64,000 nt of DNA from Chiloscyllium plagiosum (lineage: Eukaryota). Below are positions 1 through 64,000 of this stretch, in pieces. Under the pieces are notes generated by a model, which saw nothing but the letters and a program-made list of their open reading frames with translations, had not been told where the DNA came from and made no database searches. The stretch spans positions 102,068,059 through 102,132,058 of the forward strand of contig NC_057718.1 of the NCBI RefSeq assembly GCF_004010195.1, read 5' to 3'. Positions within the stretch are counted from its first letter, which is position 1; the number at the start of each line of letters is the position of its first letter. A program made the position numbers and the translations under genes.

Positions 1-1190
1 TCCTTTGGTCCCTTCTCTTCCATTTCCTCCGTCTGTCCTGAAGGAGCTTGGATCGGCTGCTGCATCTCCCCGCTGTCTGCCGTCTGCTCCGCTACAGCCT
101 GCCCTTCCTTCTGGGTGCCTCCAGACACCGTTTCCGTGCTGTTTTGTGGTACCTTGCTGGTCTTGGGCGGTTCACGGCTCGTGTTGCCACCTCCGGCCAT
201 CTGTGCGTAGTTGGCGGCCCCTCGTCTTGGGCAGGCCTTGTACATGTGGCCCGCCTCTCCGCACAGATTACAGTTTTGGCCTCCTTACTTTCCTTGGTCG
301 GGTGGCCTTCCTGCTTGCAATTTCGGCAGATGGTCACCTTGCAATCCGCCGCCATGTGGCCTGACCTCCCGCAGGTTCGGCACACTTTTGGCTGCCCTGC
401 GTATGTCAGGTAACCTCTGCTTCCTCCGATGGCAAAGCTGGAGGGTGGGTGGAGGATGTTCCCACTGGCATCGACCCTCAGGGTTACCCTGACCTGTCGT
501 TTGCTGGTCCAGATCCCGAAAGGATCGATCACATCGGTACTCTCTCCCTCGACCTGGACGTATCTTCTCAAGAAGGTCAGGACATCTGCCGCTGGGACGT
601 GAGGGTTGTACATCTGGATTGTTACAACCCGACTCCTCTGCGCAGGAAGCACACACAACGGGACCGCCAACAAAATGGAGAACAGAGGTTCCCCTTCCTT
701 CTCCTTGAAGACCTTCAGGAGCTGCTCACAATTCTTCATGCTCCTGAAGGTCACATCGAAATAGCCTGCCCCAGGGAAATCCTGCAGGCAGTACACGTCC
801 GCTGCTTCAAACCCACAGCAGTCCAGCAAAATCTTCTTCACAAATACTGTCCGATCGATCGGTGTGTGCTCCTCCACCTACTTCACAGTCACCCTGATTG
901 TGTTGCGAATGCCCTGGCCAGGGCTGCGAGCGGCTGCTGAGGCCATAGCTCTGACGTTAGGCCGAAGCCAGCATAAAGATCCACCAAGAGCAGGTCAGCA
1001 CAACCAAACGATCCTCCAACGTCCAATCACAATCCAGCGATGGTCTCCAGCAGCTCCGAGGACTCGCAGCACGATCCCCGCGGTTTCTCCCCCGCCAGCA
1101 CACGTCCGCTGCATCGCACCGACAGAACTCGAGCAGAATCTCTTCCTCTGGTCCTCAGGAACTACCCATATTCTGAGCCAAAAGGCCGAG
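1..1190 (-). mobile_element. 5' part (5'UTR plus ORF1) of a Tx1/L1-clade non-LTR retrotransposon; ORF1 is a ZCCHC3-like gag-type zinc-knuckle protein, now disrupted; runs off the left edge
   Basis: ATG at 946 reads MASAAARSPGQGIRNTIRVTVK, then an in-frame TAG (880-878), then the 92..877 ORF with knuckle CRTCGRSGHMAADC and a degenerate CRNCKQEGHPTKES. A third knuckle, CNLCGEAGHMYKAC, lies in a shifted frame near 270. Confidence 0.85.
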
Positions 1191-2340
1191 AAGCGATAGC
1201 CAATCAAGTAACAAAATCAGCAGAATATCAACTTACATGAAGAAAGGGAAGCTTGAAAAGTCCACAGTATTAGTTGAGAACAGTATCTTTTATGTAATGT
1301 CCACTCTCTCATTAGCATTTCAACTCCCTTTGGTTATTATAGCCATTGACAAGTCATTGACATATGATCTGTGTGTAATTCACAGTGACAGACTGCGCAC
1401 TGCACTCTGGTAAAGTCCTGTGCTTACTGGAATACACTTACTGGTCCCATTGTTATAGTGATGACTCAACTTAATGCACAGAACAGCAAATTAAATTCCA
1501 ACACTTCCCAGCTGTGTCTCTCAGAGAGTGCACTTAAAATGGTAATAAGATCGGCACATACACTTTACTTCTGGGTGAGTGTGAGGAGTGATTAGAGGTT
1601 GCATGATTTGAAATTCATGGGACATCTGCTACATTCTGTTGTTATGATTCCCCAATAGGAGACATGTAAATTGAAATATCCAAATTCACTCAATTGATGC
1701 CCAAATGAAAAACACAACCAACATGACTCCATTTTTGTACTTTTTAACATGAGTCAGAACCAATGCAAATGAAACATGAAACATTAACATGAAAGTGCCC
1801 AGTGAGTACATCATAACACAGCCAGTGCATTTACAAACTTGTTCAGAAGTTCAGATTAAATTATATAAAACCAGAATGCTTTGCATTGACAACTCCAAAC
1901 CAGCTGAGTATTGGTATATCCTTTGCCATCAGTGCTGTTACAAGATTATGTGTGCGCTCTCTTCAGAGTTTTTTTAAAACAGTGCCCTGAGATTAAGCCT
2001 GCACCTATCAACAGCATTCTTAATGCTAACACAACTGTGGAATCCTACAAGAATAAATAAATGAAACATTTACTGAGTTGTTAGGTTACTGATGTGAACT
2101 CAGCAATGACAGAATGAAAGGCTGAAATTTATAAACCATCACTTAACTCTTTTGAAGATTTTATCATTGCAGCATAGAGATGTAAATATAGCAAAGAAAC
2201 ACGTTTATATCCAATTAAGTAAACTGTGCAAAACGTAAATCGAACACACTACAACCTCCCAACTCCATCAACTTCCTGCTTAAAATGTTACGGCACTTTT
2301 CAAAATCTCATAGCAATACAAAGGAACCTCAATTATCTGA

Positions 2341-4674
2341 ATGGATGGACAGGACTGGCAGCTTAATGTTCCAGGATACAAATGCTACAGAAAGGGAGGC
2401 AAGAGAGGAGGGGGAGTGGCGTTTTTGGTAAGGGATAGCATTACAGCTGTACTGAGGGAGGATATTCCTGGACATACATCCAGGGAAGTTATTTGTGTGG
2501 AACTCAGAAATAAGAAAGAGATGATCAGCTTATTGGGATTGTATTATAGACCCCTTAATAGTCAGAGGGAAATTGAGAAACAAATTTGTAAGAAGATCTC
2601 AGCTATCTGTAAGAATAATAGGGTGGTTATGGTAGGGGATTTTATCTTTCCAAACATAGACTGGGACTGCCATAGTATTAAGGGTTTAGATGGAGAGGAA
2701 TTTGATAAGTGCATACAAGAAAATTTTCTGATTCAATATGTGCATGTATTTGCTAGAGAAGGTGCAAAGTTGACCTACTCTTGGGAAATAAGGCAGGGCA
2801 GGTGACTGAGGCGTCATTGGGGTAGCATTTTGGGGCCAGCGACCATAATTCCATTAGATTTAAAATAGTGATGGAAAAGGATAGACCAGATCTAAAAGTT
2901 GAAGTTCTAAACTAGAGAAAGGCCAATTTTGACGGTATTAGGCAAGAACTTTCAAAAGCTGATTGGGGGCAGATGTTTGCAGGTAAAGTGACAGCTAGAA
3001 AATGGGAAGCCTTCAGAAATGAGATAATGAGAATCCAAAGAAAGTATATTTCTGTTAGGGTGAAAGGATAGGCTGGTAGGTATAGGGAATGCTGGATGAC
3101 TAAAGAAATTGGGGGTTTGGTTAAGAAAAAGAAGGAAGCATATGTCAGGTATAGACAGGTTAGATCGAGTGAATCCTTAGAAGAATTTAAAGGCAGTAGG
3201 AGTATACTTAAGAGGGAAATCAGGAGGGCAAAAAGGGNNNNNNNNNNNNNNNNNNNNNNNNNNNNNNNNNNNNNNNNNNNNNNNNNNNNNNNNNNNNNNN
3301 NNNNNNNNNNNNNNNNNNNNNNNNNNNNNNNNNNNNNNNNNNNNNNNNNNNNNNNNNNNNNNNNNNNNNNNNNNNNNNNNNNNNNNNNNNNNNNNNNNNN
3401 NNNNNNNNNNNNNNNNNNNNNNNNNNNNNNNNNNNNNNNNNNNNNNNNNNNNNNNNNNNNNNNNNNNNNNNNNNNNNNNNNNNNNNNNNNNNNNNNNNNN
3501 NNNNNNNNNNNNNNNNNNNNNNNNNNNNNNNNNNNNNNNNNNNNNNNNNNNNNNNNNNNNNNNNNNNNNNNNNNNNNNNNNNNNNNNNNNNNNNNNNNNN
3601 NNNNNNNNNNNNNNNNNNNNNNNNNNNNNNNNNNNNNNNNNNNNNNNNNNNNNNNNNNNNNNNNNNNNNNNNNNNNNNNNNNNNNNNNNNNNNNNNNNNN
3701 NNNNNNNNNNNNNNNNNNNNNNNNNNNNNNNNNNNNNNNNNNNNNNNNNNNNNNNNNNNNNNNNNNNNNNNNNNNNNNNNNNNNNNNNNNNNNNNNNNNN
3801 NNNNNNNNNNNNNNNNNNNNNNNNNNNNNNNNNNNNNNNNNNNNNNNNNNNNNNNNNNNNNNNNNNNNNNNNNNNNNNNNNNNNNNNNNNNNNNNNNNNN
3901 NNNNNNNNNNNNNNNNNNNNNNNNNNNNNNNNNNNNNNNNNNNNNNNNNNNNNNNNNNNNNNNNNNNNNNNNNNNNNNNNNNNNNNNNNNNNNNNNNNNN
4001 NNNNNNNNNNNNNNNNNNNNNNNNNNNNNNNNNNNNNNNNTGGTATGCTTTCCTTTATTGGTCAGAGTATTGAGTACAGGAGTTGGGAGGTCATGTCGTG
4101 GCTGTACAGGACATTGGTTAGGCCACTGTTGGAATATTGCATGCAATTCTGGTCTCCTTCCTATCGGAAAGATGTTGTGAAACTTGAAAGGGTTCAGAAA
4201 TGATTGACAGGGATGTTGCCAGGGATGGAGGATTTGAGCTATAGGGAGAAGCTGAACAGGTTGGGGCTGTTTTCCCTGGAGCGTTGGAGGCTGAGGGGTG
4301 ACCTTATAGAGGTTTACAAAATTATGAGGGGCATGGATAGGATAAATAGACAGTCTTTTCCTTGGGGTCAGGGAGTCCAGAACTAGAGGGCATAGGTTTA
4401 GGGTAAGAGGGGAAAGATATAAAAGAGACCTAAGTGCCAAATTTTCACGCAGAGGGTGGTACGTGTATGGAATGACCTGCCAGAGGAAATGGTGGAGGTG
4501 GTACAATTGCAAAATTTAAGAGGCATTTGGATGGGTATATGAATAGGAAGGATTTGGAGGGATATGGGCCAGGTGCTGGCAGATGGGACTAGATTGGGTT
4601 GGAAGATCTGGTCGGCATGGACAGGTTGGACCGAAGGGTCTGTTTCCATGCTGTAAGTCTCTATGACTCTATGA
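2341..4674 (+). mobile_element. CR1-clade LINE (APE endonuclease through RT C-terminus and 3' tail), degenerate, contains an N gap
   Basis: ORF 2341..2805 has APE motifs (GGGVAFLV, LYYRP, MVGDF, NIDWD). After the gap are RT C-terminal motifs (LVRPLLEYCMQFWSP, RLRGDLIEVYKIMRG) and a CTCTATGACTCTATGA tail. Confidence 0.92.
3238..4040. other. assembly gap (N run)
   Basis: Run of N inside a CR1 copy. Confidence 1.
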
Positions 4675-4834
4675 CACGGGCGGGCAGTATTTAATTCGGT
4701 TAACCTAATTCCAGATAATCGAATGCAGAATAGCATAGCTGAGCCGAGCATCAGGACCTTGCGATCTTGCAAGGTAATCTGATATTCGAATAATCGAATG
4801 CCAGGTAATCGAGGTTCCTCTGTATTACTCAACT

Positions 4835-5065
4835 CAAAAGGAACTTACACAGAACCTTTCACGACTTCAACAGCTCTTAAAGCCCTTCACAAACAATGAA
4901 ATATTTTTGAAATATATTTCACTGCTGGATATAGAAACCAATTTACACACAGCAAGCTCCCACAGACAGCAATGTGAAAGTGGCCAGATAATCTATTAGT
5001 GGGATGTTGATTGATGGATAACAATTGACCAGGACACTAAGTGGCTCCTGTGCTCTTCTTCAGAG
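4835..5065 (-). mobile_element. Deu-domain SINE fragment (SacSINE1-like)
   Basis: Contains CACACAGCAAGCTCCCACA...CAGATAATC...GATGTTGATTGATGGATAA...CCAGGACAC, shared with 25060-25240 and 52450-52760 and matching the Deu domain as recalled. Confidence 0.6.
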
Positions 5066-5568
5066 CTAAAACAGCAGCCAATGAACTTGAAAGACCCTAT
5101 ACAGACAACAAGCAAAACTAATGTCATTTAAAATATCATGCAAGGACTGTAACAAACACTACATTGGACAAACAGGCAGAAAACTAGCCACCAGGGTATA
5201 TGAACATCAACTACTCACAAAATGACATGACCCTCTCTCACTAATATCCTTATGTACAGATGAGGAAAGACACCACTTCGACTGGGACAACACATCCACC
5301 CCAGGACAACCAAGCAGAGACACGCACAAGAATTCCTAGAAGCATGGCATTCCAACCAGAACTCTATCAACAAACTAGACCCCATCTACTAACTTCTGAG
5401 AAAAAGAACAGTAAATGACATCACCCACCCAAAGAAACCCAAACACATAAATAGAAAGCAGGAATCAGCAGTAGTGCTTCGCCAGGAGGCTCACTGAAGA
5501 TGTTACCTAGTAGGGTGATGAAACGTCTGGAAATGAGCCTTCCAGTTCAGCGAGCAAACCTACATCCG
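5066..5568 (+). mobile_element. Penelope-like element 3' fragment (GIY-YIG endonuclease plus pseudo-LTR)
   Basis: Translates, with a frameshift, as KDPIQTTSKTNVI..SCKDCNKHYIGQTGRKLATRVYEHQL and later HAQEFLEAWHS. Ends in a hammerhead-like motif. Confidence 0.8.
5491..5531 (+). ncRNA. minimal type I hammerhead ribozyme-like motif in a Penelope pseudo-LTR
   Basis: TCA-CTGAAGA-TGTTACCTAGTAGGGTGAT-GAAA-CGTC-TGG: CUGANGA box, stem II GTTACC/GGTGAT, GAAA, GUC cleavage triplet, short stem I TCA/TGG. Confidence 0.6.
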
Positions 5569-5570
5569 GA

Positions 5571-7805
5571 GAGCTACACAGCTGAGGGGGAGCTACACAG
5601 CTGAGGGAGCGATACACGGCTGAGGGAGAGCCACACGGCTGAGGGAGAGCTACACAGCTGAGGGAGAGCTACACAGCTGAGGGAGTGCTACATGGCTGAG
5701 GGAGCGCTACACGGCTAAGGGGGTGTCATACAGCTGAGGGACAGCTACACAGCTGAGGGACCGCTACACGGCTGAGGGAGCGATACACGGCTGAGGGAGA
5801 GCTACACGGCTGAGAGACAGCTACAGGGCTGAGGGAGAGCTACATGGCTGAGAGACAGCTACATGGCTGAGGGAGCGCTACACGGCTGAGGGAGACCTAC
5901 ACGGCTGAGGGAGCACTACATGGCTGAGGGAGAGCTACACAGCTGAGGCAGAGCTACACGGCTGATGGAGAGCTACACGGCTGAGGGAGAGCTACATGGC
6001 TGAGGGAGAGCTACACAGCCGATGGAGAGCTACACGGCTAAGGGACAGCTACATGGCTGATGGAGAGCTACACAGCTGAGGGACAGCTACACAGCTGAGG
6101 GACAGCTACACAGTTAAGGGAGTGCTACACAGCTGAGGGACAGCTACACAGAGAGCTACACGGCTGTGGGAGCACTACATGGCTGAGGGACAGCTACATG
6201 GCTGAGGGAGTGCTACACGGCTGAGGGACAGCTACACGGCTGAGGGAGAGCTACACGGCTGTGGGAGCACTACATGGCTGAGGGACAGCTACATGGCTGA
6301 GGGAGCACTACACGGCTGAGGGGGTGTCATACAGCTGAGGGACAGCTACACAGCTGAGGGAGCGCTACACGGCTGAGGGAGCGATACACGGCTGAGGGAG
6401 AGCTACACGGCTGAGAGACAGCTACAGGGCTGAGGGAGAGGTACACGACTGAGAGACAGCTACAGGGCTGAGGGAGCGCTACACGGCTGAGGGAGACCTA
6501 CACGGCTGAGGGAGCACTACACGGCTGAGCGAGAGCTACACAGCTGAGGCAGAGCTACATGGCTGAGGGAGAGCTACACGGCTGAGGGAGAGCTACACAG
6601 CCGATGGAGAGCTACACGGCTAAGGGACAGCTACATGGCTGATGGAGAGCTACACAGCTGAGGGACAGCTACACAGTTGAGGGACAGCTACACGGCTGAT
6701 GGAGAGCTACACAGCTAAGGGAGTGCTACACGGCTGAGGGACAGCTACACAGCTGAGGGAGAGCTACACGGCTGAGGGAGTGCTACACGGCTGATGGAGA
6801 GCTACACAGCTAAGGGAGTGCTACACGGCTGAGGGAGAGCTACACGGCTGAGGGAGTGCTACACGGCTGAGGGAATGCTACACGGCTGAGGGAGCGCTAC
6901 ACGGCTGAGGGAGTGCTACACGGCTGAGGGACAGCTACACGGCTGAGGGAGAGCTACACAGCTAAGGGAGTGCTACATGGCTGAGGGACAGCTACACGGC
7001 TGAGGGAGAGCTACACGGCTGTGGGAGCAGTACATGGCTGAGGGACAGGTACACAGCTAAGGGAATGCTACACAGCTGAGGGACAGCTACACGGCTGAGG
7101 GAGCGCTACACGGCTGAGGGACAGCTACACGGCTGAGGGAGCGCTACACGGCTGAGGGAGTGCTACACAGCTGAGGGACAGCTACACGGCTGAGGGAGAG
7201 CTACACAGCTAAGGGAGTGCTACATGGCTGAGGGACAGCTACACGGCTGAGGGAGAGCTACACGGCTGTGGGAGCAGTACATGGCTGAGGGACAGGTACA
7301 CAGCTAAGGGAATGCTACACAGCTGAGGGACAGCTACACGGCTGAGGGAGAGCTACACGGCTGTGGGAGCACTACATGGCTGAGGGACAGCTACACGGCT
7401 GATGGAACGCTACACGGCTGAGGGACAGCTACATATTTGAGGGAGAGCTACATGGCTGATGGAGAGCTACACGGCTGAGGGAGTGCTACACGGCTGAGGG
7501 ACAGCTACACGGCTGAGGGAGTGCTACACAGCTGAGGGAGTGCTACAAGGTTGAGGGACAGCTACACGGCTGAGGGAGTGCTATAAGGCTGAGGTAGAGC
7601 TACATGGCTGATGGAGAGCTACACGGCTGAGGTAGAGCTACACGGCTGAGGGACAGCTACACGGCTGAGGGAGTGCTACACGGCTGAGGGACAGCTACAC
7701 GGCTGAGGGAGTGCTACACGACTGAGGGACAGCTACACAGCTGAGGGACAGCTACACAGCTGAGGGACAGCTACATGGCTGAGGGAGTGCTACATGGCTG
7801 AGGGT
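5571..7805 (+). repeat. 19-bp minisatellite (GCTACACGGCTGAGGGAGA and variants), roughly 115-120 units
   Basis: Tandem array visible directly. Confidence 0.98.
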
Positions 7806-8240
7806 GCTGTCTTCCAGATGAAAAAATAAATCAAAGTCTCATCAACCCCTGAGATGTGGATGTAGCCGGCACCAACAGTCTCCTAATGTGCTGGCTAATA
7901 TTAACTTCTTAATCTTTATTATTTGAAAAACAAATCACCAGCAGTGTTGCGATATTAGTGAAGAAAGCATTCAGCCTGTTTGCCAGGGAGTGTATCTGAC
8001 TGGATTCTGAGGGAGCTACTGTGGTGCTTTCACAGACCCGCACAACTCAATGCTGTATCTCTTCAGAACAATTGGAGTGTAAAGTCCTTCTCACCAGCAT
8101 GTCTGATTGCTCAGTAATTGGACTATCACAGCCGCAGGGCTGGCTTCTATTACAAAAGCATCACACTTCAAAAGAGCTATGATGGCTCTGAAGCACTTTG
8201 AGATGGCCCGAGATGGTGATGTATTAATGTCTATATCTTT
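7786..8240 (+). mobile_element. Deu-domain SINE body continuing from the right end of the minisatellite
   Basis: GAGGGTGCTGTCTTCCAGATG...GTGGATGT...TGTGCTGGCTAATATT...ATTACAAAAGCATCACACTTCAAAAG...GAAGCACTTTGAGATG resembles the Deu-SINE sequence order as recalled. Confidence 0.6.
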
Positions 8241-9219
8241 CTAATCAAAGACAACCATCAAACAGAACAAAGCTTTCATCTAAGTTCTGAAGTAAACAGG
8301 AAATGCTGGAAATATTCATCAGATCATGCCCCATCGGTGGAGAGAGAAACCAAACTCTTCTGAAGAACAGTGTACTTCGACTCAAAATGTTAAGTCTCCA
8401 GCACTCTCTGTTTTCATTTCAGATTCGCAGCATGTGCAGTATTTTGCTTAATTCCCATTCATTCCTGACCTGTCCCCCTGATGCTCAACTCCCAGGTAAT
8501 GTGGCATTCATTCTGATTCAGTAGCTATTCTCTTGAAGGATGGCTAATATTCCGGGGGGAATTTCAAACTGGTGCTCTCATACCTCGTTTAAATGTTCCA
8601 GCTGAATTTTATTGTTATCTATTGGCTGAAGAAGTGGCAATCGAATGTGAGACCACCAGCTATTGCCCCTCTCTAACAGCCCTTGGAAAGGACTCACTGC
8701 ACCCGATGAGGGGGCAGCGCTCTGAAAGCTTGTGATTTCAAATAAACCTGTTGGACTGTAAGCTGGTGTCTTGTGACTTCTGACCTCGCCCTTGAGAAGG
8801 TGGTAGTGAACTGCAAATACAATCCGCATGGCACTTTATTGTCAACAAATGTTTTCCTTCATAATCAGAAAAAGATGACCTGCATGTGATGGTCCAACAA
8901 AAAGCCATTTTTAACGCTCCAGAATTGAAGAGGATGGTCCTCCCCCTCCATTCCGACCACCACCATGATTTGTGCATATGTTCATGAATAATATTGAATT
9001 TCACAGTAAGCTTAGATGGAAGTCTCTGTCATGCACCTGCTCTTGGTAAAAAGACTATGGATTGGTTTATGATGCATACAGACAAGGTAAAGACTTCCCA
9101 CACCATAAGGCTGCTCTCTTATTAGAGAGAGAGACAACAGGCTGTGGTTTAACCTAAGGGTCACCACACCTCAGATGAGGGGACAGGTTGAGCAGAGAAT
9201 CCTTGATGATAGCCATGAA

Positions 9220-9540
9220 GGGGAGATGATGATCTATTATCACAGGATACGTACTCTACAGTAATGTTCTGGGCACCTAGGTTCAAATCCTGCCATGGCG
9301 GAATTGGAATTCAATAAAAATATGGAATTAAGAGTCTAATGATGTCCATGAGTCGATTGTCAGGAAAAACCCATCTAGTCCCACTTTAGGGAATGAAACT
9401 GCCATCCTTACCTGGTCTGTACTACATGTGACTCCACACCCATAGTAATGGGTTGACTCTTCACGGCCCTCTGGGTAATTAGGGATGGGCAATATGATGA
9501 CCTAGCGATGGACACCCACGTCATGGGAAGGAATACAAAA
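9220..9540 (+). mobile_element. tRNA-head SINE of a second family (3' tail GGGCAATTAGGGATGGGCAA); related copies at ~20250-20570, 35170-35345, 42945-43360, 54170-54360 and 57560-57870
   Basis: B-box-like GGTTCAAATCC and a shared body TGACTCCA(G/C)ACCCA...GTTGACTCTT...GCCCTCTG. The 3' tail matches the end of the LINE at 43350-45885. Confidence 0.65.
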
Positions 9541-10429
9541 ACATCACCTAGTGTGGGAGTTGAGCCCATGGTATTGGCATCACACTGCATTACAAACCAG
9601 CTGTCCAGCCAACTGAGCTAACTTGACTTGAACTGTTAACTCTGCTTCTCTCTGCAGAGTTTCTCCAGCATGTTCGGTGTTTGTTTCAGCATCTGCAGTA
9701 TTTTACTTTTATTTGTTTTTGCTACATTTCTGTTTTATGGATAAATTATATAGACTAATATATCCCTCCCTAAATCTCTCCACACCACTGCACACATTCG
9801 GACTTCCTTTCAAATCTCCCCCACTTTTGGCTATGCTTTTAAGTCACCTGTTCTGATGCATCCGTTTGTAGCTTGGGGTCAAGTTCTGTTTGACTACACT
9901 CCTCTGAAGTACATTGGGGATGTTTCATTATGCCAAAGTACAGTATAATGAGAATTCATATGTCAATGACATGATACAAACAAGAGGAGGCTACTTGGCC
10001 CTTTAAGCCTGCTGTACCATTCAATAAGATTGTGACTGATCTGATTTTAACCAGTAGTCTACATTTCTGCATCTCCTCGATAATCTTTCATCCCCCTGGC
10101 CATCAAGAATCCACTTTCTTCTGCCTTAAAAATATTTACATGATAATGTACAAGATGATGGAACTGTGTGGTCAGCAGTCACGTGATACGATGGTTCTGA
10201 GGATTGAGAGCACGGCGTTATGGGGATCACTGTGACCTGTAATATTCTGGAAATAAGGGAGTTAGCTTCAACTCCCAGAGGACAGGTAATAGTGAAGCTT
10301 AGGGAAGGCAGAAATGTAGATGTAATACACAAAGAGTGGAGACTGTAGAGTGCATTGATTGGCATCCAACCTAACAATTCAACATATATTCCCCTTACCA
10401 CCAATATACAGTGTTAGTAATGATTACCA

Positions 10430-10760
10430 TTTGCAAAATGCCCCTGTAACGATATGACAGGCTCCTTAGACAGCAACTTCCATACCTGTGATCTCTACCA
10501 TCTCGAAGGACAAGGGCAGCAGATTTATAGGAGCATCATAAAGTTCCCTCCGAGTCACTCACCATCCTGACTTGGAAATATATCATTGTTCCTTCTCTGT
10601 TGCTGGGGCAAAATCCTGGAACTCTGTCCCAAACAGCATCGTGGGTACAAGTACACCGCGTGAGCCTCAGAGGTTCAAGAAGGCGGCTTACCATTAACCT
10701 TCTTAAGGATGGGCCATAAATGTTGGCCCAGTCAGTAATACCCATATCCAGAAAACAAAA
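10430..10760 (+). mobile_element. 3' fragment of the CR1/L2-group LINE family seen at 43350-45885
   Basis: GAAGGACAAGGGCAGCAGAT...CACTCACCATCCTGACTTGGAAATATATC...AAAATCCTGGAACTC is near-identical to 45610-45800. Confidence 0.8.
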
Positions 10761-11103
10761 CGATAGAGTCTAACAGAGCAGTCCGTCAGCAGCAGAGAAT
10801 AGAGCTCTGAGTCCCAAAACACACGGCAACCTAACCCACAAGGATTAACCAACTAAGGATTGTTACAAAAAAAGATAAGGATGCTAAGTAAATGCAAACT
10901 GCAGCTAATGTTGAAATTATAATACCATATGATTGACAATATGCTATTTGCAATTGTATTATCAATAAAATGCACTTCACACTGATAGCTGCCTACCATA
11001 TACTATTCCTTGTGATTGTACAGGACATTGCATGTCTTGGTCTCAGTTTTCCAATTACCATAGTGTCTGACAGAAAGCTTTTCCTCAGTTTGTTACCTCT
11101 CAC

Positions 11104-11237
11104 CATTTGGTGCATTGTTCCTTGAGGTGACATTGGATGTATATTGTTCGGGAATTAACCTATTCATACCAAAGTGAGTTTCGCCATTCCATAAGGAAGT
11201 CTAACCGGGATAAAGTTGCTGAGCACCAGAACTCCTG
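11104..11237 (-). CDS. weak candidate downstream exon of the minus-strand gene; boundaries and frame unresolved
   Basis: Strong acceptor ttccttgtatcttgtcgcag|GAG at 11237 with donor TTG|GTATGA gives VLVLSNFIPVRLPYGMAKLTL. Alternatively acceptor cccggttag with donor ATG|GTGAGA at 11104 gives TSLWNGETHFGMNRLIPEQYTSNVTSRNNAPN. Confidence 0.25.
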
Positions 11238-11788
11238 CGACAAGATACAAGGAACACAGACCAGGAAGAAAAAGCCGCAATAGCAAAGATTACCATCTGA
11301 TCACCAACACCTGCTTCCTGTCGAACAGCGGGAGAGTACAAGGGGAAAGGGGAAAGTTCCATTGCATCTTTTTATAACTCCAGGACCCACATTAAATCAC
11401 TGACAACTTTGGAAATCGGAATGGTCTGCAGATGCTGCATCTCACCAATGCATAGCTAATTCCTGTGATAATGCCTACATGGTTGATGGGGAATCGCTAA
11501 TTATTCTCCCTGTGGTGTTTTTTGAGTATGCATTCTCTTGGTAATAGGCAACAGCCCACCCAACTGGAACTCATCACCTGAACCCTTTCTTAAGCAGACT
11601 CAGAGAAGAACTAGCAACATTGTCTATCCTGGACTAGCTGCATGCACCACGTGTAATGGCCCTCTTTTGGTGTCACAATAAATGATGTGTCTTTCCAGTC
11701 AGGTTTCCTGGGTTATTATAACTCCCTTACACTTTTCTGTTCAAATCTGTTTTTAAATCAAACCCACATTTAAGTTGCTACAGGTGGT

Positions 11789-12029
11789 CTACACACTGCA
11801 ATTGTAGCAAAAGCCAGTGAGTTGGATCCATCTGAGTGTCAGTTCTACGCACAATAGAGCTTTCTGAAGTCTGCATGTGTGATTGCTAACTCTGGCACTG
11901 AAACTGTATGCTACATTGGTATTGTTACCACGCGGTTCACATTCAATATTTCTGACACACGGCAGAGCATTCAACTCCCTTGCAATATTGTTTGAGATCA
12001 AAATGAATTCTTCCCCACTGGTTTTCTTC
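11789..12029 (-). CDS. candidate exon, SEA-domain-like: KKTSGEEFILISNNIARELNALPCVRNIECEPRGNNTNVAYSFSARVSNHTCRLQKALLCVELTLRWIQLTGFCYNCSV
   Basis: Unique sequence with acceptor ctatctatgacag|G at 12029 and a frame open to TAG 11789 (possible donor CA|GTGTGT at 11797). The S-x-E-F-x-x-I-S-x-x-I-x-x-x-L-N pattern resembles the SEA first helix, judged by eye only. Confidence 0.4.
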
Positions 12030-12529
12030 CTGTCATAGATAGTATATTCACAAATGATTGCTGGAGAGAGCAGGCATCATCTGGTGAAACACATTTGAGT
12101 CAAGGGCAGAGGTAATTGGGTTACGTAAACACAGAGAGAAGGTAAGTATATCCCTCAAAATTAAAAAAAAAAACACAAGCTGCACTGGATTACCTTTCTG
12201 TCGTCAGAAAAATGCCCATTATGAATTAAGTACAGAGTGAGTGTTGAACTGTCAAGTCTGTTTCTCTGTAGATGCTGCCAGTCCTGCTGAGTGTTTCAGG
12301 CATTTTCTGTTTTTATTTCAGATTTCCAGCATCTGATGTGAAGAGCTGAATTTTTTAAGGATGTAAATTTTTTTAAAAATCATTTTATGTTTCCTCAACG
12401 GATGTTGGGTTGACCTGAGCATGATCAGGTATTAAAGGTCTCACTAGTGATCGTGGAGACCAGGGACTCAGGAACTCTGCTCCCTGGACACAGGAGAGAC
12501 CACAGTCAGATTACTCCGTACAGTTTAGT

Positions 12530-12900
12530 TTTCCTTCCCAAAGTAAAGAGAAGCCTTCCCTGAGGGGTGTAACACATATTTGCTAAACTGGTTCTGGGGA
12601 TGAGGGAGTTGCCTCATCTGGAGAGATTGAGCAGTCTAGGCCTATATTCACTGGGGTTTCGAAAAATGAGAGGTGGTCCCCCCAAAACCTATGCAATCCA
12701 TACAGACGTTGTGAAAATGCTTTCTCCTGCCTGTGTAAATCCAGAACATAGGGCTCAGTCTTAGAATAAGGGGGTCAGCCTTTTTAGACCCTGATTGAGG
12801 AGACATGTGTACACTCAGAGTGTTTAGAATTCTCCAGCTCAGACAGCAATGGATGCTCAATCAGTGAGTAGATTCCAGACAGAAGCTGAAAAGTTTTCAG
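12530..12900 (+). mobile_element. old CR1 3' fragment
   Basis: Degenerate ERLSSLGLYSLGFRKMRG motif and CR1 3' region. Confidence 0.7.
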
Positions 12901-13597
12901 GAACAGAAAGTACAAATGATTGCTGTCAACATTACTCTACAGATACTTCACAAATCCATGCTGAACTCTTCACTGATGTTTGAACAGTGCAAAAAAAATT
13001 AAATAAGTTGGAAACAGATTGGAAACTCAGAAGAATTTGGCTCAAAGCGCTTTCCCTGATGAGATTTCTGCCTTATAGTGTTTGACTGATCGACATTGTG
13101 AAAGAATATTGTAAATTCCTTTATGGAGGAACATCTAGGAAGATTCCTTTAACATCCAAAATTGGCGTGAGTTACTTTTCGGAAGGTTGTACATTAACCT
13201 TTACCTGATCCAGAATTTTATGAATTGTATTCTAACACTTTAAAGCCTTTGTTCAAACATTCTGTCAAGTATTGTTCGCGATGCCACTTAAAGCATCGAC
13301 ATTACCCGGCCAACTTCACACAAGGGCTATAGCATAGAGTGGACATGCACTCTAGTAGGTAGGATAATGAAAGGCGATCCAATGAAAGGTGTAATATTCT
13401 TGAGAAGATTTGACATGGTAGATGTGGAGAGGTTGTTTCTCTCCCCAGCTGGGCAGTGTCAAATTAGTGAGCACAGTTTCAGGAGAAGTAAACAGGGCCC
13501 TCAACGGTTTGCATTATTTCACCATGCTTTGTGAACTCACCATTACTAAATCATAGAGATCTTCCTTGACCCTTGTCCTAAACTAGTCAATGTAGCA

Positions 13598-14361
13598 TGT
13601 TATGATCCAAACTGATTGTCATACTGGCTTGATAGATCATAAGTTTTACTTTTCACTCTTTGTTTACCATGGTGGTTACCATGGTGTTTACCATGGTGGT
13701 TAGTCATGCTCATAGTCACAAGAGGCTGCCGATGTAACCTTTCACAAGAACATATAATTCTAATATACAAAAGGAAAGAAAAAACATGAACTATGTTACT
13801 TATACAAGAATTATTTTAAATTACATTATTTTAGATATCTGAAATAAAGATACCCTTTTACCCTCAACATCAACCTTAAAAGAGTCAAACCTCAGTGAAA
13901 GGACTCCCGGACTCCACTTTCAAGTTGTTTATTCAGTTGGCATGGCTGTAATCTGTTTCTTTTCAGCAAATGTCTACATTTACTCAATGCTGTTCAGTCA
14001 ATGTCTCTTCCTGGCACCTTTAAATGAACTGCTAGCACTGCTCACTTATTATCCAAGAAGGGTTCCTTAAACCCTTCCACACCTTTCTGCTTCTGGACTT
14101 TTATCCTAATGAACTCATGACATTTTCCATAGCCCTCTCTGCTTTGGAGTCTCCTTTTAAAAAAGCTTCTGCTAAGTGCATTGTTTCTGTGACTGAATGT
14201 GCACACTGCCTGACCTTCTGGATGGTTCTGCTGTTTTGTGATACTGTACTTTTGACCTGATGAAACAATTTTGTTTTCTTTTCTCTTTTCTACTCTTATT
14301 TCTAATGCCGGAACGTTTCACTTTAAAGGTTTCCAAAACCTTACTTAAACACATCCTAACA
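13598..14361. mobile_element. possible solo LTR
   Basis: TGTTATGAT...ATCCTAACA terminal inverted ends (8/9). Lies between CR1-like pieces at ~13350-13490 and ~14820-14970. No TSD seen. Confidence 0.3.
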
Positions 14362-14370
14362 TTACTCTGG

Positions 14371-14652
14371 TTGGACAGTGGCTCAGTGGTTAGCACTACT
14401 GCAGCACAGTGCCAGGGACCCGGGTTCGATTCCACCCTCAGGTGACTGTCTGTGTGGAGTTAGCACATTCTCCCTGTGTCTGCATGGGTTTCCTTCCACA
14501 ATCCAGAGATGTGCAGGTTAGGGTGGATTAGCCATGCTCAATTGTGCAGATGAGGTGGATTAGTCATGGAAAATGCAGGTAAGGCAGTGAAATGCTCTTC
14601 AGTGTGGACTTGATGGACTGAATGGCCTGCTCTCACACCATAGGGATTCTAT
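14371..14652 (+). mobile_element. HE1-type tRNA-derived SINE
   Basis: A box TGGCTCAGTGG, B box GGTTCGATTCC, body GTGTGGAGTTAGCACATTCTCCC, CR1-like 3' tail. Confidence 0.9.
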
Positions 14653-15059
14653 ACTCACAGAATATAAAATCAAACTAACCTTATGTCTTTCTCCCTTCTT
14701 AAAACACACAAATCCAAATTTAAGAAAATCAAACTTAAAGTTCCACATTATTCTTGAACTTCAAGTTTCCAAGTAGTAATATGATTTTTCAACTGTATCT
14801 ACAAATCTAAAAGGTCTGTAATTTGGACTGAGATGAGTTTATTTTTCAGTCACAGGGTTGTCAGTCTTTTAGAATTCAGCATCTCACATTCAATCATCAA
14901 GCATTTTCAAGCATGGGATTGATAAAGTTTTGGAACTGAAAGGAAGTGATGGATAAGGGAATAGAGCATTGTGAGGTTTTATTGATGTGGATCTGGGACC
15001 ACTCCAGCAAATGGACTGCAGTGGTTCAAGAAGGCAACTCACCACCACCTTCTCAAGGA

Positions 15060-15230
15060 GGAGAAAGTGAGGGCTGCAGATGCTGGAAATCAGAGTCAAA
15101 ACGTGTGGTGCTGAAAAAGCCCAGGCAGTCAGGCAGCATCCAAGGAGCAGGAGTGTCAATGTTTTTAGTATAAGCTCTGCATCTTCCTGATGAAGAGCTC
15201 ACGCTGGAAATGTCAACTTTTTGACTATGA
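15060..15230. mobile_element. Penelope pseudo-LTR-derived fold-back mini-element (partial)
   Basis: GAGAAAGTGAGGGCTGCAGATGCTGG...GGCAGCATCCAAGGAGCAGG followed by CCTGATGAAGAGCTCACGCTGGAAATGTC. Same family as 31930-32125 and 63325-63537. Confidence 0.75.
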
Positions 15231-15632
15231 CCACCTTCTCAAGGGCAACTAGGGACTGGAATTAAATGCTGGTCCAGCCAGAAACACCCACATCCCATGA
15301 AAGACCAGCAAAAACAGATTATCATTGATCAGGAAAGCAAACGTGAAGGGCTGAATGGTCTATTCCTGGACCTATTTTGTTTGAACACCAACATCCAGAT
15401 TAAAACTAATACATGTTTCTGTTGACAAAAATCTATTTGTACCCTCCCCAGCAGTCTATCCCAAAATTGATGGCCAATAATCACGAGGTCGATAACCTTG
15501 GAACTGTAGCCACAAGTAAGAGAAAATAAAATTGAAAAGATACAGCTGTCCTTTTCAGCAGTTTTTCAGGAGGGCACTTCAAGTATATTACTCCGCTCTT
15601 GCGGTCTGACAATATTGTTCCCTTTTTAGCAC

Positions 15633-15703
15633 CACTCTGAGATGCTGTACTGAATTCTAACAGGTCTGTTGTACCTTTCAGCCACAACATTGGAAAGTAC
15701 ATG
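15633..15703 (-). CDS. candidate exon HVLSNVVAERYNRPVRIQYSISE(W); frame and donor uncertain
   Basis: Very strong acceptor ttccttttccctttag|CAT at 15703. Weak donor GTG|GTGCTA gives phase 2, matching the 12029 exon. Confidence 0.3.
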
Positions 15704-16089
15704 CTAAAGGGAAAAGGAACAAATCAAATCCAATTCAGTACTGACCCAAGAAAATATCTTCTTTCTCATTCAAAGAGAATGACCATAGGCAATTGTTGAC
15801 ATCCTCTGAGGTACGTGTTACTCCCAGATTAAGAAAATATAGTTATTGCCCATTCTATATTGATCGAAGCAGTTAAGTAATCGTTTTTCTTTGCTGCACC
15901 AACAGGGTTATAGATATTTAGGACAGAAATCCATCACAGACAGTGGGACTGGATCAACAGGATCAGCTGTCTGCCTGATCCAAGTAACATTTAATATTGG
16001 CTCGGTATTCACTTGGAAGATGAGCAACGCTGAGAAAAAGAGACATTAAGCTCAAAATATTTTAGCCTGTGCCATTTCCCATTAACAAA

Positions 16090-16498
16090 GGCTGGATGGG
16101 GCTTGGACTGTTTTCACTGGAGTGTAGGAGATTGAGAGGTGACCTGATAGAAGTTTATGAGATCATGAGGGATATAGGGAGTATTAATGGCAGCTGTCTT
16201 TTCCCTAGGACAGGGGATTTCAAGGTTAGGGGTCACACTTTAAGGTGAGAGGAGAGAGATTTAAAAAAGACAAGAGGGGCAATTGTTTTACACAGAGGGT
16301 GGTTTGTGTGTGGAATGAACTTCCTGAGGAAGTGGTGGATGTGGGCACAATTACAATGTTTAAAAGACAGTTGGATGAACGGCAAAGGTTTGAGGGCTAT
16401 GAGCCAGGAACAGGCAGCTGGAACTAGTTTAGTTTGGGATTATTTTTGGTATGGACTGGTTGGACCGAAAGGTCTGTTTCTGTGTTGTATGACTCTAT
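16090..16498 (+). mobile_element. CR1 3' fragment
   Basis: RLRGDLIEVYEIMR and FTQRVVCVWNELPEEVV motifs, TATGACTCTATAA tail. Confidence 0.9.
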
Positions 16499-16549
16499 AA
16501 GTTGGAGGGATACAGACCTTCCCTGCTGAATTCCCCATGGAGAAACATT

Positions 16550-17615
16550 TCTTCCCACCCTACCTCCTGCAAAAATGCCATCCCGTATTCCCAATTCTTC
16601 CGCCTTCGCCTTATCTGCTCCCAGGAGGACCAGTTCCACCACAGAACACACCAGATGGCCTCCTTCTTTAGAGACCGCAATTTCCCTTCCTACGTGGTTA
16701 AAGATGCCCTCCAATGCATCTTGTCCACATCCCGCACCTCCGCCCTCAGACCCCACCCCTCCAACCGTAACAAGGACAGAACCCCCTGGTGCTCACCTTC
16801 CACCCTACCAACCTTCGCATAAACCAAATCATCTGCCGACATTTCCGCCACCTCCAAACAGACCCCACCACCAGGGATATATTTCCCTCCCCACCCCTCT
16901 CCGCCTTCCGCAAAGACCGTTCCCTCCGTGACTACCTGGCCAGGTCCACGCCCCCCTACGACCCACCCTCCCATCCTGCCACTTTCCCCTGCCACCGCAG
17001 GAACTGTAAAACCAGCGCCCACACCTCCTCCCNNNNNNNNNNNNNNNNNNNNNNNNNNNNNNNNNNNNNNNNNNNNNNNNNNNNNNNNNNNNNNNNNNNN
17101 NNNNNNNNNNNNNNNNNNNNNNNNNNNNNNNNNNNNNNNNNNNNNNNNNNNNNNNNNNNNNNNNNNNNNNNNNNNNNNNNNNNNNNNNNNNNNNNNNNNN
17201 NNNNNNNNNNNNNNNNNNNNNNNNNNNNNNNNNNNNNNNNNNNNNNNNNNNNNNNNNNNNNNNNNNNNNNNNNNNNNNNNNNNNNNNNNNNNNNNNNNNN
17301 NNNNNNNNNNNNNNNNNNNNNTGTCTTACCTGCCTATCTTCCTTTCCACCTATCCACTCCACCCTCCTCCCTGACCTATCACCTTCATCCCCTCTCCCAC
17401 TCACCGATTGTACTCTATGCTACTTTCTCCCCACCCCCACCCTCCTCTCATTTACCCCTCCACTCTGCAGGCAGTCTGCCTCTATTCCTGATGAAGGACT
17501 TTTGCCTGAAACGTCGATTTTACTGCTCCTCGGATGCTTCCTGAACTGCTGTGCTTTTCCAGCACCACTCTAATCTAGAATCTGATTTTCAGCATCTGCA
17601 GCCCTTTTTTTTACC
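16550..17615 (+). mobile_element. Penelope-like retroelement, 5'-truncated (RT C-terminus, linker, pseudo-LTR), with N gap 17033-17321
   Basis: SSHPTSCKNAIPYSQFFRLRLICS, LTFHPTNLRINQIICRHFRHLQTDPTTRDIFPSPPLSAFRKDRSLRDYL, TFPCHRRNCKTSAH; C-rich 3' region and hammerhead motif. Confidence 0.9.
17483..17520 (+). ncRNA. minimal hammerhead ribozyme-like motif in a Penelope pseudo-LTR
   Basis: TATTC-CTGATGA-AGGACTTTTGCCT-GAAA-CGTC-GATTT. Confidence 0.6.
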
Positions 17616-18493
17616 CATTTACCAATCACAGTCAACTTGTCTAATTTGCAATTAACCATTCCCTGCTGAATTCTCCATGGCAATGCCTCTACCCATCAGA
17701 TGCATCTACTAACCAATAGTCACCCTCTTTTTATGCAGTATTAGTTATTGTTCCCCTTGAAATTTGGTTTTCTTGTGATTCTGTCCTGATGAGTGCAAAA
17801 TGAAAATTGCTGACAGCATGTCCCTCTTTTTTTTAAGCAGTTTATGACTCAGTCCCACAGCAGTCAGTATAATTGAATACCAGACACTCTGTATAATACA
17901 GAACCAGTACATTAATGTCCTTCCTCCACCACTGCTACTGAAAATTTCTAGCCTCTCACATTTTTATTAATTTGGACTTCTAGATAAAGAGGTTAGCAAT
18001 TTTTCACAAGAATACTTGATGGGGAAGCTGAGTAAAATTTGTTCAATTTTGATCTCACCTCAGGTCAAGACAGAACATCCATTCTAGCCCCGAAATTAGA
18101 CTCCCATAGGGTTAAGGTTTGGTATCTAGTATCCTATTTACCGGTTTCTCTGCAGCATCATTGCAAGCAAGAGTCATGGATAGTTATTACACTCTAAACA
18201 GAAATATACCAAGCACACACAAGGATTAGCGAACCCTTCGTGATTGATGGAGCAGATTGGACAGTGTACATAGGGACAAAAATACCTGTTCCTGGTCATC
18301 AAAGTAACAAGAACGAGCAGATGTAAATTTAAAGCAATGTGCAGAAAAAGCAAGGGCAATATGAGAAAAAAAAAATTTTCACCCAGCTAGTGGTTAGGGT
18401 ATGGAATGTGCTGCCTGGAAATGTGGTGGAATCAGATGGTTATTTGGATAGAATTTGTGTACAAGGGATGGGGAAAAGGCAGGTGCTTAGCAC

Positions 18494-19840
18494 TAAGAAC
18501 AAGAACAAAGAAAATTTACAGCCCAGGAATAGGCCCTTCGGCCCTCCAAGCCTGTGCCGATCCAAATCCACTGTCTAAATCTATCACCCAATTCCTAAGC
18601 ATCTGCATCCCTCTGCTCCCCACCTACCCATGCATCTGTCCAGACACACTTTAAATGAATCTACCGTGCCTGCCTCTACTACCTTTGCTGGCAACACATT
18701 CCAAGCACCTACCACCCTCTGTCTAAAGTACTTGCTGCGTATGTCCCCTTTAAACTTTTCACCTCTCATCTTGAATGCATGACCTCTCATTATTGAATCC
18801 CTTACCCTGGGAAATAGCTTATCTCTATCTACCCTGTCTATACCCTTCATGATTTTGTAGACCTCAATCAGATCCCCCCTCAATCTCCTTTTTTCTAATG
18901 AAAACAAACCTAACCTACTCAACCTCTCTTCATAGCTAGCACCTTCCATACCAGGCAACATCCTCATAAATCTTCTCTGCATCCTTTTCAAAGCATCCAC
19001 ATCCTTCTGGTAATGTGACAAACAGAAGTGTACACAATATTCTAAATGCGGCCAAACCAATGTCTTATACAATTTTAACATGACCTGCCAGATCTTATAC
19101 TCAATACCCCATCCGATACCATATGCCTTCTTGACCACTCTATCCACTTGTGCAGCCACCTTCAGGGTACAATGGACCTGAATTCCCAGATCTCTCTGTT
19201 CATCAATTTTTCCCAAGGCTCTTCCATTTACAGTATAGCTGGCTCTATAATTAGACTTCCCAAAATGCAATACTTCACATTTGCCTGGATTGAACTCCAT
19301 CTGCCACTTCTCCACCCAACTCTCCAGTCCATCTATATTCCCCTGTATTCTTTGACAGTCCCCTATGCTTTCTGTTACTCCACCAATCTTCGTGTCGTCT
19401 GCAAACTTACAGATCAGACCAATAATGCCCTCTTCTAGATCATTTATGTATATTACAGACAATAGAGGCCCCAACACTGACCCCTGTGGAACACCACTGG
19501 TCACCTTTCTCCATTTCGAGAAACTCCCTTCAACTACTACTCTCTGTCTCCTGTTGCTCAACCAGTTCTTTACCCACCTCGCTAGAACACCCTGCACACC
19601 ATGCGACTTCACTTTCTCCATTAGTTTACAATGGGGAACCTTATCAAACGCCTTACTAAAGTCCATGTATATGTCATCAACAGTCCTTTCTTCATCTAAC
19701 AACTTGGTCACTTCCTCAAAGAACTCTATTAAGTTGGTAAGGCATGATCTACCCCACATAAAACCATGTTGCCTATCACTGATAAGCCCATTCTTTTCCA
19801 AGTATAAATAGATTTTATCCCTCAGTACCTTCTCCAGCAC
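18494..19840 (-). mobile_element. young 5'-truncated CR1 LINE with an open RT frame (431-aa ORF 18584..19879), inserted into an older plus-strand CR1 remnant (~18280-18490 and ~19840-19935)
   Basis: QHGF, RSCLTNLIEFFEEVT, YMDFSKAFDKVPH, SGVPQGSVLGPLL, KFADDTKIG motifs; short tandem tail (AAGAAC on + strand) at ~18495-18512. Confidence 0.95.
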
Positions 19841-20690
19841 ATAGGTAATGATGCTCATTTGGACAGGTGGTATAGGCACGATGGACTGAATGGCCTCCTT
19901 CTGTGCTATAGAAATTCTGGGATTCTACGATCTATGAATCAATAATGACTGCTCTTTGTTTGATAATGAGATTGTTTATAGTTTACATTCACCGGAGCCA
20001 AGTATAACACATCTGGATTATAGCACTGCTTCCTCAGACTGAGTAACAAGCCATGGGGAACTAATTCATTGTTAGCTGGGTAGTGAGTGACAAAAGTTCA
20101 AGGTATGCCCTCTTAAAGGTTCAGCTTTAGGTGGATTAGGCACACTCAATCTATCAATTCAACAAACAATTTCAATCTGTGGGGCTCAGCCAATCAGCGG
20201 AGGAGTAGTCGTTCTGATATTTATTTTGTTCCAAACAGAGAGCCAACTTGGAGATGATAGCACAGAGATAATGGATTCAAATCCCTCCTCAGCAGCTGAT
20301 GGAAATAAAGACAATGAATAACATATAGAGTCAGTCATCTCACTGATGGAGACCACGAGACTACCATCAATGATCATAAATATGCATCGGGCTCACTCAT
20401 ATCCTTTAGGGAGGGAAATCTGCCACCCTTACTTGGTCTGTCCTAGGGGTGACTTCAAATCCACAGCAATGAGGTAGACTCTTAACTTCCCTCTAAAGTG
20501 GCCACTCAGTTCAGATGCAATGAGTGGTGGGCGACAGATGTTGGCCTTGCCAGTGATGCCCATGCCGTTGTATGAAGCTTTAGCTTTAGCTTTACAAATC
20601 TATTTTCAATTGCTGATAAAGAACAATGTAAGTACAAACTATACTATAATCATAAGTAAACAAACAGAATAAGGTTTAAGTGCATCTCAC

Positions 20691-20760
20691 TTTTCAACGT
20701 GTCCATCCTGCTCGATCCGTTTGCCACACGACTATCAGTAGATGGAGTTGTAATGGGCAC
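20691..20760 (-). CDS. coding exon 6 of an unidentified minus-strand gene (VPITTPSTDSRVANGSSRMDTLK)
   Basis: Acceptor atctttctgcttaaag|G, donor AAA|GTGAGA, 70 nt. Only the phase-0 frame is open, matching the phase-0 end of exon 5. Confidence 0.55.
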
Positions 20761-21174
20761 CTTTAAGCAGAAAGATATCAGAGCATTTTCAATTTAAATT
20801 TTCCCTGTTGCAATGTCTTGCTTTTGCAAATAGTTACTAACTTACAGAAACATTTTGGAAACAGACTCACAACATAACACACAGAATGACTGCATGTGCA
20901 GATCAGAAGCTGGGAATTCTGCAGCAATTCACTTCCTAATTCCCCATAACTTGTTCGCCATCTACATGGCATGAGTCAGGAGTGTGGTGGAATACTCCTG
21001 CCTGGATAACTGCAGCTCCAAGAATACATATGAATCTCGACACCACCTCGGACCCATTTGAGCAGCCCTCTCCACCACTGACACTCAGTAACAGCGGTGT
21101 GTGCCATCTACATGACGCACGGCAGAAATTCACTGGAGCTGCTTAGAAAGCACCTTCTGTGTCCTCAATCATTA

Positions 21175-21690
21175 CAAGGGGATTGCAAAATGTGAATGAA
21201 AACATCTTGCTAAAATTGTATAGGACTTTGGCAATACCACATGGTAAATTCAATAAGCAGTTTTAGATTTCCACATTTATGGAGGGAAGTACTTGTGTTG
21301 AGGTAACAATGCAAAAGATTAGTCCCTGTGATGAGGGGGTTGTGCACAATGAAGGGAGGCTGAGCAAATTGGACCTGAATTCTCTGGAGTTTAGAAGAAT
21401 GAATGGTGATCACATTGAAACATACAAGATTCGGAAGGGACCTTGATAGAGCAGACACTGAGAGATTACTTCTGGTTGTCAGGAATATGAAACATGAGCT
21501 GGGGAGGGGCCCAGTTTCTGGATAAGGGGCTGATCATTTAAGACTGAGCTGAAGAGAAATTCTTTCCCTCAAACAAGGGTGGGCAGGAAAGTGCAGCTGA
21601 TCCCAAGATGAGCCATCATCATAAGATGGCAGGGAAGGCTCGATGGTCGAAATGGCCTACTCCTGCTCATACCTCTCATGTTGTTATGAG
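21175..21690 (+). mobile_element. old CR1 3' fragment
   Basis: Degenerate KLYRTLAIPH and FRRMNGDHIETYKI motifs; TGTTGTTATG-type tail. Confidence 0.75.
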
Positions 21691-22162
21691 TTTGTATCTT
21701 TGACCTTGCCAACAATGTCCACATCTCCTGAAAGAACTAAAAAATACATCTTTTCGTGCTTGTATATTAATCAAAAGGAACATTTATTAATTGGGAAATT
21801 AATGAAAAATCTGTGTTCAGGTGATGAAATTCAGGCTAATAGCAAGAGATTCAGTCTGTGTAAAAATGTTCATTAAATATATAAGAAGGTCTAAGCTAGG
21901 TCGAGTGGTGATAATGGTTTCAATGAAACAGGAAGATTAATGGACATAAAGGAACAAGAAGTTTCATATAAGTGTTGGCTGCAAGTCAGGAATAATTACA
22001 AAGATGCTTTTAATGAACTGAGTGTTAATGTGGTAAACATCCATTTGGGAAGGGAAGAGGAAGGAGTTGACATGTCTTTCACATTGGTACATTCACAAAG
22101 TTCAATACTAAAAACCCAATGCAGCATCACATTTACCTCGGGCAGACCAGTCCCTTCTCGGT

Positions 22163-22165
<3 letters not shown>

Positions 22166-22202
<37 letters not shown>
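22166..22202 (+). repeat. (GT)n microsatellite; a second GT-rich tract at 22960-22991
   Basis: Visible directly. Confidence 0.95.
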
Positions 22203-22203
<1 letters not shown>

Positions 22204-22958
22204 TGAGTGTGGTGCTGGAAAAGCACAGCAGGTCAGGCAGCATTCAAGGAGCAGGAAAATCGACGGGAAGCCGTTGAAATCCACATTTATCCCATGTGGT
22301 TGCAGGGTCCCAAGGCGAAAAATGAGGCGTTCCTCCTCCAGGTGTCGGGTGGTAACGGTTTGGCGATGGAGGAGGCCCAGGACCTGTATGTCCTTGACGG
22401 AGTTGGAGGGGGAGTTAAAGTGTTCATCCAGGGGGCGGTGGGGTTGGTGGTTGCAGGTGGCCCAGAGATGTTCTCTGAAACGATCTGCAAGCAGGCGTCC
22501 TGTCTCCCCAGTGTAGAGGAGACCACACTGGGTGCAACGGATGCAGCAGATGACATTGGTAGAGATACAGGGTAAATTTCTGACGGAGGTGGAAGGATCC
22601 CTTGGGGCCTTGGACGGAGGTGAGGGGAGTGGTGTGGGCACAGGTTTTGCACTTCCTGTGATGGCAGGAAAGGTGCCAGGAGTGGGGGGGTATGGGTTGG
22701 TGGGGGTGTAGACCTGATGAGGGAGTTGCAGAGGAAACGGTCTTTTCAGAACATTGATAGGGGTAGGGAGGGAAATGTATGTCTGGTGGTGGGGTCCGTT
22801 TGGAGGTGATGGAAGTGGAGAAGGATGATGCGATGTACGCGGAGGTTGGGGTGCAAGGTAAGGACCAGGGGGTTCTGTCCTTCTTGCGTTGAGAGGGGTG
22901 GGGTCAAGTGCAGAGGTGCGGGAAGTGGAGAAGATGTGCTGGAGGGCATCATCAACCG
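22203..22958 (-). mobile_element. Penelope-like element fragment including the GIY-YIG domain
   Basis: STNVICCIRCTQCGLLYTGETGRLLADRFREHL...HFNSPSNSVKDIQVLGLL...EEERLIFRLGTLQPHGINVDF. Confidence 0.9.
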
Positions 22959-24357
22959 CGTGTCTGTGTGTGTATTTGTGTGTGTGTGTGTCCATATATG
23001 GCCCAGCCTTGCAGCAATTCACATCAGCTATTCTCAGCGTGCACACAAACACACTCAATTATCGAGGACAGCTTATATTTTCTGTGGCCTGAAGGAGCCT
23101 GAGTTCTGAAGGGCTCTAATGGTGTATGGTAATGTCCCAACCTCTGAACTAGGAGCCAGAACATCTCTGAAGAGGTTAGTTTGGGTATTTAAAAAAAGAG
23201 TCTGCTCTCCATATTTACTTTGGCAGTACAAGGTTGCAGCCCTGATGTTAATTTTTGATGATTTCCTAGCATCTCAGGCCTGTGCTCCTGATCTCTGCGC
23301 CCACAGTGAGGAGGAAGGGGTGTGGGGCAAGGGCTACAAATTGGAGGGACCTCCCCTGGGCTTGGCCAAGAGAGTCATTACCATGTCTGGAGAACAAGCC
23401 ATGTAGGGGATTGTTAGACCTGCCTGCCTGGTAATGTTCAGATGTTCCGTCTATGTCTAAGTGTACATCGAGAGGTGGCATACTGCCCATGGATACATCC
23501 TTGAGGTCTTTAGTAACCTGAGGGCACTGTGGACCTTAGAGTCCCTCTCCCCAAAACGGCACTTGAATTGAAATTTCACTGAATGTTATGGTGCAGGAGG
23601 CCATTCGGTCCATTGTGCCAGCACTGGCTCTTCAAACGAGCATCATTCCCTAGTTTCAATCCCTTGCCTTTCCCCAATACCCTTGCACACTCTTTCTATC
23701 CAAGTAATCATCTGATATGTTGAAGTTTCATTTAGAATTTGACTTTTCCTATGTTACAGTCCACATTTGAGCGACTGTCCATTGGTTAATCAGTGAATTT
23801 AGTTCATTTGACTTTGCAAAAACAGGAAAGACACTAAGTCGACACAGCATCAGCACTAGAAATGCCTTCATTGTTCTCTCGATCTGACCGGAAACCTTTA
23901 ATCACATTATGGCAAACTCAGCTCTTCGAACACAGCTATCGAACACTGAAAGTCAGACTGGCTAATGACAGACAGTGTGGGCAAACAGCATCTGTAGCCA
24001 GAGATGGTAAAAGATCAAAACCCACTGAGTTAATAAAGTGACTTGTGAAAAATATCCTAACCAGCTAACCTAAAGTAACTGTGTGTCTGTACTTTGCATC
24101 TTGAGCAATGGCCAATCACTGATGATGGATTCTCTCACTGAAAAGGATCAATAACATCTCAAGAGAGCATTTCTGGAACTAATCAATCAATGGAATTGAT
24201 GAGAATCTTTTTCAGTTCATCGCTAATGATTTGTGTCAACTGTATGAGACATTTTGCAGTGTCACAAAGGGTCAGTTAACCTGCAGATACAGGTTAGTCA
24301 TGTTGACACTGTTGTAACATTAGAAACACAGCAGCTGACTGGCACACAGCAAGATCC

Positions 24358-24800
24358 CATTTATGGTAATCCCACAGATGATAAAGCCACCCATAGTAAA
24401 CCCACCTATGGTAATCCCACACAAGGCAAACCCAGCATGGTAATTCCACACATGGTTATCCCACACATGGCAAACCCATACATGGCAAACCCATACATGG
24501 CAAACCCACACATGGTAATCCCACCCATGGTAAACCCACACATGGCAAACCCATACATGGCAAACACATACATGGTAAACCCACGCATGGTGATCCCCCA
24601 CATGGTAAACCCATGCATGGTAATCCCCCACATGGTGAACCCACTCATGGCAATCCCACACATGGTAATCCCACGCATGGTAATCCCATGCATGGTAATC
24701 CCACGCATGGTAAACTCATGCATGGTAAACCCACACATGGTAATCCCACATATGGCAAACCCACCCATGATAATCCCACACATGGCAAACCAATGCAAAC
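24358..24800 (+). repeat. 15-bp minisatellite (CATGGYAAWCCCACA), roughly 29 units
   Basis: Visible directly; source of the repetitive MVIPH/HGNPT ORFs. Confidence 0.95.
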
Positions 24801-25047
24801 ACATGTGGGTTTCCTCCAGGGGCTCCAGTTTCCTCCCACATTCCAAAGATGTGCAGGTTAGGGTGGATTGGCCATGCTAAATTGCCTATAGTGTTCAGGA
24901 ATGTGCAGGTTAGGTGGATTAGCCATAGGAAATGCATGGTTACAGGGATAGGGTAGGGAGTGTCGGTCTGGGTGGGGTACTGCTTGGAGGGTTGGTATGG
25001 ACTCGATGGGCCAAACGGCCTATTTCCACACTATAGGCATTCTATGA
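24801..25047 (+). mobile_element. HE1-type SINE lacking its 5' tRNA head
   Basis: GTGGGTTTCCTCCAGGGGCTCCAGTTTCCTCCCACA...GATGTGCAGGTTAGG...TGGCCATGCTAAATTGCC. Confidence 0.9.
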
Positions 25048-25904
25048 TAATGCCCAGATAATCTGATTTTGTGGTGTTAGATTGAGGGACAATTATTTGG
25101 CTGAGACACTAGGAATATCCACTGTTCATTTTCAAAAGAGTGCCATGGACTCTTTTACATTCTCTGGAGAGTGTTGACAGGACCTCCCTCTCACATCTCA
25201 TCTGAAAGACATCGCCTCTGACAGCGCAGTATCTCAGTTCCTATGAAAGAAGTCACTAGTAAGAAAGAGGGGACTTGATATTGTGGATACAGGAGGAAGG
25301 TTTCCTCTTGTGGGAGGCACCAGTGGAAGAACTTGAAGAGGACTAGGGGACACGGTTTAAGAGGGAAACGAAGAGAATGTTTCTTTTTCAGGGAGTTATT
25401 AATCAGTGGAATGTTGTTCCTAGAATGCAGTGCTTCATTGAGCTTATTCAGGGTTGGGTTGGACAAATGTTTACCAGATACGGAAGTTAAGGGCTGTGGA
25501 GGGACAAACTAGAAAGTGGAGTTGAGACCGCAAGCAGATGAGCCCACTATCTTATAGAATTGTCATGATGGGTTGAATGGCCTCATCCAGCTCCTATGTT
25601 CCAAGTATGATATTAGTTATTAAATAATACAAACAGCAAAGAAACTGTCAGGATCCCTAAAGAGTTGAAATGTTGGGAGGTGGTGGATGGGGAGAGTGGA
25701 GAGGATGGAGGTGTAATTTCTCTGAACTTGAGTCTCTATACTGGATGGTGTCAGGGACCAGGTTGGATGTTTGTTCTGCTGCATGCTTTGAGATCATTCT
25801 AATAGTCACACTTTTTAGAGAGCTTCGTTTGTCTTATTTTTAGTTAGGTGTGATAAATTTTGTGTTCTGTTCTTAAAGAAAATCTGCAGCCTCTCATGAG
25901 TATG

Positions 25905-26470
25905 TCATAGAGTCCCACAGCACAGAAACAGGCCTTTTGGTCCAAACTGGTCCATGTCAACCAAAATGTCCATCCACACTAACCCCAGTTCCCTGCACTT
26001 GCCCCATATCCCTCTAAACCTTTCCTATCCATGTATTTGTCCAAATGCCTTTTAAATGTTGTAAATGTACCCGCCTCAATCACTTCCGCTGGCAGCTGTG
26101 ATTAGATTAGATTACATTACTCATCCCATATGCGTACCACACTTTGTGTAAAAAAAGTTGCCCCTCAGATTCCCTTTTATTCTTTCCCATCTAACCTTAA
26201 ACTGATGCCCTCCAGTCCTCAATTCCCCAACTCCCGGAAAAAGGCTGAATGCATTCACCCTAACCATGCCTCTCATGATCTTATACACCTCTATAAGGTC
26301 CCCTCTCAGTATCTTACCCTCTAAAGAAAAAAGTCCTAGCTTATCCAACCTCTCCCGATAACTCAGGCCATTGAGTCCTGACAACGTCCTTGTAAATTTC
26401 TTCTGAACTCTTTCCAGGTTAATAACATCCTTCCTATAGCAAGGTGACCAAAACTGAACACAATACTTAG
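25905..26470 (-). mobile_element. CR1 3' fragment
   Basis: ORF 26121..26537 includes YCVQFWSPCYRKDVINLERVQKKFTR...LRGDLIEVYKIMRG. Confidence 0.9.
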
Positions 26471-27044
26471 TCACTAACTGCCGCATTGACTCACTAAACA
26501 ACAGAGAACACATATGATCTATCAAGGCAGATTTCACTCTGCAATCTGACTTGTCCAGTTGTACTAACAGCTAGGATCATAGCAGTAGCCATGTGAAAAG
26601 TCTCTGCTAGGATGTTGGAATGAGTATAGCTCAGAGTATGCTGTTCTGTAGCCACGCCATGTACTTCTTGTTTAAAGGAAACTGAGCTGTTTGGTCTGAG
26701 CTTGCACATAGATCCAAAGAATCCACAGTAAAACTCCATTCTTTCTAAATCTGAGGAGTGCTCCTGTCTTCCCATGAGCAATACCATAGGAGGTGGAATT
26801 GCAAACTAAATAAAAAAGCCAGCATGAGGCCTTGGAGGAGGGTGAAACAAATTACATGATCAAGTAGGTCAGTCCTTTTTATTCTTAATACTTAAATAGT
26901 AATTTACTAAAGAGGTGATTTACAAAGATGTTGCCCAGTCTGTAAAAATGCCCAGCTCTGAGAAAAAGGTGGGTTGTCTGGGGTTGTTCTCTCTGGAGCA
27001 CGGGAGCTGGTGTGGGTCAGGAAGATGGGAGGGAGATTTGATTG

Positions 27045-27672
27045 AGGGGTACAAGATTGAGTTGGAATGTAAAAGCAGCGATGTGCTACTGAGAATTTAT
27101 AAAGCTCTGGTTGGGCCCCATTTAGAATACTGTGTCCAGTTTTGGGCCCCACATCTCAAGGAGGACATAGTGGCACTGGAGCATGTCCAACAGGGATTCA
27201 CACGGATGATCCCTGGAATGGTAGGCCTGACATACGATAACGGCTGAGGATCCTGGGATTGTCTTCATTAGAGTTTAGAAGGTTGAGGGAGATCTAATGG
27301 GAACTTTCAAGATAATTCATGGCTTAGAAAGGGCGGGCGCTGGGAATTTGTTTCCGTTAGGTGGGGATACTAGGACCTGTGTGCACAGCCTTAGAATTAG
27401 TGGGGGTCAATTTAGAACGGAAATGAGGAGACATTTCTTCAGCCAGAGAGTGGTGGGCCTGTGAAATTCATTGCCACGAAGTGCAGTGGAGGCCGGGACG
27501 TTAAATGTCTTCAGGGTAGAGATTGATAAATTCTTAACCTCACAAGGAATTAAGGGCTACGGGGAGAGTGCGGGTAAATGGCATTGAAATGCCCATCAGC
27601 CATGATTGAATGGCAGAGTGGACTCGATGGGCTGAATGGCCTTACTTCCATTCCTATGTCTTATGGTCTTAT
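27045..27672 (+). mobile_element. CR1 3' fragment nested in an older CR1 remnant
   Basis: LLRIYKALVGPHLEYCVQFWAPHL; tail TCTTATGGTCTTATGG. Confidence 0.9.
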
Positions 27673-27896
27673 GGTGCTAAGATTCACCGGGGCTTGCATT
27701 GAGTAGATGCAAAGGGCCAATGTATTAAGCAGAGAAGCCAGTGACTGGGGGCATAGATTTAAAGTGATCTGCAGAAACGTTAGAGGACAGTGAGGGTGAT
27801 AGGGGTCTGGAACACACTGCCTGAAAGGCAGAAATCTTTGATTCACTTACAAGGGGTGCAGGATCTGCACCTTAAGTGTTGTAACCTGCAGACTAC

Positions 27897-28932
27897 AGAA
27901 ATTGGGTACAAAACTGGTCTGACAGTAGGAGACAGAAGGAGGTGGTGGAAGGTTGTTTTTCAGACTGGAGGCCTGTGACCAGTGAAGTGCCGCAAGGATT
28001 GGTGCTGGGTCCACTGTTGTCCGTCATTTATAGAAATGACATGGATGAGAACATAGGGGGCATGTGGATGACACCAAAATGGGTGGTGTAGTGGACAGTG
28101 AAGAAAGCTGTCTAAGAGTACAATGGGATCTTGGCCAGATGGCTAAGGAGTTTAATTCAGATAAATGTGAGGTATTTTGGTAATGCAAACCAGGGTAGGA
28201 CTTACACAGTTAATGGTAGGGAACAGAGAGACCTAGGGGTGCAGGTTCATATTTCCTAGAAAGTGGTGTCACAAGTAGACAGGGAGTTGAAGAAGGTGTT
28301 TGGCACACTAGCCTTCATCAGTCACAGCATTCATTACAGGAGTTGAGACGTCATGTTACAGATGTACAAGACATTGGTCAGGCCACATTTAGAGTACGGC
28401 ATGCATTTCTAATTACCCTGCTATAGGAAGGATGTTATTAAACTGGAAAAGGTGCAAAAAAGATTTACAAGGATGTTACTGAGACTGGAGGGTTTGGGTT
28501 ATAACAAGAGGGTGGATAGGCTAGGACATTTTTAACCTGGCACGTCAGAGGCTGAGGGATGACCTTATAGAGGTTTATAAAATCATGAGGGGCATGGATA
28601 GGGTAAATATTAAGGTCTTTTCCCTGGAGTGGAGGAGTCTAAAACCAGCAGGCATAGGTTTAAGATAAGGAGGAAAGACTTAGACGGGACCTACAGAGCA
28701 ACTTTTTCACACAGAGGGTGGTGCATGTGTGGAATGAGCTGCCAGAGGGAGTGGTAGAGGTGGGCACAATTACAACATTTCAAAGACGTTTAGACAGGTA
28801 AATGGCTAGGAAAAGGTTTAGAGGGATATGGGCCAAATGGAGGCAAATGGGACTAGTTCAGTTTAGGAAACCTGGTCAGCATGGACGAGTTGGGCCGAAG
28901 GGTCTGTTTCTGTGCTGTATGACTCTATGACT
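27897..28932 (+). mobile_element. CR1 RT-to-3' fragment
   Basis: [40 protein letters not shown] tail. Confidence 0.9.
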
Positions 28933-30559
28933 AAATGCTGTACAGTGGGACTGGACTGGGTGGATTATACTGTGGCCAGCTCAGACACAATGGGTCAGTG
29001 ACCTCTTTGTGTGCCACAAATGCCTTACAATTCTAATGTAAAGAATATTAATATAAGTGTCTACCCTGATGTCTAAAATTGAAAATGCAATAGTTCACAT
29101 TAAGATATAGTCATGTTTTAATCATTTTAAATTAAGAAAATAAATTGAGGAGGGCTTTTATTTCTTTATTAGATGCCTGTGTCAGTGAATTACTTTTATT
29201 TTTCATAAGTATGTATGGCACAGCATTTGCAGGATAGTTAATGTAAATGCTACATTTCCAAGAGGATTTATGGGAGATTGATATTTCCATAACCTTTGTT
29301 TCATCTTCCATCAGTCTATTTTTGGGATTAAAGCTGTTGGCTTTATTCAGCCCACTGTGATCTTCTCATTTGTTTAGAACAGACAGGGTTTATACAAAGT
29401 GCTACAATTAATCAATCTCACACCGTGTTGCGAACGAGGAGTGAAGACCACATATTGTCTTCAGGTGAAGAGGGGGTTTGGAAGGACAGGAATAATTGGA
29501 CATGTGCATTTGTAATCAACCATGTTATTTATGTGGATATAATTCACGTCAAAGGCACATGTACTGTGCTTTGCTTTGCACTATGCTTCTCTGGTCAGCG
29601 AACAACCCCTCTTTCTCCAGTGTCTCACACAGCTAATACGTTTGATGCCTGACACTGTCCCAGTAAATCCCCTCTGCAGTCTTCTCCTGGGCAGCATTCC
29701 CTGATCCTTTCCCTCCATGTCATTGTGAAACAGAAGCCAGAGGGTGAAGGGAGAACTGGAAGCAGCTGTAATAAAGCAGGTTTGTTTTACCTCTTTCAAT
29801 GCATCACTGGCAAAGTCGGCATCCTAATTGCCCCTGAACTGAGAAAATTGCAGGGTTCTTTTCTCCAGAGGGCAGTTAAGAGTTAACCACGACACTGCAG
29901 GTCTGGACCAAATCCAAAGTAGTGTAGGTTGGTGTGGATTGGCCATGCTAAATTGCCCCATAGTGTCCAGGGATGTACGGGCTAGGTGGATTAGCCATGG
30001 GAAATGCAAGGTTACAGAGATATGGTAGGGGGACACGTCTGGGTCGAATGCTCTTCGGAGGAGCGGTGTGGACATGATGGGCCAAATGGCCTACTTCCAC
30101 AGCCCAGGGATTCTGTGATTCTAAGTAAGATTGTAGCAGATTTCCTTCCTCCGAGCAAATTAGTGAACCAGATGCCTTTTTACAACCACGGTCACCGTCA
30201 CTGAGACTGGTTTTCAAATCCAGATTTATTAATTGAATTTAAATTGCCAGTGTGGGATGTGAACCCAGAGCTTTACCCTGGATTGCCAGCCCATTGACAT
30301 TACCACCACACCATCATCACCCCAACATCACTAAGGAACAAAGTTGACCGGAAAGGGAAATAGATTTGGACAACTTCCGTCTGGCAAAGACAGTGAGTTG
30401 TTTTACTGATTTTGTTCACTTCATGCAGACCCATCATGACAGAATGTGATATTTTCCAATAAAGAGGATTAGGTGTCTTATATTTAATTGATTGATTTAG
30501 ATTTTCCCTCTTAACACTCCATTCTCGAATCTATTATTAAACTTATCTTTTGGATCATT

Positions 30560-31780
30560 ACAACACAGAAGGAGGACATTTGGCCCATCATGTCCAATCC
30601 AAATCCACAAAGATCTGACAGCATGAATGCCATTCTCCTGCTCTTGGTCCATTGCCCTGGAGGCTGTGGAAAAGCAAGTGACTATCTAAATGCAGTCTAA
30701 ATGCTGTGAGAATTTCTGACTCAACCCCTCTTTCAGGCAATAAGTTCCTAACTCCTATCACCTCCTGAGAAAAAATTCTCCTGAATGTTCTAGTTAGTCA
30801 TCTACCTCTTACCTTAAATCCATACCTGCTGCTTATTGAACTCTCTGCTTTGGAGCAAGTATCTCCCTATCCATCCCATCTCTGCCCCTCATAATCTTAT
30901 ACATCCCTAGCAGGTCCTCCCTCAACCTTTGCTACTCTAAGGAAAACTACCCAGCCTGTCCAATCTTTCCTCATAGCTTAGACCTTCTAGCCCAGGCAAC
31001 ATCCTGGTAAATCTCCTCTAAACCCTCTCGAGTGCAATCGCATCCTTCCTATAATGTGATGATCAGAATTGCACACCAGTTTCAGGCAAACCAGCATCTT
31101 GTACAACTCCAGCATAATCACCTTGCTTTTCATAGAACCTTACCATAGAATCCCCACTGTGTGCAGACAGGCCATCTGACCCAACAAGGGCACACTGACC
31201 CTCTGAAGAGTATCTCACCCAGACTCATTCCACTACCCTATTATTCTACATTTACCCCGATTAATAAACCTAGCCTACACATCCCTGAACACTATTGGCA
31301 ATTTCCCAAGGCCAATCCACCTAACCTGCACATCTTCGGACTGTGGGAGGAAACCCACACAAACTCAGGGAGAATGTACAAATTCCACGCAGCCACCCAA
31401 GGCTGGAATTGTATCTGGGTCCTGGCGCTGTAAGGCAGCAGTGCTAGCCACTGAGCTTCTGCCCATCCCCCCTTTTATTTTCATTGCCTCAGCTAATAAC
31501 GGCACAAATCCCAATTCCCTTCGTAACCACCTTATCCACTTACCCTGCTACCTTCAGGGATCTGTGGATAGCACACCAATGTTCCTCTGATCTTCAGTAC
31601 TTTTTAAGGCCCTAACGTACATATTGTAATCCCTTGCCTTATTCGTTCTGACTAACTGCAATACCTCACACTTTCCACCTGACCAGTCCATTGCCATTGT
31701 CCTGCAGTTTACAGCTAACCTCCTCACTCTTTACCACCTGAAAAACTGTCATGCAAACTTTCCAAGCAACCTCCTACATT
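30560..31780 (-). mobile_element. old CR1 fragment interrupted by an HE1 SINE (31146-31465, minus)
   Basis: CR1 3' motifs on both sides (GGCAACATCCTGGTAAATCT; CCTTATCCACTTACCCTGC) with the SINE body in between. Confidence 0.8.
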
Positions 31781-31929
31781 TAAGTACTAAGTATTAAATA
31801 CTTAATTAAAATGAAGTGTAATATTTATCTTCAAAATCGTTTATCTAAAAGCATGTAAGAAAGAAATCGCCTACTTTTGTGAAGAATAAAGTTGATATCT
31901 GTTTTAAAGTTTGATTATGGATAAATATG

Positions 31930-32125
31930 GAGAAGATGAGGACTACAAATTCTGGAGAGTCAGAGTTGATGCAGTGTGATGCTGGAAAAGCACAACAGGT
32001 CAGGCAGCATCAGGGAACAGCAGAGTCAGGTCCTGATGAAGGGTCCTGCTGAAACGTCAACTCTCCTGCTTCTCAGATGCTGCCTGACTTGCTGTGCTTT
32101 TTCCAGCACCACACTCTATCGACTC
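31930..32125. mobile_element. Penelope pseudo-LTR-derived fold-back mini-element
   Basis: Arms GTGTGATGCTGGAAAAGCACAACAGGTCAGGCAGCATC and GATGCTGCCTGACTTGCTGTGCTTTTTCCAGCACCACAC flank CCTGATGAAGGGTCCTGCTGAAACGTC. Confidence 0.8.
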
Positions 32126-32281
32126 TTATGGATAAGCATGAATGAATACATATTAAAAAGGAACCCTCATGATCCAAACCAACTTGTGCTACATCTGAAT
32201 AATAACAAACACTAAAAAAAATTATTCACCAACAGTAACTGAACTGTACAACATCCATTCCATATGCTGTGTATCTCTTAC

Positions 32282-32406
32282 TTGTTTAGTGCTGTCACTG
32301 CTATCAGTCCTCTGTTTCAGCTCCAAAGTCTTGGAAATTAGATTGTGACCCAAAGTTAGGTTGAGTCTCGGTGTTAGATATTCGGGGAAACCACGCTCAG
32401 TGTATC
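32282..32406 (-). CDS. coding exon 5 of the minus-strand gene ((G)YTERGFPEYLTPRLNLTLGHNLISKTLELKQRTDSSDSTKQ)
   Basis: Acceptor cttcatttcaaatctgtctcag|G, donor CAA|GTAAGA, 125 nt. Only one frame is open (phase 1 to 0). Confidence 0.6.
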
Positions 32407-32547
32407 CTGAGACAGATTTGAAATGAAGCAAGTGTGAAGAATCTGAAAGGCAAGATTAGCTATCAATCTGAGATCATTTATATCGTTTGGTCATTGACTT
32501 CAGGCAACACAGTTTCTCTATATTCAAAAATCCACTACTTTTTTTTT

Positions 32548-32857
32548 AGATTACTTACAGTGTGGAAACAGGCCCTTCGGCCCAACAAGTCCACACCGAC
32601 CCGCCGAAGCGCAACCCACCCATTCCCCTACATTTACCCCTTTTACCTAACGCTACGGGCAATTTAGCATGGCCAATTCACCTGACCTGCACATCTTTGG
32701 ACTGTGGGAGGAAACCGGAGCACCCGGAGGAAACCCACGCAGACACGGGGAGAATGTGCAAACTCCACACAGTCAGTCGCCTGAGTCGGGAATTGAACCC
32801 GGGTCTCTGGCGCTGTGAGGCAGCAGTACTAACCACTGTGCCACCGTGCCGCCCACA
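32548..32857 (-). mobile_element. young full-length HE1-type SINE
   Basis: Intact A box TGGCACAGTGG and B box GGTTCAATTCC on the minus strand; highly similar to 39925-40232. Confidence 0.95.
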
Positions 32858-33734
32858 AATAATTACTCTGTAATTATCCTTCTGCGAACACAAGCCTTTC
32901 AATTAAATTCTTGAAGCTTCCACGGAACGCGACCTGCCATTCATTCCCAAGGAACCAAGTAAAGCTAGATCTTTACCTCAGGTGAAAATTGATAAAAACA
33001 CAGCTGGACATTTCTGTCTCCATTTCCAAGAAAGGTTCAGGCTCTCAGTTAATGTTCAAAATTATTGAATGCTTACGTGATTACAAGGAAGAAAGTACAT
33101 CTATTGGTGCTCACTGGCTCCCTTCCACCCCACGTGACCGTTTAGAAGACCCTCCCTAAATTTCTCATCACCATAATTTTTTATCCATCTTCAAGAGGCT
33201 GGAAACTCTTCCGTGCACACACAGGTTACCTTTCTTCTTACCTGGCTTGGAGTTTTCATTTCTCCAGTTTCTAAAGCAACTTGGAGTGTTTATTACCTAA
33301 TGCCACAATGTGGATGTAGGCTGTTTATGTAGGTTGTGAGATGCATTTGCAATAATTGGACACAAGAGAAAAGAAGCACTGAAGGTTTTCAGCCGGACAA
33401 CTGAGAAACTCTTAGATTGTATGAAACAAGTGGCAAACACTGTCTTCAACCTTTTAAAAACAGTGGTGTGCGTATGTTCTCTGTGGCCCATTGCAACATA
33501 CTTCTACCTCCTGAATCATAGATCAGATAGAGCACAGAAGGAGGCCATTCAGTCTACTGGGTATGTGTTGGCTCTGTGTAAAAGAAACTCATCTAATCCC
33601 CCTCTCCAACCCTTTCCCCACAGACCTGCACATAAATTCTGTTCAGATGATTATCCAATTCTCTTTTGAAATCTAGAACTGAACCTCACACCATTACAGT
33701 TCTCAAACAAATCATTCCAGATCCTGACCACCGG

Positions 33735-34430
33735 AAATGGAGTCCCACGTAAATTGGCCATGGGTGGTGGGAAGGTATTTGGCACACTTACCTTTATTGG
33801 TCAGAGTACTAGTACAGGAGTTGGGAGGTCATGTTGCGGCTGTACAGGACATTGGTTAGGCCACTGTTGGAATATTGCATGCAAATCTGGGCTCCCTCCT
33901 GTAGGAAGGATGCTGTGAAACTCGAAATGGTTCAGAAAAGATTTGCAAGGATGTTGCCAGGGTTGGAGAGTTTGAGCCATAGGGAGGGGCTGAATAGGCT
34001 GGGCCTATTTTCCCTGGAACATCAGAGACTGAGGGATGACTTCATAGACTTTATATATGACTTCAGATAAAATCATGAGGAGCATGGATAAGGTGCACAA
34101 CCAAGGTCTTTTTCCCAGGATTGGGGTTTCCAAAACTAGAGGTCATAAGTTTAGGGTGAGAGGGGAAAGATTTAAAAGAGACTGAAGGGCAATGTTTTCT
34201 TTCAGAGGGTGATGTGTGTATGGAGGAATGAACTGCCAAAGAAAGTGGTGGAGGCTGGTACAATGACAACATTTAAAAGGTATCAGGATGGATACATGAA
34301 TAGGAAGGGTTTAGGTGGATATGGACCAAATGCTGGCAAATGAGTCTAGATCAGTTTAAAATATCTGGTCAGCATGGATGAGTTGGAAGGGTCTGTTTCT
34401 GTGCTGTATAACTCGATGGGTCTATGACTC
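33735..34430 (+). mobile_element. CR1 3' fragment
   Basis: MLRLYRTLVRPLLEYCMQIWAPSCRKDAVKLEMVQKRFARMLPG. Confidence 0.9.
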
Positions 34431-34890
34431 ACTGTGTGAAGAGCTTCTCCTCATGCTGTTTCACTTGTCAATCAGCAATCTCAGCTATTCAACACTTTGA
34501 CAAAAACAGTTTCTCTGTAAATGCTATAAAGCGGGGGCAGGAGTGGTGGGATCGGGGTGTTTGCTTGCATGAATCATTAAAAGGACAGATTGATAGAGCA
34601 GTATCCAAGCCTTTATAAATAGAGGCAGTCCAAGAGCAATGAGGCAATGTTAATCTTAAATATATTACTAATTTCACCTCAGCTGGAGTATTTGGGGAAT
34701 AAGACAAGGTAGTCATAATGTCACGACTAGTACTGCAGATGCCCAGGCTTAAATTCTTCCAGTATGGTTTTGAATCCTACATAGACTACTGCTGGGATTA
34801 AAATTCAATTAATAAATCCATAATTAAAAGTTAGTCTCAGTAACATTCAACGATAGTTTTATAGTCATTGTTGTAAACAGTAATGTTTGC

Positions 34891-35166
34891 TGTGATATCG
34901 CATTTATCTCTGATCTCACCAGCATAGATCTTTATGAGAGTTATGTTATGATATGCCTGTATATAAAAGGATCAGCCCCACCTTGATTGGCTGCTCCTGT
35001 ACTTTGTAATTCAGCAGAAAAGGTAGCCAATCACGTGAGCCCAGACTATAGCAATGGCTGTGATAAAATTATTCGATATTTAATTGCACTATGAATGAAT
35101 CTTCTGATACCTGTTCTCAGTAAAGACTCCAGTCTCTATATTCAGGGAACCAGGGTTAACATAACA
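34891..35166 (+). mobile_element. probable short solo LTR
   Basis: TG...CA ends (TGTGATA...CATAACA), flanks TTGC/TTGT (3/4 TSD-like), internal TATATAAAAGG, GATTGG/CCAATC boxes and AGTAAA. Sits inside a SINE remnant. Confidence 0.5.
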
Positions 35167-36293
35167 TTGTGTCTCCAGACATTACATCAATGTCCTTGAG
35201 GTCTGGTCTCCATGTGACTCCAGATGTGTGGCAATGGCATTGATTCTTCACTGCCCTCTGAAATGGCCGAACATGCCACTCAGTTGAAGGGCAATTAGAA
35301 TTGAGTGACAAATACTGGGCTTGCCAACGACTCCCATTTGCAGGAAAGTATAAAGAGAGGAAAGGTGCTGGGCTCCACACTGTGCAAGTCATTGAAGAAA
35401 GTGCAGTAAAAGGTTCACATGAGTGGTTCCAGGGATGAAGAATTTCCATTTCAAAGACAGGTTAGATTGGCTGGCACTGTTTTCCTTAGAGAATGGAAAG
35501 GTGGGAGGAAATCAGATTGAAGTGATTAAAATCATGACGGTTCTGGAGAGGAGAAATAGGGCCAAACTGTTCCCACTGATGAAAGAGAGAGCACAAATTT
35601 AAAGCAATAAGCAAAAGACACAGAACTGAAAGGAGGGAGAGTGGTTAGGATCTGGAATACACTGTGTGGTAGAGGCAGGTTCAATCACAGCACTCAAGAG
35701 GCAATTGGAATTTCCATCTGAAAATGAAGATAACAGGGAGAAAGGGAGGATAACAGGGAGAAAGCAGGGGAGCAGCACTCCCTGAGATGATCATTCAGAG
35801 AGCTAGTGCCATTGTGATGGGCCAAATGGCCTACATTTGCTCTAGAATAATTCTGCGAACCCATGAAACGTGATCTAGGCCCCTCATGGTTACAGGCACC
35901 CAAACAAATCTAATTTTCATCTGCTCCTGGGATGTAGGTGTCATTGTCTAAGCCAGCAACCTACTCAACCAATTTCAATTTGTCAATTAAAAATGAAATC
36001 TGCACTTTCCTTGATAATTGAAGTCAGCAGCAGTTTAAATCCCGCTATGTTAGTTGGTGGAATTTAATTTCTACTCTCAAAAATGATACATCAGTTATTG
36101 CAAACGTCTTAACTGTTAACTACCCTCTGCCAAGCAAAGCACTCAATTCGAGGGGCAATTAGGGATGGGCAACACATGCCAGCCTTGCCAGTGACACCCA
36201 CATCCCATAAAAGAATAAGATAAAAATGCCAGCATGTTTTGTCTTTGAAAACATGGCGGTGAGATGCTTCCTTTGATAAAACTGAGTGTCTTG

Positions 36294-36954
36294 TGTTATG
36301 GGCCGGACCAAACAAGACTCAAAATATATTCAGAAGGTAATCTTGACACCAACTTTTTCTTATTTTCAAGGTATAGGAGAGGTATTGCATGCCAGGTGCA
36401 ATTCGACTGATCAAACTACTCAACGTTTCGCAGAACACACTTTATTTATATACTGGAGTTAAAATAGAAAACAAAAGAAAAAATTGCAATAATTTAACTA
36501 TTGGAAAGCTCAACAGAATAGTAGATTATTTGACTGCTAAACAGTATCTGTTCCAATATAGCAAGATCCCATTAGAACGCCCTTGGGAAAAAGGCAAATT
36601 CAGTAAAATAGATCATCTCACGGGTAAATTCTCTAGCCCAGGAGAAAAAAAAAATCAAGAGAAAACTCTGAGAGAGTGAAGCATCAGGGAGAGATGTACT
36701 GCAGCTTCCAAACCTAACTTCAAGACCCCAGCAACTGCCAGAAAAAAACTGGAACTAAAAATCCTGGTTCTATGGGAGCTTGCCCCACCCATCCAGGATG
36801 CTTCTATTGTTCCTACCTCAGAAAGAAAAACAAGGCCTCACAAGATGTTTACCTTATGGGCTTTCAATAGCTAGCTTGGCGCCTTTACCTTAAAACCTCT
36901 CTTCAAGAAAAACCCGGGACCAAATTCCCCTCTCAAAGCCATAGTGTCGTCACA
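36294..36954. mobile_element. possible solo LTR
   Basis: TGTTATG...CGTCACA ends and a minus-strand AATAAA near 36440; TSD not convincing. Confidence 0.35.
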
Positions 36955-38453
36955 CTGACTGGTACATTTCAGAGGGCAGTTGTCTGTCAACCACATTGCT
37001 ATGGATCCGGAGTCACAGACCGGATAAGGGTGGCAGATTACTTTCCCACAAGGACATTGATGGCCCAAATGGTTTTATACAACGATCAGGTGATTTCATG
37101 CAGTGTCTTTGGAAGGGCCTTCTTTTGATTGAGGTGTGAAGTGCGATGGCGGCTCTGGCATATAAAGAGAGACCGAATCAGTTCATTGAGCAATTAATTA
37201 ATTAATTAATTGCAAATCCACCATTGGAGAAGTACAATAGTGGCTCTCACATGAAATGTCCATGCTCTGTAAAAAGCACCATCTATCCATCTATTCATAA
37301 ACAGTACCACAGCACAGCCATGGTATTCCAGACACCAGGACTCGGCAAACAGAGGAGGAAGAAGACAGCAGGAGAGACAGAGGAGAAAGGCTGGAGAGAT
37401 TAGAAGAACATTCCAAAATGGAAATCTAGTGTGAACATTGAGAGATTACATTTTAAATGATTGTTTTATCATATAAGTGGACTTGTATTTATTCGAACAG
37501 CGTCCTATTAGATTCTTGTTTTATTCAGAAATAGGTCATTAGAGAGAAATTACTCGGTTTGTTAGTGATCTATTTGCTCCCTGTTCAGTTGACTATATTC
37601 CCTGGCGTTTAGAAGAACGAGGGTGGGCTCTCATAGAAACCTATGAAATTCGAACAGGACTGGTCAGGATAAACGCAGGAAGAATGTTCCTGGTGACCGG
37701 GGAGTCCAGAACCAGGGGTCACAGCCTGAGGAACAAGAACAGAAATTGCTGGAAAAGCTCAACAGGTCTGACAGCATCTGTAGATAAAAAGCAGAGGTGT
37801 TGTTTCAGGTCAAGCGACCCTTCCTTAGAACGTCTCCGAGAGTGGCGAGCCTGTGGACTTCACTACCTCAGTAAGTGGAGGAGGCCAAAATATTGGATGT
37901 TTACAAGAAAGGTGTAGATATGGTTCTTTGGGTTAAACGGACCAAAAGGTATGGGGAGAAAGCAGGAACAGGGGAGTGAGTTAGATGATCGTACTGAACG
38001 ATAGAGCAGGTTTGAAGGACCGAATGGCTAGTCCTACCCTGGTTTTCTATTTTTCTTCTAAACTGAGATGCCCCTCAGATGTTGGGATTAAATAAACGCT
38101 AATTGCTTTCTTCCTTTACAGAGTCAGTCGCTGTCAAGCTGATTTTCAGTGTAGGTATCAAACTATTCACGTGTTTCCAATGACCACCTTTTAAATAGAA
38201 TACCAGCCTCGAATCACATTAGTCTGGAGTGTGACCACAATCACAATACACAAGCGAGATACTGTTATCTGTTGTCCAGATAATCTGGACTGCTGCTGCA
38301 ACGCAGGAGAGGAGGGAGTGCCATAGAAGAATGGGAGATAGCAGCGCTATCTGCCCTGGTTCACGTGCATATAGGAGACCTTGTGACCTAAACTGAAGAG
38401 GAGCATGGCATTGTCACAACAACCCAACCCAAGATTCTTCGCACAATCCTATT

Positions 38454-38790
38454 TGGGCGGCACAGTGGCTCAGTGGTTAGCCCTACTGCCTCACAGCGCT
38501 AGGGACCCATATTTGATTCCAGCCTCGGGCGACAGCGTGTGAGGAGTTTGCACGTTCTCCCCGTGTCTGAGTGGGTTTCCTCCAGGTGCTCTGGTTACCT
38601 CCCACAGACCAAAGATGGATTGGACATGGGAAATTGCCCATAGTGCCCAGGGAGGTGCATGCTAGGTGGATTGACCCTGGGAAATGCAGGGTGATAGGGT
38701 AGGGGCATGGGTCTGGCAAGGATGCCTTTCAGAGGGTCGGTGTGGATTCGATGGGCCAAATGGCCTACTTCCACACTGTAGGGTTTCTAT
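38454..38790 (+). mobile_element. HE1-type SINE
   Basis: GGGCGGCACAGTGGCTCAGTGGTTAGC head, typical body and tail. Confidence 0.92.
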
Positions 38791-39004
38791 AACAATCCAA
38801 ACCACCCAAACGGGTTCGCCACTATTTTATCGCATTTATTGGAACCTTGGTGTTCTCACACTGACCCCAACAAAGCAAGAAAACATATTGTAGTGACAAT
38901 TCCTCATCAACAACAACTAAAAGCAAAAACAGTTGATGCTGGAGATCTGAATTAGTGCGCTGGAGAAACTCAGCAAGTCTGGTAGCATCTGGGGAGATTA
39001 GGTT

Positions 39005-39313
39005 CCTTACAGTATGGAAACAAGCCGTTCAGCCCAACAAGTCCACACCAAGCCTCCGAAGAGTAACCCACCCAGACCCATTCCCCTACATTTACCCCTG
39101 ACCATCTAACACTATGGGCAATTTAGCATGGCCAATTCACCTGACCTGCACATCTTTGGACTGTGGGAGGGAACGCGGAGCACCCGGAGGAAACCCACAC
39201 AGACACGGGGGAGAATGTGTAAACTCCACACAGACAGTCACCCGAGGCTGGAACCGAACCCCAATCCCTGGCGCTGTGAAGCGACAGTGCTAACCACTGA
39301 CCCATCATGCCGT
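39005..39313 (-). mobile_element. HE1-type SINE inserted into a fold-back mini-element (38920-39000 and 39315-39495)
   Basis: SINE body on the minus strand. Left flank GCTGGAGAAACTCAGCAAGTCTG and right flank CAGACCTGCTGAGTCTCTCCAGC are inverted arms. Confidence 0.85.
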
Positions 39314-39924
39314 CCTGAAACAGAGACAGAGACAGAAACAGTTATCATTTTGAGTCTGGTGTGACTTCTTTGGAACAGATTCTTCTCTGAACCTTTGTTT
39401 CAAAGAAGCTTCTGACTGCACTCGAAATATTCACTCTGTTTTTCTCTCTCTACAGACCTGCTGAGTCTCTCCAGCAATTACTATTCTTATTTCAGTGAAG
39501 GCTACTTGCATTCATGTAGCACCTACATGCAGTAAGGTGTTCGAAGACACTTCACAGGAGTGTTGTCAAACTAAATTTAAGAGTCTTTCATTAATAATGA
39601 AGCACTTTGGAACATCCCTGGGCAGGGAGAGGGCCGGGGTGTGTGTGAAAGGCACTAAAAATACAAAATCTTTTCTCTTTCAGCTTCACCAAATGTTCGA
39701 GCAAGCGGCTTGAAGAATAAGCTTCTACTGTTGGAATGAAAGGAATAGAACATAAGAAATAGGAGCAGGAGGAGGCCAGTCAGCCCATCAGATTTGCTCT
39801 GCCACTCCATAAGATCATGGCTGATCTATTCCAACACCATTTTCCTGGCAATATTTCCCTATTGCTTGCTAATTCCAATCTGTAAAAATCTCCTGAGCTC
39901 AACAACTGAGTCTCCACAGTCTTT

Positions 39925-40232
39925 TAGATTACATTACAGTGTGGAAACAGGCCCCTCGGCCCAACAAGTCCACACTGCCCCGCCGAAGCGCAACCCACCC
40001 ATACTCCTACATTTACCCCTTACCTAACACAACGGGCAATTTAGCATGGCCAATTCACCTAACCTGCACATCTTTGGACTGTGGGAGGAAACCGGAACAC
40101 CCGGAGGAAACCCACGCAGACACGGGGAGAACGTGCAAACTCCACACAGTCAGTCGCCTGAGGCGGGAATTGAACCCGGAATCTCTGGCACTGTGAGGCA
40201 GCAGTGCTAACCACTGTGCCACCGTGCCGCCC
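39925..40232 (-). mobile_element. young full-length HE1-type SINE inserted in a minus-strand CR1 remnant (39750-40640)
   Basis: Near-identical to 32548-32857; CR1 sequence resumes on both sides. Confidence 0.95.
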
Positions 40233-41396
40233 TCTTCTGGGAAAAGAATTCCAAAGAGGGAAGAAATTCCTCCTCATCTCAGTCCTAGATGGCCCACCCC
40301 TTACCCTGAAACCCCACCCAGGGATAAACCTCCTTCTTGCATCCACCCTTTTGTAGCCTGCAAAAAATGCTGTATTGTTGAATGGAGATAACCTCTCATT
40401 CCTCTAGATTCCAGAGAATATACGCCCAGTTTCTTTCATTTATCCTCATTGGACAATCCCAGGAATCTGTCTGGTGGACATATCATGCACTGCTTCTTTA
40501 GTAGGTATCTCTTCCTGCAGGTAAGGAGACCAAACCCTCAGACAGTACCCCAGAAGTGGACTCACCAAGGCTGTGATAAGACACTTTTACTCCTTAGTCC
40601 AGTACACTTCTAATAACATACTATTTGCATTGAGAGACGGGTCCCTCAGTGAAATCAGCTAACCATTCAGCCAATGGAGCAGTTCTGCACCTATTAGATT
40701 AACCATTTTCGATCATTCTTTTTGATTTTTAGACAAAAATAATTTGGACGTAACGAGGAACAAGTGCAGAACATTCACAGCAGAGAGACCTACTGCTACA
40801 CATCTCCTCTCACAATGGAAAATTGCAATTTCTGATTGCATCTACAGAAAGCCTCTCCATCTCTCCCTCTACTCCAACACTGCAGGGCTTTATAGAGAAA
40901 GTTGCACATTACATTCAATGTCATATCATTCATCAGTTGCATATACCATACAGCACGTCAAATATTGGAAGAGAGCAAACATACATGACCAGGTAAATAT
41001 CACCAGAAGTTAATTCATATTTAAATGTCACATTTCTGAAGTGCAAAATGGATTTAATTTGTTCAAAATGGCTTTAATCTGTTTGTATTCTGTTAGTTTA
41101 CTTCCTCTGCCCATTAAGTGGGTGCTGAAGTACAGTTCCTCAAACAGAGACATTCTAAACAAAGGCCAGGCATGACAACTGGGGAAAGACAAGGAATGTC
41201 AGTCAGCAACAAGATACACTGGGTGGGTAAATGTACGTACAAGGGTTGGCAATTGGTTTGTCAGAACATAAGAACTCGGAGCAGGAGTAGGCTATTCAGC
41301 CCCTCCACCATTGAACATGATCACGGCTGATCTCATTTCAGCCTCAACTCCATTTCCCTGCATGCTTCCCATAACCCTTTAACCCATTATTAATTA

Positions 41397-41594
41397 TAAA
41401 CCTGAAATTGCTGGAAAAGCTCAGCCAGTCTGGCAGCACCTGTGGAGAGAAATCAGAGTTAACCTTTCGGGTCAAGTGACCCTTATGAAATGTTAACTCT
41501 AATTTCTTTCCACAGGTGCTGCCAAACCTGCTGAGTTTTTCCGGCAATTTCTGTTTTTGTTTCTGATTTGCGGCATCCGTAGTTCTTTCAATTT
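41397..41594. mobile_element. palindromic fold-back mini-element with a 7-bp TSD (TTAATTA), inside a CR1 remnant
   Basis: GAAATTGCTGGAAAAGCTCAGCCAGTCTGGCAGCACCTGTGGAGAGAAATCAGAGTTAAC versus GTTAACTCTAATTTCTTTCCACAGGTGCTGCCAAACCTGCTGAGTTTTTCCGGCAATTTC; TTAATTA at 41390-41396 and 41595-41601. Confidence 0.8.
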
Positions 41595-43349
41595 TTAATT
41601 AAAAATCCGTCTTTCTCCTCCTTACATTTACTCAATGTCCTGGCATCCACCACACTCTAGGGGAATGAATTCCACAGATTCAATACCCTTTGAGAGAAGT
41701 GATTTCTCCTTATCTCTGGTTTAAATCTGTCATCCCTTATCCTGAAACTATGATGTCATGTTCTAGATTGCTCCAGATTGTTCTTGTACTATCGCAGACT
41801 TTGCTTTATTATTTTCGTTTGCGAACAGCTTGTGGATTTGTACAGAGCTAGAATTAGAAGCACACCTATAATTAATAAGTCCCAGAAAACTTGATCGTTT
41901 AATGTGTGACAGACCAATTTGTTTCATTCTATTCCTGGAGCCTGTCTGTGTTCTCCATTAATTGGCGTAACTGTGTTAGTCCTTTGTGAAATTAGTCTGG
42001 AAGTGGGACATTGAGTTGAGGAAGGTCGGTTGCATTCTTGGCTTTAAACAAATTGACCCCCTGCATGTTTGTAGGCACTGTCTCATTTCTGGGGCTGGGG
42101 GTTAGCCTGTTTCATGACAATCAATTGGGCCATGCCACTATTGTACCAGGAAGGAGAATCTGAAATATTAGAGGCTCCTGAAGATCTTGAGGTGTCCCTA
42201 ACCATGGGCTGAAACGTGTGGAGGAGCAGGAGGCCTTACCAGGTGAGTGAGACCCGCACTTCCTCCCTAAAGCAGGTCCTGCTGTGCCAAACCTTGATCA
42301 GGCATTAGTGAGGCCACCAGCAGACATTTGCTTGGAATTAGGACCCCATTGCGGGGGTGTGGGGGGAGGCCCTGTCCACGGAGAGCTGGCGTCCAATGAG
42401 TTTCAATTCTGTACTTCCAGTGTCCAGAGACACTGACAATGGGACGTCATGCTGAAAACCACTTCATCTACCCTCCTTCAAAATCCACACGACTGTCTTC
42501 TCTAGAGGCACAGACGGGGGGGCTCATGTTAATTTTCATCATTTCTTTGCTCGCAGTTCTGACATCAGTTGAAGTGCATTGCTCCAGCTGAGTTTGATTT
42601 ATTTAAAAAGCAGTGCACTCCTTGTGGATTTTATACTTGCACAGTTCAGAAAGAAGACAGGCCAAAAATGACTCAAGTGAAAACCCGAAACAGACTTCTG
42701 ACTGTGCATTTGAATAGTCATCTATCAGCAGATGCCTTGCTTAGTGTGACATTTCTGATGTCCCTTCAGGCTCTACATGAAATTATTCTGACTATATTTA
42801 TCTTGTGCCTCTCTTGTCTCACTGTTGACTGATCCAGCTGTTAATTGCTTTCGCTACAGTCCTTTTCACATCTCCGTCTCCCTACGCGACCTGATTTTGT
42901 GATCAGTTCGAATGGACTTAAGGGCTTCAGATTGAGGGAATGCACTGGGGAGATGCTGGCCTAGTGGTAATATCACTGGGTTGTAGTATAGACTAACTCT
43001 CTGGGGATGTATGTTCAAATCCCACTGTGACAGCTGAGTTAATTTAATAAATTCCCTAAATAAATCTGAAATGAAGGCCTCTTCTGGTGCAGTATAGAGT
43101 CCCTACTACTGAGCTATGAGAATGGGGTTCAAGTCCCACCTACTCCAGAGGTGTGTAATAATATCCTGAAGGGGATGATGAGGAAAATATCTAAATCTGG
43201 TGATCATGAAACCATTGGCAATTGGTGTCAAAACCCATCTGGTTCACTAATGCCCATCAGGGAAGGAAATCTACCTTCCTCACCTGGTCTTGCCTACATA
43301 TGACTTCAGACCCAGTGACCCTTAACTGCTCTCTGAAATGGCCAAGCGA

Positions 43350-45885
43350 GCCTTTCAGTTCTATCAATTGTCACAAAGACTCAACAAAGAAATTAAACCA
43401 GAGGACTATCGGGCATCAAACTAGGTACTGGAAAAGACAACAGCAGAAACAGCTCTGTTGACCCTGCGGAGTCCTCCTCACTAACACCAGGGGGCTAGTG
43501 TCAACATTGGGAGAGCTATCTCACAGACTAGGCAAGCAACAGCCTGACACAGTCATACTCACGGAATCATATCTCACAGACAATGTCCCAGACACCACCA
43601 TCACCATCCCTAGATATGTCCTGTCCCCCCAGCAGTGGTGGTGTTACAGTCAGGTGGGAGTGGCTTTGGCAGTCCTCATCATTGACTCCAGATTGAATGT
43701 AGTCTCATGGCTTCAGGTTAAATACGGGCAAGGAAGCCTCTTGCTGATTACCACATACTCCCTCGGCTGATAAATCAGTACTCCTCCATGTTGAACAACA
43801 CATTTAGAGGAAGCACTGAGGATGGAATTTCAATGCCCATCACCAAGAGTGGCGTGGCAGCAGTACTATTGATTGAGCTGGTCAGGTCCTGAAAAACATA
43901 CCTGCTGGACTGGATCTGCAGCAGGTGGTGAGGGAACCAACAAGAGCAAAAAACATACTTGACTTCAACCTTACCAATTTGCTGGCTGCAGATGTATCTG
44001 TCCATGACAGTATCGGTTAGGGTGCCCACTGCACAATCCTTGTGGAGACAAAGTCCTGCCTTCACAGTGAGAATACCTTCCATCGTGTTGTGTCGCACTA
44101 TCACTGTGCTAAATGGGACTGACTTCAAACAGACCGAGCAACCCAAAACTGGGCATCCATGAGGCGCTATCAGTCACCAACAGCAGCAGAATTGTCCTCC
44201 AGTACAATCTGTAACTTCATGGCCTGGCATATCCCTCACTCAGCCATTGCCATCAAGCCAGGGGATCAACCCCAGTTCAGGAGAGTGCAGGAGGGCATGA
44301 CAGGAGCAGCACCAGGCATACTTGATGATGAGGTGTCACCCTGGTGAAGACACCAAACAAGACTACTTGCCAAATACCATAAGCAACAAGTGACAGACAG
44401 AAGTAAGTGATAACCAGCAGATTGGATCTAAGCCCTGCAGTCCTTCCACATCCAGTCGTGAATGGTGGTGTGTGGTTAAACAACTTATTGGAGGAGGGAG
44501 CTCCACAAATATCCCCATCTTCAATGATGGAAGAGCCCAGCACATCAGTGCAAAAGATAAGGTTACAGCTTTTGCAGCAATCTTCAGCCAGAAGTGCTGA
44601 GTGGATGATCCATCTTGGCCTCCTTTAATGGTCACCAGTGTTTCAGATACTGGTCTCCAACCAATTCCATTCACTCCACTGGATACTGCAAAGGCTATGG
44701 GCCCTGATAATATTCCAGCAAATGACATGTGTTCCAGAACTTGCTATACCTCAAGCTAAGCTGTCCCAGTACAGTTACAACACTGGCATCTACCCAACAA
44801 TGTAGAAAATTGCCCGAGTAAGTCCTGTACATAAAAATCAGGACGAATCCAAATTGATTAATTACCACCCCATCAGTCTACTCTTGATCCTTAGTAAAGT
44901 GATGGAAGGGATCATCCACAGTGCTATCCACCTGCTCAGCAATAACCTGCTCAGTGACGCCCAGTTTAGGTTCCCCCAGGGGTACTCATCTCCTGACCTC
45001 ATTACAGCCTTGGTTCAAACATGAGCAAAAGAGTATGACATGTGATTCCTCAGATATTGAAGCAGTCCATGTTCAAATGCAACAAGATCTGGACAATATT
45101 CAGGCTTGGGCTGATAAGTGGCAAGTAACATTCACATCACACAAATACCAGGCAATAAGGGACAATCTAACCACTGCCCCTTGACATTCAATAGTGTTAC
45201 CATCACTGCGTCCCCCACTAACAATGTCTTTGGGATTAGCATTGACTAGAAACTCAACTGGACTTGCCATATAAATACAATGTCTATAAGAGCAGGTCAG
45301 AGGCTGGGAACACTGTGGTAAGTAACTCACCTCCAGACTTTGCAAAGTCTGTCCACTAGCTATAAGGTACAATTCAGGAGTGTGACAGAATACTCCCCAC
45401 TTGCCTGGATGAGTGCAGCTCCAACATCATTCAAGAAGGTTGACACCATCCAAGACAAAGCAGCCACCTGATTGGCACCACACTCACAAGCATCCACTCC
45501 CTCCACCACCCATGCTCAGTAGCAGCAGTGTGTACTATCTACAAGATGCACTGCAGCAATTCGCCAAAGATCCTCAGACAGCACCTTCCAAACCCATGAC
45601 CACTTCCATCTAGAAGGACAAGGGCAGCAGATACATGGGAACACCACCCCCTGCAAGTTCCCCTCCAAGCCACTCACCATCCTGGAAATATGTCACCATT
45701 CCTTCACTGTCGCTGGGACAAAATCCTGGAATTCCCTCCCTAAGGGTCATTATGGCATTGTGGGTCAACCTATAGCACATGGACTGTAGCGGTTCAAGAA
45801 GACAGCTCACCCCCACTTTCTCAAGGGGCAACTAGGGATGGCCAAGCCAGCAACACCCAGGTCGCACTGGGTGAATAAAAATAAA
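43350..45885 (+). mobile_element. degenerate CR1/L2-group LINE of a second family (APE plus internally deleted RT plus 3' tail)
   Basis: LGELSHRLGKQQPDTVILTESYL (APE start), YHPISLLLILSKVMEGII, MQQDLDNIQAWADKWQVTF; tail GGGCAACTAGGGATGG...GAATAAAAATAAAAA. Confidence 0.88.
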
Positions 45886-47239
45886 AACCCACAGCAATGT
45901 GGATCACCTTTAACTACACTCCAAGATGGCTGAACAGCCACTCAATTCAAGGATAACTAGAGATGGACAACAAATGTTGGCTACGGCAGCAGTCAATAGA
46001 TCCCTAGAAAGAACAGAGGAGAAAACATATTTGCATATGTTCAACCTGAAATGTAAATATTACTCATGTTAGCAGTGCCTCACAAATTTTCTTTTATGCA
46101 CACACACAGTTTGGTCTTATTAACACACAGAAACCAAGGGCTACCATATCAAAGAAATGTGAATGTCAGCTTAAAGAACACATATGACATAGAAGCAGCA
46201 GTAGACCATTCAGCCCATCGAGTCTGCGTCGCCATTCAATGTGATTGTGGCAGATCTGATAAACCTCAACTCCACTTTCTTGCCTTTTCCCCATAACCCT
46301 TGATTCCCTCTCTGATTAAAAATCTGTCACCCTCAGCCTTGAATATACTTCATGACCCAGCCTCAACAGCCATCTAGGGTAAAGAATTCCACAGATTCAC
46401 TCCCCTCTGAGAGAAGCAATTTCTACTCATTTCGATTTTAAGTAGATGACCCCTTATTCTGAGATAATGCCATCTGGTCCTAGACTCTCCCATAAAGGGA
46501 AACAATCTGAATTGAATTGAATTAGCTTTATCATCACATGTACTCAATTGAGTACAGTGAAAAGTTTACAGTCACAGCATTACAGCACCGTCTTCAGTAC
46601 AAAGGTGCCTCAGTACAATATCATGTCCCCTAAGAATGTTTTTTCCTGTTTCAGTAAGGTCACCTCTCATTCTCCTAAGCTCCAATGAGCTGAACTAGAA
46701 TGCTAGCTCATCTAATTGGCCCAGCATTCCGGTGTTTCGACATTAGTTCCTAGATCAGCAGCACCTGAATCTCAAAATTCTCGACATTCCTTTCAAAACC
46801 ATCCATGACTTCATGCTGTCCCTGTCTTGTCTCCATCAGGGAAGCTGAGCTGTGTTGGGAGGAGGGACATATCTTGCCCAAGACCTGTCAGTCCTGCCCC
46901 ACCCCCATGGCAGTATTGGTGTGTATGTGTGTGTTATTTTAGTTAACTAATTGCCCTCCTTTCAGACAGGAGGGAATTCTCCAGTCTGGAAACCTTCCAG
47001 TCAGGGTCCGTTTGAAGAGTCAGTATTAAGTGCTCAGTGCCAGACTCAGCCAGGTATCCCCGGAATGCTGCAGTCGCTGGGAGTCTGATGAAATATCCTG
47101 GACAATCTTGTGGGTGTTGCAGTGTGACTGTGTCTGTATAGAGTTTGCAGCTATTAGGGGATGATACTAAACAGTCAAACAAAATCTACAGACTCACATC
47201 ATTCAATTGGAACCTGAAGGTAGGTTAGGCCATTCAGAA

Positions 47240-47845
47240 TTAGGTCACTCAGCCCATCAAATCTGCTCTACCATTTAATCATGGCTGATATGTTTCACAA
47301 GCCCATTCTCCTGCCTACTTCCCATAACCCTTCATCCTTTATGAGTCAAGAACCTATCTATCGATCTGTTAAAGATACTCAATGAACTTGTCCACCACAG
47401 CCCTCTGCATCAATGAGTTCCACAGATAAACCCCCTTCTGCCTGAAGAAACTCTTCCTTATCTCAGTTCTAAAGTGTCATCCCTTCCCTCTGAGGCTGTG
47501 CCCTCAGATCCAGTCTCTCCTACTGATGGAAACATCTTCTCCATGTCCACTGTATCCAGGTCTCTCGGTACTCTGTAAATTTCAATGAGAATACCTACCT
47601 CATTCTTATAAACACCATTGAGTACAGACTCAGAGTCCTCAACTGCTCCTCATATGACAAACCATCATCCCCAGGATCATCCCAGACCCCCCACTAAGGC
47701 CAGCACATCCTCCCTCAGATACAGGATCCAAAACTGCTCACGATATTCCAAATGCAGTCTGACTAGAGCCTTTTACAGCCTCAGCAGTACATGTCTGCTC
47801 TTGCATTCTAGCCTTCTGGAAATGAATGCTAACATTGTGTATTTA
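47240..47845 (-). mobile_element. CR1 3' fragment ending about 10 bp from the exon 4 donor
   Basis: CR1 motifs ATATTCCAAATGCAGTCTGACTAGAGCCTTTTACAGCCTCAGCAGTACATG (reverse of the LRLYKALVRPHLEY region). Confidence 0.85.
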
Positions 47846-47855
47846 GAGACCTTAC

Positions 47856-48037
47856 CACATTTGCCTGCCAAATAGCTCCGTCCCAAGGGAATGGATTTGC
47901 GAGGATGCAGCACTGCACTCCCCCCGACAGAGCCTGACTGAAGAATCCATCTTTCCCGGCTGCTACTCTGCGAATGAGCTTTTCCATCTCTGTCGAGCTG
48001 CTCTGTCCTTGTAAACGCCTGAGAGCTCTGAAGGTAC
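47856..48037 (-). CDS. coding exon 4 of the minus-strand gene ((K)YLQSSQAFTRTEQLDRDGKAHSQSSSRERWILQSGSVGGSAVLHPRKSIPLGRSYLAGKC)
   Basis: Acceptor gcatttctaaacccgcag|G, donor GTG|GTAAGG, 182 nt, GC/CpG-richer unique island. Phase 2 to 1 fits exons 3 and 5. A second frame is also open. Confidence 0.6.
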
Positions 48038-48415
48038 CTGCGGGTTTAGAAATGCATTTCCCATCACAGAAGCTGGGAGCAAGACAGCTTGCACTCCCCT
48101 GTCTGCTCACAGTCTCCCCGACGACCGGAGCTTCCTCAGGCTCAGCTCAGCCAAGTCAGGAAGGCTGACCTCTTCCAAACAGACCGTCCCCTTCTCTCTT
48201 CACTGCTCTCTGCCCCAGACAGTCCACTCGCTTCAGACATCCAGCATCACACTCTGCTGACCCTCGGGGGAGATGATGAGAGAGAGAGGGATCAGATACA
48301 TAGCAGCAAGAGGCCTGCAAAAAAGGAGGAAGACAGAGGAAAGGAGAAGAGTGGAGACAGTAGACCACACGAGGGAGGGAAACAACAGAAAAGAGGAGGA
48401 AAGGAGGAAAGTGGA

Positions 48416-48725
48416 TGGACACGTGGCTCAGTGGTTAGCACTGCTGCCTCACAGCACCAGGGACCCAGGTTCAATTCCAGCCTCGGGCAACTGTCTGTGT
48501 GGAGTTTGCACATTCCCCCCGGGGCTGCGATGGGTTTCCTCTGGGTGCTCCGGTTTCCTCCCACAGTCCAAAGATATGCAGGTGAGGTGAATTGGCCATG
48601 CTAAATTGCCTGTAGTGTTAAGTGCATTAGTCAGAGGGAAATGGGTCTGGATAGGTTATTCTTCAGAGGGTCAGCGTGGATTTGTTGGGCCGAAGGGCCT
48701 GTTTCCACACTGTATGGAATCTAAT
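48416..48725 (+). mobile_element. HE1-type SINE
   Basis: TGGCTCAGTGGTTAGC, GGTTCAATTCC, tail GGGCCGAAGGGCCTGTTTCCACACTGTA. Confidence 0.93.
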
Positions 48726-49169
48726 CAGACAGAGGAGGGAGGATAACAAGAGAAAAATAAAACTAAAAGAGAAACCGAACTCAACAGAATGAAGCCTTCA
48801 GTTGGACACTGAAGGGTATTACAACCTTTAAAAGATATTTGGACAGATACATGAATAGGAAAGGTTTCGAGGGATATGGGGCAAGTAAAAGGTTTGGGAA
48901 ACTCGGTCGTCATGACGAGCTGGACTGGAGGGTCTGTTTCTGTGCTGCATGACTCTATCACACTATGGCTCTATTATAACTGAGTCCATGTAGGATGGGC
49001 ACTGGGGCTCAGATTTTATCAGGATGGGGAGCAGGTAGAGAGTCGGTGGGTCCTAACAGCAGATCAACATCCCTCCCCCCCTCCAATCTCCAAAGCTGCT
49101 TCCAGTGGGGACATTACATTCTATCCTGGGAAGACACAAAGAAACATATGAATGATGAGCAGCCTGACC

Positions 49170-49870
49170 CGTTATTCAGTAGGAGCATGGACTGAGCTGG
49201 TTCAGGCATCTCAGCTCCACTTTCCTACCTGCCCCTCCCATAAACCATAACTGCCCTCGTCTATCAAACATCTGCCTATCTCAACCCTGACAGCATTCAA
49301 TGGTCCAACCCCATCATCTCACTGAGGGTAATCTTTCCACAGACTAATGGCCATCTGAGAGAAAAAGCATTCTCTTCGTTTCTGTCTTAAGAGGAAAACC
49401 CTTGTTGAGAAACTGTGTCCTCCTAGTTCTGGACTCTCCCACAAGGAGAGGCATCCCTTCAGAATCCACCCTGTTGAAGCCCCTCAGGAACCATACGTCT
49501 CAATGAGATCACTTCCCATTCTTCAAACATCAGAGGATATAGACCCACCTGCTCAATCTTTCCTCATAAGATAAGCTCTTCATCACAGGAATGAGGTGGG
49601 TAAACATTACTTGAACTGCTTCTAACAGAGATATACCAATAAGGAGAGTGAGATTGCACAGAGTGATTTTGATGTGGTCTCACTGATGCCCTGGAGAGCT
49701 GCAGTAAGATTTCTCTTCTCTCACAGTCTATTTCCCTTGCAGTAAATGTCCATGTGCCTCTTGCCTTCCTACTAACTTGCTGTAGCTATGTGCTAATTTT
49801 ATGTGCTTCGTGAACCAGTACACCTGGATTCCTCTATATTTCCCAGTTCTGTGTTCTCTCTCCAGTTCTA
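49170..49870 (-). mobile_element. old CR1 fragment
   Basis: Degenerate CR1 3' sequence shared with other minus-strand copies (46180-46690, 51940-52390). Confidence 0.7.
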
Positions 49871-50479
49871 CTCTTCCTGCCAAACAGGCAAATTCACCTG
49901 TGAAGGTGAATCACTGTTTTCTGGTTCATTGCACCCTTCAAACAGTTTCCCAGCATAAGAACAGATTGAACAAAAATCCAGCAATGTTGAGGACTGACCC
50001 TGAGCAGAGAACTGTGATGAAATATTATAGAAATCTAAACGCTCAAGCACTGGGAAGAGGCTTAATAAAGAGCCCTCAAGAGATTTATATAATATTAAAT
50101 GGTAGAGAAAAGGTCAACACAAAATGTTACTGGCAGATGGTTGATTTCATGAGAGAAAGGTAATGTTAAAGAGAATTTGGAAAAAAAGGAGTTAGCTCCA
50201 AAGGGAGATAAACATTTGGTCTGAGGCACTGAAATGCAAGATTAGAGAATTTTGAGACGTAATCCCTTGTTTGAGAGTCTGAGCTGAAAGAATGAAGCTT
50301 GACCTTTCTTCACACAACTTTTGAACTTTCTGAAGAGAATCTCAATAAAAAAAGTCTCAATTCAAAAAAAATCAAAACATTTCAGGAGCACATTTCACAG
50401 TGAGGGTCAAGAGAAGCAAGGAATTGACTGATTGAATGATAAACCAATTAGTGCAGACCAATTAATCCAATCCAGTTTT

Positions 50480-50815
50480 GATGGGGCCAAATGCTCCAGA
50501 CTTCTGGTCGGTTCATGGTGGGCGGGCTCTCTGCCGGAGGAGTTATGGGGGTTCAGCTAGAGTAGCACCCATCTCCTCTATCTGGAGGTCTACCTTAGCC
50601 TGGCTGAGGATTCCTGGCCAGCGAATGCAGGAGCTGGAGGCCAAGGTCTCGGCTCGCCTGGGACAGGACTGCTCCGAGTGCTGTCTTACAGGAGCCGAGT
50701 GCTGGTCATAAACCAGCTGGTGGCCGCCATGCTATACTACCAGCTGGTCCCTGGGTCTCTCCTCCTGGGTTTGTCACTGACATCCAGAGAACATTGGTTC
50801 ACTTCTTCTGGGACA
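50480..50815 (+). mobile_element. Tx1/L1-clade ORF2 fragment (post-RT region)
   Basis: QELEAKVSARLG..TGLLRVLSYRSRVLVINQLVAAMLYYQLV across frameshifts. Confidence 0.7.
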
Positions 50816-52449
50816 GTTTAACTCATCAAATACAAAATGGTGGTCTTTGAGGTTTGTCTTGTCCGGTATCATAACTAAAACGTGGAAGTTTGGGCTCTTG
50901 AGGTACACTGGTCGTGTCCCTATCACTAAACTAGGAGGCCTGGATTCAAGTCCCATCTGCTAAAGAGGTGTATAAAAATGACTCTGAACAGGTTAATTCG
51001 AAACTAAAATAAAATGTGCAAGCTGAATGAAGAGTGAGAAGATCATTCCATAAAGACATCCCTGCACTGCTTTGTATCATCGTGCTATCATTCTAAGTTG
51101 CTGACAAGCTCAGTCACAAACTGCCCAACTTCATTGTATCAGAGTTGTCTAGTCAGGTCAGAAACCTACATCATGTCATGGGGGTGCAGGAGATGCCAAT
51201 GGAGTACTGCTCCCTTCTTCAAACCTTTTCTCTGCCCTTTCCCTTTTCTGTATTCCTCCTCCACTGTTTGGCCGTGGCATTTGCAATTTCTGGCCTGACA
51301 TCTAGGTGGCAGTCTTGTTCCTGGCCTCAGTGTGTTCAGGTGGCATCAGTCAAAATAGGGAACTGTGGATGGATCGTTCCTTATTTCGAGCCTGAAGTTA
51401 TTCTTTCCCCAGAATTATTATGCTCGGGCACCTCAGCACCATCTAGGACACCATCACCTTTAATGTTTACTCCCTCCTCCACTGACGCTCAGTAGCAGCC
51501 ATGTGTAGACGCACTGCAGAAATTCTCCAAAGATCCTTACACAGCACTTTCTAAACCCATGACCTCTACCCCTTAGAAGGACAAAAGTGTCAAGCACATA
51601 CGAACACTACCACTTGCAAAGTCCTGGCCAAGTGTCTCACCATCCAGACTTACAACTAAGTCACTGTTCCTCCACCGACTTGATGAAGGATATGGAACTT
51701 GCTACCACTGAAGGTGATTCAGGACAATGGTCTGGATGGAATTAAGAGGAAACAGGTAGCCATTTGAGGGAAGGTGAATAGAAGGTTATGGTGAGAGAGT
51801 GTTGAGGTAGGATGGGCGAAACATTGGGTACAGAGATATGGGCTGGTCGTGCCGAATAGCCTGTTTCTGTTCCGTATATTCCGTGAGGTTCTACATAACT
51901 GGCCCTTAGGTGAGCTCCTTTCCTATCAGACTGTATCACAGAAACATGAAAAATAGAGCAGGAGTAAGCCATTCGGCCCTTCAAGCCTGCTCTGCAATTC
52001 CATATAATCAGGGCGATCATCCATTTCAGTCCCCTGTTCCCGTTTTCTCCCCATACTCTCTGATCTCTTCACAACTAGATCAAACTCTTTCTCGAAAAAT
52101 ATTTATTGCTCTCGCCTCAATTGCTTACTGTGGCAGAAAATTCCAAAGACTCCCCAGACTCTGGATGAAGACGTTTCTCCTCATCTCAGTCCTAAATGGC
52201 CTACCTGTATCTTTAGACTGTGAACCCGGTTCAGAACATCCCAGTCATTGGGAACATCCTTCCTGTGTTTACCCTATCTACTCCTGTTCGAATTTTGGAG
52301 GTTTCAATGAAATCCCCATCTCATTCCTCTCAACCCCAGGGGATATAATGGTAACTGAGCCAATCTCTCTTCATACTGTCATCCCAAGTATTGGTCTGGG
52401 AAATAATAGGTTTGCAGCGAAAAGGTGACATTCCCACCCTTGCTCCATA

Positions 52450-52760
52450 GGTAAGGAAGACTTTCCTTTCAACAAGAGCATTCACAACTTTCGAATGTTC
52501 CAATCCTGGCTTTCTAGCCAACTCATTGCTTTTCAAACTTGAGTCACTGGTGTAACGTAGGGACTGCAGCAGCCAGTTTGTACACAGCTTGCTCCCACAT
52601 ACAGCAATAAATAATAATAAACCAGACAACTGGCTTTTCACTTTGTGACATGGACTGAGGGGTAAACACTGACCCCAGGACGCTGGGGAGAACTCCATTG
52701 GCTCTGCTTCAACATGGTACCATGGGGTCATCTGCACCACTGACAGTGCAGCACCTGAGT
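52450..52760 (-). mobile_element. Deu-domain SINE fragment
   Basis: GTCACTGGTGTAACGTAGGG...GCAGCCAGTTTGTACACAGC...CTCCCACA...CCCCAGGACGCTGGGGAGAACTCC, shared with 4835-5065. Confidence 0.6.
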
Positions 52761-53045
52761 GTGGGCTTTTCTATTCATGCTGATTATCCTTAGACTCAGA
52801 CACTAAGATACTACTGACTGAGTTACTCCTGAACATTGCACGGTTAAAGTAAATGATTTGTCGTACCTTTTGGAGGACAAAAAATTATCTCTAATGTTAG
52901 CAATAACTAGCATAGCTGGGCTAGAATACACATAGAGGGCTAATAATTATGAATGAGGAAAACACTGCAGTTACTTTAACAACTGCAAGTAGCACCAATC
53001 AAACAGAAAAATAAAGCCACCATTATACGAAAGCAGTGTTCTTAC

Positions 53046-53149
53046 TTTAGAGGTAGATGCTGAGTCCCAGCTCGTCTTGGCTGACTAATATGATTGCTTC
53101 TTTCAGGCTGAAAACGAACTGCGTTCTGTAACACAATCAGCAGAATCAC
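53046..53149 (-). CDS. coding exon 3 of the minus-strand gene (VILLIVLQNAVRFQPERSNHISQPRRAGTQHLPL(K))
   Basis: Acceptor gccttcttgttctcatcag|G, donor AA|GTAAGA, 104 nt. Only the phase-0 frame is open; ends in phase 2. Confidence 0.6.
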
Positions 53150-55169
53150 CTGATGAGAACAAGAAGGCAATTACTCTGAAGAAACCTCCAACAGGCGGGA
53201 GACCAGGGATTTCACTGAAGGTGAAAATTAAGTTAATTTTTGCCAAACAACACTGTCCTTTCAGTGTCCAAATAGCTGCCCTAACAAAGACCGGGAGATT
53301 TATCGACACTGATGATCTTCTAAAAGCAACAACTTGTACTTATACAGTGACTTTAACATTATTTACAACACACCTTCACCAGATCTGTCATAAAGTAGGC
53401 GAGCTTTCAATTCCACGTTTGCTTGAGTGAGCATTGTACAAGTTGCCGTGGAGGGACATATGGAGATATATGGGGAGCTAGCCAAATGCTTCATCAAGGT
53501 GGTACATTTCGAGGGCTTTAAGGATAGAGAAGGATAAATATTGGTCCTGGGATACCAGAGAGTTAGCTCATCCTCCACAATCTTCAATCCCGTTCTCCCA
53601 CATGAACTCCAGCAAAACATAGGATTTAAATCCATAGTATAGAACCAAGCAGGAGATAATAATTACTGGACCATGGTACCATCCCAACCTCAGAAGGGAT
53701 CTTGTCCTGCTCAAAGACTGTGTCAACCAGTGTTATACAATGACTGATTATTCTCACTAATGTCTTCAGTTATGACTCTACATATAACACAGCAGTTATA
53801 TCATGTGTTAAAGCTGGGGCCTACTGGTAAAGCCACTGGGCGAGTACAGCATTGGGTTTTGATTAGCTCAGTTGGCTGGAGCGGTGTTTTACAGCATGCA
53901 TTCAATTCCTGCACTGACTACGGTTAACACGAAGGACCCTCAACTTCTCACGTTGCTTGAGATGTGGTGACCCTCAGGTTAAACTCTCCATCAATCCTCT
54001 CTCTCTCTCTCTTTCCAATCAGAGAGAAGCCCAAAGGTCCAGTAGGATTATGACTTTTAAAAGAGCAGAGCAAATGGCTGTGGAGATGTAGGATTGAAGC
54101 CCTGTACTGATACCTGTGGAATGTTAATTTAATCAACTGAAAAATGCAGAACTGCTCATTTGCCTCAGCAAAGACCATAAAACTATCACTATCACTGTCA
54201 CCCTCTGTTCACTACTGTGCTTTAGGGAAGGAAATTGGCCCACAGTGTGACTCCAGACCCACTGCTAATGGTTGACCCTTCAATGCCCACTGAAATAGCC
54301 CTGGCCATTTTCTCAATTTAAGGACAATTTGAGATGAGCAGCAAATGCCAGTGACGCAGAATAAATCTATCCTTTCGGGTGAAAAAAAACACCACAGTTA
54401 CAGCTTGCCAAACTATCAAGATGCATTAGCTTAAAGAGAAAGAAAACCTTGCAGCCTCATGATTGACACTTCATTTGTAAAATAAAATTGAACTGCTCCT
54501 TCGCTTGCCACGGGCACGCTTGGAAGCTGAAGCCTGATTTTGTTCCTGACAGGGAGCATGTTGCTTTTCACCTCAAGTCTGTACCAAGCAGCAAGCTACG
54601 GTATGTCACTGAGACCCTGAGTCTTTCCACACTAATTCCCCCTGAAGCTTCACTTATTACACTGTCCTCATTTGGTCCACAACTCAATTTTCATGTGTGG
54701 GCTTGATGTTGAAATTGAGCAGTTTTTATGCATTGCAAGTGCATCGAGTTCAAATTAGATCTGCCCTTTAATTTCAGTGACTGGAATTAAATAAGTGATT
54801 AGACTGTCACAGTGTCCCTCATGTCTTTGTTCACATTCTCTCATTATTACCGAACAGAAGAGTGTTGGCAGTATATTGTCTCTTCAGCAGCTGTGCACCT
54901 TCCAGTGGGAAGTTTCCTTGTACTAACAGGGTAGGGGAAAACATTCCAAGATGCTTCACTGGAGCAGTTGTCAGAAAAACCCAGCATGGACAGGAGCTGG
55001 TCAGAATTAATAGGAGCTGGTCAGTGGGCTGATTTTCCAGGAGCATCTTAAAGCAGAAAGTAAGGAAATTGCAGAGTTTATAGATCGAAGGGATGAAGGC
55101 ACCACTGCACCAATGGGGTGAGGGGAATGTGGGATGGAAAAGAGACCAAAGTTGTGGGACTCAGATTTT

Positions 55170-55488
55170 ATAGAATCCCTAGAGTGTGGAAGCAAGCCAT
55201 TCAGCCCATCAAGTCCACATCAGCCTTTCAAAGGGCATCCCGCCATTTACCCCCAACCTTTTATTTCCCATAGCTAATCAACCAAGCCTACCCACTCCTG
55301 GACACTATGGGCACTTTAGCATGGCCAATCCACCTAAACTGCACATCTTTGGACTGTGTGAGGAAACTGGAGGACCTGGAGGAAACCCACGCAGACACGG
55401 GGAGAATGTGCAAAGACAGTCACCTGAGGGTGGAATCGAACCCGCGTCCTGGCGCTGTGAGGCAGCAGTGTGAACCACTGAGCCCCCA
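55170..55488 (-). mobile_element. HE1-type SINE
   Basis: GCATGGCCAATCCACCTAAACTGCACATCTTTGGACTGTG...GGAAACCCACGCAGACACGGGGAGA. Confidence 0.9.
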
Positions 55489-56049
55489 CGTTCTTGGAAG
55501 ATTGCATTGCTGAAGGAGGTTACAGAGATTCAGATGCACATGATGCATCTGGAGTTAAGGCAAAATCATTCTGATTCACATCATTGTGCTTTATGTTGGT
55601 AGGAAGACCTTGGAGAAACACAATAAGATAAAGCGGACATAACTCTAAATGGACCTGGATTATGCGTATAAGCATTAGTAATTAAAAGCAGCAGGGCAAG
55701 TTGAAAGCGTTGTTATTAAAGTGTAAGGTAACCTGGGTGTTATAACAGAGGCACAAAGTATAAGAGCAGGGAGATCACATCGACCTTGTATAAGAAACGA
55801 GCTCAGCTCAATGGGAACACTGTGAATAACTTTGGGCACCTCGTTTTAGGAAGGATGTGAAGGCATCAGAGAGAATGGAGTAAAGATTAATGAAGATGGT
55901 CCCAGGGATGAGCACCTTCAGTTATGAGAAAGATTGAAGAAGTTAGGATTATTTCCCTCAGAGGGGGGAAGGCTAATAGGAGAAAGAGGTTTTCAATATT
56001 TCAAAGGGTCTGGGCTGGAATAGGATAGAATAACCTTTCCTGTCACATG

Positions 56050-56267
56050 TACAGGTCGTTCTGCTGTAACGTGCATTTCATCAGCACAAAGTGGCTGGAA
56101 CGCGAATGATGAATTGCGGACGCTGTTTGGATAACGCGAGCTTTCTACTGAATGGGTAAAGCCATTTTCTATTAGCAATCTTTTACAATATGATTTTCTA
56201 TAGCTGTTTTTCATAGCGCGAGGTTGCAGAGGAGTGCAGCTGTTGCATTATAGCAGAATGACCTGTA
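56050..56267. mobile_element. Tigger-like MITE (~214 bp) with TA duplication
   Basis: TA-CAGGTCGTTCTGCTGTAAC...ATTATAGCAGAATGACCTG-TA (TIRs 16/19). An empty-site-like copy of the host repeat, CACATGTACTCAAT, is at ~46533. Confidence 0.85.
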
Positions 56268-58748
56268 CTCAATGAGTGTAGTGAAAACTTTATACATCAC
56301 CAATTATAGTGCTGACTTAGATACAAAAGTACCTAAGCACAGCATCTTTAGATAGGGGACACATTACAGAAATAAATGTTACGAAAAAAAACATGGTCCA
56401 CACACACACACCAGTGACATGCCAGGACAGGGAGGGTCACTGTGCCAGGTCGGGAGGTCACCCCACCACACCAGGTCAGTTGTGGAAACTGTTCCCAGGT
56501 GTTAAAGAGATTGAGAACCAGAGGGCACAAATGTGAAGTAATTAATAAAACAAGCAAAAACGATGTGAGGAAAAATCTACTTTGCGCCGTAAGTAGTCAG
56601 GATCCAGAATGCCCTGCCTGAGATTGTTGTGAAGGAAGGTTCAGTTGAGGTTTTCAGAGGGAATTGGATTGTTATCTGAAATAGGAAAAAGTGCAGGCTA
56701 TCAGGAATGACACAAAGTGAATTATTCCCTCGGAGATCTGACACAGAGAAGATGGACTGACTGACCTCCATCAGCACTGCAACATCGCCGTGATTCTGTG
56801 GAGCAAAGGTTCAAGAAACTCTGTGGCTTGGCATACCCCATACCCAATGTTAATTTAAATGTGACATCATAACAAAGAGATCTGCACGCATCCAGCAACA
56901 ATGCTGTCACCAAGTAGGGAGTATTCGCATAGGAAGTGAAATGCCATTACTTTTAACAATACTTTACAGACTGTGAAACAAAGATAGGGACATAAATGTT
57001 AGAAAGTGATAAACATAAAAACAACTTTTAGAAGTTTTCAAAAATTTATCTTTCTATCTGAAAGTAAAAATTTGACATGAAACATTCCTACTCAGAGCTA
57101 CCCAACTGTGGAAGTTGAATTATTGAGTAGATTGAATGCAGAGATCAATATATTTCTATATATTAAAGACATTGTGGAATATATGAATAGTACAGGAAAA
57201 TGGTTGTGAGCTAGATGAACGATGATATAGTTGAAAGGTGGCGTAAACCTGAGGGGCTCAATGACCTGCTCCTGCTCTTGCTTCCTACATTCTGAACCTC
57301 CTGTGATGCGGGCATTGCAGTTGCCAGATGGTTCTGGAAATTTCCTTGAAATCTCGGTATTGTAGCTGGCTTTAGCAGATGGGATTGCTGGAGATGCTAC
57401 TCAGTGCTGAGTGAGGAGTCGAGTTGGAGGGACAAGTCCTGCCAGAATGGCTCTGGGTGGGCTGTAGCATCCATGGGCTGAATGAATGAGGGTCCACAGA
57501 AGAGCCGCTGCTGGATGGAGTAATGCAGTTGTCAAAAGCTACTTGAGAATCAAAGCCTGTGGGGAAGTTGGTCACTGGACTGGAATTCCAAGCTAATGGT
57601 ATGAGGAACATGGGTTCAAATCCCACCACCCCAGTTGGTAGAACTTAAAGTAAGTTAGTAAAAACTTATCATCGATTTTTTTGCAGAGACCCATTGGGTT
57701 CACTGATGCCCTTTAAGAAGAAAATTTGCCCAGTCTAGCCTACATGTGACTCCAGACCCACAGCAAGGTGGTCAACTCCCAACTGCCCTCTGAAATGACC
57801 CAGCAAGCCCCTCAGATGAGGGGGAAGTAAGAATGGCCAACAAATGTCATTGATGCCAACATCCCGTGAATGATCAACTATGAAGATACCGCATCAACTC
57901 CACTTGGCAGGAGACAATGTAGTGAAGGTCTTTAAAACTGCACGTAGCGCCATGCACGTAGGAGTCATGGTGACTCCTCAGAATTCTGTGAGATTTATCT
58001 TAGTTGTAAAGTTTAATTTAGGATGTCTCTTGAAGATAATTTGTTTGTTCATTAATGTTTGAAAGACATTGGCTTTTGTTTGATTGTTCCAGCGAAATGT
58101 CTAATCTAATCCGTCACCTTCCTTCCCCAGAGTGACTGGGGAAATTCAGTTTTGTCATGTCATTGGGCTGTACAGGGATCCTAAAAAAGGTCATATCATG
58201 TTATTGACAGGAACAGGGTGGTGAAGGTGTGCCCCATGCTGACAGATCTGCTGCTTAATGTAAACGTGGGCTGTACTTCAGCTGATATCACCACTTCCAG
58301 TCATGAATATGCCAGTAGCAAAACAACTCACAGGTAAACAGTGACAGGCTGTAATCAAGCAGAGTGGGATGCCATTCAAATTTTACAAAGGTCACTCTTA
58401 ATTGCATGATTGCTGGATAATGTACTCAGTATTTCCAACTCGCCCGCATGGTATCTGTAACTGGCAACAGGCAAGTGGCGATCTCTCTGGTAATGACAAA
58501 CATTTCTTCTGTCTGTTTTTTCTCTCCCCCTCTAATACAGTTTCCAGGAAAGTAGATTATTACAGGCAAAATTTTCATGCACTCAATGCTTTGATCTACC
58601 TTTACAATTAAATACGTTCGTAGACCAGTCCTTAGATGGGAAGGGGAGGTATGATTGCTGTGAAGTTGAGAGCTGAGATATTGTTCCAATAGACAGTACC
58701 GACTTTGATGTAGAAACGTCTAAAAGGGTCCAAATGCAGAGTTCATAC

Positions 58749-58873
58749 TGCAAAGTGCCTTAAGTATTGCCCACAGGCTCTATCGGCAAAGTGCCGTCGG
58801 ATCTCAAAGGAGTAAAACCTAAATATCCAGATCCTCCTGAAAATCTCTGTAACAATGTCTATATCGTTGGAAC
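58749..58873 (-). CDS. coding exon 2 of the minus-strand gene ((G)SNDIDIVTEIFRRIWIFRFYSFEIRRHFADRACGQYLRHFA)
   Basis: Acceptor ctcactgcttggtacag|G, donor GCA|GTATGA, 125 nt. Only one frame is open (phase 1 to 0), fitting exons 1 and 3. Confidence 0.45.
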
Positions 58874-58885
58874 CTGTACCAAGCA

Positions 58886-61800
58886 GTGAGCTGAGATAGT
58901 CACACAGTGAGCTGGGATAGTTACACAGTGAGCTGGGATAGTCACACAGTGAGCTGGGATAGTTACACAGTGAGCTGAGATAGTCACACAGTGAGCTGGG
59001 ATAGTTACACAGTGACCTGGGATAGTCACAGCGTGAGCTGAGATAGTCACACAGTGAGCGGGGATGGTCCAATGGTACAGTGAGCTGGGATGGTCACATT
59101 GTGAGTGAGCTGGGATGGTCACATTGTGAGTGAGCGGGGATGGTCACATGGTGCAGTGAGCTGGGATGGTCACATGGAGCAGTGAGCTGGGATGGCCACA
59201 TGGTGCAGTGAGCTGGGATAGTCACGTGGTGCAGTGAGCTGGGATAGTCACATGGTGAGTGAACGGGGATGGTCACATGGTGCAGTGAGCTGAGATGGTC
59301 ACATGGTGAGCTGAGATGGTCACATGGTGAGCTGGGATGGCCACATGGTGAATGAGCTGGGATGGTCCAATGGTGCAGAGAGCTGGGATGGTCACACGAT
59401 GAGTAAGCAGGGATGGTCCAATGGTGCAGTGAGCTGGGATGGCCACATGGTGCAGTGAGCTGGAATGGCCACATGGTGCAGTGAGCTGGGATGGTCAAAT
59501 GGTGCATGAACTGGAATGGCCACATGGTGCAGTGAACTGGGATGGTCACATGATGAGGTGGGATGATCATATGGTGAATGAGCTGGGATGGTCACATGGT
59601 GCAGTGAGCTGGGATGGTCACATGGTGAGTGAGCGGGGATGGTCCATTGGTGCAGTGAGCTGGGATGGTCACATGGTGCAGTGAGCTGGGATGGTCACAT
59701 CATGCAGTGAGCTGGGATAGTCACATGGTGCAGTGAGCTGGGATGGTCACATCATGCAGTGAGCTGGGATAGTCACATGGTAGGTGAGCTGGGGCAGTCA
59801 CATGGTGCAGTGAGCTGGAATGGTCACATGGTACAGTCATCTGGGATGGTCACATGGTGCGGTGAGCTGGGATGGTCACATGGTGCAGTGAACTGGGATG
59901 GTCACATGATGAGGTGGAATTGTCACATGGTGGGTAAGTTGGGATTGTCACATGGTGCAGTGAGTTGGGATGGTCACATGATGAGTGAGCTGAGATGGTC
60001 ACATGGTGCAGTGAGTTGGGATAGCCACAAGGTGAGTGAGCTAGAATGGCCACATTGTGCAGTGAGCTGTGATGGTCACATGTTGCAATGAGTTGGGATG
60101 GTCACATGGTGCAGTCAGCTGGGGTGGTCACATGATATGTAAGATGGGTTGGTCACATGGTGCAGTCAGCTGGGATGTTCACACTGTGCAGTGAGCTGGG
60201 ATAGTTATGTTGTGAGTGAGTTGGAATGATCACATTGTGCAATGAACTTGGATAGTCATGTGGTGAGTTGGGATGGTCACATGGTGTAGTGAGATGGGAT
60301 GGTCACATGGGTGAGTTGGGATGGTCACATTGTGCAGTAAGATGGGATAGTCACTTGGTGCAGTGAGTTGGGATGGTCACATGGTGCAGTGAGTTGGGAT
60401 GGTCACATGGTGCAGTGAGCTGGGATGGTCAAATGATGAGGTGAGATGGTCACATTGTGCAGTGAACTGGGATGATCATATGATGAGGTGGGATGGTCAC
60501 ATGGTGGGTGAGTTGGGGTGGTCACATGGTGCAGTGAGCTGGGATAGTCACATGGTGCAGTGAGCTGGGTTGGTCACATCATGCAGTGAGCTGGAATAGT
60601 CACATGGTAGGTGAGCTGGGGTGGTCACATGGTGCAGTGAGCTGGGATGGTCACATCATGCAGTGAGGAGACAGGGAGAATAGAGGTAGGGCTAGAGTGA
60701 GACAGAGAGTGGGCGAGGAATACAGAGAGAGAGTGTGTGCGAGCAGGAGGAAATGGGAAGTTGCGTGTGGAGGCTGAAGAGATTGGGGAGACACTGAATG
60801 AATAGATGTGAATATTGAGTCACAATTAATTAGAATGGACGGCTTTGAGGTATGTAAGGAAGAGGTGTTAGAAATTCTGGAAAGGGTGAAAATAGATAAG
60901 TCCCCTGGGCCTGATAGCATTTATCCTAGGATTCTCTGGGAAGCAAGGGAGGAGATTGCAGAGCCATTGGCCTTGATTTTTATGTCCTCGTTGTCTACAG
61001 GAATAGTGCCAGAAGACTGGAGGATAGCAAATCTGGTTCCCTTGTTCAAAAAGGGGAGTAGAGATAACCCTAGTAACTATAGGTCGTGAGTCTCACTTCT
61101 GTTGTGGGCAAAGTCTTAGAGAGAATAGCAAGGAATAGGATTTATGAACATCTGGATAGGAATAATGTGACCAAGGATAGTCAGCATGGTTTTGTGAAGG
61201 GCAGGTCGTGCCACACAAACCTTATTGAATTCTTTGAGAAAGTGACTAAGGAGGTAGACGAGGGTAAAGCAGTAGATGTGGTGTATATGGATTTTAGTAA
61301 GGCATTTGATAAGGTTCCCCATGCTAGGCTACTTCAAAAAATACGGAGGTATGGCATTGAGGATGAGTTGGAGGNNNNNNNNNNNNNNNNNNNNNNNNNN
61401 NNNNNNNNNNNNNNNNNNNNNNNNNNNNNNNNNNNNNNNNNNNNNNNNNNNNNNNNNNNNNNNNNNNNNNNNNNNNNNNNNNNNNNNNNNNNNNNNNNNN
61501 NNNNNNNNNNNNNNNNNNNNNNNNNNNNNNNNNNNNNNNNNNNNNNNNNNNNNNNNNNNNNNNNNNNNNNNNNNNNNNNNNNNNNNNNNNNNNNNNNNNN
61601 NNNNNNNNNNNNNNNNNNNNNNNNNNNNNNNNNNNNNNNNNNNNNNNNNNNNNNNNNNNNNNNNNNNNNNNNNNNNNNNNNNNNNNNNNNNNNNNNNNNN
61701 NNNNNNNNNNNNNNNNNNNNNNNNNNNNNNNNNNNNNNNNNNNNNNNNNNNNNNNNNNNNNNNNNNNNNNNNNNNNNNNNNNNNNNNNNNNNNNNNNNNN

Positions 61801-62425
61801 NNNNNNNNNNNNNNNNNNNNNNNNNNNNNNNNNNNNNNNNNNNNNNNNNNNNNNNNNNNNNNNNNNNNNNNNNNNNNNNNNNNNNNNNNNNNNNNNNNNN
61901 NNNNNNNNNNNNNNNNNNNNNNNNNNNNNNNNNNNNNNNNNNNNNNNNNNNNNTTGGGGTAGGTTCTTTACTCAGCGAGTGGTGAGTTCATGGAATGCCC
62001 TGCCAGTAGCAGTGGTGGACTCTCCCTCATTATGGGCATTTAAATGGGCATTGGATAGGCATATGGAGGATAGTGAGCTAGTGTAGGTTAGGTGGGCTTG
62101 GATCGGCGCAACATCGAGGGCCGAAGGGCCTGTACTGCGCTGTATTTTTCTATGTTCTATGAATTGGGACGGTCACATGGTGCAGTGAGCTGGGAAGGTC
62201 ACCTGGTGCAATGAGCTGGGGTGGTCACATGGTGCAGTGAGCTGGGGTGGTCACATGGTGCAGTGAGCTGGGGTGGTCACATGGCAGGTGAGCTGGGATG
62301 GCCACATGGTGCAGTGAGCTGGGGTGGTCACATGGTGCAGTGAGCTGGGGTGGTCACATGGCAGGTGAGCTGGGGCGGTCACATGGTGCAGTGAGCTGGG
62401 ATGGTCACATGGTAAAGTGAGCTCG
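58886..62425 (+). repeat. 21/26-bp minisatellite (GTGAGCTGGGATGGTCACATGGTGCA; 21-mer GTGAGCTGGGATAGTCACACA at the left end), interrupted at ~60667-62161 by a CR1
   Basis: Tandem array visible on both sides of the LINE. Confidence 0.97.
60746..62162 (+). mobile_element. 5'-truncated CR1 LINE inserted in the minisatellite; N gap 61375-61953
   Basis: VEAEEIGETLNE, DKSPGPDSIYPRILWEAREEIAEPL, QHGFVKGRSCHTNLIEFFE, YMDFSKAFDKVPH; tail TTCTATGTTCTATG. Confidence 0.95.
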
Positions 62426-62664
62426 AATGGCCATAATTACACCATTTAAAAGGCATCTGGACGAGTATATGATTGGAAGGGTTTATAGGGACATGGGCCA
62501 AATGCTGGCAAATGGGACTAGACTAATTTAGGACATCTAGTTGGACCGAAGGGTCTGTGCTGTACATCTCTATGACTCTATGACATATTCCTGTTACTTG
62601 CCACGTGCATGGCCAAGAATTTGGCAAATCCGAGGCGGGCATGTGGAGGGATCCTCAGTCTTAC

Positions 62665-62692
62665 CTTCCAGGGTCGAAAGTCCTGCCTCCAT
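62665..62692 (-). CDS. candidate first coding segment (MEAGLSTLE-G) within a 101-nt exon, 62765-62665
   Basis: Acceptor gatgttttgctttag|G at 62765, donor AAG|GTAAGA at 62665. ATG in strong Kozak context (AGTATGG) with an in-frame upstream TGA; phase 1 fits exon 2. Confidence 0.45.
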
Positions 62693-63324
62693 ACTTAAAG
62701 GGAACCCAGCAAGACATCCGTTCTCAGCAACTCAGCAACACCACTCAACATCTCTGAATGGCTGCCTAAAGCAAAACATCATGCCCCCCCGCTCCCCACC
62801 CCTTTCATCTTTCCTTAGATGGATTTGCCCCCTTGGCCAGACAGAGAGTCACACTTGGCCAATCTCCTTGACCAGTTCACGGCCCCCACTATCCCTTAGA
62901 CATCCTCCATGTCCACTGGTACTCTTGACTTTTATTCCTACCTTCCCTGTATACACTGGATATTAATAACCCAAGGCATTTCTAACAATGTGATTTTAAC
63001 AATGCTATTTTATTAAACCAAAGTACACGATAAAATTCTGTAAAAACTTTACCCGAACAGTGGGGGTACAATCACAAGTGAACCTGGCTTATATGGACGT
63101 GACCACGGATCAGATGTTGGTGATTGGCCCATACGGTCTCAACATGCAGATGACCTTCTGCATGAACTAACCAGGCTCTGAGGCAGGCTTTCTTATACCT
63201 TTACTCTATACAGACAAGGCTGAATGTTCACGCCTTGACATCGTCCATTCTCCAGCACATGATCAGTCTGACCACTAGCGAACGTCGCAAATCCATCATG
63301 CACCTTGGCTACTTTAATTGCTCA

Positions 63325-63537
63325 GGAGAAAGCGAGGACTGCAGATCCTGGAGAGTCAGAGTCGAAAAACGTCGCACTGGAAAAGCACAGCAGATCAGGC
63401 AGCATCCAAGGAACGGGAGAGTCGATGTTTCGGGCATAAGGAATCCCGATGAAGAGCTTACGCCCAAAACGCCGACTCTCCTGCTCCTCGGATGCTGCCT
63501 GACCTGCCGTGTTTTTCCAGCACCACACTTTTCGACT
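63325..63537. mobile_element. Penelope pseudo-LTR-derived fold-back mini-element with ~80-bp inverted arms
   Basis: Left arm 63360-63440 and right arm 63457-63537 are reverse complements with few mismatches; the centre carries a degenerate hammerhead, CCGATGAAGAGCTTACGCCCAAAACGCC. Confidence 0.85.
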
Positions 63538-64000
63538 TAGTTTGATTGCTCATCAAGGCTTGCCTGTTTGTCCTTGGAAAGAGGTTTATCTCTCGGTTTT
63601 AATGGATTTTGATTTCAGCTTTGCCTTGCTCAGCTCTCTCCACCTTTATGCCAGCCCATATGCGATTTACACAAGCGCTCTCTGTTGAGCTGATAAATAG
63701 TCCACATTATCACGTCTCATGCACTTTGTCTGCTTCAGAACAAGACTCCAGTCTTTCAGAGTGACTTTGACAGCTCAGTCCATTACTATGGAGTTACAGC
63801 ACTTAATTAAACAGATACACTTGCCTTCAGGAACACATTAAAACCAGTGACTTTTCAAATCATTGGGTCACTGACTAGCTAATACTTTTTCAATAAGGTA
63901 AACTTTATGTTTTTTTTTTGTTCATTTCGTTTTGGCTAACTCAGCACATTTTAGGCTGATATCTGCATCACTCATTCTCAAACCCTGGTCTGGCACTGAC

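What the first reader, a model, noticed from the sequence alone, without database searches (positions are those of the whole stretch)
20691..62765. Hidden multi-exon minus-strand gene that the ORF track does not show
Seen: six short unique islands, each with AG acceptor and GT donor (four GTAAG, one GTGAG, one GTATG), splice in frame (28+125+104+182+125+70 nt) from a Kozak ATG at 62692. The product is MEAGLSTLEGSNDIDIVTEIFRRIWIFRFYSFEIRRHFADRACGQYLRHFAVILLIVLQNAVRFQPERSNHISQPRRAGTQHLPLKYLQSSQAFTRTEQLDRDGKAHSQSSSRERWILQSGSVGGSAVLHPRKSIPLGRSYLAGKCGYTERGFPEYLTPRLNLTLGHNLISKTLELKQRTDSSDSTKQVPITTPSTDSRVANGSSRMDTLK (211 aa). Four internal exons have only one open frame, and all phases agree. Inference: the hydrophobic stretch FAVILLIVLQNAV followed by a polar S/T-rich region suggests a secreted or membrane protein. 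I do not recognise a homolog, so it may be fast-evolving or chondrichthyan-specific. The exons were picked by eye, so some selection bias is possible, and exons 1-2 are the least secure.
Basis: partly seen in the sequence, partly recalled or inferred. Interest (0 to 1): 0.75.

Follow-up and report, generated by a model that had tools for sequence, protein, structure and literature searches.

The report
Unnamed ancient shark gene, partly mis-assembled
This is a real, spliced shark gene already listed in databases as 'uncharacterized'; four of the six proposed exons are right, and its protein, which has relatives from bichirs to oysters, is predicted to be mostly unfolded and likely works inside cells as a binding scaffold, possibly on cilia or sperm tails, rather than being secreted.

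Summary
The gene is real and already annotated. One 2,077-nt contig from a public run is spliced at 53046/48037 as proposed. The 'secreted or membrane' reading fails: the hydrophobic patch is an internal 8-residue splice extension found in 2 of 56 family proteins. Orthologs are named in 15 cartilaginous fishes, but the family is not restricted to them. A conserved N-terminal module links it to unnamed proteins of bichirs, amphioxus, an acorn worm, molluscs, a brachiopod and an annelid. I found no significant Pfam or PDB match and no paper. Two models are disordered apart from short helices. Likely an intracellular scaffold; a cilia or sperm-tail role is a 35% guess.

The parts
53046..53125 (-). 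Coding exon 6 (80 nt, downstream acceptor; residues 190-216 of the 482-aa isoform X2)
   Evidence: Exact peptide mapping; the only bins covered by the spliced contig of run X6, laid 53043-53127 with 3 and 2 nt of junction overlap
53126..53149 (-).
   Evidence: In RefSeq X1 and X3 only, 2 of 56 proteins; skipped by the X6 contig
47856..48037 (-).
   Evidence: 100% match to XP_043552589.1; junction 53046/48037 read in the loose end of the X6 contig; single copy in G000
32282..32442 (-).
20691..20760 (-).
20186..20295 (-).
   Evidence: P0007 residues 363-397 at 20293-20189, AG before, TGA after; not seen in the other species' proteins aligned
58749..58873 (-).
62665..62692 (-).

Best explanation
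The window holds coding exons 6-9 of a 10-exon shark gene already modelled as 'uncharacterized' LOC122553107, whose protein is predicted to be mostly disordered and likely acts inside the cell as a scaffold that binds through a conserved basic N-terminal module, possibly along the microtubules of motile cilia or sperm tails. Shown: exon structure, one spliced transcript contig, orthologs in 15 cartilaginous fishes, and homology of residues about 10-116 to unnamed proteins of bichirs, amphioxus, an acorn worm, molluscs, a brachiopod and an annelid. Predicted: no globular domain; helices at 50-66, 102-116 and 442-455; no signal peptide or membrane span. Inferred: the N-terminal module (an M-x-G-x-Y-L-G motif, a basic helix, a G-F-x-G motif and a second helix) folds only on binding a large acidic partner, while the S/T-rich middle is a flexible spacer and the acidic tail with its short helix holds a second partner. 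My odds: gene identity 0.97, intracellular disordered scaffold 0.8, ciliary or flagellar partner 0.35.
For: Identity: exon 7 peptide 100% to P0001, XP_043552588-590. Ten exon matches on one strand of G000:C9, 102203083 to 102062384, and no second locus; every exon maps letter for letter with GT/AG ends. Splicing: one 2,077-nt contig in run X6 covers only 53043-53127 of 1,401 nt laid, and its two loose ends equal the start of exon 7 and the end of exon 5. Its length would leave a 357-nt 3' UTR with the 161-nt exon 8, and the only polyA signal in 1,200 nt after the stop is at 341. Family: 12 and 13 hits, species. HMMER over 1.84 billion representatives gave 23 hits at E<=0.001, the distant ones centred on profile positions about 8-80; 10 of the 17 new hits were looked up and named. 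Reciprocal test: a profile from 12 invertebrate proteins scores 13 of 14 vertebrate-type proteins at 32-99 bits, against at most 10.1 bits for 1,414 shuffled or reversed controls. The N-terminal motif is in 24 of 26 aligned proteins. Disorder: mean pLDDT 48.2 and 49.7, pTM 0.23 and 0.20, isolated helices, for the shark and oyster proteins. Charge: 24 K+R against 9 D+E in residues 1-130, net -16 in the last 120. For cilia: all named carriers are animals with motile cilia or flagellated sperm (my knowledge), and short conserved motifs and repeats are how microtubule inner proteins bind the lattice (PMC10973386, passages seen).
Against: There is no direct evidence on location or partner, and the tissue of run X6 is not known. 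None of the MIP signature motifs is conserved: of 26 proteins, PYG 0, GFG 0, ELLE 0, NWE 1 and a loose SNYG 3, at unrelated positions; no internal repeats in 6 tested. No Pfam MIP family matched. Profile searches of PDB sequences gave no hit to any axonemal protein. No named hit comes from echinoderms, cnidarians or single-celled flagellates, unlike core ciliary proteins. Splicing rests on one contig in one run: X1, X2 and X8 laid nothing on exon 6 (the tool says such blanks can be false). The elephant-shark protein P0018 failed the reciprocal test (13.9 bits). Low pLDDT from alignments of 26 and 12 sequences can also reflect shallow alignments.
Confidence: 0.4

Rival explanations
1. Same gene, but the protein is a nuclear or RNA-particle factor: the basic N-terminus binds nucleic acid or serves as a nuclear signal, and the acidic tail acts as a histone-chaperone-like or activation segment.
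For: Basic N-terminus with R/K clusters and an acidic C-terminus; disorder.
Against: No nucleic-acid-binding family matched. The one named member, the acorn-worm 'pre-rRNA-processing protein FHL1-like', has no supporting Pfam domain and looks like an automatic low-complexity label.
Confidence: 0.22
2. Same gene, and the protein is a tissue-restricted cytoplasmic adaptor (for example neuronal, endocrine or membrane-cortex) with short linear motifs and no link to cilia.
For: Disorder with a few conserved short motifs fits any adaptor; no MIP module is present.
Against: Nothing positive points to a specific non-ciliary partner.
Confidence: 0.28
3. One reading: a 211-aa-plus secreted or membrane protein that starts at 62692, existing as a minor internal-promoter isoform of this gene.
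For: Frames and splice signals fit; segment 1 is the only Kozak-ATG-plus-donor candidate in 53200-64000 and is phase-compatible with segment 2; the 53149 acceptor is used in two RefSeq isoforms.
Against: No protein among the 9 carpet-shark isoforms or the other orthologs aligned has these N-terminal residues. Segment 2 is a dispersed repeat. The laid contig joins exon 5 instead. 55 of 56 family proteins have a best 19-residue hydropathy of at most 1.31; the exception is a divergent C-terminal tail in one basking-shark model.
Confidence: 0.04

Closest known systems
RefSeq LOC122553107, Chiloscyllium plagiosum (XP_043552588.1, XP_043552589.1, XP_043552590.1; 'uncharacterized protein')
   Same: It is this gene: all ten coding exons map letter for letter to G000:C9, four of them in the window.
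Uncharacterized orthologs in cartilaginous fishes (e.g. Stegostoma LOC125455072, Scyliorhinus canicula LOC119971465, Carcharodon LOC121272372, Leucoraja LOC129695067, Callorhinchus LOC103177908) and bichirs (Polypterus LOC120516651, Erpetoichthys LOC114666116)
   Same: End-to-end alignment in cartilaginous fishes, 34-98% identity to P0004 among the 12 hits; bichirs share the N-terminal module, a middle 'LISRSL' block and a C-terminal 'KQIEVII' block.
   Different: None carries the VILLIVLQ patch; none has a name, a Pfam family or a paper in the library searched.
Unnamed invertebrate proteins (Branchiostoma LOC144871908, Saccoglossus XP_006812508.1, Ostrea LOC125650529, Lingula LOC106167179, Physella LOC131946798, Haliotis, Batillaria, Nucella, Owenia)
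   Same: N-terminal module, basic front and acidic tail, predicted disorder.
   Different: They keep extra conserved middle blocks and a longer C-terminal helix (473-520 in the oyster model) that vertebrates have largely lost; 17-26% overall identity to the shark protein.
Microtubule inner proteins (Mn, NWE, SNYG, PYG, GFG, ELLEn, DM10 modules; PMC10973386, passages seen)
   Same: Works-like comparison only: short conserved motifs in an otherwise unfolded chain.
   Different: None of the signature motifs searched is conserved in this family, no internal repeats were found, and no PDB axonemal chain matches.

Membership tests
RefSeq gene LOC122553107 | Identical protein sequence encoded exon by exon at one locus with GT/AG boundaries | tested here: met
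RefSeq gene LOC122553107 | Spliced transcript joining exons 5, 6 and 7 | tested here: met
   One contig of run X6; 1 of 4 runs laid
Secreted or single-pass membrane protein | N-terminal hydrophobic signal peptide | tested here: not met
   Best 11-residue hydropathy in the first 40 residues is 1.32 in Chiloscyllium and at most 1.19 in the others; the start is polar and basic. SignalP itself was not available.
Secreted or single-pass membrane protein | Hydrophobic span of about 19 residues | tested here: not met
   55 of 56 proteins at most 1.31; VILLIVLQ is 8 residues, internal, in 2 of 56
Chondrichthyan-specific (orphan) gene | No homolog outside cartilaginous fishes | tested here: not met
Microtubule inner proteins (NWE, SNYG, PYG, GFG, ELLEn modules) | Conserved signature motif or repeat | tested here: not met
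   Simple pattern search on 26 proteins and self-comparison on 6; no profile-profile test against these modules was possible; Mn repeats were not searched by pattern
Microtubule inner proteins | Density in an axonemal cryo-EM structure or localisation to the axoneme | not testable with these tools
   No sequence match to PDB chains; no imaging or proteomics available
TEX33 / CIMIP4 (PF15400) | Match to the Pfam model | tested here: not met
   No PF15400 hit; the Atlas lead of 0.76 is at chance level
Cyclic-nucleotide-binding domain proteins | cNMP_binding fold or Pfam match | tested here: not met
   Atlas lead 0.79-0.81 for residues 8-125, but no Pfam match and no beta-barrel in either model

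The most novel reading that the evidence does not exclude
An undescribed protein family dating from the common ancestor of bilaterian animals, defined by a new N-terminal microtubule-binding module, that builds part of the motile cilium or sperm tail in marine invertebrates, sharks and bichirs and was lost in amniotes and teleosts; in sharks it sits between two gene blocks (PCSK2-BFSP1 and PROKR-APLF-PLEK) that lie on different human chromosomes, so a chromosome break may mark its loss.
Probability: 0.2. Interest if true: 0.55.

Novelty: already known. Interest (0 to 1): 0.3.

Why it matters
As a gene it is not new: automatic annotation already holds it in 15 cartilaginous fishes. What I did not find in print or in Pfam is that these models, the bichir models and unnamed proteins of five invertebrate groups form one family with a shared N-terminal module. 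That is a modest addition, a candidate for a new domain of unknown function. It would matter more if the module proved to bind axonemal microtubules, because it would add a lineage-restricted module to the known set and give a test case for how sperm tails changed in land vertebrates. The case also shows how hand-picked exons can produce a false 'secreted' signal.

Tried and rejected
Relatives' genomes: none held for this genome, so no tblastn on other sharks and no dN/dS. Pfam on the five longer proposed exon peptides: 0 of 5. Run search: no RNA holder listed; 6 of 19 rows hold exon-7 words; organism-A runs X1 and X2 hold 0.74 and 0.63 of them but laid nothing on exon 6, and raw-read run X8 (2% read) laid nothing, which is no test. 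Pfam on family proteins: nothing reaches a curated cut-off. PDB by sequence: 0 hits at E<=10 with the shark profile; with the wider profiles only unrelated hits at E>=0.047. Foldseek on both low-confidence models: 0 at E<=0.001; the row for a Leishmania doublet chain (E 8.1) is meaningless. ESM Atlas: best scores 0.81 (cyclic-nucleotide-binding-like) and 0.77 (unnamed; CIMIP4/TEX33 at 0.76), all at chance level. The idea that segment 2 is an exon of a nested cyclic-nucleotide-binding gene was rejected: no PDB or paralog match and it is a dispersed repeat. CpG content does not separate the false start (observed/expected 0.29) from the true one (0.38). Papers: 0 hits for 12 locus or accession ids (main texts only, so supplementary gene lists may mention them) and 0 for two synteny queries; one search listed one paper, seen as a listing only and not used. 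No complex prediction was run, as no partner is known.

Full report
Observation. All six segments, their splice signals and the 211-aa translation are in the window as written. Two details differ: segment 4 has two open frames, and segment 2 is not unique. The window is G000:C9:102068059-102132058 of a 3.56-Gb genome, about 29% self-repeated and 44% when compared with about 0.5 Mb of fetched sequence.

What it is. The peptide of segment 4 matches three database proteins at 100, 95 and 85% identity, named uncharacterized proteins of Chiloscyllium plagiosum (LOC122553107), C. punctatum and Stegostoma tigrinum. Their clusters hold nine isoform records. The 490-aa isoform X1 matches ten places on the minus strand of C9 and nowhere else in G000. 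Exons 1-5 (189 residues) lie 15-71 kb beyond the window's right end and exon 10 (128 residues) about 5 kb beyond its left end. Isoform X3 ends in an alternative exon at 20295-20186.

They lie in intron 5 and occur in none of the nine isoform proteins. For the stretch 58600-58880, 39 of 40 scored places in G000 are other loci at 71-86% identity. Eight of them, examined locally, align to 58799-58883, one to 58740-58876, and they resemble each other over 70-190 nt, so segment 2 is part of an old dispersed repeat; I did not identify its class. Segment 1 is single-copy. In its favour, segment 1 is the only Kozak-ATG-plus-donor candidate in that part of the intron and its phase fits segment 2.

Transcript evidence. 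No run on record as RNA was listed as a holder; six rows hold exon-7 words. Of four runs laid on 52450-53850, one, X6 (same species label as the best holders, 94 Mb of contigs, kind not on record), gave a single 2,077-nt contig covering 53043-53127 and nothing else; X1, X2 and X8 gave nothing. Its loose ends equal window 48005-48034 and the last bases of exon 5 at C9:102147125. So junction 53046/48037 is confirmed, the upstream partner is exon 5 and not segment 2, and the acceptor used is 53125. G000 shows no second, intronless copy, so the contig is best read as mRNA. This weakly favours the RefSeq form. It is one contig in one run, of unknown tissue.

Not secreted. VILLIVLQ comes from the 24 nt between two acceptors. 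It is in 2 of 56 proteins, at residues 190-197, and the FA before it came from the false segment 2. 55 of 56 proteins have no 19-residue window above 1.31 on the Kyte-Doolittle scale, and the true N-terminus is polar and basic.

Family. Orthologs are named in 15 cartilaginous fishes: 11 sharks, 3 skates and the elephant shark. Per-exon identity to the bamboo-shark protein falls from 89-100% in C. punctatum to 15-55% in the elephant shark. A profile of 12 of them found 23 proteins at E<=0.001 among 1.84 billion representatives, 17 of them new. I looked up 10 of the 17: Polypterus (with Erpetoichthys in its cluster), Branchiostoma, Saccoglossus, five molluscs (Batillaria, Haliotis, Physella, Nucella, Ostrea), Lingula and Owenia. 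Seven were not looked up: P0040-P0043 resemble the vertebrate members and P0046, P0048 and P0053 the molluscs. Absence from teleosts, amniotes and arthropods is therefore suggested by the named hits but not shown. The link is reciprocal: a profile of the 12 invertebrate-type proteins scores 13 of 14 vertebrate-type proteins at 32-99 bits against at most 10.1 for 1,414 controls; the elephant-shark protein, whose N-terminal motif is altered, scores 13.9. The shared core is residues about 10-116. No Pfam family, PDB sequence or fold matches, and the 12 locus or accession ids searched occur in no main text of the paper library.

Shape. AlphaFold2 gives mean pLDDT 48.2 and pTM 0.23 for the shark protein, with helices at 50-66, 102-116 and 442-455, and 49.7 and 0.20 for the oyster protein, with the same first helix and a long C-terminal helix. 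The front is basic and the tail acidic.

Neighbourhood. I read 200 kb on each side for long open frames. Upstream lie a two-exon rhodopsin-family receptor, APLF, an F-box gene and pleckstrin. Downstream lie a subtilase with a P-domain, an intermediate-filament gene and a kinesin-like start. The names PROKR, FBXO48, PCSK2, BFSP1 and KIF16B are my recall from the sequences, not call results; the PDB search for the receptor gave only substance-P receptors as distant matches. From my knowledge, the two blocks sit on human 2p13-14 and 20p12, so the gene lies at a break in human synteny; I found no paper on this order and did not test it.

How it likely works. Shown: an expressed, conserved, alternatively spliced gene. 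Predicted: an unfolded chain with a few helices and no membrane or secretion signal. Inferred: the conserved N-terminal module folds on a partner and the rest is spacer and a second docking site. For the partner I favour axonemal microtubules (0.35), because the named carriers all have motile cilia or flagellated sperm and because microtubule inner proteins bind through short motifs of this kind (PMC10973386, passages seen). The family fails the motif tests for the known modules and the Atlas lead to CIMIP4/TEX33 is at chance level, so it is not filed as a MIP.

Verdict. Observation partly confirmed, interpretation partly supported. The gene is already known as an uncharacterized model; the unnamed cross-phylum family is a small new point. 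The scan's notes hold nothing on this protein and one unrelated note nearby; a word search showed other uncharacterized shark genes read in a similar way, which I did not check and do not count as support. Interest 0.3.

Noticed in passing
window 92-877 (-): 261-aa open frame with CCHC zinc-knuckle-like motifs, resembling ORF1 of a Tx1/L1-type retrotransposon (class recalled).
   Followed up: no
window 5568-7804; 24363-24791; 58884-60667 and 62171-62423: Minisatellite arrays in the introns: 19 bp x 118, 15 bp x 29, and a 21/26-bp unit in two blocks split by a LINE fragment and an assembly gap.
   Followed up: no
window 18584-19924 (-) and 22162-23058 (-): A 446-aa reverse-transcriptase frame of CR1-like type and a 298-aa frame resembling the end of a Penelope-type element (classes recalled).
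   Followed up: no
window 58740-58883; L057-L064: Old dispersed repeat of at least 70-190 nt with 39 or more other places in G000 at 71-86% identity; class not identified.
   Followed up: partly
L018:6141-6611 (+), L019:2195-2986 (+): Two-exon rhodopsin-family receptor, by recall a prokineticin receptor, head to head with this gene about 40 kb upstream of its start codon.
   Followed up: partly
L042-L048 and L026-L034: Gene order kinesin-like, filensin-like, PC2-like convertase, this gene, receptor, APLF, F-box, pleckstrin: blocks that by recall lie on two human chromosomes.
   Followed up: partly
window 3238-4040, 17033-17321, 61375-61953: Three runs of N (1,671 bases), all in introns.
   Followed up: no
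P0002, P0003, P0008, P0012, P0013: Database isoforms skip exon 2, exon 3 or exons 8-9, or end early, in different species; even parts of the conserved N-terminal module are alternatively spliced.
   Followed up: no
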